A DNA stretch of 64,000 bases from an uncultured Chitinophaga sp. (lineage in GTDB: Bacteria > Bacteroidota > Bacteroidia > Chitinophagales > LD1), in the NCBI GenBank assembly GCA_964493695.1, contig CAZBPG010000001.1, forward strand, positions 71,645 through 135,644. The letters run 5' to 3'. Made by a program: the position numbers and the translations under genes. The notes beneath the pieces were generated by a model. That model was not told where the DNA came from. It ran no database searches and was given only the letters and a program-made list of their open reading frames with translations. Positions 1 to 64,000 of this stretch are shown here, one piece after another (position 1 is the stretch's first letter; each line of letters begins with the position of its first letter).

Positions 1-624
1 ATAGATTACGTGTTGCTTTCACATGCGCACCGCGACCATTGCGATAAAAGTTCGCTGCAGAAAATTTTTGCTCAGAACGGTTCTGCTGTCCTTCTTACTT
101 CGCTCAATACCGGTAAACTTGTTTCGGGTTGGGTAAGCGGGTTACATTTTCATGAGGCGGGATGGTATCAGCAGTACAATCTGCCGGAAGAGAATCTGCG
201 AATTACTTTTTTACCCACTCAACACTGGAGCAACCGGTATATGACAGACATCAATAAAACACTCTACGGAAGTTTTATGATTGAAGCCGATGGATTGAAT
301 ATCTTTTTTAATGGCGATTCGGGTTATTGTACTTACCCGAAACAAATTGCAGCGTTGTTTCCCAATATTGACATTGCTATGATTGGCGTTGGCGCGTATC
401 ATCCGCCATTGATGATGAAAGACGTTCACACGAATCCGCACGAGGCGGTTCAGATTTTTCACGATCTGAAAGCGAAGACTTTTATACCAATGCATTACGG
501 TACTTTTGATTTAGCTGATGAGCCGTTGGGAGAACCTTACAGAATTTTGAAGCAGCTGGAGGCGGAGAAAAAAATAAATGGAGAATTGAAAATGATGGAT
601 GTAGGCGAAAGGATGGCTATTTAA
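1..624 (+). CDS. MBL-fold metallo-hydrolase (beta-lactamase / NAPE-PLD-like), 5' end cut by window edge
   Basis: Frame is open to position 1. It carries the zinc motif HAHRDHCD and later His/Asp residues (QHWSNR, GDSGY, PMHYGTF) typical of the metallo-beta-lactamase fold. Confidence 0.75.
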   Translation: MDYVLLSHAHRDHCDKSSLQKIFAQNGSAVLLTSLNTGKLVSGWVSGLHFHEAGWYQQYNLPEENLRITFLPTQHWSNRYMTDINKTLYGSFMIEADGLNIFFNGDSGYCTYPKQIAALFPNIDIAMIGVGAYHPPLMMKDVHTNPHEAVQIFHDLKAKTFIPMHYGTFDLADEPLGEPYRILKQLEAEKKINGELKMMDVGERMAI

Positions 625-1906
625 CCAACTCTCCCTGCAATCTCATTAACTCCGTCTCTGCAACTTTTGCTGCGTAACGGACATTCACTAAACGTGTTTG
701 AGCATTTACAAAGCTTATCTGCGCTTCGCGAAGTTCGATAGCGGTGGATTGTGCCAGACGAAAACGTTCCAAAGCAATTTTCTGGTTCTCATCTGCCAGG
801 GCAATGTTCTCGATTTCCAAATTCAATTGCTCTTTAGCCATCACGAAATCACGCAACGCTTTGTAGTTGCTCAACTTTATCTGGAAACGAATTTTTTCTG
901 CATTGAATTGCGAAGAAAGAATCTGTATAGAAGCAACTTTGTTTTGACGAATGGTGTTAAGTCCGTTGAAGAGTGGAATGTTTAAACTGAATCCGGCATT
1001 CAATCCATAGGTTTGATTAAACAGAGAAAAGCCCGCTGTGCTGTTGGAGCGGTTGTAGTTATAGCCAAGATTGCCGACCAGATTCGGCAGAAACTCTGAG
1101 AATGCTTCCTTCTTCTCGAATTTTGCAACCTCTACATTTTTCAAAGCAGTTTGCAACTGAAAGTTTTTATCTAAGTCAGTAGAAAGTTTTGGCTCGTTGA
1201 AAGGAATAGAATCAGAAACCGAAAAATCTGTTTCGATATTACGGGCCAGCAGATTATTCAAGTCTCCTTTGCGTTGTTCAATGTTTTTTTTCTGTGCGAG
1301 CAAATTGCTTTTCTGTTCGTTCAAATCAACTTTAGCCTGCAGCAAGTCAACTTTGCTTGAACTTCCTACCTGAAATTTCATGTCCGCAAGTTTTACCCGC
1401 TCTTCTGAAATTTTGATGGCTTCTTCAACGGCTTTTACCTGTTGTTGTGCACGAACAACATCATAGTATGCATTCATAACGTTCGCTACCACTGTCTGCA
1501 TTTCGTCTTTGAATTGTAATTCTCCGATTTCTTCCAGACGCTTCAATTTGCCTTTTGTGGCGAACATTTTTAAGCCATCGAACAAAGTCCAGTTGAGAGC
1601 AACGCCTGCATTGATGTTGTTCCCGGTTACATTGTTTCTGTTGATTTCGGTTCCGTTAGTGAATTTCTGGTTGAGATTATTTAGTGTGTAGTTATCGCCA
1701 ACCGTGGCATTTACTATTGGCAGCATACCGGCATTGCCCACTGAATTGTTTCTTGAAGCAATCTCCAATTCGTTTTTTGCAATCTGTATGTCGTAGTTAC
1801 TTTTGAGAGCAAGCTCAATAGCTTGCGCAATCGTAAAGGTCTCCTGACCGGAAGTAGTTCCAACAGCGAAAAGAGAAAGCCCTATTAGTATCAGTCTATT
1901 CAGCAT
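617..1906 (-). CDS. TolC-family outer membrane efflux protein
   Basis: 429 aa with a signal peptide and the duplicated coiled-coil/beta pattern of outer membrane factor proteins. It overlaps the stop of the upstream RND pump gene by 11 nt. Confidence 0.85.
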   Translation of the reverse strand: MLNRLILIGLSLFAVGTTSGQETFTIAQAIELALKSNYDIQIAKNELEIASRNNSVGNAGMLPIVNATVGDNYTLNNLNQKFTNGTEINRNNVTGNNINAGVALNWTLFDGLKMFATKGKLKRLEEIGELQFKDEMQTVVANVMNAYYDVVRAQQQVKAVEEAIKISEERVKLADMKFQVGSSSKVDLLQAKVDLNEQKSNLLAQKKNIEQRKGDLNNLLARNIETDFSVSDSIPFNEPKLSTDLDKNFQLQTALKNVEVAKFEKKEAFSEFLPNLVGNLGYNYNRSNSTAGFSLFNQTYGLNAGFSLNIPLFNGLNTIRQNKVASIQILSSQFNAEKIRFQIKLSNYKALRDFVMAKEQLNLEIENIALADENQKIALERFRLAQSTAIELREAQISFVNAQTRLVNVRYAAKVAETELMRLQGELVK

Positions 1907-4900
1907 GTTTCTTTGTTCTTGATAGATATGAATACATACTTGGAATTACATACAGCGTAAGTATCAGTGAAAACATAATTCCGCCAATTACTACTATGCC
2001 CAATGAAACGCGGCTGGATGCACCGGCACCGAGTGCCAATGCAATTGGCAAGGCACCTAAAGCTGTGGCAAGACTTGTCATTAAAATCGGGCGCAAGCGA
2101 AGTGCTGCCGCATCTATTACAGCTTCTAACTTTTCTTCACCCGCTTCCCTTTTCTTATTGGCGAATTCCACAATCAGAATTCCGTTTTTGGTTACCAGGC
2201 CTATCAACATGATGATTCCGATTTGAGAAAATATGTTGAGTGTTTGGTTGAACATCCACAAACTGAGCAATGCACCGGCAATGGCAAGAGGCACTGTAAA
2301 CATAATGATGAGCGGGTCGACAAAACTTTCAAACTGCGCGGCAAGGATCAAGAAAATAAGAATGAGTGCCAGAAAAAATGCAAAGCCGATGTTCGATGAG
2401 CTTTCTTTGAAATCGCGCGAAGCACCGGTGAGTGATGTGTTGAAGGTATCGTCCAACACCTTCTTCGAAATTTCTTCCATGGCGGCTACTCCATCGCCAA
2501 TCGTTTTGCCCGGAGCAAGACCGGCAGAAACCGTAGCGCTTTTGTACCGATCGAAGTGATACAGTTGCGGAGGGTTGCTTTGTTCAGTAATCGTAACCAG
2601 ATTATCTAATTGAATAAGTGCTCCCTTGTTGTTGCGCACAAAAAATGTTTTCAGGTCGAGCGGTTCATCTCTGTTGTCGCGGTCAACCTGACCAATCACC
2701 TGATATTGCTTTCCATTCATGATGAAATATCCCAGCCGTCTTCCGCTCAATGCGAGTTGAAGCGTGGTAGAAATATCCAGCACACTTACACCAAGGTCGT
2801 TCGCTTTCAACCGGTCAATTTCAATTTGCAATTCGGGTTTGTTGAATTTCAGGTTTACATCTACTCCCTGAAAAGTTGGATTTTTATTCGCCTCTTCTAA
2901 GAACTTAGGAAGTACTTCGCGAATTTTTTCAAAATTCAGATTCTGAATGACAAACTGAACCGGTAAGCCAAAGCGCGCACCCCCACCGGTAGAAATAGTC
3001 TGATCCTGAATAGGGAAAACCTTGCCTTCATTAAATCGAGCTGCGTTCTTCGCCACATATTGCGCTACATCATTTTGCGAGCGTTTGCGTTCGTCAGGTT
3101 CGCTTAGGCGTAAACGAACAAACCCAGTGTTCACGGCACCGCTTCCGGCAAAACCCGGAGCTGTTACACTCAATACAATTTTAGCCTCCGGTACAGAATC
3201 CATAGCAAACGCAACAAGCTTGTTCATGTACCGAGTCATGTAATCATACGAAGTGCCCTCGGGTGTGCTTACACTTAAACGAAAGGCACCACGGTCTTCC
3301 ATTGGTGCCAATTCACTTTGCAGATTCTTTCCAATAAAAAAGATAAACGCTCCGCAGGCAATCAAAATAGGGAACGCCAGCCATCTGCGTTTCATAAACG
3401 TTTGCAGCGATTCGCGATAGCCGTTATCAAGCGCTTCGTAAAACGGTTCTGTTTTTTCATAGAACCAGGTGCGCTTGTTTTCCTTGCGCGTCAACAAAAC
3501 ATTCAGCACCGGTGTAAGCGTAAGCGAAACAAAGGCAGAAATTAAAACCGCTCCTGCAACTACAATTCCAAACTCGCGGAATAAACTTCCTACAAAGCCT
3601 TGTAAGAAAATGATGGGAAGAAAAACTACGGCAAGTGTGATACTCGTTGCAATTACCGCAAAGAAAATTTCTTCACTTCCTTCTTTTGCTGCACGGTGTT
3701 TATCTAATCCGGCTTCCAGCTTTTTGAAAATATTTTCAGTCACCACAATGCCGTCATCCACCACTAAGCCTGTTGCCAGAACTATTGCCAGGAGCGTTAA
3801 TACATTTATTGTAAAGCCCGCCATGTACATAATGAAGAATGCACCAATGAGTGAAACCGGAATATCAATGAGCGGACGAATCGCAATCAACCAATCGCGG
3901 AAGAAAAGAAAGATGATTATGACCACCAGTGCAAAAGCGATAGCGAGTGTTTCGGCTACTTCCTTGATAGACCGTTTTACAAAAACTGTTTGGTCAAGTG
4001 CGATGTCGAGCTTGATATCATCGGGTACTTCTTTTTTAATCTGCTCGTAGCGTTTGTAGAATTCATCTGCAATTTCCACATAGTTGCTACCGGGTTGGGG
4101 CGTGATGGCGAGTGCTACCATTGGCACCCCGCTTTCTTTCAAAATAGTTTCTTCGTTTTCCGGACCCAATACTACATCCGCTACATCGCGCAAGCGGATA
4201 ATCTGATTCTCTCCGCTTTTAATTATCAGGTTTTCAAAATCAGTTTCCGTGGTTAAGCGACCGAAGGTCTTTACGGTTAACTCGGTGTTGTTGCCATACA
4301 CTTTACCGGCAGGCAGTTCGACATTTTCTCTTGTCAGTGCATTTTGAACATCGGTAAAAGTGAGTGAGTACGCTGAAAGTTTCAGCGGGTCAACCCACAG
4401 TCGCATGGCGTACTTTTTTTCGCCCCAAATCTGAACGGTACTTACACCGGGAATGGTTTGCAGTTTTTCCAGCAACACATTCGAAGCATAATCTGAAACC
4501 TGCAACTGATTACGCGTGTTGCTTTGCACCGTCATGGAAATGATGGCATCGCTGTTGGCATCGGCTTTTGTAACCACCGGTGGAGCATCAATATCCTGTG
4601 GCAGTAAACGAAGCCCCTGCGAAACTTTATCGCGTACATCGTTTGCAGCAGCTTCCAGGTTTGCGCCAAGGTTGAACTCAACAGTAATAATAGATGAGCC
4701 CTGATTGCTGGCAGATGAAATGGTACGGATGCCTTCAACCCCGTTAATGGCTTTTTCGAGCGGCTCGGTAATTTGCGATTCTATCACATCGGCATTGGCA
4801 CCGGTGTAGTTAGTGCGAACGGTAATTACCGGTGGGTCAATACTCGGATATTCACGTACCCCTAAAAATTTATAGCCGATAACGCCAAAAAGCACAATGA

Positions 4901-4958
4901 CTATGCTCATGACAATGGCAAGGACGGGACGCTTTAAACTTAGAGAAGGTAAACTCAT
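1896..4958 (-). CDS. RND efflux transporter permease (AcrB/HAE1-like)
   Basis: 1020 aa with a 12-TM RND layout and two large periplasmic loops. The N-terminus (KRPVLAIVMSIVIVLFG) is typical of this family. Confidence 0.95.
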   Translation of the reverse strand: MSLPSLSLKRPVLAIVMSIVIVLFGVIGYKFLGVREYPSIDPPVITVRTNYTGANADVIESQITEPLEKAINGVEGIRTISSASNQGSSIITVEFNLGANLEAAANDVRDKVSQGLRLLPQDIDAPPVVTKADANSDAIISMTVQSNTRNQLQVSDYASNVLLEKLQTIPGVSTVQIWGEKKYAMRLWVDPLKLSAYSLTFTDVQNALTRENVELPAGKVYGNNTELTVKTFGRLTTETDFENLIIKSGENQIIRLRDVADVVLGPENEETILKESGVPMVALAITPQPGSNYVEIADEFYKRYEQIKKEVPDDIKLDIALDQTVFVKRSIKEVAETLAIAFALVVIIIFLFFRDWLIAIRPLIDIPVSLIGAFFIMYMAGFTINVLTLLAIVLATGLVVDDGIVVTENIFKKLEAGLDKHRAAKEGSEEIFFAVIATSITLAVVFLPIIFLQGFVGSLFREFGIVVAGAVLISAFVSLTLTPVLNVLLTRKENKRTWFYEKTEPFYEALDNGYRESLQTFMKRRWLAFPILIACGAFIFFIGKNLQSELAPMEDRGAFRLSVSTPEGTSYDYMTRYMNKLVAFAMDSVPEAKIVLSVTAPGFAGSGAVNTGFVRLRLSEPDERKRSQNDVAQYVAKNAARFNEGKVFPIQDQTISTGGGARFGLPVQFVIQNLNFEKIREVLPKFLEEANKNPTFQGVDVNLKFNKPELQIEIDRLKANDLGVSVLDISTTLQLALSGRRLGYFIMNGKQYQVIGQVDRDNRDEPLDLKTFFVRNNKGALIQLDNLVTITEQSNPPQLYHFDRYKSATVSAGLAPGKTIGDGVAAMEEISKKVLDDTFNTSLTGASRDFKESSSNIGFAFFLALILIFLILAAQFESFVDPLIIMFTVPLAIAGALLSLWMFNQTLNIFSQIGIIMLIGLVTKNGILIVEFANKKREAGEEKLEAVIDAAALRLRPILMTSLATALGALPIALALGAGASSRVSLGIVVIGGIMFSLILTLYVIPSMYSYLSRTKKHAE

Positions 4959-4961
4959 TTT

Positions 4962-6026
4962 TTATTCAATCACTTTTACAACTTTCACTCCTGCATCGGG
5001 TTTTACATACATCAGTGCAGTTGCCACAATAGTATCGCCAGCTTCTATTCCGCTTGTTATCTGTATATAACTCTCATTCCGCACACCTGTTTCTACAATC
5101 ACAAATTTTGCCTTGCCTTCTTTTACCACAATAAGTTTTTTGTTCCGTGCTTCCGGTATTATGCATTGAGTGGGAACCATCATTGCACCTTCCACGCTTT
5201 TTAAACCCAAATCAATTTTGGCGAATGCACCGGGTAATAATTTTGTTTTTGAGTTGCTAACCAAGGCACGCACTTTTATACTGCGAGTGGCTTCATCAAT
5301 TTTGGGTTCAATAGCAAAAACTTTTCCGGTGAAGGTTTCTGAAGAACCGTCTACTTTGAATTTTACAACATCGCCTTTACTCAGGGATGACGAATATTTT
5401 TCGGGCACTGTAAAGTCAATCTTAAGCGGGTCTATCTGCTGGAGCGCAGCAATAGAAGTGGTGGGAGACACATATGCACCAATGCTCACATTCTTTAAGC
5501 CGACTACCCCGTTAAACGGTGCGCGTACTTCTGTTTTAGAAATCTGCGCCTGTGTTAACTCCATGTCTGCCTTTATGTTGTTGAATTGTGTAACCGCATT
5601 GTCGTATTCCTGCTGTCCGATTCCGTTGATGGCGAGCAATTGTTTTAAACGGGCTTCGGTTCTTTCTGCGGTTTCTTTTTGCAGTGAAAGTTTTTTCAGT
5701 TGCGCCTGCAAATCGGCATCGAACAATTTCACCAACAAAGTTCCTTTAGCAACAGCCGCGCCTTCATTCAGGTTCAGTTCTGTAATCTTTCCCGATGCTT
5801 CCGGATGAAGTTCCACTTCCTCATTTGCCAGCAAAGTTCCCGATGCTACAATTCCGTTTTCTAAATTCTGAGGCCGCACCACAAAACCGCTTACCGAAAT
5901 TTCTTTGGGAGGTCCGCCTTTCGATGCGGGAGAGGCCCTCTCTTTTGGATGAAGAATTTTATTGTAAACAATAACGCCCGCCACTAAAACCACAATTGCT
6001 ACAATAAACCAGGTGAATTTTGACAT
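4962..6026 (-). CDS. RND efflux periplasmic adaptor (membrane fusion protein, HlyD-like)
   Basis: N-terminal TM anchor, coiled-coil hairpin and beta-barrel region. It ends 4 nt upstream of the RND pump gene. ATG at 6026 is preferred over the TTG at 6047 used by the ORF track. Confidence 0.9.
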   Translation of the reverse strand: MSKFTWFIVAIVVLVAGVIVYNKILHPKERASPASKGGPPKEISVSGFVVRPQNLENGIVASGTLLANEEVELHPEASGKITELNLNEGAAVAKGTLLVKLFDADLQAQLKKLSLQKETAERTEARLKQLLAINGIGQQEYDNAVTQFNNIKADMELTQAQISKTEVRAPFNGVVGLKNVSIGAYVSPTTSIAALQQIDPLKIDFTVPEKYSSSLSKGDVVKFKVDGSSETFTGKVFAIEPKIDEATRSIKVRALVSNSKTKLLPGAFAKIDLGLKSVEGAMMVPTQCIIPEARNKKLIVVKEGKAKFVIVETGVRNESYIQITSGIEAGDTIVATALMYVKPDAGVKVVKVIE

Positions 6027-6109
6027 CGGGAAAATTTTGAGACCCAAAAGTAAAATTTGAAGTTACGCGAATAGTTGTTGCTACAAATATTTTTGGTAAA
6101 AGATGCTAA

Positions 6110-7606
6110 TTACCTCTGAAAGGGCACTTTAAAACTGCTCACCTGCTGATTGGCTTCATCTACAATACTTAACTCTACATACTCATTATTAACGATTCGA
6201 ACCTTACCAAAAGCGTTTTTAGATTTTTGTCCTTTCAGCCCATTACCCCCTTGGTTCCAAATCTTCTTCATTTTAAAGGTGGCTGTCAAGTTGCCTATCA
6301 GTTTTAAATAATGTGCAAGTTCTGTGGTCTCTACACTCAGTCCGCTGGCGTTCATTTCCGGAAGACCTGCATTCGTGCCGTCATCCATTACATTATGGTG
6401 CGTATCGCCACTAATCACAATCAGGTTTTTCAGATTGTTCTTCTTTACAAAGTCCATAAAATCGTTCCGTTCTTCGGGATATCCTGCCCAGTATGAACTA
6501 AATCCTGAAGCAATATGAAAGCCAAACCAATTTTTGTAGTGCCAGTTTTGAATTTTTACTCCCGCCCGAATCAGTTTTTCGCAAGCGCCATTTAATGGTA
6601 CACCGCTCACAATAAATTTCCAATCCGCTTTTGATTCGAGTAAACTTTTCTTGAGCCAGTCCATTTGCTTTTCACCAAACAAGGCATATCCGGGAGGAGG
6701 TGCAAAAGCCCACCGGTTTTTGAGCGAATCGTATTTGAACGCATCCATGTTTGGTAATTCTTTTGCGCTGTTGCGGTCGATTACAAAAAATTCAGCATTC
6801 CCTAATTTGAACGAATGAAAAATGCCTTCGCTGGTATCCGGTAATTCGTAATGCGGAAAAAACTCATCGTAGCCTTTAATTACGTTTCTTCTCCACGAAT
6901 CAGGAAACGGGAAAGCATACATTTCATTGCAAGCCTTTCCGCTGCGGATAAACGATTTCATGTCGTTCTTGCAATAACGTCCACCGTTTCCTCCCACATA
7001 ATCGTTGTCATCATACACATAATCTATAGGAACATTGTAAAGCATCTGCTTCATTACCTTCTCATCGTATCGCTTCCGGTAACTGAGCGCAACGGTATCG
7101 TAGTTGTTGGAGTAATCGGATTTAATCTGATAATCGGGATAAGTGTAATCACCGGTGTGCATCATGAAGTAGGGCTCGTGCTTCGGTATAACATCAAACA
7201 CTTTCATGTTTTTTGTTTCCTGGCAACTACCGGTTACAAAAACAAATTCGCCCTTGGTACCTTCGGCAGGGAATGTTCTGAAACTTCCTTTGATGGTATC
7301 TTCCCAACCTTCAAATAGAATGCGATAAAAATATCTCGTGTCGGCCCTAAGCGAAGTGAGCGAAAGCATCACCGTTTTATCGCGCAGGCTGTCGGTAACA
7401 CCACCGACTGAAAATGATTTTTCCAAATCCTGTTTCTCGCTTAGCTCCATCAGCACTTTGCCGCATTGTTTGGTGCGGATGTAAACTTTAGCCGAAGAAG
7501 AAGTAAGCGCACCAATAACAGGGCCGTGAGTAATGTATTGCGCGTGAAGAAGTGAAAAAGCAAAAGTGGAAAGCAAAAAGTAAACAGCCGAAAACAGGCG
7601 CATCAA
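6110..7606 (-). CDS. PhoD-like metallophosphoesterase / alkaline phosphatase D family, secreted
   Basis: 498 aa with a signal peptide. An N-terminal PhoD-type beta domain is followed by calcineurin-like motifs (HTGDYTY, DDNDY, SGDTHHN). Confidence 0.7.
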   Translation of the reverse strand: MMRLFSAVYFLLSTFAFSLLHAQYITHGPVIGALTSSSAKVYIRTKQCGKVLMELSEKQDLEKSFSVGGVTDSLRDKTVMLSLTSLRADTRYFYRILFEGWEDTIKGSFRTFPAEGTKGEFVFVTGSCQETKNMKVFDVIPKHEPYFMMHTGDYTYPDYQIKSDYSNNYDTVALSYRKRYDEKVMKQMLYNVPIDYVYDDNDYVGGNGGRYCKNDMKSFIRSGKACNEMYAFPFPDSWRRNVIKGYDEFFPHYELPDTSEGIFHSFKLGNAEFFVIDRNSAKELPNMDAFKYDSLKNRWAFAPPPGYALFGEKQMDWLKKSLLESKADWKFIVSGVPLNGACEKLIRAGVKIQNWHYKNWFGFHIASGFSSYWAGYPEERNDFMDFVKKNNLKNLIVISGDTHHNVMDDGTNAGLPEMNASGLSVETTELAHYLKLIGNLTATFKMKKIWNQGGNGLKGQKSKNAFGKVRIVNNEYVELSIVDEANQQVSSFKVPFQR

Positions 7607-7635
7607 ATTTTTAGCTTTTTAGTTTTTCCCTTTCA

Positions 7636-10008
7636 TTAAAAACTATATCGGAATTGCATAGTAAAATTCCGTAACGGCTCCGGCTTGCCCGGTCGCAAAG
7701 AATACAACCGGTTGGTTACATTTTTTATAATGAAGCCGAGCGAAATATGGTCGTTCACTTTTACACCGGCACGCATGTCTAAAACAAAATCACCCTTACT
7801 ATGCTTGGCCATATACTTATCCAGCGCATTGATGTCGTGGAAAATCAAATTGGCGGCTGCTTTAAAGAAACCGGGAATCACTTCAGGAATACTTCCGTAA
7901 CTGAAAGTGGCCCCTAAGTAACATTTCCAGTAAGTCAACTCTATGTCTGCACGAACCAGGTGCCGGATACGGTAATAAAGAAGTTTTGAAGTATCCTCCG
8001 GTCCGACTTTTTTGACATTGTATTTAAACAGGTCTTTGATATACTCTCTGGTAGTGTAATGTGCAGCACCGGTATCGCTGTCTTTTTTAGTGGGGAAGTT
8101 ATACGAGTAACCACCGTTAATCTGAATTCCTACCGGACCGATTTTCCCAACGGTCATCAGCCCCACCTCATAACCGGCTACCCGCGCATTTTCTATATTG
8201 AGTGGTTTTGCGCCTAACACTTTATCAATTCCGAACACAATAGGCGCTTCAAGGGTATCATGAAAAATAGGTCTGCCATCCGTGTATTTATTGTCCCATA
8301 TCCCCAATTGATATTCGATAAAATTTTTGTACTCCTGCCAGAAAAACGAGACATCTACAAATGCTTTCCAGTCTTTAATCTGAAAGCCCTGCTTTAATCC
8401 CACTTCAAAACTCCAGCTTGTTTCGTCTTTCAGGGTATCGTTCGGCACAATCATAATCCCGCTTACAAATTCGGCTGCAATATATTTTTCAGCAATAGTC
8501 GGTATCCGGTAGCCCTGCCCCCATGATGCGCGAATAAAAGTTGCTTTAGCCGCCTGAATATTTAAGCCCGAACGAAACACCGGTCTGGAAGTAACTACTA
8601 TGGAGTCAACCCCCGCAACTTCATAACGTACACCGGCCTGCAGCGACAGAATTTTATAGTTGAATTCTGCCTGCGTATAAAAAGCAGTGTTGAAATTTAA
8701 GTGCTTGCCCGGGTATAAATTACTTTCAGAAACGCCCACGCTGAAAGGAAATCCGGCAGTGATAACCAGCAAATCTTTTCTAAAGCGAAACTGATATTGA
8801 TTATCCATGTTTACAAAATGGCTAACCGCATTTATATCCGTGCCACCACCCTTGCGCCAGATGTTCATGTAACGGAAATTCAGTTTATAGTTGTGACCTT
8901 TGGCATTGCTGTAAACCAAATGCGGATCAATCATTGTTTTTACATGGTGGTCGGTTGAAAACGAGGCGGGCACTAACGAAAGTGTATCCAAGTCTTTTGA
9001 AATAAAGAACAGTTCGTTTCGCTCAAAAAATACCTGCCCGTTCAATCCCAAACTTAGGCCTTCAATTTTAGGGTGGATGTACCGGGTCTTTAAAAAGAAC
9101 CGGCTGCGGAAACCGCTGTTACCCTGCAAATAACTCTTATCATAAAAAACGTTCCCACCGGTAACTAACTGAAGGTTATTTATTCTGCGCTGATGAACGG
9201 CATTGATGGAACCGAAGAACCTTGTGTTCGAACCCCACCATTGCATGCGCCTGTCAAGCGGCCGGTCATACATTCCGAAGTTGGCATCAATATCTGTTTT
9301 GGGTTCGCTCTCCTTTGGCCACTCAGTGATTACGTTTATCACACCATTCAACGCGCTGGAGCCATACACTACAGAAGAAGCTCCCTTAATAACCTCTACC
9401 TGTTTTACATTTTCGAGCGGAGCAGTTTTCCCCTGTATTTCGCCACGGTCGGCACTGGCTAACGAGAGCCCATCGCTTAGCACTGCGGTCCGTGAGCCTA
9501 CACCGTACGAAAATGAACTTCCTCCGCGAATAGAAATTTGTCCGTCCTGTACCAAAACACCGGATGTCTTATTCACCACTTCCCCCAAATCGTTGCTGTT
9601 GGTGTGCTTAATAAAATCTTTGCTGATTACCTCAGTTGAAACCGTTTCTTTGGCCGAATTCTTTTTGTACTGGCTTACTGTAACCACCTGCGCAATCTGA
9701 AAAGCAGAAGGTTTCATCAGAATTTCGATAGTAATTTTTTCTCCCTCTTTCAGTGTTACCTGACGTTTGTCGTTTTTGTAACCGATAAAGGAAATCGTCA
9801 AATCATGTTCACCCGGTGGAATGTTCAGTTTAAATTTTCCGCTGGCATCGCTGAATGCACCTTTCGATTTATCAAACTTTACAGTAGCGCCACTTAGCGG
9901 GTCCCTGCTATCGGCATCGAGAATGGTTCCGGAGATAACTGCATTCTGCGAGTAACCGGTGATAAAAAAAAATAAAATAAAGGCAAGAGCAGGTAAAGCT
10001 TTCTTCAT
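7636..10008 (-). CDS. TonB-dependent receptor with N-terminal carboxypeptidase-regulatory-like domain
   Basis: 790 aa with a signal peptide. It has a CarboxypepD_reg-like start (ISGTILDADSRDPLSGATV), a plug region, a long beta-barrel and a C-terminal aromatic residue (RYSF). Confidence 0.9.
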   Translation of the reverse strand: MKKALPALAFILFFFITGYSQNAVISGTILDADSRDPLSGATVKFDKSKGAFSDASGKFKLNIPPGEHDLTISFIGYKNDKRQVTLKEGEKITIEILMKPSAFQIAQVVTVSQYKKNSAKETVSTEVISKDFIKHTNSNDLGEVVNKTSGVLVQDGQISIRGGSSFSYGVGSRTAVLSDGLSLASADRGEIQGKTAPLENVKQVEVIKGASSVVYGSSALNGVINVITEWPKESEPKTDIDANFGMYDRPLDRRMQWWGSNTRFFGSINAVHQRRINNLQLVTGGNVFYDKSYLQGNSGFRSRFFLKTRYIHPKIEGLSLGLNGQVFFERNELFFISKDLDTLSLVPASFSTDHHVKTMIDPHLVYSNAKGHNYKLNFRYMNIWRKGGGTDINAVSHFVNMDNQYQFRFRKDLLVITAGFPFSVGVSESNLYPGKHLNFNTAFYTQAEFNYKILSLQAGVRYEVAGVDSIVVTSRPVFRSGLNIQAAKATFIRASWGQGYRIPTIAEKYIAAEFVSGIMIVPNDTLKDETSWSFEVGLKQGFQIKDWKAFVDVSFFWQEYKNFIEYQLGIWDNKYTDGRPIFHDTLEAPIVFGIDKVLGAKPLNIENARVAGYEVGLMTVGKIGPVGIQINGGYSYNFPTKKDSDTGAAHYTTREYIKDLFKYNVKKVGPEDTSKLLYYRIRHLVRADIELTYWKCYLGATFSYGSIPEVIPGFFKAAANLIFHDINALDKYMAKHSKGDFVLDMRAGVKVNDHISLGFIIKNVTNRLYSLRPGKPEPLRNFTMQFRYSF

Positions 10009-10084
10009 ATTTGTTTTTGACGGTTGGAAGATATTAGGATTTAGTGAATAGCAAATTTTTCAAAAAAAGGTATTCCGGTAAGCT

Positions 10085-11104
10085 TTAGAACGCCAATTCG
10101 CTGAGCAGCACATTCCGCTTGCGAACTGTTTTGCCTTTTTTGTTTTTAAGTTCAAGAAGCAGGCTCCGGTTGTTCCAGTCGAAATTAATGATGCCGTAGT
10201 TGAGGTGACAAAATGCGGTGCCCATTCGGTACTTGTTTTTGTTCGCGAACCAAACCGAGTGAGTCATGCCGCTGGTAGTAAAATCGTAAATGGGATACAA
10301 GCCCGATGCATTGCGTTTTGAAAATTCACCATGATGAATATCGCCACTCACGAAGAAAACCCCGTTGGCTTTTGTCTGGCGAATCAGTTGCAGCATCTTT
10401 TCAGTTTCATGGGGAAAGTTCATCCATGCTTCCCAACCGTTGTAATCAACCAGAAACATAGTACTGCTGCCAATAATGCGCACATCAGCCGGTTTTTGCA
10501 ATTCGCCTTCCAGCCATTTCCACTGTGCTTCGCCCAACATGGTTCTGGTAGTATCCGCGCATTTTTGGTACTCGCCCCAAATCTGCGGATGTTTTTTAAA
10601 GCAGAGCGAATCGCGGAAAGTGCGGCAGTCCAGCATAATAATCTGAACTCGCTTTCCTTCTTCGCCATACATATACGAAGCATAAATGCCTTCGCGGTTT
10701 CTGCGCTCGCTGTTTTGTGGCTCTTTGAAAAAGTCGAGAAATATTTTTTTCGATTCTTCTTTCTTCGGATACTCCTTACCTCCGTCATTCACACCAAAGT
10801 CGTGGTCGTCCCAGGTGGCGATTACAGGGGTTTTCTCCAGCAGTTTCTGATAACCGGGTTTAGTTGCTAACCGGTTATACTTTTCCTGCAACACAGTCAT
10901 ATCTTCGGTATCTCCGTAAACATTATCGCCCAGAAAGAGAAACAACTGGGGTTGCTCGGACACTACTTTATCCCAGATTTCCTGCGGCTCGTCCTGAGAA
11001 ATGCAGGAGCCCAAGGCAATTTTTGTAAGCGTTTGATTGCTTACCGTTTGAGCTGAAGAAACTATTGCCGCTACACAACAGAACAGAAATAAAAATTGTT
11101 TCAT
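10085..11104 (-). CDS. Alkaline phosphatase D (PhoD) family phosphoesterase, secreted
   Basis: 339 aa with a signal peptide and the motifs FLGDNVYGD, WDDHDFGVNDGG, GDIHHGE. Confidence 0.8.
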   Translation of the reverse strand: MKQFLFLFCCVAAIVSSAQTVSNQTLTKIALGSCISQDEPQEIWDKVVSEQPQLFLFLGDNVYGDTEDMTVLQEKYNRLATKPGYQKLLEKTPVIATWDDHDFGVNDGGKEYPKKEESKKIFLDFFKEPQNSERRNREGIYASYMYGEEGKRVQIIMLDCRTFRDSLCFKKHPQIWGEYQKCADTTRTMLGEAQWKWLEGELQKPADVRIIGSSTMFLVDYNGWEAWMNFPHETEKMLQLIRQTKANGVFFVSGDIHHGEFSKRNASGLYPIYDFTTSGMTHSVWFANKNKYRMGTAFCHLNYGIINFDWNNRSLLLELKNKKGKTVRKRNVLLSELAF

Positions 11105-11135
11105 GATGAACTATATGGATGAATGAATGTAAATT

Positions 11136-11930
11136 TTATGGCAAATCTTCTTCTTCTACTTTCAACCAGTTGGAAGGGAATTTCAAATCTTTAAACCAAA
11201 CCAGTTTCCACTCAGCGTTGTTGTATTCCAGCGCGGTCATGTTCTCTACCCAATCGCCACTGTTCAAATACATTACACTGCCGCGCTCGGTTTTAATCTC
11301 TTTAATGCAGGGAATATGCGTGTGTCCATTGATGACAAAATCGTATCCTTCATCCAATGCAATTTCAGCCGCTGTCAATTCGTAATTGCTCAATTTTTTG
11401 ATGCCTTGCTTAGTGGCTACTTTAACCTGTTGGGAGAACGAAGATTTTTCTTTGCCGAAAAGTTCCAGCAGCAGATTGACCAGTTTGTTTATCAGAATCA
11501 GAATTTCGTAACCGGTGGTGCCCAGCTTTGCCAGCCAGCGGGAGCCCTGCATAGACACATCAAAAATATCTCCGTGAAAGAACCAGTGTTGCTTTCCATC
11601 CATCTGCAACACGAGCTTATCTTTCAGTTCAAGATTGCCGAGTTTTAAACCGGAGTACCTCCGCAGCATTTCATCGTGGTTGCCGGTGAGGCAATATACC
11701 TTTACTCCTTCGGAAACAAACCTGAAAATACGCTCTATCACCTTGGTGTGCGATTTAGGAAAGTAGTACGAGCGAAACTGCCAGATGTCAATAAGGTCGC
11801 CATTAATTACGAGGATTTCGGGCTCGATAGTTCCGAGATATTTATCGAGCTCTTTTGCTTTACAGCCGATAAAGCCAAGGTGCACATCGCTGATGACAGC
11901 CACTTTTACTTTTCGTTTTACATCAGCCAT
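11136..11930 (-). CDS. LpxH-family metallophosphoesterase (UDP-2,3-diacylglucosamine diphosphatase-like)
   Basis: 264 aa with the motifs SDVHLG, NGDLIDIW, GNHD, GHTH and an inserted helical cap region as in LpxH. The true substrate is not deducible from sequence. Confidence 0.7.
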   Translation of the reverse strand: MADVKRKVKVAVISDVHLGFIGCKAKELDKYLGTIEPEILVINGDLIDIWQFRSYYFPKSHTKVIERIFRFVSEGVKVYCLTGNHDEMLRRYSGLKLGNLELKDKLVLQMDGKQHWFFHGDIFDVSMQGSRWLAKLGTTGYEILILINKLVNLLLELFGKEKSSFSQQVKVATKQGIKKLSNYELTAAEIALDEGYDFVINGHTHIPCIKEIKTERGSVMYLNSGDWVENMTALEYNNAEWKLVWFKDLKFPSNWLKVEEEDLP

Positions 11931-11968
11931 AAGCGGGTCAAATTTCGCAACGCCATGTTAACGGAAGG

Positions 11969-13156
11969 TTATTCTTTTATCGTACCAAGATTCATTTTAT
12001 CGGTAGCCGAAATGCTGTCAATTCGCGCTACTTCCCCGTTGGGAAACTGCACATGATAATCGGTCCATCCCGGTGTGCCTGCCCGCGAATCGGCTTTGTA
12101 GTAATCGGTTGAAATAATCTGGGCACCGCTTTCAAAAGCGTTGTTCATGTCGGTGTAATCACCGCTTCTGGCTTCGTTGGTTCCGGCATCGGCACGGGTT
12201 CTTACAATGTATCCCTGCCGAACACGATTTTGAATTTGTGTTACCTGAGAAGGGTTATTCATAACTACGAAAGCAGCTTCGGGGGTACCGGGCGAAGAGT
12301 AAACAAACATGGCTCTTCCCTGCAAAGACGGATGACCGGATTTGTAGAGCGATTCAGCCGGACCCTGCATAATGAACACAACTTTGTTTCTGGCTTCGGC
12401 CAAAGTTGGCCAGTTGCCTGCCAGTGCAGCGACTTCGAGCGTAGCGTACGAGCCGCGAACCTTGTCCGGTGTAATAACTTTGTTCAGCGCATCGCCAAAA
12501 ATTGATTTTATCTCTTCGTCCATTTTGTCGCAGGCATCTGCGTCAAAAGGAATAGAGAGCGTCATGTCGGGAAGAGAAGGAAGTGCATCGCCCACCGTTT
12601 CATCTTTTGTTTCGATGTTGATGAAGATGGGAAGGTGGTTCGGGTGCGAAACGCTCCAGTTGTGAACGGCTGTAAGGGCTTCTTTAAACGTAAAGTAGTG
12701 GGTATTAAAATCGAAGTCGGGAATGTGAATGATTTTGAAACCCGGTTGCTTCAATGCCTCTACATGCGAGTCGTTCGACAAGCCCACCATGGACATTCCC
12801 TGACGGTAATAGAAATGTCCGCCTGCGGGGTCATTGTAAAAATCAAGTTCAAGACCGCGAACATTATAATCGCTCATCTGCTGCTCAACCGGTAAGTGGG
12901 TATAGTCAATTCCCGCAGGGTCGTATTGTGCCGGAAGCAAACCGAGGGCCATTGCCTGTGTCATCCAGTTAAAAATACTGTCGTCCGGTTTCAGATGATA
13001 ACTGTTGTGGCTGGCAATAATCTGAATCTGGTTCAGTTTTAAGCTATCGGTAGGCCCGTTGTCGTAAACAACAGGAATGTTTTTTTCTTTGGTTTCTTTT
13101 TTACAGGAAGCAGTCATCAACAGGCAAACGGCAAACGGCAGGACATAACGTTTCAT
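11969..13156 (-). CDS. PI-PLC X-domain-like phosphodiesterase lipoprotein (phosphoinositide/glycerophospholipid phospholipase C-like)
   Basis: 395 aa with a lipoprotein-type signal (LMTASC). The catalytic-His context IIASHNSYH and the TIM-barrel-like spacing are as in bacterial Ca-dependent PI-PLC-like proteins. Confidence 0.6.
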   Translation of the reverse strand: MKRYVLPFAVCLLMTASCKKETKEKNIPVVYDNGPTDSLKLNQIQIIASHNSYHLKPDDSIFNWMTQAMALGLLPAQYDPAGIDYTHLPVEQQMSDYNVRGLELDFYNDPAGGHFYYRQGMSMVGLSNDSHVEALKQPGFKIIHIPDFDFNTHYFTFKEALTAVHNWSVSHPNHLPIFINIETKDETVGDALPSLPDMTLSIPFDADACDKMDEEIKSIFGDALNKVITPDKVRGSYATLEVAALAGNWPTLAEARNKVVFIMQGPAESLYKSGHPSLQGRAMFVYSSPGTPEAAFVVMNNPSQVTQIQNRVRQGYIVRTRADAGTNEARSGDYTDMNNAFESGAQIISTDYYKADSRAGTPGWTDYHVQFPNGEVARIDSISATDKMNLGTIKE

Positions 13157-13219
13157 TAACTATTATTTTACATGAAAGTAATGAAATGGAAATGTGAAGC
13201 AAGAAAGCTAAAGAAGAAA

Positions 13220-14209
13220 TTACTTTTTCTTAACGGGCACAGGTTTGTTCAAACCTGCCATGGCACGCAACTCTTCGCCAATGCCGATAACGGAGCGGTA
13301 GTTCAACGGGAATTCAAGAAACACATGGAGCATACTCAGAAAGTAAAGCGCTATTAAACCGGTTTTGTAATCGTAAGCATAAAGGGCTATTGAACCGAGC
13401 CAAAGCACAATTACCGAGGCAAGCCACCTTTTGGGAATCAGGTGCCACTTAATAACCGATGTTTTCGAAAACCAGTTGAGGTAGTGATAAGTATAGGCGA
13501 ACGCGATAAAGCGCATAATTCCGAAACCGATACTTGAAGTAAAAATGGTTTCGCGGGTGGTGGTGCCCAAATTGAAAATATGGATGAACGACTGATTGAC
13601 CATGGAGAAGCCGCTCTCCACTAAAGTCTTTTGAGCGTAATCGCTCACTTTATAAAAGCTGAACTGAGGGAACAACACAAAAAAGCTGACTGCGCAAATT
13701 GAAAACACCACCAGAGAAATGATGCCGGTGACACTTTTATTTTTCAGCGCACCGAGCAGAATAAACAGACCGGTGAAAATGAAAACATGAATAAGCGTAG
13801 GCAGGAAAACCGCAAACAGGAAAAAGAACGATTGTGTGTTTACTATCAACCCGCCCAGAAAAGCGGCAATGATTACGAACAGAATTTTCCAGAGTAAATC
13901 TTTAAACAGTATAAAGCCGAGCGCACTTGCAAAGGCGAGGTAAATCATAAAGTTAGAGGCCTCTGCATTGCCGGTAAAAACAAAAGTGAACAGGAAAAGA
14001 ACCGAGCAAAGAATAACCAGCCAGATGTAATCGAACTTACCGTTGGTGAAGTAATCGCGCTTATGCAGCCAGGTAATTTCGGTAAGGTAATGCAGGGGGC
14101 CCAGCACCGCATACGAAAACAAAAACAACTCGAAGGGGATGACAAATGCCGCCACGCATGAAACAATCATGAGCGCAATGTTGGCAAGGTCGATGGTTTT
14201 TGTGTTCAT
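13220..14209 (-). CDS. Polytopic membrane protein of unknown function (about 9-10 TM segments)
   Basis: 329 aa, almost entirely hydrophobic helices. The start lies 1 nt after the ybaB stop. I recognised no family. Confidence 0.55.
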   Translation of the reverse strand: MNTKTIDLANIALMIVSCVAAFVIPFELFLFSYAVLGPLHYLTEITWLHKRDYFTNGKFDYIWLVILCSVLFLFTFVFTGNAEASNFMIYLAFASALGFILFKDLLWKILFVIIAAFLGGLIVNTQSFFFLFAVFLPTLIHVFIFTGLFILLGALKNKSVTGIISLVVFSICAVSFFVLFPQFSFYKVSDYAQKTLVESGFSMVNQSFIHIFNLGTTTRETIFTSSIGFGIMRFIAFAYTYHYLNWFSKTSVIKWHLIPKRWLASVIVLWLGSIALYAYDYKTGLIALYFLSMLHVFLEFPLNYRSVIGIGEELRAMAGLNKPVPVKKK

Positions 14210-14210
14210 G

Positions 14211-14498
14211 TTAGCCGGTCAGCCCGGGAATCTTTGGCATAGCCCCCATCATTTCGCTTTGCATTACTTTATCGGCCTGTTCAAGGGCATCGTTGATGGC
14301 GGCCTGTAACTTTCCTTCCAACACAAGCTTATCATCCTGTTTCAGAATTTCGATGTTCTTAACTTTACGGTTGCCCGAAACCGAAACTTTTACATAATCG
14401 TTTTCGGAAACCACTTCAATACTGTCGAGACGTTTTTTGGTCTCTTCCATTTTTTCCTGAAGTTCTTTCAGTTGTTTCATTTGGTCAAGGAAGCCCAT
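14211..14498 (-). CDS. ybaB: YbaB/EbfC-family nucleoid-associated DNA-binding protein
   Basis: 95 aa with the characteristic MKQLKELQEKMEE N-terminal helix and the tweezer-like core of YbaB. Confidence 0.85.
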   Translation of the reverse strand: MGFLDQMKQLKELQEKMEETKKRLDSIEVVSENDYVKVSVSGNRKVKNIEILKQDDKLVLEGKLQAAINDALEQADKVMQSEMMGAMPKIPGLTG

Positions 14499-14519
14499 AG
14501 TAATTTTAGATTTTAGAAG

Positions 14520-14873
14520 TTACTGAATAGATTCTATTCGGTCTTTATAGATATAAATCATTTTACTTACGGCAATCAGCTCTACTGCCTGCTGCCAAAA
14601 TTTGGACATCACCTCAAAAAATTCCTTCATTTTCAAATTACCAAAACGGATATGAATAACTTTTGGCGGAGGCGTAACCGAAAGCATTCGGTTAGAGAAA
14701 TCAGTATCTTTAGTTACAATAATCAAATTGTTTTCGCGGGCATAGCGCCAGATTATTGAGTCGTTCATTCGCTCATCAATATCTTTTGCATAAACAAATT
14801 CTTCTGTATTCCACAACTTGAATTTATTGGGCAAGTTTACATCAACCAAATATTTTGGCAACATATCAGGCAA
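14520..14873 (-). CDS. PIN-like (DUF5615-type) putative toxin
   Basis: 117 aa with acidic residues in a PIN-like arrangement (LVDVNLP..., TKDTDF). It overlaps the DUF433 gene by 8 nt, which is the canonical pairing. Confidence 0.65.
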   Translation of the reverse strand: MPDMLPKYLVDVNLPNKFKLWNTEEFVYAKDIDERMNDSIIWRYARENNLIIVTKDTDFSNRMLSVTPPPKVIHIRFGNLKMKEFFEVMSKFWQQAVELIAVSKMIYIYKDRIESIQ

Positions 14874-15099
14874 CCGATTTTATAATGTAGTTGCGGTTCA
14901 TTAGGTCGGCTGCAAATTTTATACAGGCGGTGATATCTGCTTTTTCTAAAGACGGGTATTGATAGAGTATTTCTGTTTCCGTTTCACCGGCACCTAAAAA
15001 TTCCAGAATAGTTTGTACGCTAATTCGCATACCGCGTATAGTTGGTTTACCGTTACACAAGTCAGGGTCAATGGTAATTCTGTCTGATAAATATTCCAT
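14866..15099 (-). CDS. DUF433-family putative antitoxin
   Basis: 77 aa. The motif ITIDPDLCNGKPTIRGMRISVQTILEFL matches the DUF433 signature. Confidence 0.8.
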   Translation of the reverse strand: MEYLSDRITIDPDLCNGKPTIRGMRISVQTILEFLGAGETETEILYQYPSLEKADITACIKFAADLMNRNYIIKSVA

Positions 15100-15119
15100 A
15101 GTGCTAATGTAAGTGAAAT

Positions 15120-15611
15120 TTAACTCTTCATATTATCGAACTGCAAAGGAAAACCATAATCGCCTTTGCGGAGGAAGGCCATCACCGCCTGCAGGTCGTC
15201 AATCTTTTTGCCTGTTACGCGGATGATGTTATCCATTTGAGCGGCCTGCACTTTTAAGCCGGTGTCTTTAATGGCTTTGGCAATTTTCTTCATGGTTTCT
15301 TTATCGAGCCCGTTTTTCAGTTTTACATCTTTCTTAATCATGGGGCCCGATGCGTAGTGTTCTTTGCTTACATCGTAACTGCGCGGGTCAATGCCCTGCT
15401 TGCTGCCGCGGGCAATGATAACATCGAGCACGGTGTTCAGGCGCATTTCGTTTTCGGTGGTGATAAGAAGCGTGAGGTCTTTCTTGTTCAAATCCACTTC
15501 GGTTTTAGAGCCGTGAAAGTCGTACCGGTTCACGATTTCTTTCTTCGCCACGTTAATGGCGTTCTCTACTGCCTGTGCATCTACTTTGCTTATTACATCA
15601 AAACTCGGCAT
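15120..15611 (-). CDS. yajQ: YajQ-family nucleotide/c-di-GMP-binding protein
   Basis: 163 aa. The N-terminus MPSFDVISKVD...NAI......NRYDF is characteristic of YajQ. Confidence 0.9.
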   Translation of the reverse strand: MPSFDVISKVDAQAVENAINVAKKEIVNRYDFHGSKTEVDLNKKDLTLLITTENEMRLNTVLDVIIARGSKQGIDPRSYDVSKEHYASGPMIKKDVKLKNGLDKETMKKIAKAIKDTGLKVQAAQMDNIIRVTGKKIDDLQAVMAFLRKGDYGFPLQFDNMKS

Positions 15612-15732
15612 AGAAATAATGATTAACTGAATGAATTACAAAAGGCAATAGAACGCTGATTTTTATGATTGTCATTATTAAAGGCATTGATTTAAAATCA
15701 TTTTTATCATGATAATAATGATGATAAGCGAT

Positions 15733-16128
15733 CTATTGTTTTATCTGCCCTTTAAAAAATGAATTACCCTGTGCGTTCAGCAGGTTCACATATTCTTTTC
15801 CGTCTTTCTGAAAGAGCACATAACCGGTGCTGTCGCCCAGGTAGTAGTTACCGGAGATAAACTCCCTTCCGTTGATGAGCCACATAATGTTACCCGACAG
15901 CGGCACGTTCACTTTCGGGGCAGTTTTGCTTTCGAAAAGATTGTTGAACAGCTTTACGTTTCTTCCGTCTAAACTCATGCTTCCGCCTTTGCCCTGATAC
16001 ATCACTATATCCATGCTTGTAGTAGAATCGCGCATGGTGAGGTAGGTTTTTGCGGGAAGCGGTTGCTGTGCTTTGCAAAAGGCAAAAAGCAAAAGGCAAA
16101 AGGCAAAAGTGAAATGCAGTTTCTTCAT
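15733..16128 (-). CDS. Small secreted protein of unknown function
   Basis: 131 aa with a signal peptide MKKLHFTFAFCLLLFAFCKA, whose h-region is encoded by the (CTTTTGC)n heptamer run. Confidence 0.5.
   Translation of the reverse strand: MKKLHFTFAFCLLLFAFCKAQQPLPAKTYLTMRDSTTSMDIVMYQGKGGSMSLDGRNVKLFNNLFESKTAPKVNVPLSGNIMWLINGREFISGNYYLGDSTGYVLFQKDGKEYVNLLNAQGNSFFKGQIKQ
16075..16109. repeat. Tandem heptamer (GCAAAAG)x5, equal to (CTTTTGC)n on the coding strand
   Basis: Read directly: gcaaaag gcaaaaa gcaaaag gcaaaag gcaaaag. It encodes FTFAFCLLLFAFC of the 15733-16128 signal peptide. Confidence 0.9.
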
Positions 16129-16154
16129 ACGACTTCAAAAATAATTTTTTCCTA

Positions 16155-16189
16155 TAAGGGTGCCACGGTTCCGAACCGTGGCACCCTTA
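16155..16189. promoter_or_regulatory. Perfect 16-bp-stem palindrome (TAAGGGTGCCACGGTT ccg AACCGTGGCACCCTTA) in a divergent promoter region
   Basis: Base-by-base pairing was checked. It lies between the starts of the 15733-16128 (-) and GH3 16221 (+) genes. Confidence 0.7.
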
Positions 16190-16220
16190 ATATTTACAAT
16201 AAACTTATTTTGGCTTTACC

Positions 16221-18527
16221 ATGCTGCGCTCCGTTATCCTACTTTCCTGTTTTTCTGTATTCATTTCCATAGCTACTTTAAGTGCACAAACCATGACAGC
16301 CACCCAAGCCGATACCAAAGCACGCGAACTGATTGCGCAAATGAGTTTGAAAGAGAAAGTGTACGAAATGCACGGACACGGCATGATTCGCTTTGGTATG
16401 TCTATTCTGTTTTCGAAAAAAATTAAACCGGTGCATGCCGGTGGCAATAAGCGGTTGGGAATTCCTTCCACTATTTTTTTGGATGGTCCGCGCGGGGTGA
16501 GTTTGCATAAAGGCGCTACTGCTTTTCCTACAACTATGGCGCGCGGTGCCAGTTGGGATATTGGTCTGGAAAAAAGAGTTGGTGAGGCTATTGCCGAAGA
16601 AATACGCGCACTGGGTGCCAACTACAGCGGTGCGGTTTGTATGAATTTGCTGCGGCACCCTGCTTGGGGACGCGCGCAGGAAACCTATGGCGAAGACCCG
16701 CACCATGTGGGTGAAATGGCTTCGGCTTTGGTGGATGGAATTCAGCAACACAACGTGCAGGCCTGCGCCAAACACTTTGCCGCCAACAGCATGGAGAACA
16801 ACCGGTTTGGCGGAAGCATGAATATGGATGAGCGCACGCTGCGCGAAGTGTATCTGCCGCATTTTAAAAAAGTGATTGAGCGCGGTGCCGCTTCGGTAAT
16901 GAGCGCTTACAACAAACTGAACGGTGGGTTTTGCGGGCACCACAAAATGTTGTTGACGGATATTCTGCGCAACGAGTGGGGATTTAAGGGTTACGTAACC
17001 AGCGACTGGATGAACGGTCTTTACGATGCGCAAAAAGGAATTGAAGCCGGAATGAATATTGAAATGCCCAGCGATAAAGTTTACTCGCTCAAGAAAGTGA
17101 AACAGCTTTTGAGCGATGGGAAAATAAAAGAGCAGCAGATTGATGATTTGATTTTGCCCATCATCCGCACCAAATTATTTTTTGTAGCGAAGAAAGATGT
17201 GCAGGAGTATCCGAAGAGTTTAGTGGGTTGTAAAGCGCACATTGATTTAGCGCGCGAAGTGGCGGAGAAGAGTGCGGTGCTGCTGAAGAACGAAAATTCA
17301 TTTCTGCCCTTAGACAAAAGCAAAGTAAAGCGCATTGCGGTTATCGGCTCGCTGGCTTCTGTAAAACAAACCGGTGACCACGGCAGCAGCCGTGTGTTTC
17401 CCAAATATGTGGTTTCTCCGCTGGATGGAATCAGTATTTACCTTACAGGCGAATGTCACCCTGAGCGGAGTCGAAGGGGGAAGGCGAGGAAAGGCTTCGA
17501 CTACGCTCAGCCTGACATTGCTGGTACAGTAGAAATCCTCACCGCACCGGTAGATGACATAGCAGCCATTAAAAACATCTGCACCGGTGCAGATGCCGTG
17601 ATTGTTGTTGCCGGTACTACTTACAAAGACGAAGGCGAGTTTATAGGCAACGGACAAATACGCGATAAGAATAACCCCGACAAAAAAGATTTTATTACCC
17701 GCACCGGTATACTTGCTGTGGGTGGCGACCGGAAGTATCTGCATCTGCATCAACCGGATATTGAGGTGATACATGCCGCGGCTTCGGTAAACAAAAATGT
17801 GGTGGTGAGTTTAGTGGCAGGCAGCGCGGTAACGGTGGAGGAATGGCACGAAGAAGTGCCCGCCATCATCGAAACGTTTTACAACGGCATGGAAGGCGGC
17901 ACCGCCCTTGCGCGTATTTTGTTTGGCGATGTAAACCCATCCGGTAAACTTCCCTTCACCGTTCCGAAACTCGAAAGCGATTTGCCTGCGTTTAACTCGT
18001 ACGATACGGCTGTTGATTATGGTTACTACCATGGCTACACGCTTTTCGATAAAGAGAAAAAAGAAGCGCGTTATCCTTTCGGCTTTGGTTTAAGCTATAC
18101 ACAGTTTGATATTTCTGATTTAAAAACGAATGTCTTCGCAGGGTCTCCGTCTCGGGACCCTGCGTTCGTGCAAAGCCACAGGGTCTTCGCAGAGCCGAAA
18201 GACCCTGTGGGGACATCCGAAACCTGCGAGGTTTCGGTTAGCGTAAAAAACACCGGTGCGCGTGCCGGTGCCGAAGTGGTGCAGGTATATGTTGGTTTCC
18301 CCGATTCGAAAATTGAGCAACCGGTGAAACTTCTCCGGGGCTTCAGCAAAGTTTTTCTTCAACCGGGCGAGGAGCGCAGGGTTGAGTTCAACATCAGCGC
18401 CAGCGATTTGGCCTCTTTCCACCCTGATACCCAAACCTGGCAAACCGCTAAAGGCACCTACCGGGTTAGCGTGGGCAATTCTTCGAGCAACGCAGAGATG
18501 CTTACTTCCACCTTCCAAATTAACTAA
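16221..18527 (+). CDS. Glycoside hydrolase family 3 beta-glucosidase (BglX-like), secreted
   Basis: 768 aa with a signal peptide. It has GH3 N-terminal (KHFAANSMENNR, SDW) and C-terminal domains plus an Fn3-like tail (GFGLSYTQF...VKNTGARAGAEVVQVY). It carries two in-frame repeat insertions. Confidence 0.9.
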   Translation: MLRSVILLSCFSVFISIATLSAQTMTATQADTKARELIAQMSLKEKVYEMHGHGMIRFGMSILFSKKIKPVHAGGNKRLGIPSTIFLDGPRGVSLHKGATAFPTTMARGASWDIGLEKRVGEAIAEEIRALGANYSGAVCMNLLRHPAWGRAQETYGEDPHHVGEMASALVDGIQQHNVQACAKHFAANSMENNRFGGSMNMDERTLREVYLPHFKKVIERGAASVMSAYNKLNGGFCGHHKMLLTDILRNEWGFKGYVTSDWMNGLYDAQKGIEAGMNIEMPSDKVYSLKKVKQLLSDGKIKEQQIDDLILPIIRTKLFFVAKKDVQEYPKSLVGCKAHIDLAREVAEKSAVLLKNENSFLPLDKSKVKRIAVIGSLASVKQTGDHGSSRVFPKYVVSPLDGISIYLTGECHPERSRRGKARKGFDYAQPDIAGTVEILTAPVDDIAAIKNICTGADAVIVVAGTTYKDEGEFIGNGQIRDKNNPDKKDFITRTGILAVGGDRKYLHLHQPDIEVIHAAASVNKNVVVSLVAGSAVTVEEWHEEVPAIIETFYNGMEGGTALARILFGDVNPSGKLPFTVPKLESDLPAFNSYDTAVDYGYYHGYTLFDKEKKEARYPFGFGLSYTQFDISDLKTNVFAGSPSRDPAFVQSHRVFAEPKDPVGTSETCEVSVSVKNTGARAGAEVVQVYVGFPDSKIEQPVKLLRGFSKVFLQPGEERRVEFNISASDLASFHPDTQTWQTAKGTYRVSVGNSSSNAEMLTSTFQIN
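17455..17516. repeat. 62-bp palindromic element inside the GH3 coding frame
   Basis: The 22-nt arms GTCACCCTGAGCGGAGTCGAAG / CTTCGACTACGCTCAGCCTGAC pair at 19 of 22 positions. Translated as CHPERSRRGKARKGFDYAQPD. Confidence 0.85.
18131..18237. repeat. Three consecutive hairpins (CGCAGGGTC-type) inside the GH3 coding frame
   Basis: The stems are 18137-45/18156-64, 18177-90/18196-210 and 18217-24/18230-37. Translated as VFAGSPSRDPAFVQSHRVFAEPKDPVGTSETCE. Confidence 0.8.
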
Positions 18528-18544
18528 CAAAACAGGGAGGTTAA

Positions 18545-18860
18545 CAGACCTGTCAGCGGCTTTCCGCCTTAGCGGGAAAGGTCATACAGGTCTGCAGGGA
18601 TGATACCGGAATTCCGCTATATACCTTTCAGGTCTGGTAATGGCTGTCCGCTAACGCGGGAAGAGTCATGCAGGTCTGGAGGGATGATACCGGCATAGCG
18701 GTATAAACCCGACAGGTCAGACGGGATGATAGCGGAATCCCGCTATAAACCATACAGGTCTGGTAGCGGCTGTCCGCTAAAGCGGGGAGGCTCATACAGG
18801 TCTGCAGGGATGATAGCAGAATGCCGCTATAAGCCCGTTTGGTCTGTAAACAGGTACCTT
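18545..18860. repeat. 42-bp tandem array, about 7.5 units, with two alternating hairpin-containing unit types
   Basis: CAGGTCTG-like unit starts occur at 18545, 18587, 18629, 18671, 18713, 18755, 18797 and 18839, spaced exactly 42 nt apart. Confidence 0.9.
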
Positions 18861-18928
18861 GTTATAGAAAAGGCCATTTTCAGGATAAAAATCGGTCATT
18901 TCTATATAAAAGAGGAGATTTAAGGAGT

Positions 18929-19375
18929 TTACAAATACCTCCTTCTTCTGCGTTGTTTGGGCGGCTTGGTAAACTGCTCCTTGCGTGCGGTTTCGGCAAG
19001 GGCTATCTGGCGGGCATCGTCTGCGCGGGCAAAAAATGTTCCGCCAATCCAGTATATATCCATGCGGTTGAAGAGCGCCCAACTCAGCATCAGTGCTTCG
19101 CCCACTTTGGCCAGCTTGCTTACTTTGTTTAATGCAGTTAAACCGGCAGGCACGTGGTCACCGGTTATTACCGGCAGGCCTTCCCACGATGCTACACCGT
19201 AAAAGGCAGCTGTTGCTTCGGGCGTGGAGTGAGCATACTTAAGCCGCCCGATAGAGATGACCGCTGCCCGCCCGTGTTTGCGGGCGCGCGATAAACTTTG
19301 CAGCGATGAAAACTTACGCGTGGTGCGCAGATAATCGCCTGAGGGAAGAAGCGTGTTATGAAAGTAAATTGCCAT
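18929..19375 (-). CDS. Hypothetical protein (148 aa), basic C-terminus
   Basis: The ORF has an ATG start and is divergent from the T9SS gene. I recognised no family. Its first roughly 14 codons are duplicated at 53762-53806. Confidence 0.45.
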   Translation of the reverse strand: MAIYFHNTLLPSGDYLRTTRKFSSLQSLSRARKHGRAAVISIGRLKYAHSTPEATAAFYGVASWEGLPVITGDHVPAGLTALNKVSKLAKVGEALMLSWALFNRMDIYWIGGTFFARADDARQIALAETARKEQFTKPPKQRRRRRYL

Positions 19376-19470
19376 AATGTTTTGTTTACAGCCAAGATAA
19401 AAACAAAATAAAAAAGTGGAAGGGTGGGGCTTTTACTTACTTTTATGGAAAGGAATTTTATGAAATGGGT
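19331..19470. repeat. Duplicated divergent-promoter/leader block, copy 1
   Basis: Aligns by eye to 53762-53897, with shared strings tgtttacagccaagataaaaacaaaa and ggaagggtggggcttttacttacttttatg. Confidence 0.85.
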
Positions 19471-20335
19471 TTACCGGTGTATGCTTCCTGTTCTTCTTTT
19501 GCTTTCTGCTGAAGCAAAATCGCAGGCGTATGTTTATCATCCTTTTCCGGATTCGAATTTTACATGGAAAGGGTATACTGCATGTATTGGTGGTGGCGGT
19601 CATTGGTCATGTAATATACGAGGCGACACTCTCATCAACGGCATAACTTATAAAAACATTGGGAATATCGCTAGTATTTTGTTTATGGGTAGTATTCGTG
19701 TAGATACCAGTAAGAAAGTTTTTTTCTACAACTACAAGGAGTATGTAAACCACGAACGACTTTTGTATGATTTTTCATTTTCGGTTGGAGACACAATTTC
19801 CTCTTTGGCTACCGGAGAATTGTTGAATGTGTATCTTGTAGATACTCCAAGCTACTTTGGTATACCTAGAAGAACCTTACATTTAAGGACTGCCGGGGGA
19901 GCGGATAAAGACAAATGGATTGAAGGTGTTGGAAGTCATTTGGGTCCCTTAAGTTTATCAAAAGTTTCCCCGGGATATTGCGCTTGGTCTTGTTTATGCC
20001 AAGCGTTTGATGATTCACTGTTGGTATTTGAAAGGAATGATTACCTATCAAACTTGTGTTTCCCAACTTCTTCAATATTGGAAGTAAAGGGTTTATACAT
20101 AGTAAAGGTATATCCAAACCCCTCCACCACCTACTTCACTCTCCAGCTCTCCTCATCACCAAGCACGCCAACTCATTTTCAACTTTACGATGCACTCGGC
20201 CGACCGGTGATGCGCGAAGCGATAAATACTGAAACCACTGCCCTGCAACGCGGCAACCTGCCCACCGGTATTTACTTTTGGCAGTTAGAATCAGCAAATA
20301 AAATATTGGGGAGAGGGAAGGTGGTGATGGAGTAA
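19460..20335 (+). CDS. Secreted protein with T9SS C-terminal sorting domain (type A CTD)
   Basis: Signal peptide MKWVYRCMLPVLLLLSAEAKSQA and a C-terminal VYPNPSTTYFTLQL...GIYFWQL CTD signature. The start is moved to the Met preceding the signal peptide. Confidence 0.8.
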   Translation: MKWVYRCMLPVLLLLSAEAKSQAYVYHPFPDSNFTWKGYTACIGGGGHWSCNIRGDTLINGITYKNIGNIASILFMGSIRVDTSKKVFFYNYKEYVNHERLLYDFSFSVGDTISSLATGELLNVYLVDTPSYFGIPRRTLHLRTAGGADKDKWIEGVGSHLGPLSLSKVSPGYCAWSCLCQAFDDSLLVFERNDYLSNLCFPTSSILEVKGLYIVKVYPNPSTTYFTLQLSSSPSTPTHFQLYDALGRPVMREAINTETTALQRGNLPTGIYFWQLESANKILGRGKVVME

Positions 20336-20340
20336 ACTCC

Positions 20341-20373
20341 AACCCCGAAAGGGTTTAAAACCCTTTCGGGGTT
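20341..20373 (+). terminator. Hairpin AACCCCGAAAGGGTTT aaa ACCCTTTCGGGGTT after the first T9SS gene (dispersed repeat, putative terminator)
   Basis: 14-bp stem starting 6 nt after the stop codon with only a weak T-run. A near-identical copy lies at 37480-37514. Confidence 0.55.
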
Positions 20374-20398
20374 TGGTTATGCCTCTTATATTCGTTTC

Positions 20399-21334
20399 AT
20401 GAAATTGAAAGAACCAATCTCTGCCAAACAAATTGCTGAGTGGACCAACTGCGAAATTATTGGCGATGAAAAGGCACTGGTTAAAGGGCTGAACGAAATT
20501 CATAATGTAGAAGAAGGCGACATTACCTTTGTTGACCACGAGAAGTATTACGATTTTACCCTGAAGTCGAAAGCCACTTTCATCATCCTCAACAAGAAAG
20601 TAGAACCGGTGGCGGGCAAGGTGTTGTTCTATTCCGAAAATCCGTTTGCCGCCTACAACTATCTGGCAGAACGGTTTAAGCCCGAAGTAAGAACCGGTAA
20701 AAGCGTTGGCGAAACTTCGAAGATTGGTGAGGGAACTTTCATCTACCCCAATGCGTTTATCGGTGAGCATGTAACTATAGGTAACAACTGCGTCATTCAC
20801 CCCAACGCCACTATTTACGCCTATACCCAAATTGGCAACAACGTTATTATACACGCCAACGCTACCATCGGTGGCGATGCCTTTTATTACAAGCGCTATA
20901 AAACACACTACCAAAAAATGCACAGCGCAGGGCGCGTGGTGATTGCTGATGATGTGGAAATTGGTGCCGGCACTACTATAGATGCCGGTGTAAGCAGCGA
21001 TACCGTTATAGGCAAAGGCACCAAGCTCGATGACCAAGTGCATATTGGCCACGATGTAAAAATTGGTGAGCAATGCATTATTGCCGCGCAGGTGGGTATT
21101 GCAGGCAACACCAAAATAGGCAACCGGGTTACACTTTACGGCAAAGTGGCGGTAAACAAAAACATCACCATCGGTGACGATGCCATAGTTATGGCAACCT
21201 CAGCCGTGCCTAATAATTTAGAAGGAGGAAAAACCTATATCGGCTATCCGGCCGTAGAAGCCCGCACTTTTGCCAAGCAGGTAGCGGTGATAAAGAAGCT
21301 GCCGGAGCTTTGGGAGAAGTTGAAGAATCTTTGA
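20399..21334 (+). CDS. lpxD: UDP-3-O-acylglucosamine N-acyltransferase
   Basis: 311 aa with an LpxD N-terminal domain followed by a long left-handed beta-helix hexapeptide-repeat region. Confidence 0.85.
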   Translation: MKLKEPISAKQIAEWTNCEIIGDEKALVKGLNEIHNVEEGDITFVDHEKYYDFTLKSKATFIILNKKVEPVAGKVLFYSENPFAAYNYLAERFKPEVRTGKSVGETSKIGEGTFIYPNAFIGEHVTIGNNCVIHPNATIYAYTQIGNNVIIHANATIGGDAFYYKRYKTHYQKMHSAGRVVIADDVEIGAGTTIDAGVSSDTVIGKGTKLDDQVHIGHDVKIGEQCIIAAQVGIAGNTKIGNRVTLYGKVAVNKNITIGDDAIVMATSAVPNNLEGGKTYIGYPAVEARTFAKQVAVIKKLPELWEKLKNL

Positions 21335-21376
21335 TTCAACTTTCAAAAACTTTATCTTTGCTATAAACAACTACAC

Positions 21377-21607
21377 ATGGACTTAATTTCAAAATACGAT
21401 TTGATTGAGAAGATTGTGAAAACAGAAAATGAAACGCTGCTTAATCAGGTAAAGCATTTGCTGGAAGAAGAGGAAGTTGAATCTTGGAGAAATCTTGACC
21501 CTGCTTTAAAGGCATCTATAAAAAGAGGATTGTCGCAATCCGCTAAAGGGGAAGTGACACCACATGCACAAGTTATGAAGCGTTTACGCAAAAAGTATGC
21601 TAAGTAA
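21377..21607 (+). CDS. Putative antitoxin partner of the downstream RelE/ParE-like toxin
   Basis: 76 aa. It ends 2 nt before the toxin-like ORF. The call rests on position and size only. Confidence 0.45.
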   Translation: MDLISKYDLIEKIVKTENETLLNQVKHLLEEEEVESWRNLDPALKASIKRGLSQSAKGEVTPHAQVMKRLRKKYAK

Positions 21608-21609
21608 CA

Positions 21610-21900
21610 ATGAAAGTTTTCTGGACAAAGGAGGCGGAAGAAACATTCAACCAAAACATTGCCTACCTTGAAGAAGAATGGAATGAAGCCGTAATTGACA
21701 ATTTCATTGATAAAGTCGAAGAAGTTATAGCAGCCATTTCAAAACATCCCTTGGTTTTTCCTGCCATAAGTAAAAAGAAAGCTACCCATAAATGTTTGAT
21801 AGTAAAGCAGGTTTCACTCTATTATAAAGTTTTGGAAGACAGAATTGACCTGCTTACCTTTTGGAACAATTACCAAAACCCGAAACGGCTTAAGCTATAA
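21610..21900 (+). CDS. RelE/ParE-superfamily type II toxin-like protein
   Basis: 96 aa. The N-terminus (MKVFWTKEAEETFNQNIAYLEEEW) and overall size are typical of the Bacteroidota RelE/ParE-like family. Confidence 0.65.
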   Translation: MKVFWTKEAEETFNQNIAYLEEEWNEAVIDNFIDKVEEVIAAISKHPLVFPAISKKKATHKCLIVKQVSLYYKVLEDRIDLLTFWNNYQNPKRLKL

Positions 21901-22006
21901 TTGTGGTAATCTTTTCCTGCGTGGAAAACCTGTTACTAAAAACCTGAAATACTGAATCTATAATCCGAAGCAGGAAAATACATTCGCGCATTCAAATCTT
22001 CCCGAC

Positions 22007-23533
22007 ATGCGCAAAAAAATAAAGTCAGCTCTCATCTCCGTTTATTATAAAGATAAACTCGACCTCATTGTAAAAGAACTCGCTAAGCTCGGGGTGAAAA
22101 TTTACAGCACCGGTGGCACTCAAAGTTTTATTGAAGGGCTTGGTGTAAAAGTAACTGCGGTAGAAGACCTTACTTCTTATCCATCTATTTTAGGCGGGAG
22201 AGTAAAAACCCTTCACCCGAAAGTTTTCGGAGGCATTTTAGGAAGAAGAGATAACGCCAGCGACCAAAAAGAAATGGCGCAATACGAAATTCCTGAAATT
22301 GATTTGGTGATTGTTGACCTCTATCCGTTTGAAGAAACGGTGAAAGGCGGAGGAAGTGAAGAAGATATTATTGAGAAGATTGACATTGGCGGAATTTCGC
22401 TCATCCGTGCGGCAGCAAAAAACTTCAACGACACTATTATTGTTTCTACCCGCAACGATTACGAATCGCTTTTAGAATTACTGCAAACAAAAAATGGCGA
22501 AAGCGATTTAGAAGACCGTAAAAAGTTTGCCGCCAAAGCCTTCATGAACTCTTCGCATTACGATACGCTTATCTTTAATTACTTCAATAACGAATTCAAA
22601 TTCGAAGTTTTCAAAAGGAGCGAACTGAATGCAAAGGTGCTTCGCTATGGCGAGAACCCTCACCAACGCGGAGTGTTCTACGGCAATCTTGATGAGATTT
22701 TTGAAATACTAAACGGCAAAGAACTTTCTTACAACAATCTGGTAGATGTAGATGCTTCTATAAATCTCGTAGCTGAATTTTCTGAACCGACTATTGCCAT
22801 CATCAAACACACCAACAGCTGCGGGCTTGCTTCGCGCGAAACTATTGCGGAAGCCTACAAGGCCGCTTTTGCCTGCGATACTACTTCGGCATTTGGTGGT
22901 GTAATTGCCTCTAACCGCAAAATTGATTTGGCAACCGCCAACGAAATGAATTCCCTTTTCTTCGAAGTACTCACTGCACCCGGTTATGATGATGATGCGT
23001 TGGCCGTTTTAAAAAGTAAGAAGAACAGAATTATTATCAGACAACGGACAACGGACAACGGACAACAGAAAATACAGTTCAAAAATTTGCTGAATGGAGT
23101 ATTGACACAAGATGTTGATTCTAAAGCGGAAGGCAAAAGCGAATTCAAAGTAGCTACTGCAAAAGCCCCAGCCGCTACAGAAGTTTCTGATTTAGAGTTT
23201 GCCGTAATTGCCGTTAAGCATTTAAAGAGCAACGGTATTGCGCTCGTAAAAAACAAACAACTCATCGGCAGTAACTGCGGGCAAACATCGCGTGTAGATG
23301 CTTTGCAAAATGCAGTCCGCAAAGCAAAAGAGTTCGGTTTCGATTTAACCGGTGCCGTAATGGCAAGCGATGCCTTCTTCCCTTTTCCCGATTGCGTGCA
23401 GATTTCGCACGAAGCGGGAATAACCGCCATCGCGCAACCGGGTGGCAGTATCAAAGACCAGGACTCCATAGATGCCGCCAACAAAAACAACCAGGCCATG
23501 GTAATGACTGGTGTTAGGCACTTTAAGCACTAA
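22007..23533 (+). CDS. purH: Bifunctional AICAR transformylase / IMP cyclohydrolase
   Basis: 508 aa with an MGS-like N-terminal domain (ALISVYYKDKL...STGGT) and an AICARFT domain ending VMTGVRHFKH. Confidence 0.97.
   Translation: MRKKIKSALISVYYKDKLDLIVKELAKLGVKIYSTGGTQSFIEGLGVKVTAVEDLTSYPSILGGRVKTLHPKVFGGILGRRDNASDQKEMAQYEIPEIDLVIVDLYPFEETVKGGGSEEDIIEKIDIGGISLIRAAAKNFNDTIIVSTRNDYESLLELLQTKNGESDLEDRKKFAAKAFMNSSHYDTLIFNYFNNEFKFEVFKRSELNAKVLRYGENPHQRGVFYGNLDEIFEILNGKELSYNNLVDVDASINLVAEFSEPTIAIIKHTNSCGLASRETIAEAYKAAFACDTTSAFGGVIASNRKIDLATANEMNSLFFEVLTAPGYDDDALAVLKSKKNRIIIRQRTTDNGQQKIQFKNLLNGVLTQDVDSKAEGKSEFKVATAKAPAATEVSDLEFAVIAVKHLKSNGIALVKNKQLIGSNCGQTSRVDALQNAVRKAKEFGFDLTGAVMASDAFFPFPDCVQISHEAGITAIAQPGGSIKDQDSIDAANKNNQAMVMTGVRHFKH
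23038..23072. repeat. Tandem heptamer (CGGACAA)x4-5 inside purH
   Basis: cagacaa cggacaa cggacaa cggacaa cagaaaa, translated as RQRTTDNGQQK. Confidence 0.85.
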
Positions 23534-23584
23534 AATTAGAATTGTCATTGCGAGGCTCTGCGAAGCAATCTCTCTAAAACAAAA

Positions 23585-23612
23585 AGTCACTTTCAATTGA
23601 AAGTGGCTTTTT
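23585..23612. terminator. Bidirectional rho-independent terminator between purH (+) and 23632-24108 (-)
   Basis: aaaaAGTCACTTTC aatt GAAAGTGGCTtttt. The stem is flanked by an A-run and a T-run. Confidence 0.8.
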
Positions 23613-23631
23613 GTCTAATGTCTTGTGCCTG

Positions 23632-24108
23632 TTATCTAACGTCTACACGGAACTCTTTGCTCGCTCCAACTTTTCCTGCAGGATAATTCTGTCCGGTCGT
23701 AAAAGTTGATTTACCGGCTTCAAACGAAATCTTAAAACGAATCTGGTCGAAAGGCATTAACATATCCGGAACGAAATAAGTAATTGCATAGTCATAACGG
23801 TTTACGCGCGGGTCAAGCGTGGTCAAATCTTCAAAAAACAACGTGTCGGGATAAGTTGGTACATAACCGGAGGTATTCATGGAGTCAATATCAAACTTTC
23901 CCATAATCCAGTTTATCGGTCTGTCGGTAGTAAACTTAAAACTCATCGGTACCGAATCGCTGGGGAAATAAAAAGTTATAGAGGAATCTGGCAGCACAAT
24001 CGAAATGGGCTCAAGCGGTTCGCTGTCCACTTTCTTAGTACAGCCATTCATTACAGAAACAAACAGTGCAATTGCAATAACGGAGAGAAAAAGGATTTTA
24101 TTCTTCAT
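23632..24108 (-). CDS. Lipoprotein of unknown function
   Basis: 158 aa with a signal peptide and lipobox (VMNGC). Confidence 0.5.
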   Translation of the reverse strand: MKNKILFLSVIAIALFVSVMNGCTKKVDSEPLEPISIVLPDSSITFYFPSDSVPMSFKFTTDRPINWIMGKFDIDSMNTSGYVPTYPDTLFFEDLTTLDPRVNRYDYAITYFVPDMLMPFDQIRFKISFEAGKSTFTTGQNYPAGKVGASKEFRVDVR

Positions 24109-24121
24109 GGTGTTTTCAAAG

Positions 24122-24142
24122 TCCCCTTTAGGGGATTTAGGG
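24122..24142. repeat. Dispersed hairpin repeat TCCCCTTTAGGGGATTTAGGG
   Basis: Reverse complement of 62832-62853 (21 of 22 identical by eye). Confidence 0.8.
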
Positions 24143-24144
24143 TT

Positions 24145-25593
24145 TTACAAATACTTCATCATTATATCAGCCAAAGTTTTGTGGAACTTCTTGTATGGCG
24201 GTAACAATAGTTTGCTTGGCGGATTCCACGCCTTTAAAATAGAGCGCTCATTTACAAATTCCTTAAAACCATAATGCCCGTGGCTTTTGCCGATTCCGGA
24301 ATTGTTTACTCCGCCAAAAGGTAAATTAGCATGAGCATTATGCAGCAAGGTTTCATTAATACAGGTAGCTCCGGCAGAGGTATTTTTAATTACATACTCC
24401 TGATTTTTATTGCTCTTACTGTAGATGTAAAGCGCCAGTGGTTTTTCTTTTGAGTTGATAATGCGGATAGCTTCATCAATGTTGCCGTAAGAGATAACCG
24501 GAACAATCGGTCCGAAAATTTCTTCTTCCATCAAAAGCATATCGGGAGTAATGTTGGTGAGAATAGTGGGTGCTATATAATTCTGTGAAGCATCACTGTT
24601 TCCACCGGTTTCTACTTTTGCTCCTTTGCTTATGGCATCATCTAACAGTACTTTTATTCTGTTGAAATGTTTTGCATTTACAATTCTGCAATCATCTTTC
24701 GATTCAATGGGGTTAGCACCGAATCCTTTTTTAATAGAATCTTTTAATGCAGCTACAAACGCATCTTTCTTCTTTTCATCAACCAAAACATAGTCAACAG
24801 CTATACAGGTTTGACCACAGTTCACAAACTTACCAAACAGGAAATTATCAGCAGTTGCTTTCAGGTCGGCCGTGTCATCAATAATAGCGGGAGATTTGCC
24901 GCCTAACTCCAGCGTTACGCTGGTTAAATTCTCTGCCGCCTTTTTCATTACTGACTTGCCGTGCATAGGACTGCCGGTGAAATGAATATGGTCAAACTTC
25001 AAATTCATTAACTCCATCGAAACGGTATGGTCACCAGAAATAACCGCTACTTCGTTTTCAGGAAAAACCTCCTTCACAATTTCCTTAATCAATTTATCTG
25101 TATTAGGAGTAAATTCTGAAGGTTTAATAATAGCAGCACAGCCCGCAGCTACTGCTGAAATCAGATTTTTCAACGGAATCTGAAAAGGATAATTCCAAGG
25201 GCACAAGAAAAGCACATTGCCTTTCGGCTCTAAAACAACTTTTGCAGAAGTGCCGAAAAGCGGCAGAGGAGTATCCACTTCTTTATCTGCCGCCCAGTCA
25301 TGCAAATTCGCCTCAAAATTTTTGGCTTCCGCTATAATTGGTGTTATCTCGGTCATGTCTACCTGAACAGCAGGTTTGTGAAAATCATCCCATAATGCTT
25401 TCTGAACTTTCTCGCGGTTGGCAAATACTACTTCACGTAGCTTTTTAATTTTTTTCAGCCTGTCCGAAACAGATGTGTTCTTCAGGTTTTGAAGATTCTT
25501 TTTTTGAGCGTCATATATCCGGAGAATTTCTTCGAGCTTTGTGTTGGGTGCAATCGGAACCTCAACGGGCGGAATAGCAACTACTGTATCCAT
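24145..25593 (-). CDS. NAD(P)-dependent aldehyde dehydrogenase (class-3-like)
   Basis: 482 aa. It has the ALDH motifs WNYP, ELGGKSP and the catalytic Cys context (FVNCGQTCIAVDY). Confidence 0.9.
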   Translation of the reverse strand: MDTVVAIPPVEVPIAPNTKLEEILRIYDAQKKNLQNLKNTSVSDRLKKIKKLREVVFANREKVQKALWDDFHKPAVQVDMTEITPIIAEAKNFEANLHDWAADKEVDTPLPLFGTSAKVVLEPKGNVLFLCPWNYPFQIPLKNLISAVAAGCAAIIKPSEFTPNTDKLIKEIVKEVFPENEVAVISGDHTVSMELMNLKFDHIHFTGSPMHGKSVMKKAAENLTSVTLELGGKSPAIIDDTADLKATADNFLFGKFVNCGQTCIAVDYVLVDEKKKDAFVAALKDSIKKGFGANPIESKDDCRIVNAKHFNRIKVLLDDAISKGAKVETGGNSDASQNYIAPTILTNITPDMLLMEEEIFGPIVPVISYGNIDEAIRIINSKEKPLALYIYSKSNKNQEYVIKNTSAGATCINETLLHNAHANLPFGGVNNSGIGKSHGHYGFKEFVNERSILKAWNPPSKLLLPPYKKFHKTLADIMMKYL

Positions 25594-25672
25594 AGTTTTA
25601 TTTTAAGGCACTAAAAATAGAAATTATTTCTGCTTCTGAAACGCAGAATCTGCCAATAACTATATTCGGCAC

Positions 25673-26989
25673 ATGGAAAATTCGAGCAGCGGACATTTGA
25701 AGAAAACGCTTACTCCCATTATGCTCTGGGGCTTGGGTGTTGGTTATGTTATTTCAGGAATGTATTTCGGCTGGAATATCGGATTGGATAAAGGCGGAAC
25801 AGTCGGATTGGGTATTGCTACGGTGTTCATCCTTATCATGTATATCACATTTTCACTTTCGTATTCCGAGTTGGCATGTGCTATTCCCAAAGCCGGTGGA
25901 GCGTTTGATTATGCGGCACGTGCTTTTGGCAAGGACATTGGTTTTATTGCCGGTATGGCGCAATGGATTGAATTTGTTTTTGCCCCACCGGCTATTGCAC
26001 TTGGTATCGGAGCTTATTTCCATTTGCTGTTCCCGTCCGTTGATGCAATGGTTTTTGCAATTGTGGCTTATTTCATTTTCACCGGCATCAATATTCTGGG
26101 TGTGAAAATTTCTGCCACCTTCGAACTCATCATCACAATAATTGCTGTAGGCGAATTGACTTTGTTTGCAGCGCTTACACTTCCGCATTTTCAAATTGAG
26201 AATTTACAAACCAATCCATTCCCCCACGGAATCCCCGGAATTTTTGCCGCCATTCCGTTTGCCATTTGGTTTTTCCTTGGTATGGAAGGATTGGCAAACG
26301 TTGCAGAAGAAACCATCAACCCGCAGCAGAACATTACTAAGGGGTTTATGTATTCTATGATAACCTTAGGCATTTTAGCTGCCATGACTTTTTGTGCGGC
26401 AGTTGGTGTTGGTGGCTGGGAAAAGGTAGTTTACGATAGTGCGGGAAATGTTTCTGATTCACCGTTACCGATGGCACTCGGACAAATTACCGGCAACAGC
26501 GGATTCATGTATCATATGCTGGTTAGTGTCGGTCTATTTGGTTTTGTTGCTTCGTTCAATGGTTTGTTATTAGCTGCGGGCAGATGCACGTATGAATTTG
26601 GAAAAGTGGGACAGTTTCCTCGGGTACTCGGAAAAATTCATGCAGGGTTTCACACTCCTCATTACGCTTTGGTGTTTAACATGCTGATTGGAATTGTGGC
26701 GCTTTTCACGGGAAGAACCGGTGATATTATTACCGTTTCTGTTTTGGGGGCTCTCTGTCTTTATATTTTTTCTTGTTTATCTATTTTGAAGTTACGAAAA
26801 ACAGAGCCCGATATGCCTCGTCCTTTTCATGTTCCCTTTTTTCCGGTGCTTCCGTTAATTGCTTTAACTATTGCATCCGTAGCATTAGTGGCAATGATTT
26901 ACTACAACTATCAACTGGCAATAATTTATTTCGCGGTAATTACAGTAGCATTTGTGCTTTATCGCTTATTTAACTCATCAGGAAAATAA
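25673..26989 (+). CDS. APC-family amino acid/ethanolamine permease (Eat-like)
   Basis: 438 aa, 12 TM. The N-terminus LKKTLTPIMLWGLGVGYVISGMYFGWN closely resembles ethanolamine permeases. Confidence 0.75.
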   Translation: MENSSSGHLKKTLTPIMLWGLGVGYVISGMYFGWNIGLDKGGTVGLGIATVFILIMYITFSLSYSELACAIPKAGGAFDYAARAFGKDIGFIAGMAQWIEFVFAPPAIALGIGAYFHLLFPSVDAMVFAIVAYFIFTGINILGVKISATFELIITIIAVGELTLFAALTLPHFQIENLQTNPFPHGIPGIFAAIPFAIWFFLGMEGLANVAEETINPQQNITKGFMYSMITLGILAAMTFCAAVGVGGWEKVVYDSAGNVSDSPLPMALGQITGNSGFMYHMLVSVGLFGFVASFNGLLLAAGRCTYEFGKVGQFPRVLGKIHAGFHTPHYALVFNMLIGIVALFTGRTGDIITVSVLGALCLYIFSCLSILKLRKTEPDMPRPFHVPFFPVLPLIALTIASVALVAMIYYNYQLAIIYFAVITVAFVLYRLFNSSGK

Positions 26990-27009
26990 ACTCTTCAAAT
27001 TTTCGAACT

Positions 27010-28368
27010 ATGACAACCAAACAAATTCTCGAGTACGTAAAGAATCATCCTTCGCAAAAAGTAAAAGTTGCGGTTACAGATATTGATGGAATACTTCGCG
27101 GCAAATACATGAGTGCCGAAAAATTTCTCTCAGTGGCCGATTCCAGTTTCGGGTTTTGCGATGTAGTGTTCGGTTGGGACGCCAATGATTTAGCGTATGA
27201 TAACGCACAATACACAGGCTGGCATACCGGTTACCCCGATGCAAAAGCAACTATTGATTTAAGCACGTTCCGTAAGATTCCCTGGGAAAACGATGTGCCT
27301 TTTTTTCTTGGCGAATTTGTAGGTGATAAAAATCAACCGCTTCCGGTTTGTCCGCGCCAGCTTTTGAAAAGAATAATTGGTGAAGCGGATAAAGCAGGCT
27401 TTGCTCCATTTATGTCGCAGGAGTTTGAATGGTTCAATTTCGAAGAAACCCCACAAACTCTGCACGATAAAAACTTCAGCAAACTTCAACCGCTTACACC
27501 CGGCATGTTTGGTTATTCTATTTTACGCAGCACTTACCGTAACGATTTTTTCAATGCCCTTTTCGATGGCATGAAAAATTTCAATGTTCCGTTAGAAGGG
27601 TTGCATACAGAAACCGGTCCCGGGGTTTATGAAGCAGCTATTACTTATTCGGCTCCGCTTGAAGCCGCAGACCGTGCGGTGCTTTTTAAAACAGCCGCAA
27701 AAGAAATCGCTTACAAGCATGGCATCATCGCTACGTTTATGGCAAAGTTCAACGAAAACTTACCGGGGTGCAGCGGGCACATTCACCAAAGCTTATGGGA
27801 TAAGAAGGCAACAAAGAATCTTTTCCATGAAGAGAAAGACAAAAATAAAATGAGCGAGCTATTCAAAAGCTATTTAGCCGGTCAGCTTTTTTGTCTGCCG
27901 CACATTTTGCCGATGGTTGCTCCCACCATAAATTCATACAAACGATTAGTAGAAGGTGCATGGGCGCCAACTACCGTAACCTGGAGTGTAGACAACAGAA
28001 CAGTTGCGTTGCGTGCCCTGCCCGGTGGAAGTAAATCATCGCGCTTGGAAACGCGTGTTGTGGGCAGCGATACCAACCCATATCTCGCCATAGCGGCATG
28101 TTTAGCAGCTGGTTTATATGGAATAAGAAAAAACCTGAAATTGAAGCAACCGGCCACGTTGGGTAACGGCTATCGCGATGAAAGCAACGGACGCTTTCCG
28201 AAAAACCTACACGATGCAACAGTAGCTATGCGCGATTCAAAAATTTCCAACGAACTGTTCGGAGAAAAATTTGTGCAACACTTTACACAAACCCGCGAAT
28301 GGGAATGGAAGCAGTTTGCAAAGGTTGTTACTGACTGGGAATTGAAACGATATCTGGAAATCATTTAA
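27010..28368 (+). CDS. Glutamine-synthetase-family gamma-glutamyl ligase (PuuA/GlnA4-like)
   Basis: 452 aa with a GS beta-grasp N-domain and catalytic domain (HTETGPGVYE, SGHIHQSLW, NSYKRL, NRTVALR...SRLETR). Confidence 0.85.
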   Translation: MTTKQILEYVKNHPSQKVKVAVTDIDGILRGKYMSAEKFLSVADSSFGFCDVVFGWDANDLAYDNAQYTGWHTGYPDAKATIDLSTFRKIPWENDVPFFLGEFVGDKNQPLPVCPRQLLKRIIGEADKAGFAPFMSQEFEWFNFEETPQTLHDKNFSKLQPLTPGMFGYSILRSTYRNDFFNALFDGMKNFNVPLEGLHTETGPGVYEAAITYSAPLEAADRAVLFKTAAKEIAYKHGIIATFMAKFNENLPGCSGHIHQSLWDKKATKNLFHEEKDKNKMSELFKSYLAGQLFCLPHILPMVAPTINSYKRLVEGAWAPTTVTWSVDNRTVALRALPGGSKSSRLETRVVGSDTNPYLAIAACLAAGLYGIRKNLKLKQPATLGNGYRDESNGRFPKNLHDATVAMRDSKISNELFGEKFVQHFTQTREWEWKQFAKVVTDWELKRYLEII

Positions 28369-28385
28369 AGTGTGAATTAAATAAA

Positions 28386-28424
28386 ACAGAAACGTCCCGA
28401 ACTTTCGGGACGTTTCTGTTTTAT
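28386..28424. terminator. Bidirectional rho-independent terminator between the GS-like gene (+) and hemD-like gene (-)
   Basis: ACAGAAACGTCCCGAA ct TTCGGGACGTTTCTGT followed by tttt and preceded by aaaa. Confidence 0.85.
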
Positions 28425-28437
28425 GATTTCTCCGGAT

Positions 28438-29370
28438 TTATTTATGCAATTCTTTCAGGTATTGGTCAAGGGCAACTAAAATAGTAGGAGTGTGCCCGAG
28501 TGGAGCCATGATGTGAAGTTTCAATCCTTTGTCAAGTACTGCATCGGCAGTCGTTTTTCCATACGCGCCAATTTTTAACTTCTCCTGTTTAAATTTCGGG
28601 AAACTGTTGAACAACGAATGAATTCCACTTGGGCTAAAGAAAATCAGCATATCGTATTCCGATGGCTTTACCGTTTTCAAATCATTAGGCACTGTGCGAT
28701 ACATCATGCCTTCAGCGTAATTAAAATTGTTAGCTGCCATAAATGCAGGAATTTCATCTTTCCGGACTTCAGCGCAGATATACAAGAAGCGCGTAGCATC
28801 ACGGTGCTTCATCAGCAACATGCGCAGTTCTTTGTTGTTGTTCATGTCGCCATAAAAAACTTTGCGTTTTCTGTATTGTGTATATTTCTGTAAGTACAAG
28901 GCAATAGCCTCACTCGTGCAAAAGAATTTTGTTTCCTGGCTCATCTTTACGCGCAGCTCATCGCAAATGCGGAAGAAGTGGTCAATGGCGTTTCGGCTGG
29001 TAAAAATGATACCGCTGTAATCGTTTAATGCAATGCGTTGCTTTCTGAAATCTTTTCCTGCGACACCTTCCACTTTAACAAAAGGCGAGAAATTTATCTT
29101 CAGTTTATATTTCTCGGCTAAATCGAAGTAGGGCGATTTAGGTCCTTCAGGTTGCGGCTGCGCAATCAGTATATGTTTGATTTTGTTCTTAGGCTCTTTA
29201 GAAATTAACTCCGCGTAGTTCTTCTCGGGGCGTTGAGGTATAATGATTTGCGGCTTGGCGGGTTTTTCTGACTTGGCTAAAAAAGAAGTAGCACTCTTAT
29301 CAGGTGATATCACATCAGCCTTTTTTTTCAGAGTGCTACTACTGTTGGATGTTTTGCTGCTTTTGTTCAA
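28438..29370 (-). CDS. Uroporphyrinogen-III synthase (HemD)-like protein with long Lys/Ser-rich N-terminal extension; probable true start at 29501 across an A10 frameshift
   Basis: The HemD-like core starts near IKHILIAQPQPEG, and there is no ATG upstream of it. The ORF track uses TTG at 29370. See the frameshift finding. Confidence 0.7.
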   Translation of the reverse strand: MNKSSKTSNSSSTLKKKADVISPDKSATSFLAKSEKPAKPQIIIPQRPEKNYAELISKEPKNKIKHILIAQPQPEGPKSPYFDLAEKYKLKINFSPFVKVEGVAGKDFRKQRIALNDYSGIIFTSRNAIDHFFRICDELRVKMSQETKFFCTSEAIALYLQKYTQYRKRKVFYGDMNNNKELRMLLMKHRDATRFLYICAEVRKDEIPAFMAANNFNYAEGMMYRTVPNDLKTVKPSEYDMLIFFSPSGIHSLFNSFPKFKQEKLKIGAYGKTTADAVLDKGLKLHIMAPLGHTPTILVALDQYLKELHK

Positions 29371-29426
29371 CCCCTTCTTCGAAGAAGCCGTTCTCAGCGC
29401 AGACTTTTTAGAAGATGCCCGCTTAC

Positions 29427-29501
29427 TTATTTTTTTTTTGCGGCTTTCTTCTTAGCAGGCTTCTTGGCTGCTTTTTTTGCGGCTTTCTTTTTTGTTGCCA
29501 T
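29427..29501 (-). CDS. 24-codon Lys/Ala-rich ORF (MATKKKAAKKAAKKPAKKKAAKKK), probably the real 5' end of the hemD-like gene
   Basis: The ATG lies 4 nt after the DUF4271 stop. The ORF ends at a TAA created by the reading frame of a 10-A run, and a 1-nt change in that run fuses it to the hemD-like frame. Confidence 0.4.
   Translation of the reverse strand: MATKKKAAKKAAKKPAKKKAAKKK
29430..29439. repeat. Homopolymer T10 (A10 on the coding strand) at the frameshift point of the hemD-like gene
   Basis: Counted directly in the sequence (cttat tttttttttg). Confidence 0.95.
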
Positions 29502-29504
29502 GGT

Positions 29505-30386
29505 TTAGGTAATTGTTTTGGTTAACAATTTGATAAATAGAAATGTTATCGACATCTCTACAACACAAACGTAAATAAAAAAGTGATACACACTTCTGTA
29601 CAGCAATTTGTATGCTGTGGATAACGCTCGCCAAGCAAAAATTATTGCGAACACAGCAAAAAACAAAATCGTAATCAGAAAAATAAAATTGAAAAACTTC
29701 ACCGGTGCCACATAAAATATAAATAACGCTGGAAGCAGCGTCAATCCTAATGTTTTGCAGAGTGTAGTGAAATTGAAAATATATTCATCGCACACTTGTT
29801 GAAGTTCAAAAATCTTTCCAATGAATTGCAGTGCAATGATTTTTGCGAGGTAAAAAAATGTGAATAAAAAGATTAAAAAAAGTACGGAAGAAAAATTATC
29901 AAGCGATAAAACATGAAAGTATTTCATCAAAAAAAAACGCACATACAAACTAACTGTCACTATAAAATTTGCATTCAGCAAAACATCTGCAAAAGAAATT
30001 TCACCGGACTGTGTTCTGAAAATTTGCTGTGATAAATTCTGGTTGAGTACTGACTGCAACATCTCTTCCAGGTATTTGCTGAAGGCTGTTTTTACGTAGG
30101 TAAGAGCGGCTAACAATACCATCAGCATTATGAAAACGAATCCGTTTCGCTTAGATGAATTGAACTGCTGAATATCATTCCTTATCGGCTTGTCCGCTTC
30201 CGCCAAAAACGATTTATGGTTGGCATAGTGTGAGTAATTTTGATTGATGACTGAATCAACTGAAGAATACTTCGCAGCCAAAATTGAATCAGCAGTATGT
30301 TTCAAAACGAGTGAATCTTTTTGCGAAAATCCGCTGATAGCGATAAAGACAAATAGAAAAACAGTAGAGAGAACCTTCTTTATCAC
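29505..30386 (-). CDS. DUF4271-like polytopic membrane protein
   Basis: 293 aa with a signal/anchor plus about 6 TM. The position next to a hemD-like gene is the usual Bacteroidota arrangement for this family. Confidence 0.65.
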   Translation of the reverse strand: MIKKVLSTVFLFVFIAISGFSQKDSLVLKHTADSILAAKYSSVDSVINQNYSHYANHKSFLAEADKPIRNDIQQFNSSKRNGFVFIMLMVLLAALTYVKTAFSKYLEEMLQSVLNQNLSQQIFRTQSGEISFADVLLNANFIVTVSLYVRFFLMKYFHVLSLDNFSSVLFLIFLFTFFYLAKIIALQFIGKIFELQQVCDEYIFNFTTLCKTLGLTLLPALFIFYVAPVKFFNFIFLITILFFAVFAIIFAWRALSTAYKLLYRSVYHFFIYVCVVEMSITFLFIKLLTKTIT

Positions 30387-32158
30387 TAAAAATAATTGAC
30401 GTAGCCGATATGAATTTTAGCTGACTTAATGGTGATTTTATTGTCTAACTGTTTCCCCATAGCATAAGTGATTCCGAAGATGCCGACTTTGGTTTCAATA
30501 GCAGCTCCTGCACCAAATCCGAAGGGAAAATCAACCGGACCTTTCCCAACTCTTGTATCTTCCACAACAGCTGCATTGAAGAAAGTACTAAAGTATGAAT
30601 TCTTAGAAAGCAGAAAACGGTATTCAAGGTTTGCCATAGCGTAGTATGGGGTAAAAATAGATTGATCGTCAAAACCGCGCAGAGAGTTTACTCCACCCAA
30701 TCTGTATTTTTCATTTTCAAAAATGTTCGGGCTGAAAAAATATTTTCCTTCAAAGGAGGTCTTGATAGTATGCCGTGGAGCGAGCTTCCAGTATTTATCA
30801 AACGCCAAAGCTATCCGAAACTGAAATGCTTTTAAACGGGCTGTATCGTACAGAAAATCAAAATTACTCCCGGTCACCTCATCAAACAAGCCGACTATGT
30901 TATTGTTTCGCTTTATCTTTTTTAGCCCCGCTGAACCGCTTACTCTTAAAACATAGCCATCCACAGGATTAAATCGATAGTTTAGTTTCTGTAAAAAATA
31001 TTCGAGAGCAAACTCGTTTGTAGTAATGTCAAGGTTTTTGGGTAAGGTGCGTGTTTGTTTTATGTAGCCTGTATCAACGTTGGTGATGATCGAAATCTTT
31101 TGCCGTAACGATGCTTTCAGATAATTGCTTCCCACAAACTGGTACTGTACACCATAGTCTCCATCTATATCTACATAAGAAGTATCGCGTTTGTAAAGTT
31201 GAAACTGCGCATTTATACCGAGAGGAAGCCCGAGCAGATAAGGATATACAAATCTCACATCGAGCTGTTGGGTTTTGGGCTGAAGTTTTTTCCATTGCAG
31301 ATAAAACTCTTCTCCTACCCCGAACAAGCTAAAAAGATGTATTCGCGCTTCACCGGTTATCAAAAGCTTTTGACCCGATGAGCCCGGCAGCAAGCCAAGT
31401 AAAAAATCAAACTGGCTGGCTTTTTTATCCTTTAGATACAAGTTCACTTTTGCTTTTCCGTTTTGAAACAAGACCGTGCGCGGCTGAATAGATTCAACAA
31501 ACTGAAGTTCGTTCAGGCGTTGCTGAATCTTCTTAATGTTCGATTCATTATAAGGTTTGCCTACTTTCAATCCCAGATAGTTTCGAAGGAAAACTTTTTT
31601 CGTTTTTGTTTTGCCGAGTATCTGAATCGAATCGTAGGTTATCAGCTCGTTCTTTTGCAGATAAATTTTTGCAGTGTAAGAATTCTGGAAGGTGGTAAAG
31701 CTGTCAAGTCTGACACTTGCAAACGGGTAGCCTGTGTTTTCGCATTGTTGGATAATTTTTGCTTTCACTACTTCAGCATCTCCAATCGGAATTTTCTTTC
31801 CGTTCAATACCTGGTTTTTAACTCCGGCACTTGCCAGCAGCGAAGGGTCAACATTTCCGTTTTGCAAAACGAGGTTTTCAAACTTATCGCCTACATATAT
31901 GTATATGACAGTTTTTGAGGTATCGCTTTCGGTACTATCGATGGAGGAAGCGAGGTAGCCGAATGACCGAATCTTGCTGAACAATTCTTTCCATTCAAGA
32001 TTCGCCTGCAACGAATCTTTGAAATGGGTTTTGTAAGAGAACTTCTTGGTAAAAAATTCTTTCGGCTTATCGGAACTGACCAACTGCAGCGAATAATTAT
32101 TCTGACTGAAAGAAAATTTCAGCAGCAACAAAAAAAAGATGGTTGATGCAAATCGCAT
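30386..32158 (-). CDS. Omp85/BamA-family outer membrane protein
   Basis: 590 aa with a signal peptide, a POTRA-like N-terminal region and a surface-antigen beta-barrel ending in a C-terminal Phe (GYVNYF). Confidence 0.8.
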   Translation of the reverse strand: MRFASTIFFLLLLKFSFSQNNYSLQLVSSDKPKEFFTKKFSYKTHFKDSLQANLEWKELFSKIRSFGYLASSIDSTESDTSKTVIYIYVGDKFENLVLQNGNVDPSLLASAGVKNQVLNGKKIPIGDAEVVKAKIIQQCENTGYPFASVRLDSFTTFQNSYTAKIYLQKNELITYDSIQILGKTKTKKVFLRNYLGLKVGKPYNESNIKKIQQRLNELQFVESIQPRTVLFQNGKAKVNLYLKDKKASQFDFLLGLLPGSSGQKLLITGEARIHLFSLFGVGEEFYLQWKKLQPKTQQLDVRFVYPYLLGLPLGINAQFQLYKRDTSYVDIDGDYGVQYQFVGSNYLKASLRQKISIITNVDTGYIKQTRTLPKNLDITTNEFALEYFLQKLNYRFNPVDGYVLRVSGSAGLKKIKRNNNIVGLFDEVTGSNFDFLYDTARLKAFQFRIALAFDKYWKLAPRHTIKTSFEGKYFFSPNIFENEKYRLGGVNSLRGFDDQSIFTPYYAMANLEYRFLLSKNSYFSTFFNAAVVEDTRVGKGPVDFPFGFGAGAAIETKVGIFGITYAMGKQLDNKITIKSAKIHIGYVNYF

Positions 32159-32230
32159 TAGTATTGAACGAAGATAACGTGAAAGTGCATTTTGTATTTC
32201 ACTTTGTAGTTCTTACTTCGCAAATTCAAA

Positions 32231-33352
32231 ATGGCAGGCATCTATATTCATATCCCTTTTTGTAAGCAGGCCTGCCATTATTGCAATTTCTATTTCAGCA
32301 CTTCGCTGGGCAATAAAGACAAATTCGTTCAGGCATTGCTGAAAGAAATTGGGTTGAGCAAAGATTACTTAGCGGGCGAAAAAATAGAAACCCTCTATTT
32401 GGGTGGAGGAACACCTTCGCAGTTAAGCATTCAAGATTTAAGGTTGATTACAGATAAACTTCACCTGTATTACGATTTAAGTCAACTGAAAGAATTTACA
32501 ATTGAAACCAATCCTGATGATTTGAAAGAGGAGAAAGGCATTAAAGGAATAGGAACGTTAGGAGTGGACCGTTTTTCCATCGGCATTCAATCTTTTTTTG
32601 ATGAAGATTTAAAATACATGAACCGCGCGCATAATTCCGATGAAGCACTTTCCTCGGTTAAAAGAGTGCAGGATGCCGGTTTTGAAAACATCACGATTGA
32701 TTTAATTTATGGAACTCCCACCATGAATGATGAGAAATGGAAGCAGAACCTTGCCACAGCCTTTTCATTGAACGTTCCGCATATTTCTTCTTACGCTTTA
32801 ACCGTTGAGTCAAAAACATCTTTAGAGAAGAAAATTGCAAAAGGAGAATCGAAACAGGTTGACGAAGAACAATCTGCAAGGCAATTCAAGATGCTGATGA
32901 ACGAAATGCGCATACATGGTTTTGAGCAGTATGAGATTTCAAATTTTGCGCGGAATGGGAAACATGCTGTCCATAATTCCAACTACTGGTTTGGTAAAAA
33001 GTATCTGGGGCTTGGCCCTTCGGCACATTCCTTTAACGGAGTTTCAAGGCGATGGAATGTTTCAAATAATCTGAACTATATCAACAGCATCAACGAAGGC
33101 AAAATTCTTTTTGAGGAAGAGGTGTTGACTGAAGCACAAAAAGTGAATGAGAAAATTATGACTTCACTTCGTACGCAATGGGGCTTAGATATTGCGGAAT
33201 GTGGAACGCGGAACGCGGAATTAATTCAAGAGGGCTCAAAAGAAATTGACCCCACACATTATACGCTTGAAAGCGGAGTTCTTAAATTGACTGACGAAGG
33301 AAAATTGTTTGCCGATTCTATTGCTGCTGCGCTTTTTGTCGAAGAGCAGTAA
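32231..33352 (+). CDS. hemW: Radical SAM heme chaperone HemW (oxygen-independent coproporphyrinogen oxidase-like)
   Basis: 373 aa with CxxxCxxC (CKQACHYC) at the N-terminus and a HemN_C-like tail. Confidence 0.9.
   Translation: MAGIYIHIPFCKQACHYCNFYFSTSLGNKDKFVQALLKEIGLSKDYLAGEKIETLYLGGGTPSQLSIQDLRLITDKLHLYYDLSQLKEFTIETNPDDLKEEKGIKGIGTLGVDRFSIGIQSFFDEDLKYMNRAHNSDEALSSVKRVQDAGFENITIDLIYGTPTMNDEKWKQNLATAFSLNVPHISSYALTVESKTSLEKKIAKGESKQVDEEQSARQFKMLMNEMRIHGFEQYEISNFARNGKHAVHNSNYWFGKKYLGLGPSAHSFNGVSRRWNVSNNLNYINSINEGKILFEEEVLTEAQKVNEKIMTSLRTQWGLDIAECGTRNAELIQEGSKEIDPTHYTLESGVLKLTDEGKLFADSIAAALFVEEQ
33191..33226. repeat. Tandem heptamer (GCGGAAY/GTGGAAC)x4 inside hemW
   Basis: attgcggaat gtggaac gcggaac gcggaat taat, translated as IAECGTRNAELI. 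Confidence 0.75.
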
Positions 33353-33982
33353 TTACTTCCATTCAAATGTTTTCAGCATTTGTTTTACATCGGCTTTTAC
33401 ATAATCAAGCACCGGTGCCATACTGTCGGCATTGGGTGAACTGTAAAAATAAAGTGCTCCGCGAATAAAATGACGATTGCTATCGGTTAGGAAAAACTGA
33501 ACATTACTGGCTGCGTCTCCGCCCAAATCGTAAAGTATCCCGCCAACACCATGTGCGTTATCAATTTTAATCTCGTCAATGTAGTTTGCTTTTTTGGTGT
33601 GCTTAAAAGCCATCTTGTGTGCGTCTTCCACTAAGTGCTCCAGCCTCATCGTATCATTAATGTCCTTGTAAGTAAGATTTACCACTCCGTTAAGCGATGG
33701 GAAGTAAACATTCAGCCAGCATTGGTCGCTTCTCAGTTTGTTTCCAAAATAGGTGGTATCGCGTGATACTTCCGTGTAAACGGGTTTCTCAAATTTAAAC
33801 GGACATTCCTTCGGGTCGTACAATTCATATTTTCTCTCCGGAAAAATTACCCGCGGATATGCCTTTTGTTTGGGAGTGTAATCACCATGACAAGAAGGAA
33901 GGATAACAGATAATAGACAACAGACAACAGACAAAATCCATTTCTGATTTCTGATTTCTGATTTCTGATTTCTAACTCTCAT
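33353..33982 (-). CDS. gldD: Gliding motility lipoprotein GldD
   Basis: 209 aa with a lipobox (LPSC). It shows conserved GldD blocks (YPRV.FPE..Y, LTYK, DAHKM.F.H..KA, FFLTDS..HF.RGALYFY..PN.DS..P) and lies immediately downstream of gldE. Confidence 0.8.
   Translation of the reverse strand: MRVRNQKSEIRNQKWILSVVCCLLSVILPSCHGDYTPKQKAYPRVIFPERKYELYDPKECPFKFEKPVYTEVSRDTTYFGNKLRSDQCWLNVYFPSLNGVVNLTYKDINDTMRLEHLVEDAHKMAFKHTKKANYIDEIKIDNAHGVGGILYDLGGDAASNVQFFLTDSNRHFIRGALYFYSSPNADSMAPVLDYVKADVKQMLKTFEWK
33902..33974. repeat. Two-armed heptamer element at the gldE/gldD junction
   Basis: On the plus strand, (ACAGAYA)x4 at 33902-33935 and (ATTTCTG)x5 at 33940-33974. The arms are about 5/7 complementary per unit. 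Confidence 0.9.
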
Positions 33983-35318
33983 TCGTAATTTTCACTTTTT
34001 CAATCCGGTTATTCAGTACCGATACAATGGTGAATTTATAGTTCTTCATTTTCAGTTCTTCTCCGTTCTTAGGAATTCGACCTGCAATTTCAAGTATCAA
34101 ACCGGCAAGCGATTCTGATTCTCCTTTCGTTTCTTCAAATGTAGCAACGTCTACTTCCATCAAACGGCAGGCATCGGCCAAAGGTGTTTTGCCATCAAAT
34201 AAAAAATTCTTGTCGTCAATTTTTTTGAAGCCGGTTTCAGTAGCCTCATCAAACTCATCCGTAATATCACCTACCACTTCTTCTACAATATCTTCAAGCG
34301 TTATAATTCCGCAAGTGCCCCCGTATTCATCAACTACTACGGCAAGATGTTTTCTGTTCTGCTGAATCTCACGCAGCAGGTCGTCAATCTTTTTTGTTTC
34401 CGGAACAAAAAACGGTTCGCGTATCATGTTCTGCCATCCGAACGCTTCATCCTGATTCAGATGTTCTATCAAATCTTTTATGTTGAGTACACCCACCACG
34501 TTATCAGGGTTTTCTTTGTAAACGGGATAACGCGAATAGCCATTCTCTTTCACAAAAGCCATCAATTCTTTAAAATTGAAATCATAGTCAATAGATACTA
34601 CATCGGTTCGCGGGCGCATCACCTGCTTCACCATAATGTTGCCGAAGTGCACAATCCCCTTCAGTAACTTGGCATCCTGTTTCGACTCTTTTTTCTCAAC
34701 GGTAATTTCAATCGCCTTGTTTATTTCTTCAATATCAATTTCTGCATTGTGCCTCTTTAATCTTTTTTCCAAAGATTGAGTGCCGCCAATCAGAATATAG
34801 TTTACCGGTTGCATTATTTTTACGAGCAGGTTGAAGAAGCCGCTCATAGCACGGGCAATTTTTACTTTGTTATGTGTAGCATAAACCTTCGGAGTGGCTT
34901 CGCCAAACAACACCAGGAAAAAAGTTACAATCAAAACGTTCCAAATAAACTCAATAGCGTAACCGTGCAGCACGAAGTTGCCGATAAGAAAATCCTGAAA
35001 GTTAAACATGCGCTTGGTTACGTAATAGGAGGTAACCACAACGCCAATATTCACCAGGTTGTTGCTGATAAGAATGGTGGATAGAAGATAGCGCGGGCTA
35101 TCGAGCAGTTTTCCAACACGGTTGTCTGCTGCGTCTTCGCTTTCGCGCAAGGCACCAACTTCCACATTGCTCAACGAGAAATACGCAATCTCACTGGCCG
35201 ACATGATAGCGGAACAGATAATTAAAACCAGAATGATAAGATTGGCGATAAAAACAGAAGCGGTAGGCGCGTTAACCAGCGACTGAAGAAAAATTTGCAA
35301 ACTGACGGAAGAATCCAT
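33972..35318 (-). CDS. gldE: Gliding motility protein GldE (CNNM/HlyC-type TM domain + CBS pair + CorC_HlyC)
   Basis: 448 aa with a DUF21 TM region, tandem CBS domains and a CorC C-terminal domain. The synteny ssb-gldE-gldD supports the call. Confidence 0.8.
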   Translation of the reverse strand: MDSSVSLQIFLQSLVNAPTASVFIANLIILVLIICSAIMSASEIAYFSLSNVEVGALRESEDAADNRVGKLLDSPRYLLSTILISNNLVNIGVVVTSYYVTKRMFNFQDFLIGNFVLHGYAIEFIWNVLIVTFFLVLFGEATPKVYATHNKVKIARAMSGFFNLLVKIMQPVNYILIGGTQSLEKRLKRHNAEIDIEEINKAIEITVEKKESKQDAKLLKGIVHFGNIMVKQVMRPRTDVVSIDYDFNFKELMAFVKENGYSRYPVYKENPDNVVGVLNIKDLIEHLNQDEAFGWQNMIREPFFVPETKKIDDLLREIQQNRKHLAVVVDEYGGTCGIITLEDIVEEVVGDITDEFDEATETGFKKIDDKNFLFDGKTPLADACRLMEVDVATFEETKGESESLAGLILEIAGRIPKNGEELKMKNYKFTIVSVLNNRIEKVKITNES

Positions 35319-35331
35319 ATTGGCTGGTGGT

Positions 35332-35394
35332 GAATAGCAAGTGGCGAATGATAAGCAGTAATTTACTGCTCGCTACCCGCCACTTGCTATTTGC
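35332..35394. repeat. Two-armed heptamer palindrome between ssb and gldE (possible terminator/attenuator)
   Basis: GAATAGCAAGTGGCG...AGCAGTAA pairs with TTACTGCT...CGCCACTTGCTATT, giving 15-bp and 8-bp stems separated by one mismatched heptamer. Confidence 0.8.
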
Positions 35395-35400
35395 TGAATA

Positions 35401-35838
35401 CTAAAATGGTAAATCATCATCTGCAGCCGATGTGGAAGCAGGAGACTCTTCATTGGCAGAAGGACCTGTATTGGTAGATGAGTAATTGCCGCTTCCGCTA
35501 TCGCTTCCTTCCTTGTTGCCCAGCATTCTGAAATTATCAACGATAATTTCAGTAGTTCTTCTTTTGTTGCCGTCTTTATCATCGTATTCGCGGGTGCGGA
35601 TTTTCCCTTCTATCCAAATCTGCATGCCCTTTTTCAGATTTTTCTCGGCACGTTCAGCAGCGAATTTGTTGTTGACTTTAATGTTGTGCCAATCAGTAAT
35701 GTCTTTCCAGTTGCCGTCTTTGTCCTTGTAGCTTTCGTTCGTGGCAAGTGAGAATTCGGCAATTGCTCCACCGTTATCGAAATGTTTTATAACCGGGTCC
35801 TTGCCCAGTCTGCCTATTAAAAATACTTTGTTTACCAT
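35401..35838 (-). CDS. ssb: Single-stranded DNA-binding protein
   Basis: 145 aa with an OB fold (MVNKVFLIGRLGKDP), a Gly/Ser-rich tail and an acidic tip DDDLPF. Confidence 0.95.
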   Translation of the reverse strand: MVNKVFLIGRLGKDPVIKHFDNGGAIAEFSLATNESYKDKDGNWKDITDWHNIKVNNKFAAERAEKNLKKGMQIWIEGKIRTREYDDKDGNKRRTTEIIVDNFRMLGNKEGSDSGSGNYSSTNTGPSANEESPASTSAADDDLPF

Positions 35839-35958
35839 AGCTGTAAATTTTGTTAGTGATGTAATTTGGGATGTCTAAAATAAGGACTTTTGTTCTAAAC
35901 CAAATCAATTCATTGAATATTTTTGAGATTAAAGGATTGATTTGGTTCACGAAGTCTG

Positions 35959-37017
35959 CTAAATTTTCAAACCGACACTGAGTAAATACAAGTACAAGGT
36001 TTTGGGAAAGGCGTATTGAGAAATCAATTTTAGTTTTACTTTCTGCGTATTTGCCAATGAAAACGATTTAAAATCCTTTAGCTCAACTTCAATAAACCTA
36101 AAATGAATTTTGCGGTGCGAAAGCATTTGAGATATTTCCCTTGAATGCGATTGGATAGAAAAACGTTTTGTGCCGAGAAGCTTTGCCACCGCCTCAGCAA
36201 AACCCTTCTTCAAAGGTTTTGTTGTTTCAATCATCGGCAGTTCGTAGAGGTTTTTCCAGATGTCCTTGCCCGTTCGCTTTCGAATCAGAATTTCTTTATC
36301 GTTTTTTATTAAGAGGTAATTAAAATACCGGTTGGTGATTTTGGTTCGCTTCCCCCTGTAAGGAAGCTGCTCAATCAGCTCATGATTTTTTGCCACACAA
36401 ATTTTTCTGAACGGACATTCCTCACACTTCGGGTTTTTAGGTAGGCAAACTACTCCGCCAAAATCCATGATAGCCTGATTATAAAGAGCGGGATTCTTTT
36501 CATCAATTAAATCTTGGGCCAGTTGCGCAAATCTCTTTTTGCCTTCGGTGTTGTCAAAAGCTGTTTCAATTCCGAAAACACGTGCCAGTACACGGATAAC
36601 ATTGCCATCTACCACCGCTTTGTTTTCACCAAAGGCGAATGATGCAATAGCCGCAGCGGTGTAATCACCTACGCCCTTCAGCTTTTTTAGTTCATCGAAC
36701 GTTTCCGGAAACTTCCCTTTCCGGTTATCCTGAATGTTTTTGGCGGTTTCGTGCAAGTTACGTGCACGCGAATAGTAGCCCAGGCCCTGCCACAGTTTCA
36801 TCACATCATCTTCTTTGGCTTTAGCCAAATGCTGTATCGTGGGATACTTCTGTTTAAAGCGAAGAAAATACGGCAGCCCCTGCTCTACCCGCGTTTGCTG
36901 CAGAATAATTTCACTCAGCCAGATGTAATAAGGATTCTTTTCTCCCTTCCACGGCATGTGCCGGGTGTTTTCTTCTTTATGCCATTTTAGTAAAACCGAA
37001 GCGAATTTGTTACTCAT
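35959..37017 (-). CDS. mutY: A/G-specific adenine DNA glycosylase
   Basis: HhH-GPD domain, a 4Fe-4S Cys cluster (C..PKNPKCEECPFRKIC) and a NUDIX-like C-terminal domain. The start is moved to the Met at MSNKF. Confidence 0.9.
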   Translation of the reverse strand: MSNKFASVLLKWHKEENTRHMPWKGEKNPYYIWLSEIILQQTRVEQGLPYFLRFKQKYPTIQHLAKAKEDDVMKLWQGLGYYSRARNLHETAKNIQDNRKGKFPETFDELKKLKGVGDYTAAAIASFAFGENKAVVDGNVIRVLARVFGIETAFDNTEGKKRFAQLAQDLIDEKNPALYNQAIMDFGGVVCLPKNPKCEECPFRKICVAKNHELIEQLPYRGKRTKITNRYFNYLLIKNDKEILIRKRTGKDIWKNLYELPMIETTKPLKKGFAEAVAKLLGTKRFSIQSHSREISQMLSHRKIHFRFIEVELKDFKSFSLANTQKVKLKLISQYAFPKTLYLYLLSVGLKI

Positions 37018-37139
37018 TATATATATGACAAAGAAGAAAGTTTTTGTCAATTCAAACCATCAATGAATTGTCAGCGCCAACTTTCCCCCGGCCTTGAACT
37101 ATTGGTTCAAACCAAAAGAACAACGTTAAAAGTTAAATC

Positions 37140-37690
37140 GAATGCAATTCACAACCATTTTGGCGAAATCCTCCACCCATTTCGCCCCTATTTTCTTAAA
37201 AAAGGCAATATTTTTTTACAAACAGCCATCATATTTTTATATATATTCAAAAATTATTTACAAATAGCGAATATAATTTCTTATATAATCAATGTATTTT
37301 TTAGTATAGGCAATGTATTTTTACAATAAGCAATAATTAATTTACATTAATCAATAGTATTTCTTCACACAGTCGAAGTATTTTTTCATATAGGCATAAT
37401 TTTTTCGCGTTGGTTCAAAAATATTTCCATTAATCATTACTTTCACACTAAATTAAATCCATAAAACTATGCTTTTCCGAAACCCCGAAAGGGTTGTAAA
37501 CCCTTTCAGGGTTTGCCTACCGCGCAATAATTAAACTCGGAAACGCAAACCCCATTCATGGAACCGGAACCCCCGCGCATGGAGTAGCAAACGCCACACC
37601 TGGAACCGCGAACGCCCCGCACAGTATCGAAAATCACAAACGCAGAACCGGAAACTCCGTACGTAGAAACCCAAACCATACTCCAAAAAA
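37140..37690. repeat. About 26 degenerate tandem units with a strict 21-bp phase (AT-rich T-tract half at 37203-37433, GC-richer GGAACCG-type half at 37539-37685)
   Basis: Unit starts were read at 37203, 224, 245, 266, 287, 308, 329, 350, 371, 392 and 413, and at 37539, 560, 581, 602, 623, 644 and 665. 37539 equals 37203 + 16x21. Confidence 0.8.
37480..37514. repeat. Second copy of the ACCCCGAAAGGGTT hairpin repeat
   Basis: aaaccccgaaagggttgtaaaccctttcagggttt, about 30 of 33 nt identical to 20341-20373. Confidence 0.8.
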
Positions 37691-37751
37691 TTCTAAGTTT
37701 GCGGCCCTTGTATTCAAATCCAAAACCACACTTCTAAAATCTAAAATCAGA

Positions 37752-38804
37752 ATGATTAACGTTCCTCTCCTCAAACAAATCTGCGAAACCCCCGGGGTTC
37801 CCGGCCACGAACAAAAAGTGCGCGAACTTATTCAACGCGAACTCAAAAATATTGCTGATGACATCTATACCGATAATATGGGTAACCTGATAGCGGTAAA
37901 AAAAGGAAAGAGCAGCACCAAAAAAGTAATGGCCGCTGCGCACATGGACGAAATCGGCTTTATCGTTCATCATATTGACGAAAACGGTTTTCTCCGCTTT
38001 CATCCCCTTGGCGGCTTCGACCCTAAAACTTTAACGGCACAGCGCGTAGTAGTTCACGGAAAAAAAGATGTGGTTGGTGTAATGGGCACAAAACCTATTC
38101 ACTTAATGACAGCAGAAGAGCGTGGAAAGCCGCTTCACCTCACCGATTATTTTATTGACCTCGGCATGAGTCGCAAAGAAGTAGTGAAGATTGTGGAGGT
38201 GGGAAATGTAGTAACCCGCGAGCGCGAATTGATTGAAATGGGCGATTGCGTGAACTGCAAAAGTATCGACAACCGGGTAGCGGTTTTTGTTCTGATTGAA
38301 ACACTCCGCGAACTCAAAGGAAAAAATATCCCTTACGACTTCTACGGCATCTTTACCGTGCAGGAAGAAGTGGGTATCCGTGGCGCACAGGTTGCCGCCC
38401 ACCACATTGGTGCCGAATTCAGTTTTTGTATTGATACAACAATAGCTTTTGATACACCCGGTGCAAAACCCGAAGAAATGGTTACTAAACTGGGGGATGG
38501 TGTAGCGATAAAAATTATGGATTCGTCCGCCATCTGCGATTACCGCATGGTGAAGTTTATGAAAGAGCTGGCCGACAAAAACAAAATTAAATGGCAACCG
38601 GAGTTGCTCCCTGCCGGTGGAACCGACACAGCGGGCATGCAGCGCATGGCACCGAACGGAACTATTGCCGGTGCGGTATCTATTCCAACCCGCCACATTC
38701 ATTCCGTAATTGAAATGGCAAACAAAAAAGACATTAAAGGCAACATTGATTTGCTGAAACTTTGCTTGAGCAATCTGGATAAATACGATTGGAGCTTTAA
38801 GTAA
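37752..38804 (+). CDS. M42-family glutamyl aminopeptidase / endoglucanase-like peptidase
   Basis: 350 aa. It has the motifs ETPGVPGHE, AHMDEIGF, DNRVA, VQEEVGIRGA. Confidence 0.9.
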   Translation: MINVPLLKQICETPGVPGHEQKVRELIQRELKNIADDIYTDNMGNLIAVKKGKSSTKKVMAAAHMDEIGFIVHHIDENGFLRFHPLGGFDPKTLTAQRVVVHGKKDVVGVMGTKPIHLMTAEERGKPLHLTDYFIDLGMSRKEVVKIVEVGNVVTRERELIEMGDCVNCKSIDNRVAVFVLIETLRELKGKNIPYDFYGIFTVQEEVGIRGAQVAAHHIGAEFSFCIDTTIAFDTPGAKPEEMVTKLGDGVAIKIMDSSAICDYRMVKFMKELADKNKIKWQPELLPAGGTDTAGMQRMAPNGTIAGAVSIPTRHIHSVIEMANKKDIKGNIDLLKLCLSNLDKYDWSFK

Positions 38805-38862
38805 CTTGGTCTGAACTATAAATACAATCCTCGCTCACGCGGGGATTTTTTATTTTCGGAAC

Positions 38863-39186
38863 ATGAACTTGATTGAACTACATAGAAAGGAAATAGAGGC
38901 GCTGTGTGAAAAGCACAAAGTAGATTCATTGGATTTAGTGGGTTCTTTTGCAAAGGGAACATCTAACAGCGAAAGTGATGTTGACTTTCTGGTAACGTTT
39001 GGCGATGTTGATTTGTATCAATATGCCGACAATTATTTTGACTTTATTACTTCTATGGAAACTCTTTTCAATAGAAAAGTTGATTTGATTTCCGAAAAAG
39101 CGATTGACAACCCGTATTTATTGAAATCATTCAACCGTAACCGCGTCAAAATCTATGAGCGAAGAAATCCTCGTTTGGCTGCATGA
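38863..39186 (+). CDS. Nucleotidyltransferase-domain antitoxin (MntA-like)
   Basis: 107 aa with the minimal NTase motif GSFAKGT..SESDVDFLV. It overlaps the downstream HepT-like gene. Confidence 0.85.
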   Translation: MNLIELHRKEIEALCEKHKVDSLDLVGSFAKGTSNSESDVDFLVTFGDVDLYQYADNYFDFITSMETLFNRKVDLISEKAIDNPYLLKSFNRNRVKIYERRNPRLAA

Positions 39187-39502
39187 CATTCGCAAACAGG
39201 TTTTGCAGATTGATGAGTTTTATGCCACCACACAAAAATCTTTCGAAGAATTTCAGAAAAACACCATGCTCCGCAAAGCCATTGAGCGGAATCTGGAAAT
39301 CGCAGCAGAAGCGCTAAACAGAATTTTAGAAAAGGAACCGGATTTCCCTATTTCCAACGCAAGAAAAATCATCGGCTTCCGTAACCGGTTAGCACACGAA
39401 TATGACCGGCTGGATGACGAAACTGTTTACAGTGTTTCCGTTAAGTATCTTCCGGAACTCCTGAAAGAAGTTTCTGCAATTCTTGATAAAAATAAACCAT
39501 GA
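39155..39502 (+). CDS. HepT-like (DUF86) HEPN toxin
   Basis: 115 aa with the Rx4HxY HEPN motif (RNRLAHEY). It overlaps the MNT gene by 32 nt. Confidence 0.85.
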   Translation: MSEEILVWLHDIRKQVLQIDEFYATTQKSFEEFQKNTMLRKAIERNLEIAAEALNRILEKEPDFPISNARKIIGFRNRLAHEYDRLDDETVYSVSVKYLPELLKEVSAILDKNKP

Positions 39503-39505
39503 ATC

Positions 39506-39736
39506 ATGTGGACGGAAAAGGATAATTCACTCCAACGCACTTTCACCTTCAAAGATTTCTCTGAAGCATTTGCCTTTATGACGCGCGTGGCACTGATAGC
39601 TGAAAAGATGGACCATCATCCTTACTGGGTGAATGTGTGGAACCGGGTAGAAATAACGCTCAACACGCACAGTGCCGGAAACACCGTAACAGAAAAAGAC
39701 AGAAAGCTGGCTGCCGAAATTGATAAACTCGTATAG
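39506..39736 (+). CDS. 4a-hydroxytetrahydrobiopterin dehydratase (pterin-4-alpha-carbinolamine dehydratase)
   Basis: 76 aa. The pattern F.F.DF..AF.FM..VA..AEKM.HHP matches the PCD/DCoH signature. Confidence 0.85.
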
Positions 39737-39766
39737 TTCCTTTCCTTTGCCTTCGAATTCGAAGAA

Positions 39767-41407
39767 ATGAAGATTGCCCTTGCCCAGTTAAATTATCACG
39801 TAGGAAATTTTGAGGCGAACACGCAGAAAATAATTGCTGCTATCCGCCATGCCGAAAAGCAAAATGCAGAGCTGGTAGTCTTCAGCGAGCTTTGCATCTG
39901 CGGTTATCCTTCCCGCGATTTTTTAGAGTTTGATGATTTCATTAACCAGTGCACAAATGCTTTGAGGGAAATCGCAAAGCACACAGGTAAAGTTGCTGTG
40001 CTCGTTGGTTGCCCTCGTAAAAACCCGGTGAAAGAGGGCAAGGATTTGTTCAACGCTGCATTCTTTCTGTATGAAGGCGAAGTAAAACACATCACCGATA
40101 AAACATTGCTGCCGGTTTACGATGTGTTTGATGAATACCGGTATTTTGAACCGAACAGGAAATTTGAAGTAGTCAGCTTCAAAGGCAAAAAATTAGCCCT
40201 TACCATTTGCGAAGATATCTGGAACGTAGGCAACGACAATCCGCTCTATACCATCTGCCCGATGGATGAATTGATAAAGCAGTCACCGGATATGATTATT
40301 AATCTTTCTGCTTCGCCTTTCAGTTATGTTCAACACGAAGAGCGGATGAAAGTAATCCGCGCCAATGTAGCCCGGTATAAAATTCCGATGGCCTACGTAA
40401 ACCAGGTAGGCGCACAAACCGAATTAATTTTTGACGGAGGAAGTGTAGTGGTGAATGAGAAGGGAGAAGTAGTTGAGCAATTGAAGTTTTTTGAAGAAGA
40501 AATCAGGATTGCGGATTGCGGATTTTCGATTTCGGATTTAGAATTCGAATGCACCAATCCGCAATCCGCAATTTCGCTGATTCACTCCGGATTAGTTCTC
40601 GGCATCCGCGATTACTTCGCCAAGCTCGGTTTTAAAAAAGCAATCCTCGGTTTAAGCGGGGGAATAGATTCTGCTTTGGTTCTCTGTTTGGCAGCCGAAG
40701 CATTAGGAAAAGAGAATGTCATGTCGCTCCTTCTTCCATCCGGTTTTTCATCTGACCATTCTATAGCCGATTCAAAACAACTTTGCGAAAATCTGGGAAC
40801 GAAATACGAAACAGTCCCTATCGAAAATAATTTTCAGGCTTTTATACAAACGCTGAATCCGTTTTTCAAAGACCTTCCGTTCAATGTAGCGGAAGAAAAT
40901 CTACAGGCGCGCGTGCGCGGGGTTTTGCTCATGGCTTTCAGCAATAAATTCGGGTACATTTTGCTCAACACTACCAACAAGAGCGAAGCAGCTGTTGGCT
41001 ACGGAACTTTGTATGGCGATATGTGCGGAGGGTTGGCTGTGTTGGGCGATGTTTACAAAACACAGGTGTATGAACTCGCCAATTACATTAACCGGAACGG
41101 TGAAGTGATTCCCCGGAATATTATTTCAAAGCCCCCGTCCGCGGAGCTTCGCCCCAACCAAAAAGATTCCGATTCGTTGCCTGAGTATGATGTGTTGGAC
41201 AAGGTGCTCTACCAATACATCGAAAAACGCCAGGGCCCCAAAGAACTGACCGCAATGGGTTTTGAAAAAAAATTAGTTGACCGGGTGTTGAAAATGGTTA
41301 ACGGCAGCGAATGGAAACGTTTTCAAACACCGCCCATTCTTCGCGTTTCTCCAAAGGCATTCGGCATGGGGCGCAGAATGAACATTGAAGGGAAGTATCT
41401 CGGTTAA
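39767..41407 (+). CDS. nadE: Glutamine-dependent NAD+ synthetase
   Basis: 546 aa with an N-terminal nitrilase/CN-hydrolase domain and a C-terminal synthetase domain with an SGGIDS P-loop. The linker carries an in-frame palindromic repeat. Confidence 0.95.
   Translation: MKIALAQLNYHVGNFEANTQKIIAAIRHAEKQNAELVVFSELCICGYPSRDFLEFDDFINQCTNALREIAKHTGKVAVLVGCPRKNPVKEGKDLFNAAFFLYEGEVKHITDKTLLPVYDVFDEYRYFEPNRKFEVVSFKGKKLALTICEDIWNVGNDNPLYTICPMDELIKQSPDMIINLSASPFSYVQHEERMKVIRANVARYKIPMAYVNQVGAQTELIFDGGSVVVNEKGEVVEQLKFFEEEIRIADCGFSISDLEFECTNPQSAISLIHSGLVLGIRDYFAKLGFKKAILGLSGGIDSALVLCLAAEALGKENVMSLLLPSGFSSDHSIADSKQLCENLGTKYETVPIENNFQAFIQTLNPFFKDLPFNVAEENLQARVRGVLLMAFSNKFGYILLNTTNKSEAAVGYGTLYGDMCGGLAVLGDVYKTQVYELANYINRNGEVIPRNIISKPPSAELRPNQKDSDSLPEYDVLDKVLYQYIEKRQGPKELTAMGFEKKLVDRVLKMVNGSEWKRFQTPPILRVSPKAFGMGRRMNIEGKYLG
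40506..40576. repeat. Two-armed heptamer palindrome in-frame inside nadE
   Basis: (GGATTNC)x5, then GAATTC, then (AATCCGC)x2-3. A perfect 17-bp stem forms between attgcggattgcggatt (40508-24) and aatccgcaatccgcaat (40556-72). Confidence 0.9.
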
Positions 41408-41469
41408 TCCGCGCATTCAGCGCAATAATTACATTTGCCGCTCGTTATTGAAGCCGATAAAAATAAATC

Positions 41470-42258
41470 ATGAAGAACCTACTGTTTTTGTTTCTGTTAT
41501 TGAGTTCAACTGTTGCCTTTGCCTTTGAAGCCGACTCTGTGAAAGTGGCAAGAAAACCCATGCCTAAAAAGGAATTGACACAGGCGCAAATCACCAAGAA
41601 AAACGAGGTAGAAAAGAAGTTCTCTAAGTTCGCCAAAGACCGTTTTACCGTTGATTTGTTCGGCAGCAACTGGATTTATAACAAGAGCGATGCACGGTTA
41701 GGACAGGATTTTAAAACCAAGTGGTGGAGCCGCGGCATCAGCATTTACTTCTCATGGGATTTCCGCATTAAAAAATCGCGGGTGAGTTTTGCCCCAGGTA
41801 TTGGTTACAGCTGCTCTAACATCTACAGCCGCTCCGGAATAGTAGAAGATTCTCTCGGTACACACTTCGAAACACTAACCACTATTAATCCGGCTATTGC
41901 CATGGCAGATTATAAAGTGAACAAACTCACCTTGCAGTACATAGATATTCCCCTCGAACTTCGCATTCGCACGAATCCCGACAAATTCAATAACTGCTGG
42001 AAATTTGTAGTGGGCTTTAAAGCCGGCATCCGTGTTGATGCACATACAAAAGAGAAAACCAAAATCGGTTCGGTGGTGAAAGTGGATGTGGAGAGAAGGT
42101 TTCCCGATTTCAGTTTGCTGAGAATGGGACCTACTATTCGTATCGGCTATAGTGTGGTAAACGTGTTTGCTTATTACGGCATCCTCGATGTTTTCAAAAA
42201 AGACCGGGGGCCTAAGGCTAACGAATTTACTGTCGGCATTTCATTTAACGGTTTGTAA
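41470..42258 (+). CDS. Outer membrane beta-barrel (porin-family/PorT-like) protein
   Basis: 262 aa with a signal peptide and an alternating amphipathic beta-strand pattern. Confidence 0.55.
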
Positions 42259-42278
42259 TCATCTCAGGCATTTCATCT

Positions 42279-43019
42279 ATGCTTACCCTTCGCTCCGAAA
42301 ATCTTGTAAAAACCTATAAGGGAAGAGCCGTTGTTAATCATGTTTCGGTGGAAGTAAATCAGGGCGAGATTGTTGGTCTGCTCGGTCCCAACGGTGCCGG
42401 TAAAACAACTTCCTTCTATCAGATTGTCGGCTTGATACCACCCGATGAAGGAAAAATATTTTTAGGCAATCAGGAGATTACCGACTTGCCCATGTATAAG
42501 CGCGCTCAGCTCGGTGTGGGTTATCTGCCTCAGGAAGCGTCAGTATTCCGCAATCTTTCGGTAGAAGATAATATTGCCGGTGTGCTCGAAATGACAAAAC
42601 TTTCAAAGCACGAACAGAAAGAAAGACTGGAATTATTGCTCAGCGAATTCGGTTTGAACCGCGTGCGTAAAAGTATGGGCAATGTATTGAGCGGTGGCGA
42701 ACGAAGAAGAACCGAGATTGCCCGCGCACTGGCCACCGACCCTAAATTTATTTTGCTCGATGAACCTTTTGCCGGTATCGACCCTATTGCGGTGGAAGAC
42801 ATTCAGCGCATTGTGGAAGATTTGAAGAAGAGAAACATCGGTGTGCTCATCACCGACCACAATGTACAGGAAACGCTGAGTATCACCGACCGCGCCTATC
42901 TTCTGTTCGAAGGCAAAATTCTGAAAGCCGGAACGGCAGAAGAACTGGCAAACGATGAACAGGTCCGCAGGGTTTATCTCGGACAGAATTTCATTTTGCG
43001 TAAGCGAATTGCCTCCTGA
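42279..43019 (+). CDS. lptB: LPS export ABC transporter ATP-binding protein
   Basis: 246 aa with Walker [10 protein letters not shown], signature LSGGERRR and Walker B ILLDEP. The LptB-type N-terminus is [13 protein letters not shown]. Confidence 0.9.
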
Positions 43020-43034
43020 TTTTATCTTGGCTTC

Positions 43035-44549
43035 ATGCGTTTCGACTGGAAAAACTTTCTATTGCGCATTTATTTTAAAGTTTTCTTTTCTCCTGATTTT
43101 ACACAAGAGAAATCGCTTCTTCATCAACAAAAAACTTTAAATAAAATTCTCCGTCAGCTATCTGCAACAGAGTTGGGAAAGGACTTAAAGTTTGCTGAAA
43201 TAGCCTCTTACAGCAATTTTAAAAAAATTGTTCCCGTTACTCATTACGATTTCTACGAAGGCTACATTGAGAAAATAAAATCCGGACAGCAAAAAGTAAT
43301 GACCGGCCGACCGGTGAAGTGGTTTGCGAAAACGTCCGGAACAACCAGCGGTAAAAACAAACTGGTTCCTGTCACTACCCAGATAATGAAGCAGTGCCAT
43401 GTACGTGGAAGTTTCTTCGCGCTTTCCAAAATTCATCAGCTTGATGAAAACATACGCCTGCTCAGCCACAAAAATCTTTTAATTCCCGGGAGCATTTACG
43501 AAACACTCAATTCGGGAATTACCATTGCCGATATTTCGGGTATTCTCACCGTCAACATCCCTTACCTCTATCGCAGTTATTACACGCCCGATATTCATGT
43601 GCAGACCGTTTCTAAATGGGAAGAGAAAATCTCCGGTGCTGCAAAGCAGATTGCACAGGAAGATGTAGGCACCATAAGCGGTGTACCCACCTGGATTTTA
43701 TCGGTGCTGTATAAAATGAAAGAGGAGCATCCTTTCGAAAAACTCAGCCATGTCTGGAAGAACCTCCAGGTTTATTTTCACGGAGGCGTCAGTTTCGAAC
43801 CGTATCGCAAGCAGTTCGAAGACTTAATCGGCAAAAGCAATTTCCATTTTTTCGAAATCTACAACGCCACCGAAGGCTTCTTCGCCATTCAGGAAAACCT
43901 CAAGAGCAACAATCTTCTCCTGCTTACCGACAACTTCATTTTCTACGAGTTCATTCCGCTCTATAAATATTCTGCCGGTGACAGAACGGCAATTGACCTT
44001 AGCGAAATCGCAACCGGTGTGCCTTATGTCATGCTCATCACCGCACCTAACGGATTGGTTCGTTATGTAATGGGCGATGTGCTTACTTTCCAATCGCTCG
44101 ACCCGTTCACTTTTAAAATCACCGGTCGCACACAGGAATATATCAACGCCTTTGGCGAAGACCTGCTGTTGAGCAACGTGCAAAACGCCCTGATGAAAAC
44201 AAATCAAGCGCTCAATTGCGCGGTGAGCGATTACACCGTTGCCCCGCTTTACATCAGCATCGGAGAAAAAGGAAGAATGCAGTTCGCCATCGAGTTCTCT
44301 AAACCACCGGTTAATGTTTCGGCTTACGAAAAACTCCTCGATGAAAACCTGCAAAGCGAAAACTCCAACTATAAACAAAAGCGCACCAACAATCTCGCGC
44401 TTACATCGCTGGAGGTAATAACCTTACCGGAGGGCACCTTCTATAAATGGCTTTCTTCAAAAAATAAACTGGGAGGACAACACAAAGTTCCGCGCTTAGT
44501 GAACGGGCGAAACGTGATGGAAGAGATTCTAGAAATTAAAAACCGGTAA
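43035..44549 (+). CDS. GH3 auxin-responsive-promoter family (acyl-adenylate-forming, JAR1/GH3-like) protein
   Basis: 504 aa. The motifs SGTTSGKNKLVP, YNATEGFF and the overall length are typical of bacterial GH3-family members. Confidence 0.75.
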   Translation: MRFDWKNFLLRIYFKVFFSPDFTQEKSLLHQQKTLNKILRQLSATELGKDLKFAEIASYSNFKKIVPVTHYDFYEGYIEKIKSGQQKVMTGRPVKWFAKTSGTTSGKNKLVPVTTQIMKQCHVRGSFFALSKIHQLDENIRLLSHKNLLIPGSIYETLNSGITIADISGILTVNIPYLYRSYYTPDIHVQTVSKWEEKISGAAKQIAQEDVGTISGVPTWILSVLYKMKEEHPFEKLSHVWKNLQVYFHGGVSFEPYRKQFEDLIGKSNFHFFEIYNATEGFFAIQENLKSNNLLLLTDNFIFYEFIPLYKYSAGDRTAIDLSEIATGVPYVMLITAPNGLVRYVMGDVLTFQSLDPFTFKITGRTQEYINAFGEDLLLSNVQNALMKTNQALNCAVSDYTVAPLYISIGEKGRMQFAIEFSKPPVNVSAYEKLLDENLQSENSNYKQKRTNNLALTSLEVITLPEGTFYKWLSSKNKLGGQHKVPRLVNGRNVMEEILEIKNR

Positions 44550-44589
44550 ACCACCGGTTGCACAATTACTCTAAGGCTGTTCCGTATTT

Positions 44590-44614
44590 ATTCGTGCCAT
44601 TCGTGTAATTCGTG
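44590..44614. repeat. (ATTCGTG)x3 at 9-bp period between convergent genes
   Basis: attcgtg occurs at 44590, 44599 and 44608. Confidence 0.8.
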
Positions 44615-44623
44615 GCAAGTATT

Positions 44624-45598
44624 TTAAATCTTCCTCTCAATCGTAAACTCAATCAACTGCTCTACCGATTTTCGCGACTCACTTTCCGGAAACTCATACA
44701 ACAACTTCAATGCTTCATCGCGGTATTCTTCCATCTTCTTTTTCGCGTAATCCATTCCTCCGTTCTGCCGCACCAAATCAATCACCCAGCGCACCTTCTC
44801 CGTATTCTGGTTTTCGTTCTTAACCACGTTAGTTATTCTACGTTTCGTCAACCAATCCACTTTGTTCAAAGTATAAATCAGCGGTAGCGTCATCTTCCGT
44901 TCCTTAATATCAATGCCGCGCGGCTTGCCTATTTCGGCTTCTTCGTAATCAAACAAATCATCCTTAATCTGAAACGCGATTCCTATTTTCTCTCCCATCA
45001 GCTTCACCCGAGCAATCTTGTCTGCATCTTTCGTAGTAGTCGAAGCCCCGCAGGCACAGGCCGATGCAATAAGCGAAGCGGTTTTGCCTTTTATTATCTC
45101 AAAATAAATATCCTCCCGTATATCGAGCCGTCTTGCTTTTTCTAATTGCAGCAATTCACCTTCGCTCATTTCGCGGATGGTATTCGAAAGTATTTCCAGC
45201 AGTTGATATTGCTTGTGCTCTATCGAAACCAAAAGCCCCTTCGACAACAGATAATCACCCACCAGCACCGCAATTTTATTTTTCCAAAGCGCGTTGATAG
45301 AAAAAAATCCTCTGCGCTGATACGAATCATCCACCACATCATCGTGCACCAGTGTTGCCGTGTGCAATATCTCCACCAGCGATGCCGCCACATAAGTAGC
45401 TTCATTCAACTCACCGCAAAGCCGTGCCGAAAGAAAAACAAACATCGGGCGCATCTGCTTGCCCTTGCGCGTAACTATATAATGGGTAATGCGGTCGAGC
45501 AGGGGCGCCTTGCTTTTCATGCTCTCGCGAAAGCGCACTTCAAACTCATCCAGTTCCTTGGCAATTGGCTTTTTTATGTCTTCCAGTTTCAGCGGCAT
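44624..45598 (-). CDS. Polyprenyl diphosphate synthase (IspB-like, long-chain)
   Basis: It has both DDxxD motifs (LVHDDVVDD, IKDDLFD). The start is moved to the Met at MPLKLEDIKKP, because the upstream 34 codons read through a repeat element. Confidence 0.9.
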   Translation of the reverse strand: MPLKLEDIKKPIAKELDEFEVRFRESMKSKAPLLDRITHYIVTRKGKQMRPMFVFLSARLCGELNEATYVAASLVEILHTATLVHDDVVDDSYQRRGFFSINALWKNKIAVLVGDYLLSKGLLVSIEHKQYQLLEILSNTIREMSEGELLQLEKARRLDIREDIYFEIIKGKTASLIASACACGASTTTKDADKIARVKLMGEKIGIAFQIKDDLFDYEEAEIGKPRGIDIKERKMTLPLIYTLNKVDWLTKRRITNVVKNENQNTEKVRWVIDLVRQNGGMDYAKKKMEEYRDEALKLLYEFPESESRKSVEQLIEFTIERKI

Positions 45599-45698
45599 AA
45601 TTTGAGCGAATGTAAAAGTTAAAAGCAAAAGGCATGGGCACGCAGAGGTCACGGAGGAAACAGATTTACACCGGTTCAAAATCCATTTTAATCTGCCC

Positions 45699-45715
45699 AA
45701 TCCGTGTTATCCGTG
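45699..45715. repeat. (ATCCGTG)x2 at 9-bp period in the ispB-like / PBP-like divergent region
   Basis: aatccgtg ttatccgtg. Related to the 44590 motif. Confidence 0.7.
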
Positions 45716-45744
45716 TGCCATTGTATTTTATGTTTGCATTCTTC

Positions 45745-46614
45745 ATGAACAACGAAATAAAAATTGGCGGAGTAACCGAGCACTTCAACCTGCCTTGGAA
45801 CTTAGCCGCAGAGCAAAATAAATTTTCCCAAGCCGGAGCAGATTTAAACTGGAAATTCTTTCCCGGTGGCACCGGTGTAATGACCGAAGCCCTCCGCACC
45901 GGTGAGCTTGACCTTGCCATTCTCCTCACCGAAGGTTTTATCTCAGCCGCTTCTAAAGGACTCAAAGCAAAAATTGTAAAAGAGTATATCACCTCCCCGC
46001 TCGGCTGGGGCATCTTTACCGGTGCCAAATCGCAGTTCTATTCCGTGTATAACCGGTTGCCTAAAAAATATGCTATCAGCAAACCCGGCTCCGGTTCGCA
46101 CCTCATGGCCATGATACATGCCGAGCAGCGCGGAGAAAAAATTAATCCTGCAGACCTCATCGAAGTGCGCAGTATTGACGGGGCTATCGAATCGCTCACC
46201 AACAACGAAACCCAGATTTTCTATTGGGAAAAATACATGACCAAAGCCCATGTAGAAAACGGCACCGTGCGCACCATTGGCGAGTTCAGCGCACCCTGGA
46301 GCAGCATGCTCATCATCGCCAGCGACCTTGCCCTGCAAACAAAACGCAGCGCCATACAAAAAGTGCTCGAAGTAATCAACCGCGAAAGCGCGGCTTTTGT
46401 TGCCTCGCCACAATCCGTGCAGCTGCTCGGCCAAAGGTTCAACCTCAGCCAGGCCGATGCCTACACCTGGCTGCTCTCCACCGTCTGGAGCTCTGACTAC
46501 TCCGTGCGCCTCCTCGGCCTCGAAAACGCTAAACAGGCATTAATAAAAATCGGCAGTGCCAGTGCCGATTTGAATATGGAGGAGTTGTGTGATGAGGGAG
46601 TGACGCTCGTTTAA
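45745..46614 (+). CDS. Periplasmic-binding-protein-fold (NMT1/THI5- or MqnA-like) protein without signal peptide
   Basis: About 290 aa, starting MNNEIKIGGVTEHFNLPW. The type-2 PBP-like pattern and the start choice are both uncertain. Confidence 0.45.
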   Translation: MNNEIKIGGVTEHFNLPWNLAAEQNKFSQAGADLNWKFFPGGTGVMTEALRTGELDLAILLTEGFISAASKGLKAKIVKEYITSPLGWGIFTGAKSQFYSVYNRLPKKYAISKPGSGSHLMAMIHAEQRGEKINPADLIEVRSIDGAIESLTNNETQIFYWEKYMTKAHVENGTVRTIGEFSAPWSSMLIIASDLALQTKRSAIQKVLEVINRESAAFVASPQSVQLLGQRFNLSQADAYTWLLSTVWSSDYSVRLLGLENAKQALIKIGSASADLNMEELCDEGVTLV

Positions 46615-46780
46615 GCGGAAAGATTTTTTCTTACAGCATACAGATTCCCAATGCGGGAATGTGATTACCTTAAAACAGATTGCGAATAGAGGAAGGCGAA
46701 TTGCGCTTGGGGGATGATTTATTTGGAATAGGACAAGGCGAAAGAGAGTTGCACTGAGACTCAACCTTATTTGCGCCATC

Positions 46781-47010
46781 TATAACATGGTTTACTAAAA
46801 TATAGCGTTTTGGCTAATTAATTAAACCATTTAATTAAATGTTCAACTATTTAAGTTATACTATAAAATATTGTGATTAATATTTAAACAATATAAATTA
46901 ATCCGTTTTATACATTACTTTATTATACCAACAATTTTATTTAAAGTTTTAATAGTTGTAATTATTCGTTTAATTATTTATTTTAGTCGTTAAAACCAAT
47001 TTATTAATTT
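46781..47010. other. Extremely AT-rich 230-bp tract upstream of the 159-aa orphan ORF
   Basis: Runs of ttaattaa/atttaa-type sequence with very few G or C, visibly unlike the flanking DNA. Confidence 0.8.
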
Positions 47011-47490
47011 ATGAGGAACAGAGTTGATGCCACGCTTAGTCCTGCCGATATTCAGAACCTTAAAGATGCTTTTGAAACCATTAAGAACAAAATTGGATTC
47101 CGTCAAACCCTGATTGATAAAGAAAGGCGCAAGGGCGGTTGGTATTTAAGTTCCAATGCTTTGCTTTTGGCTGAGCTTGCCCTGAGCCAGGCGAAACACG
47201 CACCGGCTAATTTTCCGAAAATAGACGCGGCAGAGTTTGAGCGCGATGTAAAGCTGATTAAGGAGCTGGCCAATCTTGAATCGCAGGTGCTTAATCTTCA
47301 ATATATGCTGAAAGACACCCGCAGGATGCTTACGGTAGATACCACTGAGCAGTGCTCGTATGTGTATGCCATGCTTAAAATATTTTACGAGCAGGGCATA
47401 CCGGGCGGTGAGGCTTTTCCTACGCTTAAAGAACGTATGCCGCGCTCCGGCAAAAAAGCAACCCCTAAAAAAACCAATACGCTTACTTAA
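47011..47490 (+). CDS. Hypothetical protein (159 aa) downstream of an extremely AT-rich tract
   Basis: Clean ATG ORF, helical, with a basic tail. It resembles an uncharacterised small-protein family I believe is common in Bacteroidota. It overlaps the convergent TauE gene by 8 nt. Confidence 0.5.
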   Translation: MRNRVDATLSPADIQNLKDAFETIKNKIGFRQTLIDKERRKGGWYLSSNALLLAELALSQAKHAPANFPKIDAAEFERDVKLIKELANLESQVLNLQYMLKDTRRMLTVDTTEQCSYVYAMLKIFYEQGIPGGEAFPTLKERMPRSGKKATPKKTNTLT

Positions 47491-48235
47491 AGAACCAAAC
47501 ATACACGGTAAGCGAAAGAATGAGGCCGACCATAATTCGCTTCATCCATACTTCGTCCACCGTTACACTCCACCGGCTGGTAAGCCAGCCGCCCAGCGAG
47601 GTGCCCGCACTCATCACCAGTCCGTAATACCAGCTAATGTTTCCCTTCCAGATAAAAATGGCGAGAGCCGCTATGGTGTAAATGAGCGTTATAAAAACTT
47701 TGTAATAGTTTGTTTTGCTGATGTTGAACCGGTGAAGTAAAAGAGCCGGAGCCATCAGAAAAAAACCGGAACCGGCCTGTATAAACCCTCCGTAAATACC
47801 AATAAAGAAATAAAGAAGCAGTCCGGTGAGCTTGTGTTTTAATTCCACCCGCTCTTCTGCCACACCGGTTGCCTTCAGCGGGTTGATGAGCGTGATAACA
47901 AGAAAAAGAAGCATCACCCCTGCCAGTATTTTATTAAATACATCGGCAGGAATTTTTACCGCCCACAAAGCCCCTATAACTGCTCCGGGCACACAGGCAG
48001 CTGCGAGCCACCATTTGTAAGCATCGCCCTTAACGCCTTTGCTTTCAAAACCTCTGGCCGAAAAAAAACTTTGAAAAATAATCGGTATCCGGTTAGTGGC
48101 GTTGGCTTCTACCGAACTAAGGCCGCAGAACATGAAAGCCGAAAGCGAAACCAGCGAACCGGCAGCCGAAATGGTATTGATAAACGCTACCGCAATACCG
48201 GCCACAAAAAGAATAAGCAGATGAATAATTTCCAC
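47483..48235 (-). CDS. TauE/SafE-family sulfite/anion exporter
   Basis: About 250 aa, 7-8 TM, with duplicated TauE halves. The start is moved to GTG at 48235 (MEIIHLLILF), because the ORF-track N-terminus reads through a palindromic repeat. Confidence 0.8.
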   Translation of the reverse strand: MEIIHLLILFVAGIAVAFINTISAAGSLVSLSAFMFCGLSSVEANATNRIPIIFQSFFSARGFESKGVKGDAYKWWLAAACVPGAVIGALWAVKIPADVFNKILAGVMLLFLVITLINPLKATGVAEERVELKHKLTGLLLYFFIGIYGGFIQAGSGFFLMAPALLLHRFNISKTNYYKVFITLIYTIAALAIFIWKGNISWYYGLVMSAGTSLGGWLTSRWSVTVDEVWMKRIMVGLILSLTVYVWFFK

Positions 48236-48247
48236 TCGGCAATATAA

Positions 48248-48324
48248 GAGAAGGGACGAAGGACGAGGGCGAGGGAAGAGGATACGGCTGCTACCCTCGT
48301 CACCCGTCCCTCGCTCTCGTCCCT
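48248..48324. repeat. Two-armed heptamer palindrome (GAGGGAC-type / CCCTCGY-type) in a divergent intergenic region
   Basis: gagaagggacgaaggacgagggcgagggaagagg ... ccctcgtcacccgtccctcgctctcgtccct. The arms are imperfectly complementary. Confidence 0.85.
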
Positions 48325-48401
48325 TTTTCAATTAGACAATATTTCTAAACGTGTTGAGAGCAACGAACCCCTGCTCAATTCAATTCTTATTTTTGACCGG
48401 T

Positions 48402-49073
48402 ATGCAAAAAACAGCGTTAGTAATTGGTGCCACCGGCCTGGTGGGCGAACAGTGTTTGAATGAACTGCTTAATTCTGTTGCATACGGAAAAGTAATTGCG
48501 CTTAGCCGTACAAAAATTAATAGTAAGAAAGCCAAGTTGCACAACATTGTTACCGATTTTGAAAACCTCGAAAGCCTCCGCGAACAATTAAAAGCAGATG
48601 ATGTTTTTTGCGCTATGGGCACCACTATTGCAAAGGCGGGAAGCCAGGCTGCTTTCCGGAAAGTAGATTATGAAATTCCGTTGAAGGTAGCGGAACTTGC
48701 CCGGCAGAACGGTGCGAAAAAATTCATTCTTGTTTCATCGTTAGGTGCAGATGCCGGCTCGCGTGTGTTTTACAGCAAAGTAAAAGGCGAACTGGAAGAA
48801 GCGGTAAAAAAACTGCGATACGACTGGTTAATTATTTTCCGCCCCTCCATTCTGCTTGGCGACCGCAAAGAAAAACGAACCGGTGAAGCTATCGGACGTT
48901 TTGCAGCAGAAAAACTTTCGTTTCTGTTTGCAGGTCCTCTTAAAAAATACAAAGGCACACCGGTTTACCTGCTTGGCAGGCTTATGGTAAAAATTGCACA
49001 GGAAGTTTTGCCTTCCACTTTAGAAAAAATACCGGTGGTGCGGATTATTGAAAACGAAGAGATTTTGAAGTGA
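48402..49073 (+). CDS. NAD(P)-binding Rossmann-fold oxidoreductase (HTATIP2/YbjT-like)
   Basis: It has a GATGLVG dinucleotide-binding motif right after the chosen Met (MQKTALVIGATGLVG). Confidence 0.75.
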   Translation: MQKTALVIGATGLVGEQCLNELLNSVAYGKVIALSRTKINSKKAKLHNIVTDFENLESLREQLKADDVFCAMGTTIAKAGSQAAFRKVDYEIPLKVAELARQNGAKKFILVSSLGADAGSRVFYSKVKGELEEAVKKLRYDWLIIFRPSILLGDRKEKRTGEAIGRFAAEKLSFLFAGPLKKYKGTPVYLLGRLMVKIAQEVLPSTLEKIPVVRIIENEEILK

Positions 49074-51043
49074 TGAGAGAACGACCATCGACCATTGACC
49101 ATCGGCAAGGCAAACAAGTAAATTTTGCACGCCCGGCAAGGGCGGGTGTTATTTTTATATGGTTAATCGTCTTTGGTCAGTCGTCCTTTGCTCAGCCTAA
49201 AGAAACTCCGCTCATTACGTTCCGCCAAAAACTGCTCCGCGAAAAGCATAACGATAACGTGGAGAAAATAGATTCGTTTGCTAAGCTTCACTTAATGATT
49301 GCCGGCAACATCTACCAAACCGAAAAACATGCGGCTTACGCGTATGATAAAGCCACCGGTAAATACGATTACAAAAGCGAGTTAAAATACATCCAGCCGA
49401 TACTCAACCTGGGCGATGTTACCATTGCCAATCTCAAAACCTCTTTCAGCAACAGCACAAAAAACATGTTCTCCTCGCCCGATGAATTCGGGCTGGCACT
49501 GAAATATTCCGGAGTAAATGTGGCGCTCCATGCCAACGTGCATACTGCCAACATCAGCAAGGCCAATTTAAAACGCACACACGAAGTGCTTGATGGATAT
49601 GATGTTTATCACACCGGTGCTTTCATGGATAACATTCAGCGCAACGGCAACTATCCGCTTATCGTCAACAAAAAGGGTTTTCGGATTGCCGTGCTCAATT
49701 ACACCAACCTCACTTCGCGCCCTTCCGTTTCGCGCGATTTTGTCATCAACGAAATTGACAAAACCACTATTGATAAGGATATGCGCCTCACACACGCCTA
49801 CAAACCGGATTTTACCATCGTTTATTTCGACTGGGGCGCGAACATGCAGGACATTCCCTCCTATGCTCAACAGGAATTGGCGCAATACGTTTTTCAAGCT
49901 GGAGCCAACTTAGTGGTGGGCACACACCCCAATACCCCGATGCGCATTGATATGATGAACTACAGTTATAATGGCGAACTGCGCGAGGGCATCATTGCTT
50001 ATTCTCTCGGAAACCTCATCAGCAGCAACGAAGAAATACGCAACCGCAACGGCTATGTGATTGATATGGAGATTCAGAAAAACAATTTTACCACCGAAAC
50101 CCGTGTAAGCGATTGGGGGGTGATACCCGTTTATAATTATTACGATACTACTTCCGTACGCGGAAAAACCAGCCTGTTCGTTGTGCCTTGCGCTAACGTA
50201 GAAAGCGGAGATATTTTGCCCAACCTCGCATACATTGAAAAGCGAAGGGCAGTGAATAGTGCGTATGAAGTGCGAAAACTGCTGGGCAACGTAGCCGATG
50301 AAATTCAATACAACCTGAACGAACTGATTGTAAACAATGTGGAGGAAAGCATAAATATTACCAATGCTTCGCTTAACAACAAATACAATCCAAAGCGCGA
50401 AGAAGAAGTAAGCCCAAGCGATGCACCCGAACTGCCGGTAGCAACTACCGGCTCTGATAATCCCCCTTCACTGGCATTGCTTTACGAACAACCTGCAGAA
50501 ACAAAAACCACCACACCGGTTGTTACAAAAGCGGAAAAGAAAAGCGAAAAAGAAACCTCGTATTTAACTCAACGGAAAAAAGCAGAGGCGGTTATGGAAG
50601 CGCCAATAATTCCCAAAGAGCCGGTTGCTGAAATTTCAACGGAAAAAGTTTCGGAAAGCGATAACCCAAAAGAGGAAGTGTTAAACCCGAAAGCAAGCAG
50701 TGTGGAAGTTTCTTCGCATGAGGCAACAAAAATTTCCACCGGTGCAAATGGCGGCCTCACAGGAAATGTAGAAATGACCAAGGCAAAAAATTTGGAGTTA
50801 CAGGTTGATACGTTTTACCGCATTCAGTTCTATGCGCTTAAAACTTTTATCCCGCTGGATACTAATTACTATACCCACCTGAAAGGTTACGAGGTGCGGG
50901 TAGAAGAGGGTTTATATAAATACATGCTGGGCATGTACAGAAGTTTTAAGGAGTGTGAAACATACTGGAAAAGCCAGATACAGCCGCGCTACAAACAAAG
51001 CTTTATAGTTAAATTTATCGATGGAAAAAGAGTGGTAAGATGA
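49073..51043 (+). CDS. CapA-family (PGA_cap metallophosphatase-like) protein fused to a C-terminal SPOR domain
   Basis: About 656 aa. The CapA-like region spans roughly residues 60-400, followed by a low-complexity Pro/Glu/Lys linker and a SPOR-like end (FYRIQFYALK...YKYMLGMYRSFKECE). Confidence 0.7.
   Translation: MRERPSTIDHRQGKQVNFARPARAGVIFIWLIVFGQSSFAQPKETPLITFRQKLLREKHNDNVEKIDSFAKLHLMIAGNIYQTEKHAAYAYDKATGKYDYKSELKYIQPILNLGDVTIANLKTSFSNSTKNMFSSPDEFGLALKYSGVNVALHANVHTANISKANLKRTHEVLDGYDVYHTGAFMDNIQRNGNYPLIVNKKGFRIAVLNYTNLTSRPSVSRDFVINEIDKTTIDKDMRLTHAYKPDFTIVYFDWGANMQDIPSYAQQELAQYVFQAGANLVVGTHPNTPMRIDMMNYSYNGELREGIIAYSLGNLISSNEEIRNRNGYVIDMEIQKNNFTTETRVSDWGVIPVYNYYDTTSVRGKTSLFVVPCANVESGDILPNLAYIEKRRAVNSAYEVRKLLGNVADEIQYNLNELIVNNVEESINITNASLNNKYNPKREEEVSPSDAPELPVATTGSDNPPSLALLYEQPAETKTTTPVVTKAEKKSEKETSYLTQRKKAEAVMEAPIIPKEPVAEISTEKVSESDNPKEEVLNPKASSVEVSSHEATKISTGANGGLTGNVEMTKAKNLELQVDTFYRIQFYALKTFIPLDTNYYTHLKGYEVRVEEGLYKYMLGMYRSFKECETYWKSQIQPRYKQSFIVKFIDGKRVVR
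49082..49186. repeat. Two-armed heptamer element at the start of the CapA-SPOR gene
   Basis: (CGACCAT)x3 at 49082-49104. The second arm atggtta atcgtct ttggtca gtcgtcc at 49159-49186 is about 5-6/7 complementary per unit. Confidence 0.7.
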
Positions 51044-51756
51044 ACCTTGCTGTTGACATCGGAAACACACAGGTAAAATTCGGCTTGTTCGAAAAGGACG
51101 AAGCGGTTGAATTTGGCTTTGGCGAAACTGCGCTGAAAGAACTTCTTTCCCGTCACAAGATTGATAATGCTATTCTTTCTAAAACCGGTTCAAACGATAG
51201 TATAGAGCGCAAACTGAACGGGGAAAATATCCGCACCTTTTTTCTTTCCACCGGGCTAAAGCTTCCGGTAAAAATTCTTTACAAAACACCTGAAACACTC
51301 GGGGCAGACCGGATTGCCGGAAGCACAGCTGCCTGTTTTCTATACCCTGAAAAAAATGTGCTGAAAATTGATTTCGGCACTTGTATCACTTACGATTTTG
51401 TAAACGAAAAGGCGGAATATCTCGGGGGCTCTATTGCCCCTGGCATGATGATGCGGTTTAAATCGCTGCACAATTACACGGCTAAACTGCCTTTAGTTGA
51501 TCCTATGCAGTTTACTTCTTTCGAGTTAACCGGCACCGACACCTCCACTTCCATTTTAAGCGGGGTGGTGAACGGAATAAAAGAAGAGGTGGCCGGCATA
51601 ATAAAAGAATACGAATTGCGTTTTGGAAACCTCACAGTTGTAGCTACCGGTGGCGATGCCCTCTTATTTGTTACTCTGCTCAAATGTGAGATATTTGCCC
51701 GCCCTAATTTAGTGCTGGAGGGTTTGAACCGTATTTTGAATTACAATCTCGAATGA
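51040..51756 (+). CDS. coaX: Type III pantothenate kinase
   Basis: 238 aa. The motifs MNLAVDIGNT, GADR and GTC...D are typical of CoaX. Confidence 0.9.
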   Translation: MNLAVDIGNTQVKFGLFEKDEAVEFGFGETALKELLSRHKIDNAILSKTGSNDSIERKLNGENIRTFFLSTGLKLPVKILYKTPETLGADRIAGSTAACFLYPEKNVLKIDFGTCITYDFVNEKAEYLGGSIAPGMMMRFKSLHNYTAKLPLVDPMQFTSFELTGTDTSTSILSGVVNGIKEEVAGIIKEYELRFGNLTVVATGGDALLFVTLLKCEIFARPNLVLEGLNRILNYNLE

Positions 51757-53081
51757 AAAAACAAGTTGGCAGTTGGCAGTTAGCGGTTGGCAGAGTAATC
51801 GCCCTTGTTGTGTGTCTTTTGCTGCTCGATAGTCAACTCTCAATAGGCCAGGCATCTTCTCCATATTCCCGGTTTGGCCTGGGCTATATTCACTCTCCGG
51901 TTTTTTCGGGCAATAAAGCCATGGGCGAGGTGGCAGCCCCTTACGCCAGCGGAGCAAACATCAATTTCGCCAATCCGGCTTCGTATGCTTCGCTTACGCG
52001 CACTACTATCGAAATTGGAATGAATGTAGAAGGCGCAAAAATCTATGCGCGGGATTCCAACTACACCGCTACACAGGCAGGCATTAACCATTTTGCGCTG
52101 GCTTTTGTGCCTGCGCCTAAGCGAAATAACTATGCTATCAGCATCGGCTTGCTTCCTTACTCGCACATCAACTATACCTTCATTCAGAATTTTAATGACT
52201 CTGCACTTGGCCCGTTTCGTCAGATATACGGTGGCAAGGGTTCTTTGTACCAGGTGTATGCAGGCGGTGCTTATAAAGTGAAAGGTTTTTCTATCGGTGC
52301 AAATCTCGGATTCCTCTTCGGTAAGTTAGATTATCAAAAGACCATCACTTTCCCTGATTCGCTTTATGCAAACACCACGCGTAACATCACCAGCATGAAT
52401 GTGAAAAGTTTTGTTTACACGGTTGGCGTACAATATCAGCGGCTGATTTTTCACAGCAGTAACGACCCCGATGCGCGGACAGATATCTTCATGACTCTGG
52501 GGGCTTATGGTTCGGGCGGAATGAAAATGCAGGCAAAACTTTCCAACTATTGGGACCGGTACACTATTGACCCTCTGCTGGGAGTTCTGGCAGATACGGT
52601 AGCGGCTAATTTCAATCAAAAAGCAAGCGTGAATCTTCCATTTAACATCGGGGCCGGTGTAATGTTCGGCAACGAACGCTACTGGATGCTGGGAACCGAC
52701 TTCAAGTTTATGAACTGGGAAAAGTATTCTTCTCCGTTGAACAACGGCAATTTGAGCAATAGCTGGAGAATTTCGTTTGGCGGACAGATAACACCGAAGT
52801 TTGATGAAGTAGACAAGAAAAAGTATTTAAGCAAAGTGCAGTACCGTGCCGGAGTTTATTATGGCAAAAGCGAAGTTAATTTCAATGGAAACCAGTTGAG
52901 TGAAGTGGGCGGAACTATAGGATTAGGATTTCCGTTTAAATCAGTGGCCCGCTTAAACCTTACCGGTGATTTTGGTTCGCGTGGCGGAAGCGATAAAACA
53001 ACTATCCGCGAAACCTATTATCGCATTACCTTCGGCTTTGTGTTAAACGATATCTGGTTTATCAAACGCAAATTCGATTAA
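51753..53081 (+). CDS. Outer membrane beta-barrel protein of unknown function (conserved coaX-lptC neighbourhood)
   Basis: 442 aa with a signal-like N-terminus, Gly/aromatic-rich beta-strand periodicity and a C-terminal KRKFD. Confidence 0.5.
   Translation: MKKQVGSWQLAVGRVIALVVCLLLLDSQLSIGQASSPYSRFGLGYIHSPVFSGNKAMGEVAAPYASGANINFANPASYASLTRTTIEIGMNVEGAKIYARDSNYTATQAGINHFALAFVPAPKRNNYAISIGLLPYSHINYTFIQNFNDSALGPFRQIYGGKGSLYQVYAGGAYKVKGFSIGANLGFLFGKLDYQKTITFPDSLYANTTRNITSMNVKSFVYTVGVQYQRLIFHSSNDPDARTDIFMTLGAYGSGGMKMQAKLSNYWDRYTIDPLLGVLADTVAANFNQKASVNLPFNIGAGVMFGNERYWMLGTDFKFMNWEKYSSPLNNGNLSNSWRISFGGQITPKFDEVDKKKYLSKVQYRAGVYYGKSEVNFNGNQLSEVGGTIGLGFPFKSVARLNLTGDFGSRGGSDKTTIRETYYRITFGFVLNDIWFIKRKFD
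51765..51792. repeat. Tandem heptamer (GTTGGCA)x4 at the coaX / OMP gene junction
   Basis: gttggca gttggca gttagcg gttggca, translated as VGSWQLAVGR. Confidence 0.9.
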
Positions 53082-53082
53082 G

Positions 53083-53685
53083 GTGAAAGCCCAAAGCTCA
53101 AAGCCCAAAGCCCAAATAAAACCCGTTTCGCGTTTTTTATTTTGCTTTTGCCTTTTGCCTTTTGCGCTTTGCCTTTTACTCTCCTCCTGCAAAAACTCTC
53201 TTGAAGAAGCCAGGCTGATTGTATCGCGCGCTAACGTGAATATTGAAAAGGGCAAAGATGTAGAAATCAATTATTCGGATAATGGGGTGGTGCGCATTAA
53301 AGCATCGGGCCCTACGGCTACCCGGTTTAATTCCGAAAAACCTTACCTCGAATTTTCGGACGGCATAAAGATTCTCTTTTACAATGCTGCTCACCAAATA
53401 GAAAGCACGCTCACCGCAAAACATGCTACTGCGGTAGAAAACAGCCATTCCATGACGGCCCGCGACAGTGTGGTGGTGGTAAACGACAAAGGCGATGTAT
53501 TGAACACGGATGAGTTGATTTGGGATGAGGAGAAAAAAATAATTTACAGCAACTCGTTTGTAAAAATCTCTACTGACGATGAAATTATTTACGGTAACGG
53601 CATGATTGCCAACGAAAATTTTTCCGACTACACCATTAAGCACATTACCGGAAAGATTAAAGTGAAAACAAGTGAGCTGGAGTAG
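53083..53685 (+). CDS. lptC: LptC-like LPS export periplasmic protein (lipoprotein form)
   Basis: 200 aa with a lipobox (LSSC) and OstA/LptC-like beta-jellyroll repeats (LEFSDGIKILFYN...DELIWDEEKKIIYSNSFVKI). Confidence 0.65.
   Translation: MKAQSSKPKAQIKPVSRFLFCFCLLPFALCLLLSSCKNSLEEARLIVSRANVNIEKGKDVEINYSDNGVVRIKASGPTATRFNSEKPYLEFSDGIKILFYNAAHQIESTLTAKHATAVENSHSMTARDSVVVVNDKGDVLNTDELIWDEEKKIIYSNSFVKISTDDEIIYGNGMIANENFSDYTIKHITGKIKVKTSELE
53086..53177. repeat. Two-armed heptamer element at the OMP / lptC-like junction
   Basis: (AAAGCCC)x4 at 53086-53120 and (TTTTGCC)x5 at 53140-53177. Confidence 0.9.
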
Positions 53686-53728
53686 GGCAGATTACAAGTC
53701 TACAACTGCCTATTAGTTCCGTAGCTGG

Positions 53729-53756
53729 CGCAGGGTCGTCTGCGACAGACCCTGCG
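53729..53756. repeat. CGCAGGGTC ... GACCCTGCG hairpin repeat
   Basis: 9-bp stem. The same stem sequence occurs at 18137-18164, with a related stem at 54810-54857. Confidence 0.8.
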
Positions 53757-53761
53757 GGGAA

Positions 53762-53806
53762 TTAATCGCCCGATTTAATTATACGGTTGTGCAGGTGTAT
53801 AGCCAT
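53762..53806 (-). pseudogene. 14-codon 5' remnant (MAIHLHNRIIKSGD*) of a paralogue of the 18929-19375 gene
   Basis: Aligns to MAIYFHNTLLPSGDY of the intact copy. It lies inside the duplicated divergent-promoter block and is followed 5 nt later by a CGCAGGGTC hairpin repeat. Confidence 0.6.
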
Positions 53807-53897
53807 AGCGTTTTGTTTACAGCCAAGATAAAAACAAAAAAACGGAAGGGTGGGGCTTTTACTTACTTTTATGAAAAGGGATTTTATGAGGAAGGTT
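53762..53897. repeat. Duplicated divergent-promoter/leader block, copy 2
   Basis: See copy 1. It includes the truncated 14-codon remnant and the 5' leader of the second T9SS gene. Confidence 0.85.
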
Positions 53898-54788
53898 TGC
53901 CTTTTTCTGTTGGTAGGGTTCTTATGGTTGAAGGGCTCTTCTCAACCAGAGAAGAAGTTTGCTGATTCCACCTCACAATGGACTGTTTTGGCAAGCGGTT
54001 GGAGTTTTGACTGGGGGGCTTATCAATACAGACTTTTCTATTCAGTTACAGGAAATACAATTATTAGTAACCGCGAATACCAAGTAATTAGCGAATCTAC
54101 AGATAATACACGGACAAGATTTATCAGAATGGATTCATTAGGTAGAGTTTGGATGCTTATCCCTAACGATACATTTGAATACCCGCTTTACGATTTTCAA
54201 AAAATTTCGGGAGATACTTTTTATTCTACCGTAGATGAATTTGTTAATTGGAAAGATTCCTTGTGTGTTATTGTTGACTCAGTTGATTCCCTGTATTTAG
54301 ATAAGTGGAGGGCAAGGATGTTTGTACACGGTCAAACATTGCATAATAGCGGTTGTCAATGTCAGAATGATGTATTGGTTGAAGGTATAGGCTCTCTAAA
54401 CAAATACTTGTTTGGTCCTTTATGTAATCTGGCATCTACCGATGACGTAACCTTTGATCTACTCTGTTATCAAGAGCATGGTCAGTTACTTTATGTGAAC
54501 CCAATGCACAACAACTGCATATTAGGGATTGAGAATGATGGAGTAGAATATGGTTTTCAAATTTTCCCCAACCCCTCCACCACCTCCTTCACCCTCCAAC
54601 TCTCTTCACCTCTCACCGCACAAACCTATTTTCAACTTTACGATGCACTCGGCCGACCGGTGATGCGCGAAACGGTAAATACTGAAACCACCACCCTGCA
54701 ACGCGGCAACCTGCCCACCGGTATTTACTTTTGGCAGTTGGTGCAAGGCAATAAAATATTGGGGAGAGGGAAGGTGGTGATGGAGTAA
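53886..54788 (+). CDS. Secreted protein with T9SS C-terminal sorting domain (paralogue of 19460-20335)
   Basis: Signal peptide MRKVCLFLLVGFLWLKGSSQ. The CTD IFPNPSTTSFTLQL...GIYFWQL is nearly identical at the nucleotide level to the other copy. Confidence 0.8.
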   Translation: MRKVCLFLLVGFLWLKGSSQPEKKFADSTSQWTVLASGWSFDWGAYQYRLFYSVTGNTIISNREYQVISESTDNTRTRFIRMDSLGRVWMLIPNDTFEYPLYDFQKISGDTFYSTVDEFVNWKDSLCVIVDSVDSLYLDKWRARMFVHGQTLHNSGCQCQNDVLVEGIGSLNKYLFGPLCNLASTDDVTFDLLCYQEHGQLLYVNPMHNNCILGIENDGVEYGFQIFPNPSTTSFTLQLSSPLTAQTYFQLYDALGRPVMRETVNTETTTLQRGNLPTGIYFWQLVQGNKILGRGKVVME

Positions 54789-54809
54789 AAAGGGTAATAG
54801 TTCCCTTCC

Positions 54810-54865
54810 CCGCAGGGTGTTCCTGCTGCATTGTTTTTTGCGTTGGGCACCCTGCGGTTTTATTT
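54810..54865 (+). terminator. Hairpin CCGCAGGGTG ... CACCCTGCGG followed by ttttatttt, after the second T9SS gene
   Basis: 10-bp stem, 28-nt loop and a T-run. It belongs to the CGCAGGGT repeat family. Confidence 0.6.
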
Positions 54866-54949
54866 TAAAGTCACCGCAAAGCCGGAAGACCCTATTGCGA
54901 AGAAACAAATTTGTTTTGGTAATAGGGCAACAGCACGAACACAAAATAA

Positions 54950-54979
54950 AAAATCTGCTCCCAAGCAGGAGCAGATTTT
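54950..54979. terminator. Rho-independent terminator downstream of the MORN gene (bidirectional geometry)
   Basis: AAAATCTGCTCC caagca GGAGCAGATTTT. The 12-bp stem was checked base by base. Confidence 0.8.
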
Positions 54980-55001
54980 ATTGTAGTTGCTGAGCTCGTA
55001 C

Positions 55002-55811
55002 TTATTGTTCGCCCCCGTTGGCGTAAGCTACCATTTTCTCTTTACCGTTTGCAGAGACTAAAGTTCCCTGCCCGTAACGAACATTGTTGGTCCATGTGCC
55101 GGTGTATTTTTCACCGTCTGCCCATACAAAGCTTCCAAAGCCGTGCATTTGCCCGTTCAGAAATTCGCCTTCGTACCGGTCACCGTTATCCCAGGTATAG
55201 GTTCCTGTACCTGTGCGGGCATTGTTTTTAAACTCGCCCACATACCGGTCGCCACTTGGCATGGTCAATTTGCCAAAACCTTCTTTTTTATCAGCTATAA
55301 AATAGCCGTCATAAACGTTTCCGTTTTTATAATAGTAAACTCCTTTGCCTGTTTTTCTTCCATTTACAAAGCTACCTTCGTAAAGTTCCCCTGCAGCATA
55401 GTGCAGTGTACCGGTACCGGTAACCACCCCGCTTACAAACTCTCCCACATATTTGTTACCGTTAGCATACTGATATGTTCCCCAACCGTTCATTTCATCG
55501 TTTACAAACTGACCGATGTACCGGTCTCCGTTTGCAAACTCATAGTTGCCGCGACCCTGACGTTTGTCATCTCTCCAATCACCGTAATAGGAAGAGCCGT
55601 CTTTAAAGATTGCCCTGCCCACACCATTGCGCATGTCGTTTGACCACATGCCGTCATACAAAGAACCATCGTAGTAAATAGCCTGACCCTGTCCGTGTTT
55701 TTTTCCGTTTTTGGTTTCTCCGGTGTATTTGCCATTAATGTATTCTGCCGACTGCGCTTGAATGCAGCAGAAAAAAGAAACCAGAAAGAGGGAGAGTAAA
55801 AAGGCTTTCAT
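55002..55811 (-). CDS. Secreted MORN-repeat protein
   Basis: 269 aa with a signal peptide and about 10 tandem 23-aa MORN units (Y.G....G...G.G......G..Y.G.W). Confidence 0.85.
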   Translation of the reverse strand: MKAFLLSLFLVSFFCCIQAQSAEYINGKYTGETKNGKKHGQGQAIYYDGSLYDGMWSNDMRNGVGRAIFKDGSSYYGDWRDDKRQGRGNYEFANGDRYIGQFVNDEMNGWGTYQYANGNKYVGEFVSGVVTGTGTLHYAAGELYEGSFVNGRKTGKGVYYYKNGNVYDGYFIADKKEGFGKLTMPSGDRYVGEFKNNARTGTGTYTWDNGDRYEGEFLNGQMHGFGSFVWADGEKYTGTWTNNVRYGQGTLVSANGKEKMVAYANGGEQ

Positions 55812-55969
55812 ACTTCTTCGCTTATCATTAACTACAGGTTATTCCTCTACTCTAGCTATACGCGGGTGTATTCTAAAAGTTATTACTTGTAGGCTGTTTG
55901 TTGAAAGCTACAGTTTGTAATCATCATAAAAGAAACAACTTAGCGTTGATATAAGTCAAAAAGCCATAC

Positions 55970-57469
55970 GTGAATCCTATAAAAAAGCTAGCGTCACAAA
56001 CCGCTATCTACGGTTTGAGCAGTATTATCGGAAGGTTTCTGAATTACCTGCTGGTGCCGCTTTACACGTACACTTTCGGTAAAGCGGAGTATGGAATTGT
56101 TAGTGAGTTTTATGCTTATGCCGGGTTTCTTGGAACATTACTGGTGTTTGGATTTGAAACGGGCTTCTTCCGGTTTAGCCAGGAAGAGGCTAACAAAGAG
56201 AAAGTTTATTCCACAGCACTCAATTTTGTTTTGATTGCCAACCTTGTTTTCATTCTGCTGATTGCTGTTTTTATCTCTCCTGTTTCATCCGCACTTCTCT
56301 ACGCTAACCACCACGAATATTTTTACTGGTTCGCCCTTATTCTGGTCTTCGACTCTGTAGCATCTATTCCGTTTGCGCGCCTGCGGTCAGAAAACAGAGC
56401 CTTACAGTTTGTGGTTGTAAAACTTATTGAAATTGGTTTTATCGTTCTGCTCAGTCTTTTCTTCCTGCTGGTTTGTAAACCGGCCTTCGAGGCAGATGCC
56501 AACTCATTCTTCGGCAAACTCTACAATCCCGAAATAGGTGTTGGTTACATTTTTATTGCAAACCTGATAGCAAGCGCGGTAAAGATGTTATTGCTCTCAC
56601 CGCAATTGAAAGGAGTATTGGGCGGAATAGATACAGCACTTTTAAAAAAGATGCTCGCCTATTCGCTGCCGATGGTGATTATCGGTTTTGCAGGAATCAT
56701 CAACGAAATGCTCGACCGGGTTATACTTAAGTTTCTCCTTCCGTTTGATGCACATACAAACATGGAGCAATTGGGCATCTACGGAGCCTGCTACAAACTC
56801 TCTATTGTGATGACACTGTTTATTCAGGCCTTCCGCTATGCGGCAGAGCCGTTTTTCTTCGCACATGCCAAAGAGAAAAACTCAACTAAAGTTTACGCAG
56901 ATGTTATGAAATACTTTGTAATTGTTTGTGTTTCTATTTTTATGCTGGTAACACTTTACATCGATGCTTTCCAATATTTTATCGGCAAAGATTTCCGTGT
57001 TGGTTTACCGGTGGTGCCTATTTTACTGATGGCGAATTTGTTTTTGGGCGTGTATGTCAATCTTTCTATTTGGTATAAACTGAAAGACAAAACTTTGCTG
57101 GGTTCGTTTGTCTCTATCGGAGGAGCAGTGCTTACGCTTGTTTTAAATGTTGCGTTCATTCCGAAATACGGCTACATGGCAAGTGCTTGGGCAACGCTTG
57201 CGTGTTATGCGGGCATGGCCACTGTTTCTTATTTGCTCGGCCAGAAGTATTATCCGGTTGAATACGATTTAAAGAGTTTCTTCAAATACTTTTTCATCGC
57301 ATTGCTTTTCTATTTCTCATTTACGATGATGAACGAACATTTACCGGTGACGAAGCAATTGCCTCCGTTTGTTTTAAGCAGCGTTTTTATGCTTGCGTTT
57401 TTAATTTTTGCTTGGTTTGAAGACGGAAGGAAACTCCTCAGTCGCGTTAAATCATCTGCCTCTATCTAA
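55970..57469 (+). CDS. MOP-superfamily oligosaccharide/polysaccharide flippase (Wzx/MurJ-like)
   Basis: 499 aa, about 14 TM. The N-terminus ([29 protein letters not shown]) is typical of this family. Confidence 0.75.
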
Positions 57470-57488
57470 ATTTTATATTTGCGCCCTT

Positions 57489-57920
57489 ATGCAAATCCGC
57501 ATCATCAACAAAAGCAACAACCCTTTGCCCGCTTATGAAACGAGTGGTTCGGCAGGCATGGATTTGCGCGCCTTTATTGAAGAAGAAATTGTGCTGAAGC
57601 CGCTGGAACGCAAATTAGTGCCCACCGGTTTATTCATTGAATTGCCCACCGGTTATGAAGCTCAGCTTCGCCCGCGAAGCGGATTGGCATTTAAACACGG
57701 AATAAGCCTGCCTAATACTCCGGCAACTATTGACAGCGATTATCGCGGGGAGATAAAAATCGCCCTCATCAATTTAAGCAACGAAACTTTTATAGTGAAG
57801 AGCGGTGAGCGCATTGCACAAATGATAATTGCCAAACACGAACAGGCAGAATTTATTCAGGTAGAAACTTTAAACGAAACACAGCGCGGTGAAGGCGGCT
57901 TTGGCTCAACAGGAAAATAA
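57489..57920 (+). CDS. dut: dUTP diphosphatase
   Basis: It has the motifs [23 protein letters not shown] and a C-terminal [10 protein letters not shown]. The start is moved to MQIRIINK. Confidence 0.95.
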
Positions 57921-57931
57921 ACAGCATAGAA

Positions 57932-58939
57932 ATGAGAATCATTATCCCTATGGCGGGTTGGGGAAGCCGCTTAAGACCACACACACTTACTATTCCCAAA
58001 CCGATGTTGCCGATAGCCGGCAAGCCGATTGTAGAAAGACTGGTAAATGATTTAATCAAAAGCACCGATGAGAAAATTGAAGACATCGTTTTCATTATCC
58101 GTGAGGACTTTGGTAAGGCTGTTGAAGAAAAATTATTGCAGATAGCAAAGGCTGCCGGTGTGCCGGGCACCATAAAATATCAGGATGTTCCGCTGGGAAC
58201 AGCTCACGCTATTTTATGTGCGGGCGACTTTCTGCAAGGTAACCTGATTGTTGCTTTTGCCGATACCCTTTTCCGTGCCGATTACAAAATTGACACTTCG
58301 AAAGACGGCATTATCTGGGTTCAGAAAGTGGAAGACCCTTCAGCATTCGGTGTAGTGAAGATGAATGCGGACGGAGTAATTACAGATTTTGTGGAGAAGC
58401 CGAAGGAATATGTTTCTGACCTTGCCATCATCGGTATTTATTATTTTAAAGACGGAAAATATCTGCGCGATGAAATGCAGTACCTGCTCGACAACAACAT
58501 CCAGAAGGGCGGTGAGTTCTGGCTGACTGATGCTATGGAAAACATGAAGAAGAAAGGCTCTAAGTTTTACAAAGGCGAAGTGCTTGAATGGCTTGACTGC
58601 GGAAATAAAGACGCCACGGTTTATACTAATCAACGCATTCTGGAGTTTATAAAGAAAGAAAAACTGGTGAGTGATAAAACCGTTATGGAAAACTCGGTGG
58701 TAGTGCATCCTTGTTATATAGAAGATGATGTGGTGCTGAAAAATTCGGTGGTGGGTCCTTATGTTTCTATAAGTAAAGGAACGGTGATTGAAAACTGCAT
58801 CGTGAAAAACAGCATTATTCAAAGCAAGACAATTCTGAAAAATAAGTTAATTGAAAACTCAATGATTGGGAATAATACTAAACTTGAAGGCAGAATGGAG
58901 GACTTAAGTGTGGGCGATTACAATTCTTTAAAGCAGTAA
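57932..58939 (+). CDS. Sugar-phosphate nucleotidyltransferase with C-terminal left-handed beta-helix
   Basis: 335 aa with the N-terminal motif IIPMAGWGSRLRP...PK and a hexapeptide-like tail. Confidence 0.8.
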   Translation: MRIIIPMAGWGSRLRPHTLTIPKPMLPIAGKPIVERLVNDLIKSTDEKIEDIVFIIREDFGKAVEEKLLQIAKAAGVPGTIKYQDVPLGTAHAILCAGDFLQGNLIVAFADTLFRADYKIDTSKDGIIWVQKVEDPSAFGVVKMNADGVITDFVEKPKEYVSDLAIIGIYYFKDGKYLRDEMQYLLDNNIQKGGEFWLTDAMENMKKKGSKFYKGEVLEWLDCGNKDATVYTNQRILEFIKKEKLVSDKTVMENSVVVHPCYIEDDVVLKNSVVGPYVSISKGTVIENCIVKNSIIQSKTILKNKLIENSMIGNNTKLEGRMEDLSVGDYNSLKQ

Positions 58940-58961
58940 GAAATCTGCGTTCAAATTTTCA

Positions 58962-60722
58962 ATGAAATTTTTCTCAACCATATTATTTTTTCTGTGCCTC
59001 ATAATTTCCTGCGAGGCATTCTCTCAACGGGCATCCGAAAAAGAAAAAAAGAAAAAGAAGAAGGGCGGTGACAAAGAGCAGACTTCTGCGCTGAGCAAAG
59101 CTGACCAGCAAAAGTGCGAGCGTCTTTTTATGGAAGCTGAAAAAGCTAAAGTGACAGAGGACTGGGAAAACGCCATCAAAAATTACAAGGAGGTTTTGGA
59201 GATAGACGATAAAAATGCAAATGCACATTTTCAGCTCGCGCAGATTTATACCAACACAAGCAAACTTGCCGAATCGGAAAAAGAAGCAGCGGAAGCTGCG
59301 CGTCTGGACCCGGGCAATAAGTGGTACCTCGAAATGCTCGCCAGCGTTTACATGAATCAGGGTAAAGCGAAAGAAGCAACCGATGTTTTCAAAACCCTCA
59401 TCACAAAATTTCCGAACACTCCCGAATACTATCTCAACCTCGGTTTTCTGCAATCGAAAGCCGGACAATATGAAGCAGCCATTAAAACTTATGAGCAGTT
59501 TGAAAAGAATTTTGGCTTAGATGAAAACATAGTGATGGAAAAAAAGAATTTGTTTCTGCGCATGAACAAATTCAATGAAGCGGTGAATGAAATCCATAAA
59601 CTGGTGGATGAGTTTCCCGGAGAAACCGATTACCTGATGATGGAAGCTGATTTGTACCGCGCAAACCGGATGAAAGAAAAGGCCACCGAGCTTTACAAAA
59701 AAATTCTGGAGAAAGAACCGGACAATGCCCAGGCTTCGCTGGCCCTTGCTGATTTAGGAATGCAAAGCGGCAACGAACAGCAGAGTTTAGAGAGCATCAA
59801 AAAAGTTTTTGGTAATGAGAAGGTGGATGTGGACACCAAAATCAAAATACTTTTTCCTTACCTGCAATACTGGGATATACAGAAAGACAAAAAGCAGGAT
59901 GCCTTTGACCTTGCAGAAATTTTAACTGCCACTCATCCAAATGAAGCAAAAGGTTTTGCTATTAAAGGCGACCTGTATTACCTCGACAACCAAAGTGAGA
60001 AAGCACTTGAATCATATCTGAAATCGCTTTCGCTGAACAAAGATGTTTTTCAGGTGTGGCAGCAGGTGATGGTGCTTTACAACCAGAACAAAGACTGGAA
60101 AAATTTAGAGAAAACCTGCAACGATGCTATGGAACTGTTTCCTAATCAGGCATTGATTTATTTGTTTAAAGGTGGCGCTGAAGTGCAGAACAAGGAATAC
60201 GAAAAGGCGCTGAAGAGTTTTTCGAGAGGGGAAAAGATGAGCGGAGATAACGACAAAGTACGCGCTCAGTTTCTGGCAAATCTGGGTGATGTGTATCACA
60301 ATCTTAACCGGAGCGGAGAAAGCGACAGCGCTTACGACCGGTCGCTGAAACTGGATCCGGAAAATTCTTATGTGCTGAATAACTACAGTTACTACCTGAG
60401 TTTGCGGAAAGCAAGTTTGGAAAAGGCCAAACAGATGAGCGCGTATGCCAATAAACTGGAACCGGATAACAGTTCTTTCCTCGACACGTATGCCTGGATA
60501 CTTTTTCAACTGAATGATTTTACCGGTGCAAAGGAGTGGCAGGAAAAAGCCATGAAAGCCGGTGGCGATAAAAGCGGAACTATTCTGGAACACTACGGAG
60601 ATATTCTTTTTCAATTAGGCAATAAAGAAGAAGCACTCAAATACTGGAAACAGGCTAAAGAACTCGGCACCGACTCTTCTACCATCGACAAGAAGATTCT
60701 GGACGGGAAGTATATAGAATGA
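58962..60722 (+). CDS. Secreted TPR-repeat protein
   Basis: 586 aa with a signal peptide and many 34-aa TPR-like units. Confidence 0.8.
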   Translation: MKFFSTILFFLCLIISCEAFSQRASEKEKKKKKKGGDKEQTSALSKADQQKCERLFMEAEKAKVTEDWENAIKNYKEVLEIDDKNANAHFQLAQIYTNTSKLAESEKEAAEAARLDPGNKWYLEMLASVYMNQGKAKEATDVFKTLITKFPNTPEYYLNLGFLQSKAGQYEAAIKTYEQFEKNFGLDENIVMEKKNLFLRMNKFNEAVNEIHKLVDEFPGETDYLMMEADLYRANRMKEKATELYKKILEKEPDNAQASLALADLGMQSGNEQQSLESIKKVFGNEKVDVDTKIKILFPYLQYWDIQKDKKQDAFDLAEILTATHPNEAKGFAIKGDLYYLDNQSEKALESYLKSLSLNKDVFQVWQQVMVLYNQNKDWKNLEKTCNDAMELFPNQALIYLFKGGAEVQNKEYEKALKSFSRGEKMSGDNDKVRAQFLANLGDVYHNLNRSGESDSAYDRSLKLDPENSYVLNNYSYYLSLRKASLEKAKQMSAYANKLEPDNSSFLDTYAWILFQLNDFTGAKEWQEKAMKAGGDKSGTILEHYGDILFQLGNKEEALKYWKQAKELGTDSSTIDKKILDGKYIE

Positions 60723-60765
60723 ACACTCCTTCGCCAACAGTAATCTTTGGCACGTTATTTATCCA

Positions 60766-61530
60766 ATGGTTCGCATGAATTTCAGAATAACTTTTCTTTT
60801 TCTGTTTTTATACTCCGGTGCTTTCGCGCAGGATTCTTTGCTGGTGAATTTCGATTCGGTGCTTGCCAAAATTTCTGCTAATCAGATTTCATACAAAACA
60901 CTTTCCGAAAGAACCATCCTCACCTGGGATGATGGCAACACTGCCCAGCAATTCAATGCGGGTATCCGGTTGAAGAGGGATAGTTTGATTTGGATGAGTT
61001 TAGGAATGTTTGGCTTTGAAGGGGCACGCGTGCTTGTCTCGCCTGATTCGTTTCGGCTGGTTAATAAACTAACGAACGAATATATGGTGCGCGATTACAG
61101 TTTTATTCAAAGCTGGATTTTAATGCCGGTGAGTTTTGAAATGCTGCAACAGATAATTGCCGGTGAAAAAATTTCAGTGAATGAAAAAGCAACTTTCGCC
61201 ACCAAAGAAGACAGCAGCTATGTGCTTTATCTCGAATCGGATAAACTGCTGGAGAAAGTGTGGGTGGACACCGTAAGCTACACCATCAAAAAAATTCTGT
61301 TGAAAGACAAGCTGCTGAAGCAGGACATGACGATTACTTTTGACTCGTATAATTCTTTAAACCCCCGCCTGACGGTCGGGCAGGAAAAGCCGTTTAGTTA
61401 TAAGCGAAACATCATCATCCACCGCGATGCGGCAACAATGAAGTTGAGCATGGAGATAACGAAAGCACAGGTTGACGAAGAATTGAGTTTCCCCTTTGAG
61501 GTAAATGAAAAGTATAAACGGGTAGAGTGA
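60766..61530 (+). CDS. DUF4292-like (LolB-fold) outer-membrane-associated protein
   Basis: 254 aa with a signal peptide. Its position between the TPR protein and the M23 peptidase is a common Bacteroidota arrangement. Confidence 0.55.
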   Translation: MVRMNFRITFLFLFLYSGAFAQDSLLVNFDSVLAKISANQISYKTLSERTILTWDDGNTAQQFNAGIRLKRDSLIWMSLGMFGFEGARVLVSPDSFRLVNKLTNEYMVRDYSFIQSWILMPVSFEMLQQIIAGEKISVNEKATFATKEDSSYVLYLESDKLLEKVWVDTVSYTIKKILLKDKLLKQDMTITFDSYNSLNPRLTVGQEKPFSYKRNIIIHRDAATMKLSMEITKAQVDEELSFPFEVNEKYKRVE

Positions 61531-62819
61531 GAAAATTAAAAGTTAAAAGTCAAAAGCTAAAAGTTAATGGCCTGATACTGCTGTTATCTTGTGTCTTGTG
61601 TCTTGTGTCCGTAATCTCTCTCGCTCAAACTTCTGCCAAGTTAAAGAAAGAGCAACTGCAGCAGCAGATGAAAAAACTGCAGGATGAGATTAAGACCATC
61701 GAAGCCGCTATCAAGAGCAACAGCGCGAAAAAACAAAAGAGCATGAGCGAGATTCTCTCACTGCAGGCTAAAATAAAATCGCGCGAAAACCTGATTGGCA
61801 ACATCAACAACCAGATTGGTGATTTAGATGAAAACATTGGCGAAACACAGGTGGCCATTGCAAAGAAAGCTGACGAGGTGGAGCAAATGAAAACAGAGTA
61901 TGCCGAAATGCTCCGCAAAAGCTACCGGAACATTGCCCTGCAAAATCAGGTGGTGTTTCTGCTTTCTTCCAATTCGTTTTACGATGCCATACGCAGATAC
62001 AATTACCTGCTGAAAGTTGCCGAGTACAGGAGAGGTCAGGCAAAAACGATTCAAAAAACTATTGGCGAACTGGAAGTAAAAAAAGAAGACCTGCTGGAGA
62101 ACAAACACGAGAAAGAAGATTTACTGGTAAAACAAACCGCGCAGAAAAAGGAACTGGAAAACGAACGAAAGCAAAAAGATGCTGCGGTGGCTTTGTTGCT
62201 GGAGAAAGAAAAAAAACTGCGCAGGTCGCAACAGGAAAAAAACAAAGCGGTGGCACAACTCAACAACCGCATTCAGACAATTATTGAAGAAGAGATTCGG
62301 CTGGCACGCGAAGCGGCTAAGAGAAATGCCGGTAGCACCAAAGACGTAGCTGTAAAAAAAGGAAGCAACGAAACCATGCCGCTTACACCGGCAGAGCAAG
62401 CACTGTCGAAAGATTTTTCGAACAACCAGGGCAAGTTGCCGTGGCCGGTGGTGCGGGGGCATATTGTTTCGCGTTTCGGCAAGCATGAGCATCCGGTGCT
62501 GAAAGGAGTGGTGATTGAAAACAACGGAGTGGATATTAAAACCGAAGCCGGTTCGGAGGCGCGCGCCCTGTTTGGTGGAACGGTGGCGAGTGTGTTTTAT
62601 TTACCCACCACACAAAATTGTGTGATTGTAAAACACGGTGAGTTTTTTACCGTGTATTCCAACATCGAAAATGTAGCGGTAAAGACCGGTCAGGCTTTAA
62701 CTACTAAACAGTCGCTCGGGAAACTGCACACCGATAAAAACGAAGACCTCACTAAGGTGCACCTCGAAATCTGGAAAGGAAAAGATAAGATGGACCCGCA
62801 GGGTTGGCTGGCGAATTGA
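61527..62819 (+). CDS. M23-family peptidase with long N-terminal coiled coil (EnvC-like murein hydrolase activator)
   Basis: 430 aa with about 250 aa of coiled coil followed by a LytM/M23 domain (GVDIK...VKHGEFFTVYSNI...HLEIW). Confidence 0.85.
   Translation: MRKLKVKSQKLKVNGLILLLSCVLCLVSVISLAQTSAKLKKEQLQQQMKKLQDEIKTIEAAIKSNSAKKQKSMSEILSLQAKIKSRENLIGNINNQIGDLDENIGETQVAIAKKADEVEQMKTEYAEMLRKSYRNIALQNQVVFLLSSNSFYDAIRRYNYLLKVAEYRRGQAKTIQKTIGELEVKKEDLLENKHEKEDLLVKQTAQKKELENERKQKDAAVALLLEKEKKLRRSQQEKNKAVAQLNNRIQTIIEEEIRLAREAAKRNAGSTKDVAVKKGSNETMPLTPAEQALSKDFSNNQGKLPWPVVRGHIVSRFGKHEHPVLKGVVIENNGVDIKTEAGSEARALFGGTVASVFYLPTTQNCVIVKHGEFFTVYSNIENVAVKTGQALTTKQSLGKLHTDKNEDLTKVHLEIWKGKDKMDPQGWLAN
61532..61610. 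repeat. Two-armed heptamer element at the DUF4292 / M23 peptidase junction
   Basis: (TTAAAAG/TCAAAAG/CTAAAAG)x4-5 at 61532-61567 and (TCTTGTG)x3 at 61587-61610. Confidence 0.9.
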
Positions 62820-62831
62820 CCCCCAACCCAA

Positions 62832-62878
62832 CCCCTAAATCCCCTAAAGGGGACTTACCCCCAACCCCCTAGAGGGGG
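62832..62878. repeat. Hairpin repeats CCCCTAAATCCCCTAAAGGGGA and CCCCCTAGAGGGGG between convergent genes
   Basis: The first is the reverse complement of 24122-24142. The second contains the stop codon of the 62869-63993 gene. Confidence 0.8.
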
Positions 62879-63993
62879 CTTTTAATTTGCCCTTTTTTCT
62901 TAGGGGTGATTCTGAATAGATACTTTATTCCTCCTTCCCCGTACGGATAATACACCTTCGGGTTTTTCACGCGCATGTTCAGGTCGCTGTTGTATTCGTT
63001 GAACGGAATAGCGCAGTGGAACGATGCAAATATTTCTAAGTTTTTTATCCGCCAGTCAGCGGTCAGCCCCGGTTCTATGTTCAGGAAGCCGAAAAATTTA
63101 TCGTAAGCTAAAATGTCTTGCAACCGGAGGCCGCGGGTGATGAAGGTGTTGTTATCGTGGCCGAACAAAAAGTAAATATCCGGTGTAAGGGTAAAGACCT
63201 TGGCACCAATTACGTTGTAAAAACAAAAATCTTTGCGCAACGAAAGGCCTATGCTGGCGGCATACGCCTGACCGGCTTCTTTGGTAATGTCCTTATAGTA
63301 AATTTTTCGGGGCGGCAGGTTTTGAGGAAACGGAGGCGGAAGTTTTACCTCTTTGTATTTTTTGCTGTTGAGGTTGCTGCTCCAGCTTATACCGGCATTT
63401 ACCGCCACAGTGAGGTAACGCCAGAAATCGAAACTGTTGTAAAGGCTGAATGAATTGTTGAGCAGGCCTTTCTGCACATCGTTGCCGTAAAAAACAAAGT
63501 TACGCGCGTAAGCAATACCAAAAGTCCACCGGTTGAAAAAAACACGGCTGAAACCCGGTGATACAAAAAGCGAAGGAACTTTGGCGCTTCGGCTGATAGT
63601 GGTGTCGGTAAAAAAATTCATTCCCATTGCTGCGTATAAACCCAACCGGTGGTAATACATAACCGAGGGCGTAAACATGGCACCGGTAAGGCCTGAGGCC
63701 CTGCCGTTAGAGAGGACCGGACCGGTGGCGTTCAGGCTTATCTCCACATGGCTGCTGCGGTTCATAAGCGCCACGGTGGTATCCACCGGTTTGCGGCTTT
63801 TATAACCAAGGGCGGCTTTTATCTGTTTTACTTCCAGCAGAAAAGAGTCTTTGTATTCTTCAAGTAAAGCGAGGTCTTCATCGCTTAAACTATCGAGCGA
63901 GATGATTTGGTATTTGGTGCTGTCGGGTACAGAGGCGGTTACCAGGCCGGTAAAAAACAAAAGCAGAAAAAGGGCGGACAGGGCAATGCGCAC
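62869..63993 (-). CDS. Secreted / outer-membrane protein of unknown function
   Basis: 374 aa with a signal peptide and an aromatic/Gly-rich beta pattern. Its last codons and stop lie inside a hairpin repeat. Confidence 0.45.
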   Translation of the reverse strand: MRIALSALFLLLFFTGLVTASVPDSTKYQIISLDSLSDEDLALLEEYKDSFLLEVKQIKAALGYKSRKPVDTTVALMNRSSHVEISLNATGPVLSNGRASGLTGAMFTPSVMYYHRLGLYAAMGMNFFTDTTISRSAKVPSLFVSPGFSRVFFNRWTFGIAYARNFVFYGNDVQKGLLNNSFSLYNSFDFWRYLTVAVNAGISWSSNLNSKKYKEVKLPPPFPQNLPPRKIYYKDITKEAGQAYAASIGLSLRKDFCFYNVIGAKVFTLTPDIYFLFGHDNNTFITRGLRLQDILAYDKFFGFLNIEPGLTADWRIKNLEIFASFHCAIPFNEYNSDLNMRVKNPKVYYPYGEGGIKYLFRITPKKKGQIKSPL

Positions 63994-64000
63994 CGGTTGG

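Follow-up and report, generated by a model that had tools for sequence, protein, structure and literature searches.

The closest described counterparts of the repeats analysed here are the STRRs (short tandemly repeated repetitive sequences) of filamentous cyanobacteria, 7-bp repeats that can form hairpins and that occur as short arrays of tandem units, with a few families dispersed across the genome and some inverted pairs of hairpin-forming capacity, as noted between hupS and hupL (PMC2670836). The initial annotation of the present DNA had named STRRs as an analogue, and aptly, given the 7-bp tandem units, the dispersed families and the occasional hairpins, but its belief that paired arms had not been described does not hold. 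The hosts differ, being Bacteroidota (Chitinophagales) here and cyanobacteria there, and whereas STRRs are described as mainly intergenic, most arrays here lie inside open reading frames and are translated (in signal peptides, linkers and loops), an aspect absent from the initial annotation.

Heptanucleotides are also the commonest long SSR units in repeat-rich prokaryotes, and polymerase slippage has been proposed as the cause of long SSRs (Mrazek 2007, as relayed in PMC4679880). With the long SSRs of 5-11 nt units surveyed by Mrazek, Guo and Shah (2007), as far as they are summarised there, our arrays share a 7-nt-specific over-representation, many unit sequences and a patchy phylogenetic distribution; in-gene units in that summary are mostly divisible by three, whereas those here are not. 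In-gene heptamers can persist, as the frame is regained after every three units and the heptad that they encode suits the protein segment concerned. Heptamer direct repeats were, moreover, already reported from Bacteroidota, contrary to the initial annotation: TAACTGA repeats, known from Beggiatoaceae, cyanobacteria and five Bacteroidetes, occur in the last alongside other heptamer direct repeats (MacGregor 2015, PMC4679880). They resemble the present arrays in that runs of 2-6 copies cluster near gene starts, that a few copies fall within ORFs, at the ends of the protein, and that close relatives have orthologous spacers without the repeats (PMC4679880). One unit dominates that system and, with stops in all forward frames, it lies upstream of starts; here there are several families, most of them translated and either free of stops or stop-patched, and TAACTGA itself has no tandem occurrence in our sequences.

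In Neisseria opa genes, the leader peptide contains CTCTT pentanucleotide coding repeats, which are long, perfect and hypervariable and underlie adhesin phase variation. Like the heptamers here, the CTCTT unit is not divisible by three, lies in the signal-peptide coding region and encodes part of the hydrophobic core; the present arrays, in contrast, are short, mostly imperfect, stable between near-identical strains and located in housekeeping envelope genes. The Rickettsia palindromic elements, which Ogata et al. reportedly found in 2000 inserted in frame in protein-coding genes, are conserved, 100-150 bp long and length-adding. The two systems share repetitive DNA tolerated in ORFs at structurally permissive positions and hairpin-forming sequence translated within an essential enzyme (here the nadE linker), but here the units are tandem heptamers with no conserved element, and neither nadE nor PurH shows net insertion. 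Quasipalindrome template-switch mutagenesis, which is said to go back to Ripley in 1982 and later E. coli work, has a likeness at nadE, where an imperfect inverted repeat appears to have been made perfect in one lineage; the event is deduced from a three-genome comparison rather than from an observed mutation.

Heptanucleotide arrays in the window and its relatives

The window, the whole stretch of DNA that we analysed, spans 64 kb and contains 17 period-7 arrays by TRF. A strict scan counted seven period-7 arrays, against a mean of 0.03 and a maximum of 1 in 30 dinucleotide shuffles of the window, and the same scan of the 64 kb returned none of period 6 or 8-15. The enrichment is extreme, period-specific and far beyond chance, bearing out the view of the initial annotation that the tandem heptamers are a genuine, non-random feature. 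TRF placed an array at, or up to about 3 nt from, every tandem-heptamer position that it had named (16075, 23040, 33194, 33905/33940, 40506/40555, 48252, 49082, 51764, 53086/53140 and 61532/61587) with the exception of 35332, and added three that it had missed (13123, 14503 and 37733).

Contig L028, from another sample and 99.4% identical to the window, carries the arrays unaltered, and syntenic relatives have arrays at matching gene positions; the arrays are therefore not assembly artefacts. For the window and its close relatives, density is about 2.2-2.7 arrays per 10 kb (about 2 across the clade), versus about 0.2 at outgroup loci; syntenic MAGs show heptamer arrays to be a trait of this uncultured Chitinophagales lineage, with 2-9 copies per array and usually 3-5. 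The tracts are short, and in most of them the copies are imperfect (75-95% identity by TRF), although perfect ones include those at 33940 (x4.9) and 23040 (x3.9). Window and L028 are separated by 24 SNPs and no gaps, with no copy-number change in any array, and no array indel was found between L149 and L150 (98.2% identical). Slippage is thus not fast, since copy number is constant between strains of 98-99.4% identity.

Coding context of the arrays

Across the clade, 41 of 63 arrays fall among the first 40 codons of an ORF whose N-terminus is hydrophobic, a territory that makes up 10% of the sequence, and for three genes the orthologous 5' ends bear arrays in many relatives. In the window, ten of the 17 arrays are within seven signal peptides, two end 4-5 nt 5' of ATGs, and four belong to other coding sequence, namely the linker of nadE, a loop of PurH and a HemW-like protein. 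Signal-peptide coding DNA of the window holds 10 arrays in ~1.8 kb and intergenic DNA 3-4 in ~5 kb, a roughly tenfold excess that a pure tolerance filter does not predict. All five n-region arrays of the window belong to genes that begin at, or overlap, the stop codon of the gene before them; envelope genes with such starts carry an n-region array in 5/9 cases and the others in 0/17 (Fisher p ~0.002, computed by hand and post hoc). On the sense strand, n-region arrays are 42% A and 12% T, h-region arrays 55% T and 9% A, and loop arrays 43% A and 17% T.

Four of the seven loci that the initial annotation had described as two-armed (gldD, LptC-like, M23 and PGA_cap) are two arrays in one signal-peptide coding region, the A-rich array encoding the n-region and the T-rich array the hydrophobic core. 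In gldD, whose start codon overlaps the gldE stop, 33905..33934 (-), (GTCTGTT)x4.3, encodes the lipoprotein core LSVVCCLLSV and is the antisense of the GACAAC family, and the perfect array at 33940..33973 (-), (CAGAAAT)x4.9, encodes the extended n-region RNQKSEIRNQK. The LptC-like lipoprotein has its n-region KAQSSKPKAQ encoded by 53086..53116 (+), (AAAGCCC)x4.4, and its core FCFCLLPFALCLL, followed by the lipobox LSSC, by 53140..53177 (+), (TTTTGCC)x5.6, a heptamer that recurs at 16075 and at L022 5771. For the M23 peptidase, 61532..61567 (+), (AAAGTTA)x5.1, specifies the n-region KLKVKSQKLKV and 61587..61609 (+), (TCTTGTG)x3.3, the core SCVLCLV. The PGA_cap n-region RPSTIDHR derives from 49082..49104 (+), (CGACCAT)x3.3, of the TGACCAT family. 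Its supposed second arm (ATGGTYA) at 49160..49195 (+) encodes the core IWLIVFGQSSFA; TRF assigns this region periods 14 and 15 rather than 7, with no clean heptamer array, and its fold is no more stable than recodings (z -0.28).

Apart from nadE and TauE, the remaining arrays are single. By TRF and translation, 13123..13140 (-), (GTTTGCC)x2.6, forms part of the hydrophobic core in the signal peptide of a PI-PLC-like lipoprotein (MKRYVlpfavclLMTASC; Pfam PF16670). The entire core of a 131-aa secreted protein (MKKLHFtfafclllfafcKAQQ) is encoded by 16075..16109 (-), (CTTTTGC)x5, and the n-region stretch QVGSWQLAVGR of a 442-aa secreted protein, which lies downstream of coaX and has no Pfam match, by 51764..51793 (+), (AGTTGGC)x4.3. 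Outside signal peptides, the perfect array at 23040..23066 (+), (GACAACG)x3.9, encodes RQRTTDNGQQ of PurH; this loop is not conserved and varies in length, and compared with solved PurH chains it has no net insertion. The array at 33194..33220 (+), (GCGGAAC)x3.9, falls within the C-terminal portion of a HemW-like radical-SAM protein, where it encodes aecgtrnae. Two arrays with one heptamer in common are untranslated: 14503..14517 (-), (CTAAAAT)x2.1, ends 5 nt 5' of the ATG of a 95-aa ORF (MGFLDQMKQLKELQ...), which we take to be YbaB/EbfC-like, and 37733..37748 (+), (TCTAAAA)x2.3, ends 4 nt 5' of the M42 aminopeptidase ATG.

Complementarity of paired arrays

The arms had been put at 70-100% complementary. 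At the level of the unit this is so only for nadE and 48248 (both 7/7), whereas the other loci score lower (PGA_cap 6/7, gldD 5/7, LptC 5/7, M23 4/7). Long palindromes (e.g. I1, 36 nt, 72%) overstate significance, because periodic arms repeat a single 7-nt comparison. When the first and second arms of 11 adjacent array pairs from the window and relatives were compared all against all, cognate arms were not more complementary than non-cognate ones (mean score 5.4 vs 4.1, Mann-Whitney p=0.21). Five of the 11 pairs lacked complementarity altogether. By calculation from composition, about one in four pairings of an A-rich with a T-rich unit should reach 4-5/7 complementarity. Folding of the four signal-peptide loci was no better than that of synonymous recodings of the same peptide (z -0.9 to +0.95). 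Permuting synonymous codons within a region, which keeps codon content, did lower stability at LptC (0/300 as stable) and M23 (~5/300, 0.017), so that some nucleotide-level complementarity beyond composition may exist at these two loci. The complementarity of signal-peptide arms otherwise follows from composition, n arrays being A-rich and h arrays T-rich, and the pairing from the location of both arrays in one signal peptide. A conserved two-armed architecture is thus not supported at these four loci, nor is the two-armed palindrome as a general design.

Hairpins outside signal peptides

Of the seven loci, only two are true heptamer-armed hairpins, one in the linker of nadE and the other in the 5' leader of TauE. 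In nadE (40506..40572, +), the arms are (GGATTGC/GGATTTC)n and (AATCCGC)n, and they encode riadcgfsisdl EFEC tnpqsai, the linker that joins the CN-hydrolase domain to the NAD-synthase domain. The hairpin includes a perfect 17-nt inverted repeat and has a folding energy of -39.4 kcal/mol (z -6.9; z -3.97 against synonymous recodings). Among 120 homologues, this linker is hypervariable yet length-conserved, with no net insertion here relative to them. Linker arrays are also present in L149, L151 and L153; L151 and L153 share arm 1 (ATTGCGGATTGCGGATT) with the window letter for letter, and only in the window is arm 2 its perfect 17-nt reverse complement. This looks like a lineage-specific correction by template switching, which the initial annotation had suggested and which is a credible contributor at nadE. 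The relatives have two roughly inverted arms with differing heptamers (AGTTTCC vs GGATTGC/GAAATCN) and folds that are not significant (z -0.5 to -1.0). Such retention of inverted arms from two families counts against the coding-tolerance explanation given below, the folds notwithstanding.

The TauE hairpin (48248..48326, unstranded) is non-coding, with G-rich, heptamer-like arms GAGGGAC / GTCCCTC, and resides in a divergent spacer 12 nt 5' of the TauE GTG start (-44/-45.6 kcal/mol, z -4.1/-5.0). The TauE-NADb spacer hairpins of the window, L001 and L002/L003 (one in common) are mutually unlike in sequence, and L012 has a weak hairpin at most. A further strong hairpin lies in the gap that separates the ssb stop from the gldE start (35333..35391, unstranded; -37 kcal/mol, z -7.5), with an 18-bp outer stem, an inner stem-loop and no T tail. 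The hairpin noted at 35332 is therefore real, but its heptamer arms are not, as TRF finds no tandem array of any period; not being built of tandem heptamers, it was rejected as a member of the array class.

Heptamer families and stop codons

The initial annotation had held that the heptamer differs at every locus and hence arises locally. Across the clade, however, 43 of 70 arrays (~60%) are within one mismatch of six recurrent families, named post hoc and including GACAACR, GAAATCM and TGACCAT. Identical heptamers recur across unrelated genes and genomes in both orientations, GACAACR arrays are found also in metagenomic contigs with a GC of 0.33 to 0.71, and at orthologous sites the family changes between close relatives. 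Such recurrence may point to a process that acts on particular sequences, in addition to generic slippage. TGACCAT and CAACAGA are each one base from the STRR2 and STRR3 units, TTGGTCA (as its reverse complement) and CAACAGT, reportedly described by Mazel et al. in 1990; the canonical STRR units have no tandem copies here. That the arrays are not copies of one MITE was confirmed, with no full-length family and no shared flanks; the array loci likewise lacked terminal repeats, target-site duplications and any full-length element conserved among them.

In five arrays of stop-containing families, all eight in-frame units read as non-stop codons (CGA/AGA/CGG/CAA), while 13 of 15 out-of-frame units retain TGA or TAA. 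The PGA_cap array at 49082 has CGA/CGG instead of TGA in its in-frame units, and in the M23 array at 61532 the sole unit with a potential in-frame TAA reads CAA. Stop codons are patched precisely at would-be in-frame positions.

Discussion

In the explanation that we favour, with some confidence, coding tolerance acts as a filter on heptanucleotide SSRs of the STRR kind. The arrays would expand, contract and become uniform through slipped-strand mispairing, 7 nt at a time, and occasional intrastrand template switching may remodel them, making perfect an inverted pair that had mismatches, as probably at nadE. Against this explanation stand the excess in signal-peptide DNA, the n-region arrays being in genes with overlapping or abutting starts, the recurrence of families, the constancy of copy number, the inverted nadE arms of relatives and the codon-permutation effect. 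As 7 cannot be divided by 3, a set of three units passes through every reading frame and yields one 7-residue peptide repeat; because each base of the unit falls once at the second codon position, A-rich units give hydrophilic and T-rich units hydrophobic repeats. From the observed pattern, we infer that selection retains arrays only where the encoded peptide is harmless or useful. That pattern has the A-rich orientation in signal-peptide n-regions, inter-domain linkers and surface loops, T-rich arrays in signal-peptide hydrophobic cores, and stop-containing units solely just 5' of starts or with the in-frame stop mutated.

The arrays could instead be cis elements at cistron starts that act on translation initiation or re-initiation, their translation being secondary, for example as unstructured A-rich platforms or S1/CSP-type protein sites in a Shine-Dalgarno-poor host (cf. 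MacGregor, TAACTGA). Thirteen of the 17 window arrays lie about -25 to +110 nt from a start codon, n-region arrays begin 1-17 nt past it in the window and relatives and, in the window, are confined to translationally coupled genes, the TCTAAAA doublet precedes two unrelated ATGs by 4-5 nt, and arrays lie 4-7 nt 5' of a start in L007 and L008. Of 21 cases, 3-5 have a canonical start beyond the array, which may there be an untranslated spacer, and start-proximal heptamer repeats have precedents in Beggiatoaceae, cyanobacteria and Flexibacter (PMC4679880). We nevertheless regard this as unlikely: neither T-rich h-region arrays nor the interior arrays of nadE, PurH, panC, accA and T9SS-CTD are at starts, and the heptamer differs at one orthologous site among close relatives, unlike a specific protein-binding site. 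Of ~35 cytoplasmic-protein genes in the window, moreover, none has an array inside its 5' coding end and just two have upstream arrays, weak and of 2 copies.

Less probable again is the class proposed in the initial annotation, namely structure-defined two-armed palindromes, generated locally or copied as architecture and selected as DNA or RNA hairpins. The strong nadE and 48248 hairpins fit it, as do array pairing far beyond scattered placement, the nadE arms and TauE-NADb hairpins that relatives keep with different sequences, and the codon-permutation effect at LptC and M23. At signal-peptide loci it is largely refuted by cognate arms being no more complementary than non-cognate ones, the five non-complementary pairs, the compositional expectation and the folding of same-peptide recodings; a common signal peptide explains the pairing, and the nadE hairpins of relatives are not significant. 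We see little prospect for contingency loci, in which changes of one unit would shift the frame and switch envelope proteins on or off, in the way of the opa CTCTT repeats. The unit length is not divisible by 3, arrays lie in the 5' coding region of the exported GldD, LptC-like, M23 and PGA_cap proteins and two tracts are perfect, but the arrays lack indels in both near-identical strain pairs, most tracts are imperfect, and many hosts are housekeeping genes (purH, nadE, panC, accA) that would be costly to switch off. Scarcely any weight falls on small selfish palindromes, mobile, hairpin-forming and inserted in frame in tolerant gene parts, comparable to Rickettsia palindromic elements or the small dispersed repeats of cyanobacteria, with single arrays as decayed remnants. 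Although arrays do occupy tolerant segments in frame, families recur at unrelated sites in both orientations and signal peptides with n-region arrays are longer than those of array-free relatives, the hallmarks of an element sought at array loci are missing, nadE and PurH have gained no length, and most arrays are single direct-repeat runs.

With STRR-like repeats under a coding-tolerance filter, the two arms are mostly n- and h-region arrays, and their partial complementarity is the A-versus-T composition set by the genetic code. The two-armed palindrome appearance is thus largely a side effect of the code itself.

Heptanucleotide arrays are abundant in the window and patchy among relatives

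Tandem Repeats Finder (TRF) identified 17 period-7 arrays in the 64-kb window, with 2-5.6 copies each and mostly 79-92% matches. These calls cover the loci at which the initial annotation had noticed tandem heptamers, with no array of any period at the 35325-35400 hairpin, and add arrays at 13123, 14503 and 37733. A strict period-7 scan returned 7 arrays, whereas 30 shuffles that preserve dinucleotides averaged 0.03, placing the heptamer runs far above chance, and found zero arrays of periods 6 and 8-15 in the window. The arrays at 49082 and 51764 recur unchanged in a contig from another sample (L028; 99.4% identity across 3,954 nt), so the arrays are not assembly noise.

Array density is 2.7 per 10 kb in the window and about 1-3.9 per 10 kb in the syntenic loci of closer relatives; 12 more distant loci, about 172 kb in total, hold three arrays. 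The trait is patchy, with few or none in the relatives' loci L005 and L009. GldD and GldE are encoded in the window alongside ordinary housekeeping genes, and the nearest reference genomes are uncultured Chitinophagales/Bacteroidota MAGs, with CoaX identity of at most 81%.

Arrays encode parts of signal peptides and enzyme linkers

Most arrays lie inside real ORFs (14 of 17 in the window, 54 of 63 in the clade), and the signal-peptide coding segments of seven genes hold 10 of the 17. With array-encoded residues in lower case, the N-termini read MRVrnqkseirnqkwIlsvvccllsvILPSC for GldD (33902), VkaqsskpkaqiKPVSRFLfcfcllpfalcllLSSC for an LptC-like lipoprotein (53086), VrklkvksqklkvnGLILLLscvlclvsVISLAQT for an M23 peptidase (61532), MRErpstidhrQGKQ... 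for a PGA_cap protein (49082), MKKqvgswqlavgrVIALVVCLLLL for a 442-aa secreted protein, MKKLHFtfafclllfafcKAQQ for a 131-aa protein and MKRYVlpfavclLMTASC for a PI-PLC-like lipoprotein. Arrays thus encode either the n-region or the hydrophobic core (h-region), and n-regions with arrays are 7-15 aa longer than those of array-free relatives. Across the window and 12 relatives, 41 of 63 arrays fall in the first 40 codons of ORFs with a hydrophobic N-terminus, a territory of 10% of the sequence; as the loci of the relatives had been chosen around three envelope genes, this set is biased. Among coding arrays, the longest observed is (TTTCCCA)x9.4 at 12048-12113 of the relative's locus L013, which encodes RFPFPLSHFPFPISHFPFPLSLL at the N-terminus of an LptC-like lipoprotein; about 22 repeat-encoded residues are apparently tolerable in a signal peptide.

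Four window arrays are internal to genes: nadE has two in its inter-domain linker (40506), and a PurH loop and a HemW-like protein contain one each. In alignments with solved PurH structures from the PDB, the PurH array coincides with a length-variable, unconserved loop, and a net insertion is ruled out. Among 120 NadE homologues the linker is conserved in length and hypervariable in sequence, and this alignment, with full-length homologues of 538-558 aa, likewise rules out a net insertion. In the nadE-centred loci of relatives, arrays occur in the nadE linker, at two places in panC (kseirnqkse and enskfkvqnskl), close to the T9SS domain at the C-terminus of an Omp28-like protein (lelrnqksd) and, with period 14, in a loop of acetyl-CoA carboxyltransferase (kqatdnkqrite).

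Outside coding DNA, two-copy TCTAAAA arrays at 14503 and 37733 lie 4-5 nt 5' of the ATGs of a 95-aa ORF, which we take to be YbaB-like, and an M42 peptidase, respectively. The array at 48248 and its complementary partner lie in non-coding spacer DNA, 12 nt 5' of the TauE start.

Most arrays are probably translated, and their composition follows the second codon position

The h-region arrays stand immediately before the lipoboxes or signal-peptidase cleavage sites of proteins requiring export and must therefore be translated. Genes with n-region arrays have start codons that show the typical ATGA/GTGA overlap with the upstream stop, as they do in the syntenic loci L002 and L003. No ATG occurs between an n-region array and the hydrophobic core in the window; the alternative starts there are TTG or GTG within the core only and would give a signal peptide without a charged n-region. 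In the relatives, a canonical start lies 3' of 3-5 of 21 arrays (in L002, for example, MKVFLPRP... and MRCVFILAF...), where the array may be untranslated spacer.

Because 7 is 2x3+1, three consecutive units are read in all three frames and every base of the unit falls once on a second codon position, so the T count sets the number of hydrophobic residues and the A count that of hydrophilic residues. This rule follows from the structure of the genetic code. On the sense strand, n-region arrays are 42% A and 12% T, h-region arrays 9% A and 55% T, and loop arrays 43% A and 17% T. Where an h-region array follows an n-region array, the two are therefore, by composition, automatically complementary in part.

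Two unit families, TGACCAT and AAAGTTA, contain a stop codon. All eight of their in-frame units, in five arrays, read CGA, AGA, CGG or CAA, and 13 of 15 out-of-frame units retain TGA or TAA; as ORFs are defined as open, the missing in-frame stops are partly ascertainment, and the retained out-of-frame stops are the informative part. This stop patching looks like selection on an open frame.

Arm complementarity is mostly a by-product of composition

The initial annotation had proposed at least seven two-armed palindromes sharing one structure, with tandem-heptamer arms whose sequence differs at each locus. The seven resolve into two true heptamer-armed hairpins (nadE and the TauE leader), one ordinary strong hairpin (35333) and four pairs of n-region and h-region arrays in signal peptides. 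At the level of the unit, complementarity is 7/7 at nadE and the TauE leader, 6/7 at PGA_cap, with a second arm that is not cleanly heptameric, 5/7 at gldD and LptC, and 4/7 at M23. By our calculation from the measured compositions, about one in four n/h pairs should reach at least 5/7 when rotated for the best match. Over 11 adjacent pairs, cognate arms were not more complementary than non-cognate combinations of first and second arms (mean 5.4 versus 4.1, p=0.21), and five adjacent array pairs in the relatives showed no complementarity at all. The N-terminus of a 159-aa protein in two close relatives (809-1288 in L007 and 983-1462 in L008, minus strand) is built of (CCAGTTT)n and then (ATTGTCT)n, reading ...RVSSFQFPVSSL...CLLSIVYCLLSIVCYSQ; its two arrays are not mutually complementary, a counter-example to the palindrome design.

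Folding gave a similar division. Against 300 synonymous recodings each, the signal-peptide regions fold no better than their recodings (z of +0.95 for gldD, -0.90 for LptC, +0.38 for M23 and -0.28 for PGA_cap), whereas the nadE linker reaches -41.8 versus -23.4 ± 4.6 kcal/mol, with 0 of 300 recodings as stable. Permuting synonymous codons with codon content kept lowers stability at LptC and M23, which leaves room for some nucleotide-level signal at these two loci. The three strong hairpins are those of nadE (-39.4 kcal/mol, z -6.9), 48240-48335 (-44 and -45.6 kcal/mol on the two strands, z -4.1 and -5.0) and 35325-35400 (-37 kcal/mol, z -7.5), the last of which lacks a tandem array by TRF. An intrinsic-terminator scan of 33000-50000 returned none of the hairpins at 35333, 40506 and 48248, whose tails are CACCACCA, TTTCGCTG and TTTTTCAATT, respectively; none combines a GC-rich stem with a T run, and an intrinsic terminator is not supported at any of them.

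A palindrome class defined by structure is thus mostly not supported: it stands for nadE and the TauE leader and fails for the four n/h pairs and for 35333. Periodic arms inflate the apparent significance of a palindrome.

The nadE and TauE hairpins vary between lineages

Period-7 arrays are present in the nadE linker of all three relatives compared (L149, L151 and L153; about 86-88% protein identity). The first arm, ATTGCGGATTGCGGATT, is common to the window, L151 and L153, and the second arm in L151 and L153 is of the GAAATCN type; in L149 the array belongs to another family, (AGTTTCC)n, and its partner is loosely inverted. Only in the window is arm 2 an exact 17-nt reverse complement of arm 1, and the folds of the relatives do not differ significantly from their recodings (z -0.5 to -1.0). 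On the simplest reading, template switching in this lineage would have "corrected" an inverted repeat that was imperfect before; quasipalindrome mutagenesis as such is an established mechanism. In the TauE-NADb spacer, hairpins of unrelated sequence occur in L001 and in L002 and L003, the latter two sharing one, and L012 has a weak hairpin at most.

A few unit families recur and replace one another

Although the units look different at each locus of the window, as the initial annotation described, families recur across the clade: 43 of 70 arrays lie within one mismatch of six named families in any rotation on either strand. Single-linkage clustering at one mismatch or fewer chained too much and was replaced by this distance to named families. 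Observed versus expected counts, for families picked post hoc and with close relatives (L007, L008 and L010) included, were 12 versus 2.1 for GACAACR, 11 versus 3.2 for GAAATCM, 8 versus 1.4 for CCAGTTT, 5 versus 1.4 for GGCAAAA, 4 versus 1.4 for TGACCAT, 2 versus 0.9 for AGTTGGC and 1 versus 0.9 for GAAGTCC. The same heptads reappear in unrelated proteins: QTTDNRQ in the PurH loop, the PGA_cap and LptC n-regions and the accA loop, and RNQKSEI in the GldD n-region, panC, a T9SS protein and nadE linkers. The GACAAC family encodes n-regions and loops in the sense orientation and hydrophobic cores (LSVVCCL, LSIVYCL) in antisense. It is widespread well beyond the clade, given matches in metagenome contigs across GC classes; among the (GACAACR)3 matches listed, contigs range from 33% to 71% GC, some arrays are very long and most are non-coding.

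At one orthologous site with nearly identical flanks and the same register, the unit is GACAAG in L007, GACAAC in L010 and GACCAT in L008, and the signal-peptide segment is far more diverged than its surroundings. This pattern of family swap and segment divergence is repeated at the 5' end of LptC. Aligned array loci, orthologous and non-orthologous, share the heptamer only, with no common flanks or full-length consensus; a single MITE/REP family is rejected, as had been suspected from the variation of units between loci.

The arrays are not hypermutable at the scale of 98.2-99.4% identity, as judged from the three arrays compared. Copy number is the same at 49082 and 51764 in the window and its 99.4% identical twin (24 SNPs, no gaps), and that of the nadE array is unchanged between L149 and L150 (98.2% identity). 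Exact-protein matches for the DUF4292, 442-aa, GldE and NadE proteins of the window yielded none on record, and the second strain was found via CoaX only; NadE homologues led to three contig pairs, two of which are at least 99.99% identical and hence uninformative. The arrays resemble contingency loci in having a repeat unit not divisible by 3 in the 5' coding region, and depart from them in lacking long perfect tracts. Near-identical contigs from different samples (L150 versus L149, L153 versus L154) differ by many gene-splitting single-base indels, with the carboxyltransferase and M42 genes fragmented in L150 and RsgA split in L153. These are probably assembly or sequencing errors and matter for any search for repeat-length variants in these contigs.

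Other repeats and hairpins in the window

Just 3' of the GH3 glycosidase stop, 18586-18815 holds a 42/126-bp tandem array (TRF score 348). Each unit carries short GC hairpins (such as TCCGCTAAAGCGGGA) together with the motif ACAGGTCTG, and the array resembles a BIME/REP-like cluster. It is not built of heptamers, and the suggested link through a period of 42 as a multiple of 7 is probably coincidental. An AT-rich 21-bp array lies at 37276-37362 in the 700-nt spacer upstream of the M42 peptidase gene, followed at about 37500-37690 by a degenerate run with roughly 21-nt spacing (GGAACCG...), judged by eye. The orthologous spacer in L153 (8300-8496) has a 21-bp x9.4 array of different sequence, and intergenic arrays with a 21-bp period are present in L002, L011 and L013 as well. 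Such arrays may derive from triple heptamers or represent an unrelated element.

A perfect hairpin with a 17-bp stem, TAAGGGTGCCACGGTTC / GAACCGTGGCACCCTTA, lies at 16155-16189 (-29.4 kcal/mol, z -8.2) in the spacer between the divergent genes for the 131-aa secreted protein and GH3, just as 48248 lies between divergent genes; given this position, it is not a terminator. A small palindrome, AACCCCGAAAGGGTTT, is nearly the same at 20341-20373 and 37480-37514, and a similar GAAGGGTTTAAAACCCTTTC occurs in the TauE-NADb spacer of L001 (about 7295-7320); these may form a small dispersed hairpin family. Between the PGA_cap "arms", a GC-rich stem-loop with a T run (49129-49149) is terminator-like on the + strand, lies within the signal-peptide coding region and reads ...FARPARAGVIFI... 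in translation; an intergenic terminator may here have become part of the ORF. Two secreted proteins that are paralogues (ORFs 19424-20335 and 53850-54788) have in common about 96 nt of 88.5% identity (19368-19463 and 53799-53889) spanning the upstream region and the start, TTTGTTTACAGCCAAGATAAAAACAAAA...GGAAGGGTGGGGCTTTTACTTACTTTTATG, as well as a 226-nt 3' segment (20114-20336 versus 54567-54789); their middles differ.

Relation to known repeats and origin of the arrays

STRRs, LSSRs and TAACTGA repeats have been known for decades and have been treated as essentially intergenic. Like STRRs, the arrays described here are head-to-tail 7-nt repeats above chance, with few families dispersed over many loci, and they are more frequent than composition predicts, as are long SSRs with units of 5-11 nt. 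Unlike the predominantly intergenic STRRs, they are mostly intragenic (14 of 17 in the window), and their host, as gldD, gldE and the nearest MAGs show, belongs to the Bacteroidota and not to the heterocystous cyanobacteria. The canonical STRR units reportedly set out by Mazel et al. in 1990 are CCCCAGT, TTGGTCA and CAACAGT; no tandem copy of these occurs in the window, where the nearest families are one base off. The proposed STRR analogy therefore holds for how the repeats work and breaks down on unit sequence, host and location.

Clustering around starts echoes the TAACTGA repeats of MacGregor 2015 (PMC4679880). The window has no TAACTGA doublet and only 4 singleton sites; stop-bearing arrays a few nt 5' of starts are limited to the TCTAAAA doublets, L007 5281 and L008 5452, and most arrays are downstream of the start and open. 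The leader-peptide repeats of Neisseria opa are alike in position and unlike in behaviour; Rickettsia palindromic elements are likewise translated repeat DNA, but the arrays here are not discrete elements. Rfam at gathering thresholds found zero RNA families in the window. The earlier suggestion that such repeats were undescribed in Bacteroidota or as paired arms does not stand, as heptamer direct repeats have been reported in Bacteroidetes (PMC4679880) and STRR hairpins have been described (PMC2670836). In our literature search, no earlier account of signal peptides or enzyme linkers encoded by heptamers in Bacteroidota came up, which does not prove that none exists.

We favour, with some reserve, the reading that the arrays are heptanucleotide SSRs of the STRR/LSSR kind, grown by slippage and filtered by tolerance. 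They would expand and homogenise by slippage in 7-nt steps, would occasionally be remodelled through template switching, and would persist only at sites that tolerate the encoded heptad. Such an origin accounts for the period, the lineage restriction, the rule of strand by context and the stop patching, as well as for the presence of arrays in hypervariable linkers and loops whose length is unchanged and for the absent arm specificity. Not obviously explained by it are the array density of signal-peptide DNA, roughly tenfold that of intergenic DNA in the window, the clustering on both sides of start codons, and the reappearance of a small number of families both inside the clade and outside it. 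In addition, n-region arrays occur in 5 of 9 envelope genes whose start overlaps the upstream stop versus 0 of 17 other envelope genes (Fisher p about 0.002, hand-computed and post hoc). This restriction could be a consequence, in that the ORF could extend to an upstream start through a short spacer whose array is free of stops.

These four observations keep two further readings alive. A role of the arrays at the 5' junction or in translation is unlikely. Also quite unlikely is a sequence-biased process that deposits a heptamer repertoire, including GACAACR, TGACCAT (about STRR2), GAAATCM and CCAGTTT, at cistron junctions and so acts as a modular builder of signal peptides. Such a process might be shared horizontally among Shine-Dalgarno-poor Bacteroidota, cyanobacteria and Beggiatoaceae, with sense and inverted copies co-opted as n-region and hydrophobic core. 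Co-option would be easy, since the heptad encoded by an A-rich heptamer is hydrophilic and that encoded by the reverse complement is hydrophobic.

Whichever their origin, the arrays lie mainly within ordinary housekeeping and envelope genes, where they spell parts of signal peptides and enzyme linkers. They offer a natural system for how repeats not divisible by three fit coding DNA, and illustrate the second-codon-position rule, by which strand choice yields a hydrophilic or a hydrophobic peptide. For annotation they call for caution, as N-terminal extensions and "palindromes" in such genomes are repeat-driven. Should a dedicated mechanism underlie the recurrence of families across phyla, the origin of STRRs would become testable, and were heptamers indeed deposited at cistron junctions, they would provide a fast modular route to remodel, even create, export signals and linkers.

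Follow-up and report, generated by a model that had tools for sequence, protein, structure and literature searches.

In the opa genes of Neisseria, CTCTT repeats are located in the region encoding the leader peptide, where they are translated and mediate phase variation by slipped-strand events (PMC3960869). Heptanucleotide simple sequence repeats (SSRs) are characteristic of other lineages, and include the cyanobacterial STRR and GGGGA(C/T)T repeats, GGGAATC in Xanthomonas, and TAACTGA in the Beggiatoaceae (PMC4679880; PMC4692102). [quoted passage not shown] The Rickettsia palindromic elements (RPEs), on the other hand, occur in-frame in protein-coding genes at permissive positions and are translated (PMC10969869).

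The gldD gene present in the 64,000-nucleotide stretch of DNA from an uncultured member of the Chitinophagales analyzed here (the window) resembles opa in that a short tandem repeat, with a unit that is not a multiple of three, is predicted to be translated within the leader. The opa genes carry one long hypervariable pentamer tract switching at about 1e-3 per generation, whereas gldD carries two different heptamer arrays of no more than 5 copies, and arrays are also found in housekeeping envelope genes of what is a free-living lineage. As in the lineages rich in heptamer SSRs, period 7 is over-represented, and the arrays have 2–6 copies, are often located near gene starts, differ from one close relative to another, and sometimes form inverted pairs; but one or a few units dominate in those genomes, while many units are present here, about half of the arrays being in the first 45 codons of ORFs, where they would be translated. 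The arrays in the NadE linker and the PurH loop are RPE-like, being tolerated inside otherwise conserved proteins. RPEs, however, are dispersed families of ~150 bp with a conserved sequence, and they add length, whereas the period-7 elements share only their periodicity, cause no net change of length in those enzymes that were checked, and are found above all in leaders. The hallmarks of RPE- or MITE-type elements, namely a conserved element sequence with defined ends, terminal inverted repeats or target-site duplications, and multiple near-identical copies, were not observed in this class. The gldD-type leaders are a variant of the opa-type leader repeats and the heptamer SSRs; a search of the literature for signal peptides encoded by heptanucleotide repeats yielded no report.

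The gldD Gene and Its Start Codon

The gldD open reading frame (ORF; 33353..33982, minus strand) encodes 209 amino acids and begins with ATG AGA GTT. It was assigned to GldD on the basis of the equivalog HMM TIGR03512 (208.8 bits, as compared with a cutoff of 120), residues 23–209 matching positions 2–182 of the 182 in the profile; the match begins inside the T-rich array. The PF25593 domain is carried by all the GldD homologs. The gene lies directly downstream of gldE, and the same order was found in 33 related loci, which were retrieved via motifs located deep in the mature protein. As originally predicted, gldD begins inside the last codons of gldE: its ATG precedes the gldE stop by 8 nt, and the two genes overlap by 11 nt (Table 1).

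This ATG and its context are conserved in the 33 related loci, whether or not these carry arrays. The stretch from the ATG to the codon of the lipobox cysteine is a multiple of three and free of stops in all 33 cases, which cover about 12 distinct array architectures and lengths ranging from 57 to 198 nt (66–150 nt in the array leaders vs. 57–81 nt in most of the array-free loci). Since the motifs used to find the loci are far inside the mature protein, the phase of this stretch is unbiased, and if it were free, such an outcome would be expected with a probability of only about 1e-5 to 1e-6. The protein record P0263, which derives from NCBI, has the same sequence as the 209-residue product, and an independent annotation therefore uses the same start. 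The presence of an ORF running through the arrays proves nothing by itself, because a heptamer array that contains no stop can be read through in any frame. Stop-codon avoidance was also considered as a test of translation and was dropped as circular, since an array with a stop in it could never have been counted as lying inside an ORF; the single anecdotal case at 61532 was kept as a side remark.

The claim that gldD has no alternative start codon is not strictly true, as an in-frame TTG is located inside the T-rich array. The comparison with orthologs called for by the original prediction showed the same ATG in array-free and array-bearing loci. These comparative data support the translation of both arrays from the gldE-overlapping ATG, the product being the predicted GldD lipoprotein leader.

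The Arrays and the Predicted Leader

The paired arrays described as following ATG AGA GTT were both recovered with TRF (Table 1). They occupy codons 4–27 of gldD, and their unit of 7 nt is not divisible by three; the first two units of the T-rich array are perfect copies of TTGTCTG and are followed by TTGTCTA and TTATCTG. The leader reads MRVRNQKSEIRNQKWILSVVCCLLSVILPSC, with the cysteine at residue 31; the peptide given initially had one RNQKSEI unit (21 nt, 7 residues) too many. The n-region MRVRNQKSEIRNQKWIL is long (14 residues) and has a net charge of +4, and the h-region WILSVVCCLLSVIL directly precedes the lipobox and conforms to the range of about 7–22 hydrophobic residues. The 12 residues ending at position -2 (SVVCCLLSVILP) have a mean Kyte-Doolittle (KD) value of 2.52, which equals the median value of the array-built leaders and exceeds that of the non-periodic ones; all 19 array-built leaders retain a hydrophobic core and an n-region with a net charge of +1 or more. 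The roles initially attributed to the two arms, that of a positively charged n-region in the case of the A-rich arm and that of a hydrophobic h-region in that of the T-rich arm, are in line with these values.

Cys31 is invariant across the GldD alignment and falls within the range of lipobox positions (15–35). The LPSC tetrad had been described as lipobox-like: Leu at -3 and Ser at -1 fit the motif and seven of the 105 relatives share the tetrad (LSSC being present in 59), but Pro at -2 fails a PROSITE PS51257-style regular expression, which a Pro-to-Ser change passes. Cleavage by signal peptidase II and lipidation at Cys31 are presumed to occur. The leader shares with canonical signal peptidase II substrates a basic n-region, a hydrophobic core of 12–14 residues, and, at residue 31, an invariant cysteine that closes a lipobox-like tetrad, but differs from them in the length of the n-region, the fact that the n- and h-regions both consist of 7-residue peptide repeats, and the Pro at -2. 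In keeping with the original prediction, the comparative evidence suggests that the sorting signal of GldD is built from a simple sequence repeat.

Table 1. Location of the gldD features and of other period-7 arrays in the window.
Feature	Position	Strand	Sequence or product	Evidence or remarks
gldE, upstream of gldD	33972..35318	-	3' end bears the gldD start	TIGR03520, 493 bits vs. cutoff 376
gldD start codon	33980..33982	-	ATG	Within the final codons of gldE; kept in relatives; used in P0263
gldE stop codon	33972..33974	-	TAG	Doubles as first bases of arm-1 array; ORF list and sequence
gldD arm 1	33940..33973	-	(AGAAATC)x4.9; RNQKSEIRNQK, predicted basic/polar n-region	TRF, 100% matches, score 68
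Spacer between arrays	33935..33939	-	GGATT, 5 nt	Sequence
gldD arm 2	33905..33934	-	TTGTCTG TTGTCTG TTGTCTA TTATCTG TT; LSVVCCLLSV, predicted hydrophobic h-region	TRF, x4.3, 86% matches, score 46; unit also forms h-regions of gldD in L003 and L007 and of lptC in L082
In-frame TTG	33932..33934	-	Sole alternative start between ATG and Cys	Inside T-rich array, 42 nt before Cys codon
Presumed lipobox codons	33890..33901	-	L28-P29-S30-C31, non-repeat sequence	Cys invariant in alignment
Rest of mature GldD and stop codon	33353..33889	-	Residues 32-209	TIGR03512 match; mature Cys31-Lys209, 179 aa
LptC leader	53086..53177	+	MKAQSSKPKAQIKPVSRFLFCFCLLPFALCLLLSSC; (AAAGCCC)x4.4 ... (TTTTGCC)x5.6	Hairpin z = -3
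EnvC-like M23 peptidase leader	61532..61609	+	(AAAAGTT)x5 ... (TCTTGTG)x3.3	
BamG-family leader	51764..51793	+	(AGTTGGC)x4.3	
PGA_cap-domain protein leader	49082..49195	+	(CGACCAT)x3.3, central GC hairpin, complementary array	
TauE-family ORF, 5' end	48252..48324	-	G-rich and C-rich heptamer arrays	Strong inverted pair, z = -5
131-aa secreted protein, h-region	16075..16109	-	(CTTTTGC)x5; FAFCLLLFAFC	
PI-PLC-like protein, lipoprotein leader	13123..13140	-	(GTTTGCC)x2.6	
NAD+ synthase, interdomain linker	40506..40572	+	Translated inverted heptamer-array hairpin, internal	z = -6.4
PurH loop	23040..23066	+	Perfect (GACAACG)x3.9; RQRTTDNGQ, internal	

Distribution of Period-7 Arrays

The original prediction implied that the gldD element was unique, and this proved to be wrong: the window contains 15 period-7 arrays as compared with 0.4 expected per shuffle, no other period is enriched, and the enrichment also occurs in the closest relatives. 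About 11 of the arrays in the window are located in leader-coding DNA and two at most in intergenic DNA, the density being far higher in the former. Among the 83 arrays surveyed, 38 (46%) were found within the initial 45 codons of an ORF and one within the final 45, a bias which is inflated because every locus surveyed contains gldD; a further 24% occupied other parts of ORFs, and 29% were intergenic. When the 15 N-terminal cases outside gldD were counted separately, nearly all of them were found to be signal-peptide-like. The N-terminal arrays involve about 30 different sense-strand units, and the members of the class have their 7-nt periodicity in common, not their sequence. Other copies of the unit pattern of either gldD array were sought in the window, and only loose matches were obtained.

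A few arrays are located inside enzymes. Those of NadE and PurH were considered as possible net insertions, but this idea was dropped, as both are length-neutral in comparison with solved homologs: there is no net length change in NadE with respect to 5kha, and no net insertion in PurH with respect to 4ehi. The array at 33194–33220 in a HemW-like gene was likewise dropped as a candidate recent element, the peptide being conserved in the orthologs, which show no clear differences in length apart from one 2-residue alignment gap in L004.

Turnover of the Leaders

Mature GldD is 179 residues long in every full-length member of the 90% clusters, while the leaders vary in length between about 20 and 66 residues and their arrays differ or are absent. 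Between proteins with a mature identity of at least 95%, the median identity of the leaders is 0.38. The pattern is replicated in the LptC homologs, which have hypervariable leaders with a 7-residue periodicity. In L003 and L005, a (CGAAGTC)n array is orthologous to arm 1 and in register with it, and 27–60 additional nucleotides are present at the position of the spacer; the alignment of these two loci with that of the window shows concerted substitutions and the local, in-place expansion of single-copy sequence. Comparing repeat numbers among strains was among the checks initially proposed, and no polymorphism of this kind was detected: in L081, an independent strain (97% amino acid identity), both gldD arrays are identical base for base although nearby codons differ. 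Exact-pattern scans of metagenome contigs yielded no further alleles of the gldD arrays, and no match giving repeat-number variants was obtained when the GldD protein of the window was looked up in assemblies.

Heptamers and the Composition of Leaders

Signal peptides are constrained by composition rather than by sequence. Since 7 and 3 are coprime, the composition of a heptamer sets the character of the encoded peptide whatever the frame: any of the three frames of an array gives the same peptide, circularly permuted. Each base of the unit serves once as the second position of a codon, and the number of A or T bases thus fixes the polar or hydrophobic content of the 7-residue repeat. At gldD, the A-rich (AGAAATC)n would supply the basic, polar n-region, the T-rich (TTGTCTG)n the hydrophobic h-region, and the non-repeat L-P-S-C the cleavage and lipidation site. 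Because the character of the peptide does not depend on the frame, only the total length modulo 3 would be under selection.

The gldD element, which belongs to a class of arrays found across the lineage, is probably, in our opinion, a translated pair of heptanucleotide arrays placed between a conserved start and a non-repeat lipobox. The period-7 arrays of this Chitinophagales clade are probably born in place by slippage and homogenized by concerted evolution. Their turnover is far more rapid than that of the mature proteins, and they would persist where the sequence is nearly free but composition counts, that is, in leaders and in a few loops and linkers, selection keeping only those alleles which preserve the reading frame and the physics of a signal peptide. 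Slippage is the mechanism we infer, and the gldD arrays themselves would have no regulatory role.

Alternative Explanations

It might also be that an active process acts preferentially on leader-coding regions and keeps rebuilding their signal peptides out of modules with two arms, (A-rich)n and (T-rich)n, a possibility we regard as unlikely. What leaves room for such a process is the density of the arrays in leaders, the occurrence of specific inverted repeats, and the existence of near-identical pairs of units across genes and genomes. The leader-coding density is above what simple tolerance predicts, so that some targeting or benefit is possible, and 11 of the 19 sister elements are specific inverted repeats (in the top ~11% as compared with cross-pairings), a feature for which a model based purely on slippage does not by itself account. 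Candidate processes would be templated quasi-palindrome conversion, gene conversion between leaders, and a heptamer-generating activity. A palindromic module would provide an n-region and an h-region in either orientation, because the reverse complement of an array coding for polar residues codes for hydrophobic ones.

If gldD were a phase-variable contingency locus, as in the case of opa, the gain or loss of one 7-nt unit would shift the frame and toggle GldD, and hence gliding and type IX secretion. The length of the unit is indeed not divisible by three and the array occupies the 5' part of the ORF, slippage is evidently active in view of the concerted evolution and in-place expansion, the opa genes provide a precedent for repeats in a leader peptide, and the literature links the enrichment of SSRs at N-termini with phase variation. 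No out-of-frame allele was found, however, among the 33 loci, which are unbiased in this respect; the arrays of L081 have remained the same as those of the window, and arm 1 has only 4.9 copies. Arrays are also present in lptC, the BamG-family gene, purH, and nadE, which are expected to be indispensable and where switching would be harmful. Phase variation at gldD therefore seems very improbable.

It is equally improbable that the two arms pair just after the start, forming a regulatory hairpin which enforces gldE-gldD coupling or stabilizes or attenuates the transcript, translation being secondary. The strong, arm-specific inverted repeats of the NadE, TauE-family, and LptC sister elements (Table 1) and the proportion of elements with specific pairing given above are in favor of a hairpin, the gldD element begins exactly at the gldE stop, within the coupling zone, and MacGregor (2015) has proposed translational regulation for heptamer repeats close to start codons. 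The gldD arrays, however, fold no better than shuffled sequences (z = -0.63 in the sense and -0.39 in the antisense orientation), and the complementarity of their arms is non-specific (rank 0.33). The element had no Rfam match at E <= 1, and no terminator-like site was found between 33300 and 35500. No G-U pairs specific to the sense RNA are evident in the strong sister hairpins either, since these are equally stable on both strands.

The spread of a mobile or convertible (A-rich)n...(TTGTCTG)n cassette between leaders, by gene conversion or some transposition-like process, is very improbable as well. Several units do recur: an (AGAATTC)x4 ... (TTGTCTG/A)x4 element forms the lptC leader of another genome (L082), AGTTGGC is common to the BamG-family leader of the window and the gldD leaders of L004, L008, and L013, and the RQRTTDNGQ peptide of PurH recurs in LptC and GldD leaders; in addition, leaders may differ completely between proteins with a mature identity of at least 95%. 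But the elements showed neither common boundaries nor target duplications nor a conserved core, the alignment of the window with L003 and L005 is that of a gradual, in-place change, and the recurrence of a few T-rich units can be explained by the small number of stop-free heptamers which are hydrophobic in all three phases.

Lastly, arm 1 might be an untranslated intercistronic spacer, with translation starting at the TTG and the ATG frame open merely as a property of the array. The TTG is indeed available 42 nt before the cysteine codon, but this reading is very improbable. The ATG is the sole plausible start in the array-free relatives and keeps its phase in spite of the changes in leader length. 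The TTG arises simply from the sequence of the TTGTCTG unit, its position is not conserved among the relatives, and the resulting leader, MSVVCCLLSVILPSC, contains neither Lys nor Arg.

Implications

If the gldD element is a translated pair of arrays, as we believe, this lineage is an extreme case of composition-constrained export signals, in which the leaders of GldD, LptC, the BamG-family protein, and the EnvC-like peptidase are written in 7-nt SSRs and leaders are swapped wholesale between genomes whose mature proteins have an identity above 95%. The coprime 7/3 rule provides a simple, testable reason why heptamer arrays might be unusually harmless in leaders, and the lineage offers a natural experiment on what Sec and signal peptidase II leaders minimally require. 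From the practical point of view, software for gene calling and signal-peptide prediction ought to allow, in genomes of this kind, for leaders that are long and repetitive and for operon junctions at which ORFs stay open whatever the frame, and the leader-coding arrays would make sensitive strain markers. The active rebuilding of leaders, if true, would be a general route to the de novo making and the exchange of export signals. The lineage-specific heptamer-repeat phenomenon of cyanobacteria, Xanthomonas, and the Beggiatoaceae is extended here to the Chitinophagales, and from intergenic into coding DNA.

Organization of the gldE-gldD junction

The two overlapping ORFs were identified as gldD (NCBIfam TIGR03512, 208.8 bits vs. 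a cutoff of 120) and gldE (TIGR03520, 493 bits), the TIGR03512 match starting at residue 23 of GldD, within the T-rich array. On the minus strand (33982-33890), the codons ATG AGA GTT are followed by AGAAATC x4.9 (arm 1), GGATT, the units TTGTCTG, TTGTCTG, TTGTCTA, and TTATCTG and a further TT (arm 2), and ATC CTT CCT TCT TGT. The repeat units, copy numbers, coordinates, and gldE overlap given in the original prediction agree with the sequence, Tandem Repeats Finder (TRF), and the ORF list, whereas the leader peptide it proposed is 21 nt (one RNQKSEI unit) longer than that of the real ORF, and the in-frame TTG was missed when it was stated that there was no alternative start. A leader begun at this TTG would have no basic residues, and the TTG position is not kept among relatives. 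P0263, a protein record from a 185-kb contig of an NCBI MAG, is identical to the window GldD, which means that a separate annotation adopts the same ATG.

Features of the window discussed in the text
Feature	Position	Strand	Description
Arm 1 array	33940-33973	minus	TRF: period 7, 4.9 copies, 100% matches, score 68
Arm 2 array	33905-33934	minus	TRF: period 7, 4.3 copies, 86% matches, score 46
gldD ORF	33353..33982	minus	209 aa; N-terminus MRVRNQKSEIRNQKWILSVVCCLLSVILPSCHGDY
Upstream ORF (gldE)	33972..35318	minus	11-nt overlap with gldD ORF
Alternative start TTG	33932-33934	minus	in frame, within gldD leader
LptC	53083-53685	+	GTG start; Met at that position in NCBI-derived record P0295
NadE linker inverted pair	40506-40572	+	GGATTGC x2 ... 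GCAATCC x2, near-perfect; inside ORF 39767..41407
PurH array	23040-23066	+	perfect (GACAACG)x3.9; inside ORF 22007..23533
EnvC-like leader array	61532-61567	+	consensus unit AAAAGTT; ORF 61527..62819
HemW-like weak period-7 pattern	33194-33220	+	GCGGAAC x3.9, 85% matches; ORF 32231..33352
~42-nt tandem unit	18545-18846	+	about five or six copies; intergenic, after ORF 16221..18527
Long intergenic region	37051-37751	+	~700 nt, unusual length; mutY (35959..37050, minus) to ORF 37752..38804 (+)

Translation of the arrays

The phase of the junction was analyzed in 80 orthologous loci, which were retrieved via motifs deep in the mature protein, so that the junction phase is unbiased. At this junction, the gldD ATG is found 8 nt upstream of the gldE stop, the surrounding sequence AAAGTGAAAATTACGAATGA being conserved. 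Array-free relatives show the same arrangement with ordinary lipoprotein leaders of 20-27 aa, such as MKHRRFFSVWCALCSVILSSC, and array-bearing relatives show it with various units in the first arm (GAAGTCC, CAAAGTT, AGTTGGC, GACACAA, GAACCCN, ATGACAG, AATTGAC) and in the second (TTGTCTA, TTGCCTG, TTCTTTG, TATGTTC). The distance from the ATG to the lipobox Cys is divisible by 3 and stop-free in all 33 loci having the overlapping ATG. It is mostly 57-81 nt in array-free loci, the exceptions being the related loci L054 with 90 nt and L017 with 198 nt; in array-bearing loci it is 66-150 nt, about 12 different array architectures being present in the sample. The chance of this outcome under a free phase is approximately 1e-5 to 1e-6. 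In the alignment of homologues, which come from uncultured Chitinophagales MAGs, the lipobox Cys is invariant. This comparative evidence supports the proposal that the arrays form the GldD lipoprotein leader, and we conclude that they are in all probability translated from the ATG overlapping gldE.

Since 7 and 3 are coprime, all three phases are used in turn in a heptamer array, which encodes a 7-residue peptide repeat which is identical in every frame up to circular permutation. Each base of the unit falls once at the second codon position, and the character of the peptide therefore depends on the composition of the unit and not on the frame: AGAAATC, with four A's, gives the basic and polar RNQKSEI, and TTGTCTG, with four T's, gives the hydrophobic LSVVCCL. 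The only constraint on an array leader is its total length modulo 3. In terms of signal-peptide physics, the array-built GldD leaders perform at least as well as the non-periodic ones: the median KD of the hydrophobic core is 2.52 vs. 2.32, and the n-region has a net charge of at least +1 in 19/19 vs. 84% of cases. The window leader has a core mean KD of 2.52 and an n-region charge of +4; its lipobox LPSC, common to 7/105 relatives, has a Pro at -2 not matched by the PROSITE-style pattern.

Turnover of the leaders

Inside single 90%-identity protein clusters, mature GldD is constantly 179 aa long and the leaders vary in length between about 20 and 66 aa, with differing arrays or none; the median leader identity is 0.38 in pairs with a mature identity of at least 95%. 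When the window was aligned with the related loci L003 and L005, both arms proved orthologous to, and in register with, those of the two loci. The arm 1 units AGAAATC and CGAAGTC differ at the same two of the seven positions in every copy, a case of concerted evolution. The 8-mer array of L003 is an in-place expansion of a single-copy sequence of L005, and the inter-arm sequence of L005 (27 nt) and L003 (60 nt) is missing from the window. These dynamics are those of ordinary SSR birth, homogenization, and loss, and turnover is fast in this region, which is probably under selection for composition and phase only.

The gldE-gldD neighborhood as a whole is array-prone in this clade. Heptamer arrays also occur at the gldE start, or a short way upstream of it, in L003, L005, and L006, and AATTCTTC x2.6 (period 8) lies 10 nt 3' of the gldD stop (L003:9690-9709, L005:10667-10686, L006:10637-10656). 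An expansion unlike the heptamer type is present in L017 (upstream of the Cys at 7549) and the P0038 protein cluster, where a 66-aa GldD leader results from a palindromic, G-rich segment, CCCCCTCTGGAGGGGGTGTAGGGGGAGGAGAGCCCC, which is translated as SPSGGGVGGGEPL; other members of the cluster, their mature proteins being at least 90% identical, have 24-aa leaders.

In the LptC homologues, conservation starts at the lipobox, and the leaders are hypervariable and often 7-aa-periodic. Because the lipobox Cys (LLSSC, then K/N-NSLEEAKLIVSRANVNIEKG) is conserved in the window ORF and homologues P0121-P0240, the LptC of this clade looks like a lipoprotein rather than the usual N-terminal TM-anchored LptC.

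Distribution of period-7 arrays

The gldD element does not stand alone: 15 period-7 arrays (at least 2.5 copies) occur in the window vs. 0.4 per Markov shuffle, other periods not being enriched. They occur mostly at the 5' ends of ORFs, frequently in the order A-rich then T/G/C-rich, and their hosts include LptC, a BamG-family protein, an EnvC-like M23 peptidase, a PGA_cap protein, a TauE-family ORF, a PI-PLC-like lipoprotein, and a small secreted protein. Of the 83 arrays in the window and the 80 related loci, 38 fall within the first 45 codons of an ORF, where 12% are expected; a further 24 are intergenic, 20 internal, and 1 is in the last 45 codons, in a sample which is biased by the presence of gldD in every locus. 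With gldD left out, 15 ORFs still carry N-terminal arrays, nearly all of them signal-peptide- or membrane-anchor-like. The arrays are concentrated in the nearest relatives (L001-L010) and mostly missing from distant ones.

Two internal arrays of the window are translated and length-neutral vs. solved homologues. The inverted pair in NAD+ synthase (RNA fold -39.4 kcal/mol, z = -6.4) encodes the linker joining the nitrilase and synthetase domains, with no net change in length vs. PDB 5kha, and the PurH array encodes the loop RQRTTDNGQ of a conserved enzyme domain, with 0 net insertion vs. PDB 4ehi. The same peptide motif, as QTTDNGQRTT, recurs in leaders of both LptC and GldD from other genomes (P0123, P0244). 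In the EnvC-like array, a third consensus copy would create an in-frame TAA, and the actual sequence there is AAAGTCA (CAA), an anecdotal sign of selection for a translatable array. The HemW-like pattern, the peptide of which (AECGTRNAE) is kept in orthologues without a clear length difference (one 2-aa alignment gap, L004), represents an ancient, fixed array or else a periodicity due to chance.

Other repeats are present in the window. The ~42-nt repeat, also detected as a 126-nt super-repeat (TRF score 348), carries in each copy a small GATACCGGAATTCCGCTAT-like palindrome flanked by ACAGGTCTG; an Rfam search of this region gave no match. The long intergenic region contains an AT-rich block of ~21-nt, TATAAGCAATGTATTTTTTA-like repeats (37276-37362) and a C/A-rich stretch with recurring GGAACC motifs, and the ATG at 37752 (+) is preceded, at a distance of 3 nt, by a short heptamer array, (TCTAAAA)x2.3.

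Alternative explanations

The gldD heptamers resemble in architecture the CTCTT leader repeats of opa, which are likewise leader-encoded SSRs and serve as phase-variation switches (PMC3960869). An on/off switch of this kind is nevertheless improbable here: out-of-frame alleles were found in 0/33 loci, the array has only 4.9 copies, the arrays of L081, an independent strain, are identical although nearby codons differ, and arrays of the same kind are present in housekeeping genes that are presumably indispensable. It is also doubtful in the extreme that the two arms form a regulatory hairpin, even though several sister elements are strong, arm-specific inverted repeats, since the folding of the gldD copy is no better than that of shuffled sequences (z = -0.63 and -0.39), the complementarity of its arms is non-specific (rank 0.33), and the strong hairpins elsewhere are equally stable on either strand. 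Rfam and terminator searches of the gldD element gave neither a match nor a terminator.

A mobile two-arm cassette spreading between leaders would account for the recurrence of some units in different genes and for a near-identical unit pair, (AGAATTC)x4 ... (TTGTCTG/A)x4, in another gene and genome, the lptC leader of L082:430-545 (ENA ERZ1505411), which reads ATG, (AATTCAG)x4 ... TTATCTG, TTGTCTG, TTGTCTG, TTGTCTA, and TCGTCTG. Element boundaries are absent, however, change in place is documented by the window/L003/L005 alignment, and the recurrence may stem from the small number of stop-free heptamers that are hydrophobic in all three phases, all of which makes such a cassette very unlikely. 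That arm 1 is an untranslated spacer was rejected on the basis of the 33/33 in-phase loci.

As regards the cause of period 7, PMC4679880 cites Mrazek (2007) as having proposed a polymerase footprint. About 11 arrays in the window are leader-coding vs. at most 2 intergenic. Tolerance alone does not predict either the many inverted pairs or this excess density, and on this basis the leaders could be read as the preferred substrate of an active array-building process.

Comparison with known systems

Lineage-specific excesses of heptamer SSRs are known in cyanobacteria, Xanthomonas, and Beggiatoaceae, whose TAACTGA repeats were found in five Bacteroidetes too, but the great majority of those arrays are intergenic, and a single unit dominates (PMC4679880; PMC4692102). 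The palindromic RPEs of Rickettsia are also translated in frame (PMC10969869). In a literature search, no case of a heptanucleotide repeat translated as a signal peptide was encountered. In view of these precedents and of this search, the gldD element is placed among known kinds and no new category is claimed. Taken by itself, the gldD case is no more than a curiosity. Of greater interest, and open to direct testing, is the wider context: fast-turnover heptamer arrays write the leaders of core envelope proteins, which a simple coprime-period rule accounts for.

Follow-up and report, generated by a model that had tools for sequence, protein, structure and literature searches.

What builds and preserves a strict 21-bp period in the non-coding DNA between two bacterial genes, and does such a period serve their promoters? 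The question is raised by a 64-kb stretch of DNA (64,000 nucleotides, referred to here as the window), in which the DNA at 37140–37690, lying between mutY and a gene for an M42 family metallopeptidase, was found on inspection to repeat in steps of 21 bp. A preliminary description saw a single array of about 26 units, and offered three possibilities: a curved-DNA or nucleoid-protein region controlling two divergent promoters, an array of binding sites for some factor, or a satellite expanded by slippage of a 7-nt unit (21 = 3 × 7). The present study examined the structure of the region, its counterparts in related genomes, and its rate of change, and weighed these readings against one another.

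The Locus and Its Host

The source of the window is an uncultured freshwater bacterium of the Chitinophagales (Bacteroidota). By genome scan, the closest relatives of its M42 peptidase are encoded by lake MAGs, at 94–95% amino-acid identity. Exact-protein look-ups of M42 and mutY, including a shorter, 100%-identical mutY call (P0135), returned no conspecific genome, and the best match in a metagenome scan for the window's own species was 88%.

Pfam searches agreed with the names first given to the flanking genes. The left flank is mutY, encoding an A/G-specific adenine glycosylase (35959–37017, minus strand, ATG at 37017) with HhH-GPD, NUDIX_4, HHH and EndIII_4Fe-2S matches, and the right flank is the M42 family metallopeptidase gene (37752–38804, plus strand; Peptidase_M42, E = 1.7e-89). 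They are divergent, with a gap of 734 bp between 37017 and 37752, and the neighbourhood also includes ssb and a toxin-antitoxin pair. The strand on which genes lie switches at this locus, from minus at 28.4–37.0 kb to plus at 37.7–44.5 kb.

Two Tandem Arrays and an Aperiodic Spacer

Taken as a whole, 37140–37690 shows a lag-21 signal of z = 10.2, the next-best lags being 42 and 63. Autocorrelation and Fourier analysis found the 21-bp signal to be significant in each half: lag-21 identity is 0.56 both in 37203–37433 (z = 7.4) and in 37539–37685 (z = 7.3), compared with shuffles, and the unit starts listed earlier do fall into a 21-nt register when the sequence is written out in 21-nt rows. The idea of one continuous array did not hold. 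A sliding comparison of lags 18–24 gave a continuous lag-21 signal only at about 37184–37394 and about 37520–37670, with 37394–37520 aperiodic, so that the region contains not some 26 units in one array but about 11 and 7 units in two, with an aperiodic stretch between them. It had also been proposed that the phase survives across the intervening hairpin, the two sets of units being 336 bp (16 × 21) apart, which is a matter of arithmetic only. The consensus of the first set, AGcCAAaATaTTTTTaCATAt, and that of the second, gGAAcCGcAAACcCCacaCat, are non-homologous in any register and unrelated in every rotation (PWM rotation test, P = 0.66), and they therefore define no common phase. Within each array the units abut head-to-tail and keep the 21-bp register exactly, for 11 units in the first and 7 in the second; being contiguous and without spacers, they are not a CRISPR array.

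The array distal to the M42 gene (37203–37433) consists of 11 degenerate units, has a GC content of 21%, and shows a mean pairwise identity between units of 0.55. Its Fourier spectrum has peaks at period 21 (z = 16) and at the 10.5 harmonic (z = 10), while period 7 is weak (z = 3.7). The description of a run of 5–7 T residues about every 21 bp was correct as to position, every such run lying at offset 8–10 of its unit, but only six of the 11 units have one. The other five have no unbroken T tract: their T-rich stretches are interrupted, or an A5 run is present, and those with the A5 run, namely the final unit and the unit at 37245, look inverted. A 23-nt inverted repeat, 78% complementary, brackets the array (37201–37223 and 37409–37431). 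The sequence TATTTTTG occurs on the minus strand at 37423–37416, within the array.

The promoter-proximal array (37539–37685) is rich in A and C, and its seven 21-bp units are 57% identical to one another. It can be read as 21 degenerate heptamers of the form (C/G)(G/A)AACC(C/G), which share a loose consensus only, with A3, A4 and C5 common to 14–16 of the 21. Here the dominant Fourier period is 7 (z = 17.4), compared with z = 4.6 for period 21, which is a super-period. Lag identity is 0.56 at 21 and 0.59 at 42, with a higher-order alternation of unit types every 42 bp.

Between the arrays lies a 105-bp aperiodic spacer (37434–37538) with no lag-21 signal. The palindromic hairpin reported in it is indeed present at 37480–37514 (35 nt, AAACCCCGAAAGGGTT-GTA-AACCCTTTCAGGGTTT), an inverted repeat with 16-nt arms that are 94% complementary and a predicted RNA fold of −22.9 kcal/mol (z = −3.0). 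A second copy is found at 20340–20375, 4 nt past the stop codon of the gene at 19445–20335. The two copies have nothing in common beyond the 35-nt hairpin, their flanks being unrelated, and the hairpin is absent at 178 loci of relatives. It is a genome-specific element, REP- or terminator-like, and separate from the repeat units.

The M42 Promoter

Scans for sigma-70 promoters and terminators are uninformative for Bacteroidota, and the motif TAnnTTTG, the −7 promoter consensus of this phylum, was used in their place. The region has a single perfect plus-strand match, TAAGTTTG at 37694–37701, and this lies within a conserved plus-strand block, AAAAATTCTAAGTTTGCGGC (37686–37705). On this basis M42 transcription is predicted to start some 7–10 nt beyond 37701. 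Most close relatives, among them species with a short upstream gap, keep the block ahead of M42, in the form AAAAATTCTAAGTTTG with its TAnnTTTG. Since relatives with only 41–204 bp upstream keep it, the predicted M42 promoter should be self-sufficient without an array. Judged from these sequences, both arrays are situated further upstream than this conserved promoter, which as predicted can do without them. Further downstream, in the presumed 5′ UTR of M42, Tandem Repeats Finder detected a short plus-strand heptamer repeat (TCTAAAA × 2.3, 37733–37748).

Occurrence of Arrays among Relatives

The pairing of mutY with M42 was seen in none of 80 genome relatives. Their mutY genes face an HU gene across a gap of about 100 bp, and homology with this upstream DNA stops about 40–50 bp upstream of the mutY ATG in the window. 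The gene upstream of M42 changes in almost every species, and the gap that precedes M42 is 41–204 bp at L001–3, L006, L008–12, L166 and L171. Arrays of 21/42 bp were found upstream of M42 in four other species (L007, L004, and the sister pair L005 and L169), with differing units, and in a single-gene tree the array-bearing species are scattered among array-less ones. The proximal array of the window is orthologous, unit for unit and in register, to positions 789–893 of L007 (P < 0.0005). No array in relatives was significantly homologous to the AT-rich array (P = 0.33 for the distal array of L007), which, among the arrays compared, is found in this genome alone.

The preliminary description had named, as an outcome that would refute its proposal, short intergenic regions in relatives and an array that is one of many in its own genome. 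This is largely what was found, given the gaps of 41–204 bp for M42 and about 100 bp for mutY. The idea of many identical satellites fitted in part: the locus is one of three with 21/42-bp arrays in the 64 kb, but their units are not identical.

Rate and Mode of Change

In the proximal array, the window and L007 are 64% identical when aligned in register and 45–55% identical at an offset of one or two units, which compares with 55% identity at four-fold degenerate sites of their M42 genes. For L005 and L169, identity is 75% in the array, about 72% (71.5%) at four-fold sites, 95% in the promoter block, and 89% in the distal, non-array DNA beside the other gene. Purifying selection on the sequence of array units is not seen in either comparison (64% against 55%, and 75% against 71.5%). 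On this sequence evidence, orthologous arrays drift at an approximately neutral rate while the adjoining regulatory DNA is conserved.

The array of L169 is longer than that of L005 by exactly one 42-bp unit. Although their array is analogous to that of the window and not the same one, the difference shows that phase can be kept through length changes of whole units. The population represented by L007 and five further assemblies was 100% identical across the six over the 1.7–5 kb compared, from which it follows only that the array is not hypervariable on that time-scale.

Tandem Repeats with Periods in Multiples of Seven

Fourteen of the 16 non-redundant tandem repeats detected in the window by Tandem Repeats Finder have a period divisible by 7 (7, 14, 21 and 126), against an expectation of 1/7 (binomial test, P = 1.3e-10). 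The same bias is present at 28 loci of close relatives (18 of 31 repeats, P = 2e-8), while at loci of more distant Bacteroidota the count is 15 of 61. A sample of 1.19 Mb of Bacteroidota loci contains 65 non-coding-like repeats, of which 34 have such a period; the sampling covers the 64-kb window and the loci around M42 and mutY genes. The larger periods observed are 21, 42, 63, 84 and 126, with 28 seen once, and 35, 49 and 56 absent.

The window has three long, true intergenic regions, and each is periodic at lags of 21/42 bp (z = 7.5–9), with unrelated units. One lies between convergent genes (3′-3′; 18528–18928), one between the divergent genes considered here (37018–37751), and one between genes in tandem (46615–47010). 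Since arrays occur in convergent, divergent and tandem contexts, they show no specificity for promoters or for the mutY-M42 locus.

Tandem repeats with a 7-nt unit have been documented before. Heptanucleotide repeats are the most abundant class of long simple sequence repeats (SSRs) in many prokaryotes, and some Bacteroidetes have intergenic heptamer arrays where the corresponding regions of close relatives are shorter and repeat-free (PMC4679880). Bacteroidota also have a high density of short tandem repeats (PMC12699852). When the literature on Chitinophagales and Bacteroidota was searched for arrays of 21 bp or of heptamers, it yielded only general work on heptamer repeats and the BrickBuilt element, which is discussed below. 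As far as the long heptanucleotide SSRs are summarised in PMC4679880 (citing Mrazek et al. 2007, and covering cyanobacterial STRR-type repeats and Bacteroidetes arrays), the arrays of the window resemble them in being spacer-less, intergenic direct repeats with a 7-nt quantum. In the same summary (PMC4679880) the units are locus-specific, the regions in relatives are often shorter and repeat-free, and slippage is the presumed origin, all of which is similar to what is seen here. They differ in that the heptamers of the window are strongly decayed, and in the weak period-7 signal of the AT-rich array (z = 3.7). They also differ from microsatellite SSRs of 3–6 copies in being organised into 21/42-bp higher-order units that extend over 150–230 bp, which places them among the minisatellites.

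Origin of the Arrays

The two arrays are probably independent, old and degenerate minisatellites, derived from heptamers in a lineage whose tandem repeats are quantised in steps of 7 bp, and the most likely view is that they represent ordinary satellite DNA, not a means of regulation. Of the three possibilities first offered, slippage of a 7-nt unit is the one that gains support, from the heptamer sub-periodicity, the preponderance of multiples of 7 (14 of 16), the unit-sized indel, and the near-neutral divergence. Heptamer-derived tandem repeats of prokaryotes are a kind already known, and the mutY-M42 arrays are a further case.

Both arrays could have been built by tandem duplication, through either replication slippage or unequal recombination. 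In the sequence of events that best fits the comparisons, a heptamer microsatellite, (C/G)(G/A)AACC(C/G), would have expanded upstream of the M42 promoter, and 21-bp and then 42-bp higher-order units would have arisen from it before the window and L007 lineages split. A rearrangement would then have set mutY beside the proximal array. The AT-rich array lies in DNA that lacks a counterpart beside mutY in relatives, and so would have arisen or expanded in the new junction DNA, at or after this rearrangement. Substitutions would since have decayed both arrays, with gain and loss of whole units preserving the register; the exact register would persist because changes in length come in whole units while substitutions are approximately neutral. 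Under this scheme the phased T tracts, and the moderate bend predicted for them, may be a physical consequence of a period that equals two helical turns, and not a selected design. The arrays may well have no function.

Several observations sit less comfortably with a minisatellite origin. An array stands upstream of M42 in five species in spite of their different upstream neighbours, which in compact genomes may mean that arrays are kept for a reason. Where the upstream gene is divergently transcribed, three of the four cases have an array. Each of the larger periods is a multiple of 21, which slippage of a 7-nt unit does not by itself explain and which hints at a constraint on helical phase. 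By prediction, the curvature of the AT-rich array exceeds that of 96–99% of window segments. It is also somewhat unexpected that units only 55% identical should hold their register over 10–11 units with no internal indels. Ascertainment bias weakens arguments from the survival of register, arrays being recognised because their register survived.

Alternative Explanations

Such observations would be accommodated if the region were a structural promoter element, either DNA curved by phased T tracts or a platform for a nucleoid protein such as HU, which modulates or insulates the divergent promoters and in which the period is selected and not the sequence. We consider this unlikely, but it is the likeliest of the alternatives. 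Selection on period alone is compatible with neutral-rate change in sequence; arrays are found upstream of M42 in five species even though their units turn over; and the higher periods fall on multiples of 21, not on multiples of 7 in general. The AT-rich array itself has T5–7 runs at a constant offset in six of its 11 units and Fourier peaks at 21 and 10.5. Curved DNA upstream of promoters is characterised by A/T tracts of at least 4–5 nt in phase with the helix, and the T5–7 tracts likewise share a face of the helix upstream of a promoter, with a predicted curvature above background. The resemblance is incomplete, since the AT-rich array has one tract per two turns, in six of 11 units, and lies 260–490 bp upstream of the −7 box.

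Curvature was estimated with three dinucleotide wedge models, the predictions of which are model-dependent. The end-to-end ratio predicted for the AT-rich array is 0.76–0.85, within the top 1–4% of window segments in all three, but 2–14% of shuffles of the same composition reach the same ratio. The array is thus predicted to be more bent than most of the window, while the term 'strongly curved', as first used, is supported to a moderate degree. Two of the three models also predict curved arrays at L004 and L005. By contrast, the closest orthologue, the L007 array, has a predicted end-to-end ratio of 0.986–0.991 and would be straighter than 94–98% of shuffles, and the window's own proximal array is not predicted to be curved. 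A control region based on curved DNA is physically plausible for the AT-rich half, but the curvature, as modelled, is not conserved in the orthologue. Any 21-bp period accumulates the bend of its unit, so that the curvature of the AT-rich array looks like a by-product. Further difficulties for a structural element are that most relatives have the same conserved promoter with just 41–204 bp upstream, and that a similar array occupies a convergent, 3′-3′ region that is promoter-less.

A more specific version, and one that we would place somewhat lower still, holds that arrays grow in quanta of 21 bp, the smallest multiple of 7 nt that makes whole helical turns, and that selection on phase turns them into structural scaffolds, curved or coated by a protein such as HU, at promoters such as that of M42. 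If true, it would explain the periods of 21, 42, 63, 84 and 126 without 35, 49 and 56, the retention in five species, and the indel-free register. It is the periods in multiples of 21 and the persistence in five species that keep a structural, phase-selected role alive, at a low but appreciable probability.

It is improbable that the units are tandem operators, or iteron-like sites, at which some sequence-specific protein controls M42, mutY or both. Plasmid iterons are spaced so as to place their sites on one face of the helix, and a 21-bp spacing would do the same here. The arrays are similar to iterons, and to centromere arrays of the sopC/parC type, in being non-coding direct repeats with a spacing of about 21–22 or 42–43 bp (two or four turns), and they differ in having no initiator or partition gene nearby and no DnaA boxes. 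Within units, conservation is position-specific, some columns reaching 1.6–2.0 bits, and the unit of L005 and L169 contains a perfect 16-bp palindrome, whereas the units of the window have no dyad symmetry and no regulator gene is adjacent. Iterons are constrained by the protein that binds them, but here the unit sequence is not conserved between orthologues, which diverge at about the rate of four-fold sites, and the unit consensus is wholly different between species with a near-identical M42 protein and promoter block. Matches to the unit motifs elsewhere in the 64 kb do not exceed chance. The suggestion of a binding-site array thus found neither sequence constraint nor dispersed copies in the window to sustain it.

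An origin of the AT-rich array in a small mobile element, carried by it or left as its remnant and with the hairpin included, is more doubtful again. BrickBuilt, a MITE of Porphyromonas gingivalis and the closest Bacteroidota element so far described, sets a precedent for intergenic minisatellites borne by such elements in Bacteroidota (PMC4596501), and the arrays of the window are like it in being intergenic, spacer-less, near promoters and composed of units of about 20 bp. BrickBuilt, however, repeats a single 23-nt unit at 19 loci and possesses leader and tail subunits as well as ends formed by inverted repeats (PMC4596501), whereas each array of the window has its own 21-bp unit, no dispersed copies and no convincing terminal repeats. 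The 23-nt, 78% inverted repeat that surrounds the AT-rich array could be taken for element ends, but it corresponds to an inverted unit copy in AT-rich DNA, and outside the array the window has no copy of the unit sequence. The hairpin is dispersed, with two copies in the window, but these share the 35-nt hairpin only and target-site duplications are not seen.

Other functions, namely a replication origin with iterons, a heptad-repeat peptide or N-terminal extension of M42, or a structured ncRNA, are largely refuted and have very little left to recommend them, in spite of the strand switch at the locus (minus at 28.4–37.0 kb, plus at 37.7–44.5 kb), a proximal array that has no stop codon in the frame of the M42 ATG, and a 57-aa minus-strand ORF that ends inside the hairpin. 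The earlier statement that there is no DnaA box stands, as TTATCCACA has no match with up to one mismatch in 37018–37751; near matches in the 64 kb number six against 15 expected, none of them in the region, and no initiator gene is adjacent. Cumulative GC skew has no V-shaped turn at the locus and is uninformative for an origin. The in-frame stretch upstream of M42 lacks ATG, GTG and TTG, contains the −7 box, and in L007 is out of frame with a stop. No small ORF of the region has a Pfam match above cut-off, and gene callers called nothing on the orthologous L007 array. For structured ncRNA, Rfam searches gave no match, whether at the gathering threshold or with E ≤ 1, and folding z-scores range from −1.1 to +1.4.

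Conclusions

The mutY-M42 arrays are a caution that an overwhelming periodicity before a promoter can be a mutational by-product and not a regulatory device. In this uncultured freshwater lineage of Chitinophagales, the few long intergenic regions appear to be filled with multiple-of-7 satellites in 21/42-bp units, located at synteny breakpoints and evolving neutrally by gain and loss of whole units. Should periods of 21n prove to be favoured over other multiples of 7 across the genome, these bacteria would offer a clean system in which to study whether helical phasing constrains the evolution of satellite DNA.

Gene Order Around mutY and the M42 Peptidase Gene

The ancestral gene order places RNase E/G, TPR and HU genes divergently from mutY, ssb, gldE (CNNM) and gldD (relatives' loci L172 and L175, 2572-6577; window 35401-37017), and in the window the HU side of this arrangement has been replaced. 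The junction upstream of the M42 peptidase gene is a synteny breakpoint, and the neighbouring gene differs in nearly every species. Downstream of M42, a toxin-antitoxin pair consisting of MNT (nucleotidyltransferase) and HepT (RNase) genes (window 38863-39502) lies before the pterin-4a-carbinolamine dehydratase gene (39506-39736), and since every close relative that was compared has the two flanking genes just 3-90 bp apart, MNT and HepT seem to have been inserted here recently.

The sister species represented by loci L005 and L169 carry arrays of a 42-bp unit upstream of M42 (L005 3578-3850; L169 2020-2340), the unit including a perfect 16-bp palindrome, ATATTTTATAAAATAT, as well as GGTACC and CCGCGG palindromes. 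In length, the arrays of the two species are exactly one unit apart; the L169 array also has a 1-nt indel in its interior. The non-repeat DNA adjoining the carboxyltransferase gene (L005 3267-3570; L169 1720-2020) is 89% identical between the two, the figure for four-fold degenerate sites being 72%. This stretch probably represents a leader, a promoter or a small RNA under constraint.

Palindromes and Periodic Sequences of the Window

A GH3 glycosidase gene and ORF 18929-19375 converge on an intergenic region that contains a 42/126-bp tandem array (18542-18850). The array resembles a BIME, that is, an array of REP palindromes, because the short palindromes CGGAATTCCG and CCGCTAACGCGG occur within every unit. 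Predicted curvature reaches its window-wide maximum just beside this array, at about 18880-18900. An AT-rich array of 21/42-bp periodicity (46790-47010) immediately precedes ORF 47011-47490, which is without a Pfam match, and the intergenic region holding it has a lag-21 z (21-bp self-identity against shuffles) of 7.5.

A palindromic hairpin of 35 nt, AACCCCGAAAGGGTT-nnn-AACCCTTTCrGGGTT, is present in two copies (37480-37514 and 20340-20375), one of them starting 4 nt past a stop codon, and the sequences surrounding the two are unrelated. No exact copy was found in the 178 relatives' loci searched. The hairpin is specific to this genome and has the look of a REP element or a terminator.

Short heptamer microsatellites number about 17 across the window, mostly at gene boundaries, each with 3-5 copies of a different heptamer (e.g., 16075-16109, 23040-23066, 33905-33973, 53086-53177 and 61532-61609). 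That at 33194-33220, of GCGGAAC, belongs to the same heptamer family as the unit of the proximal array, which lies between mutY and M42. Periodicity is also found in coding sequence. A repeat at 55029-55644, inside ORF 55002-55811 (reverse strand), has a period of 69 nt (23 aa), which is not a multiple of 7. In L007, the nearest relative with an orthologous array, a 131-aa gene upstream of the array (96-500, reverse strand) encodes heptad repeats such as EKDKVIA/ELNAKVA and its coding sequence is 21-nt periodic; the multiple-of-7 tendency therefore exists within coding DNA too.
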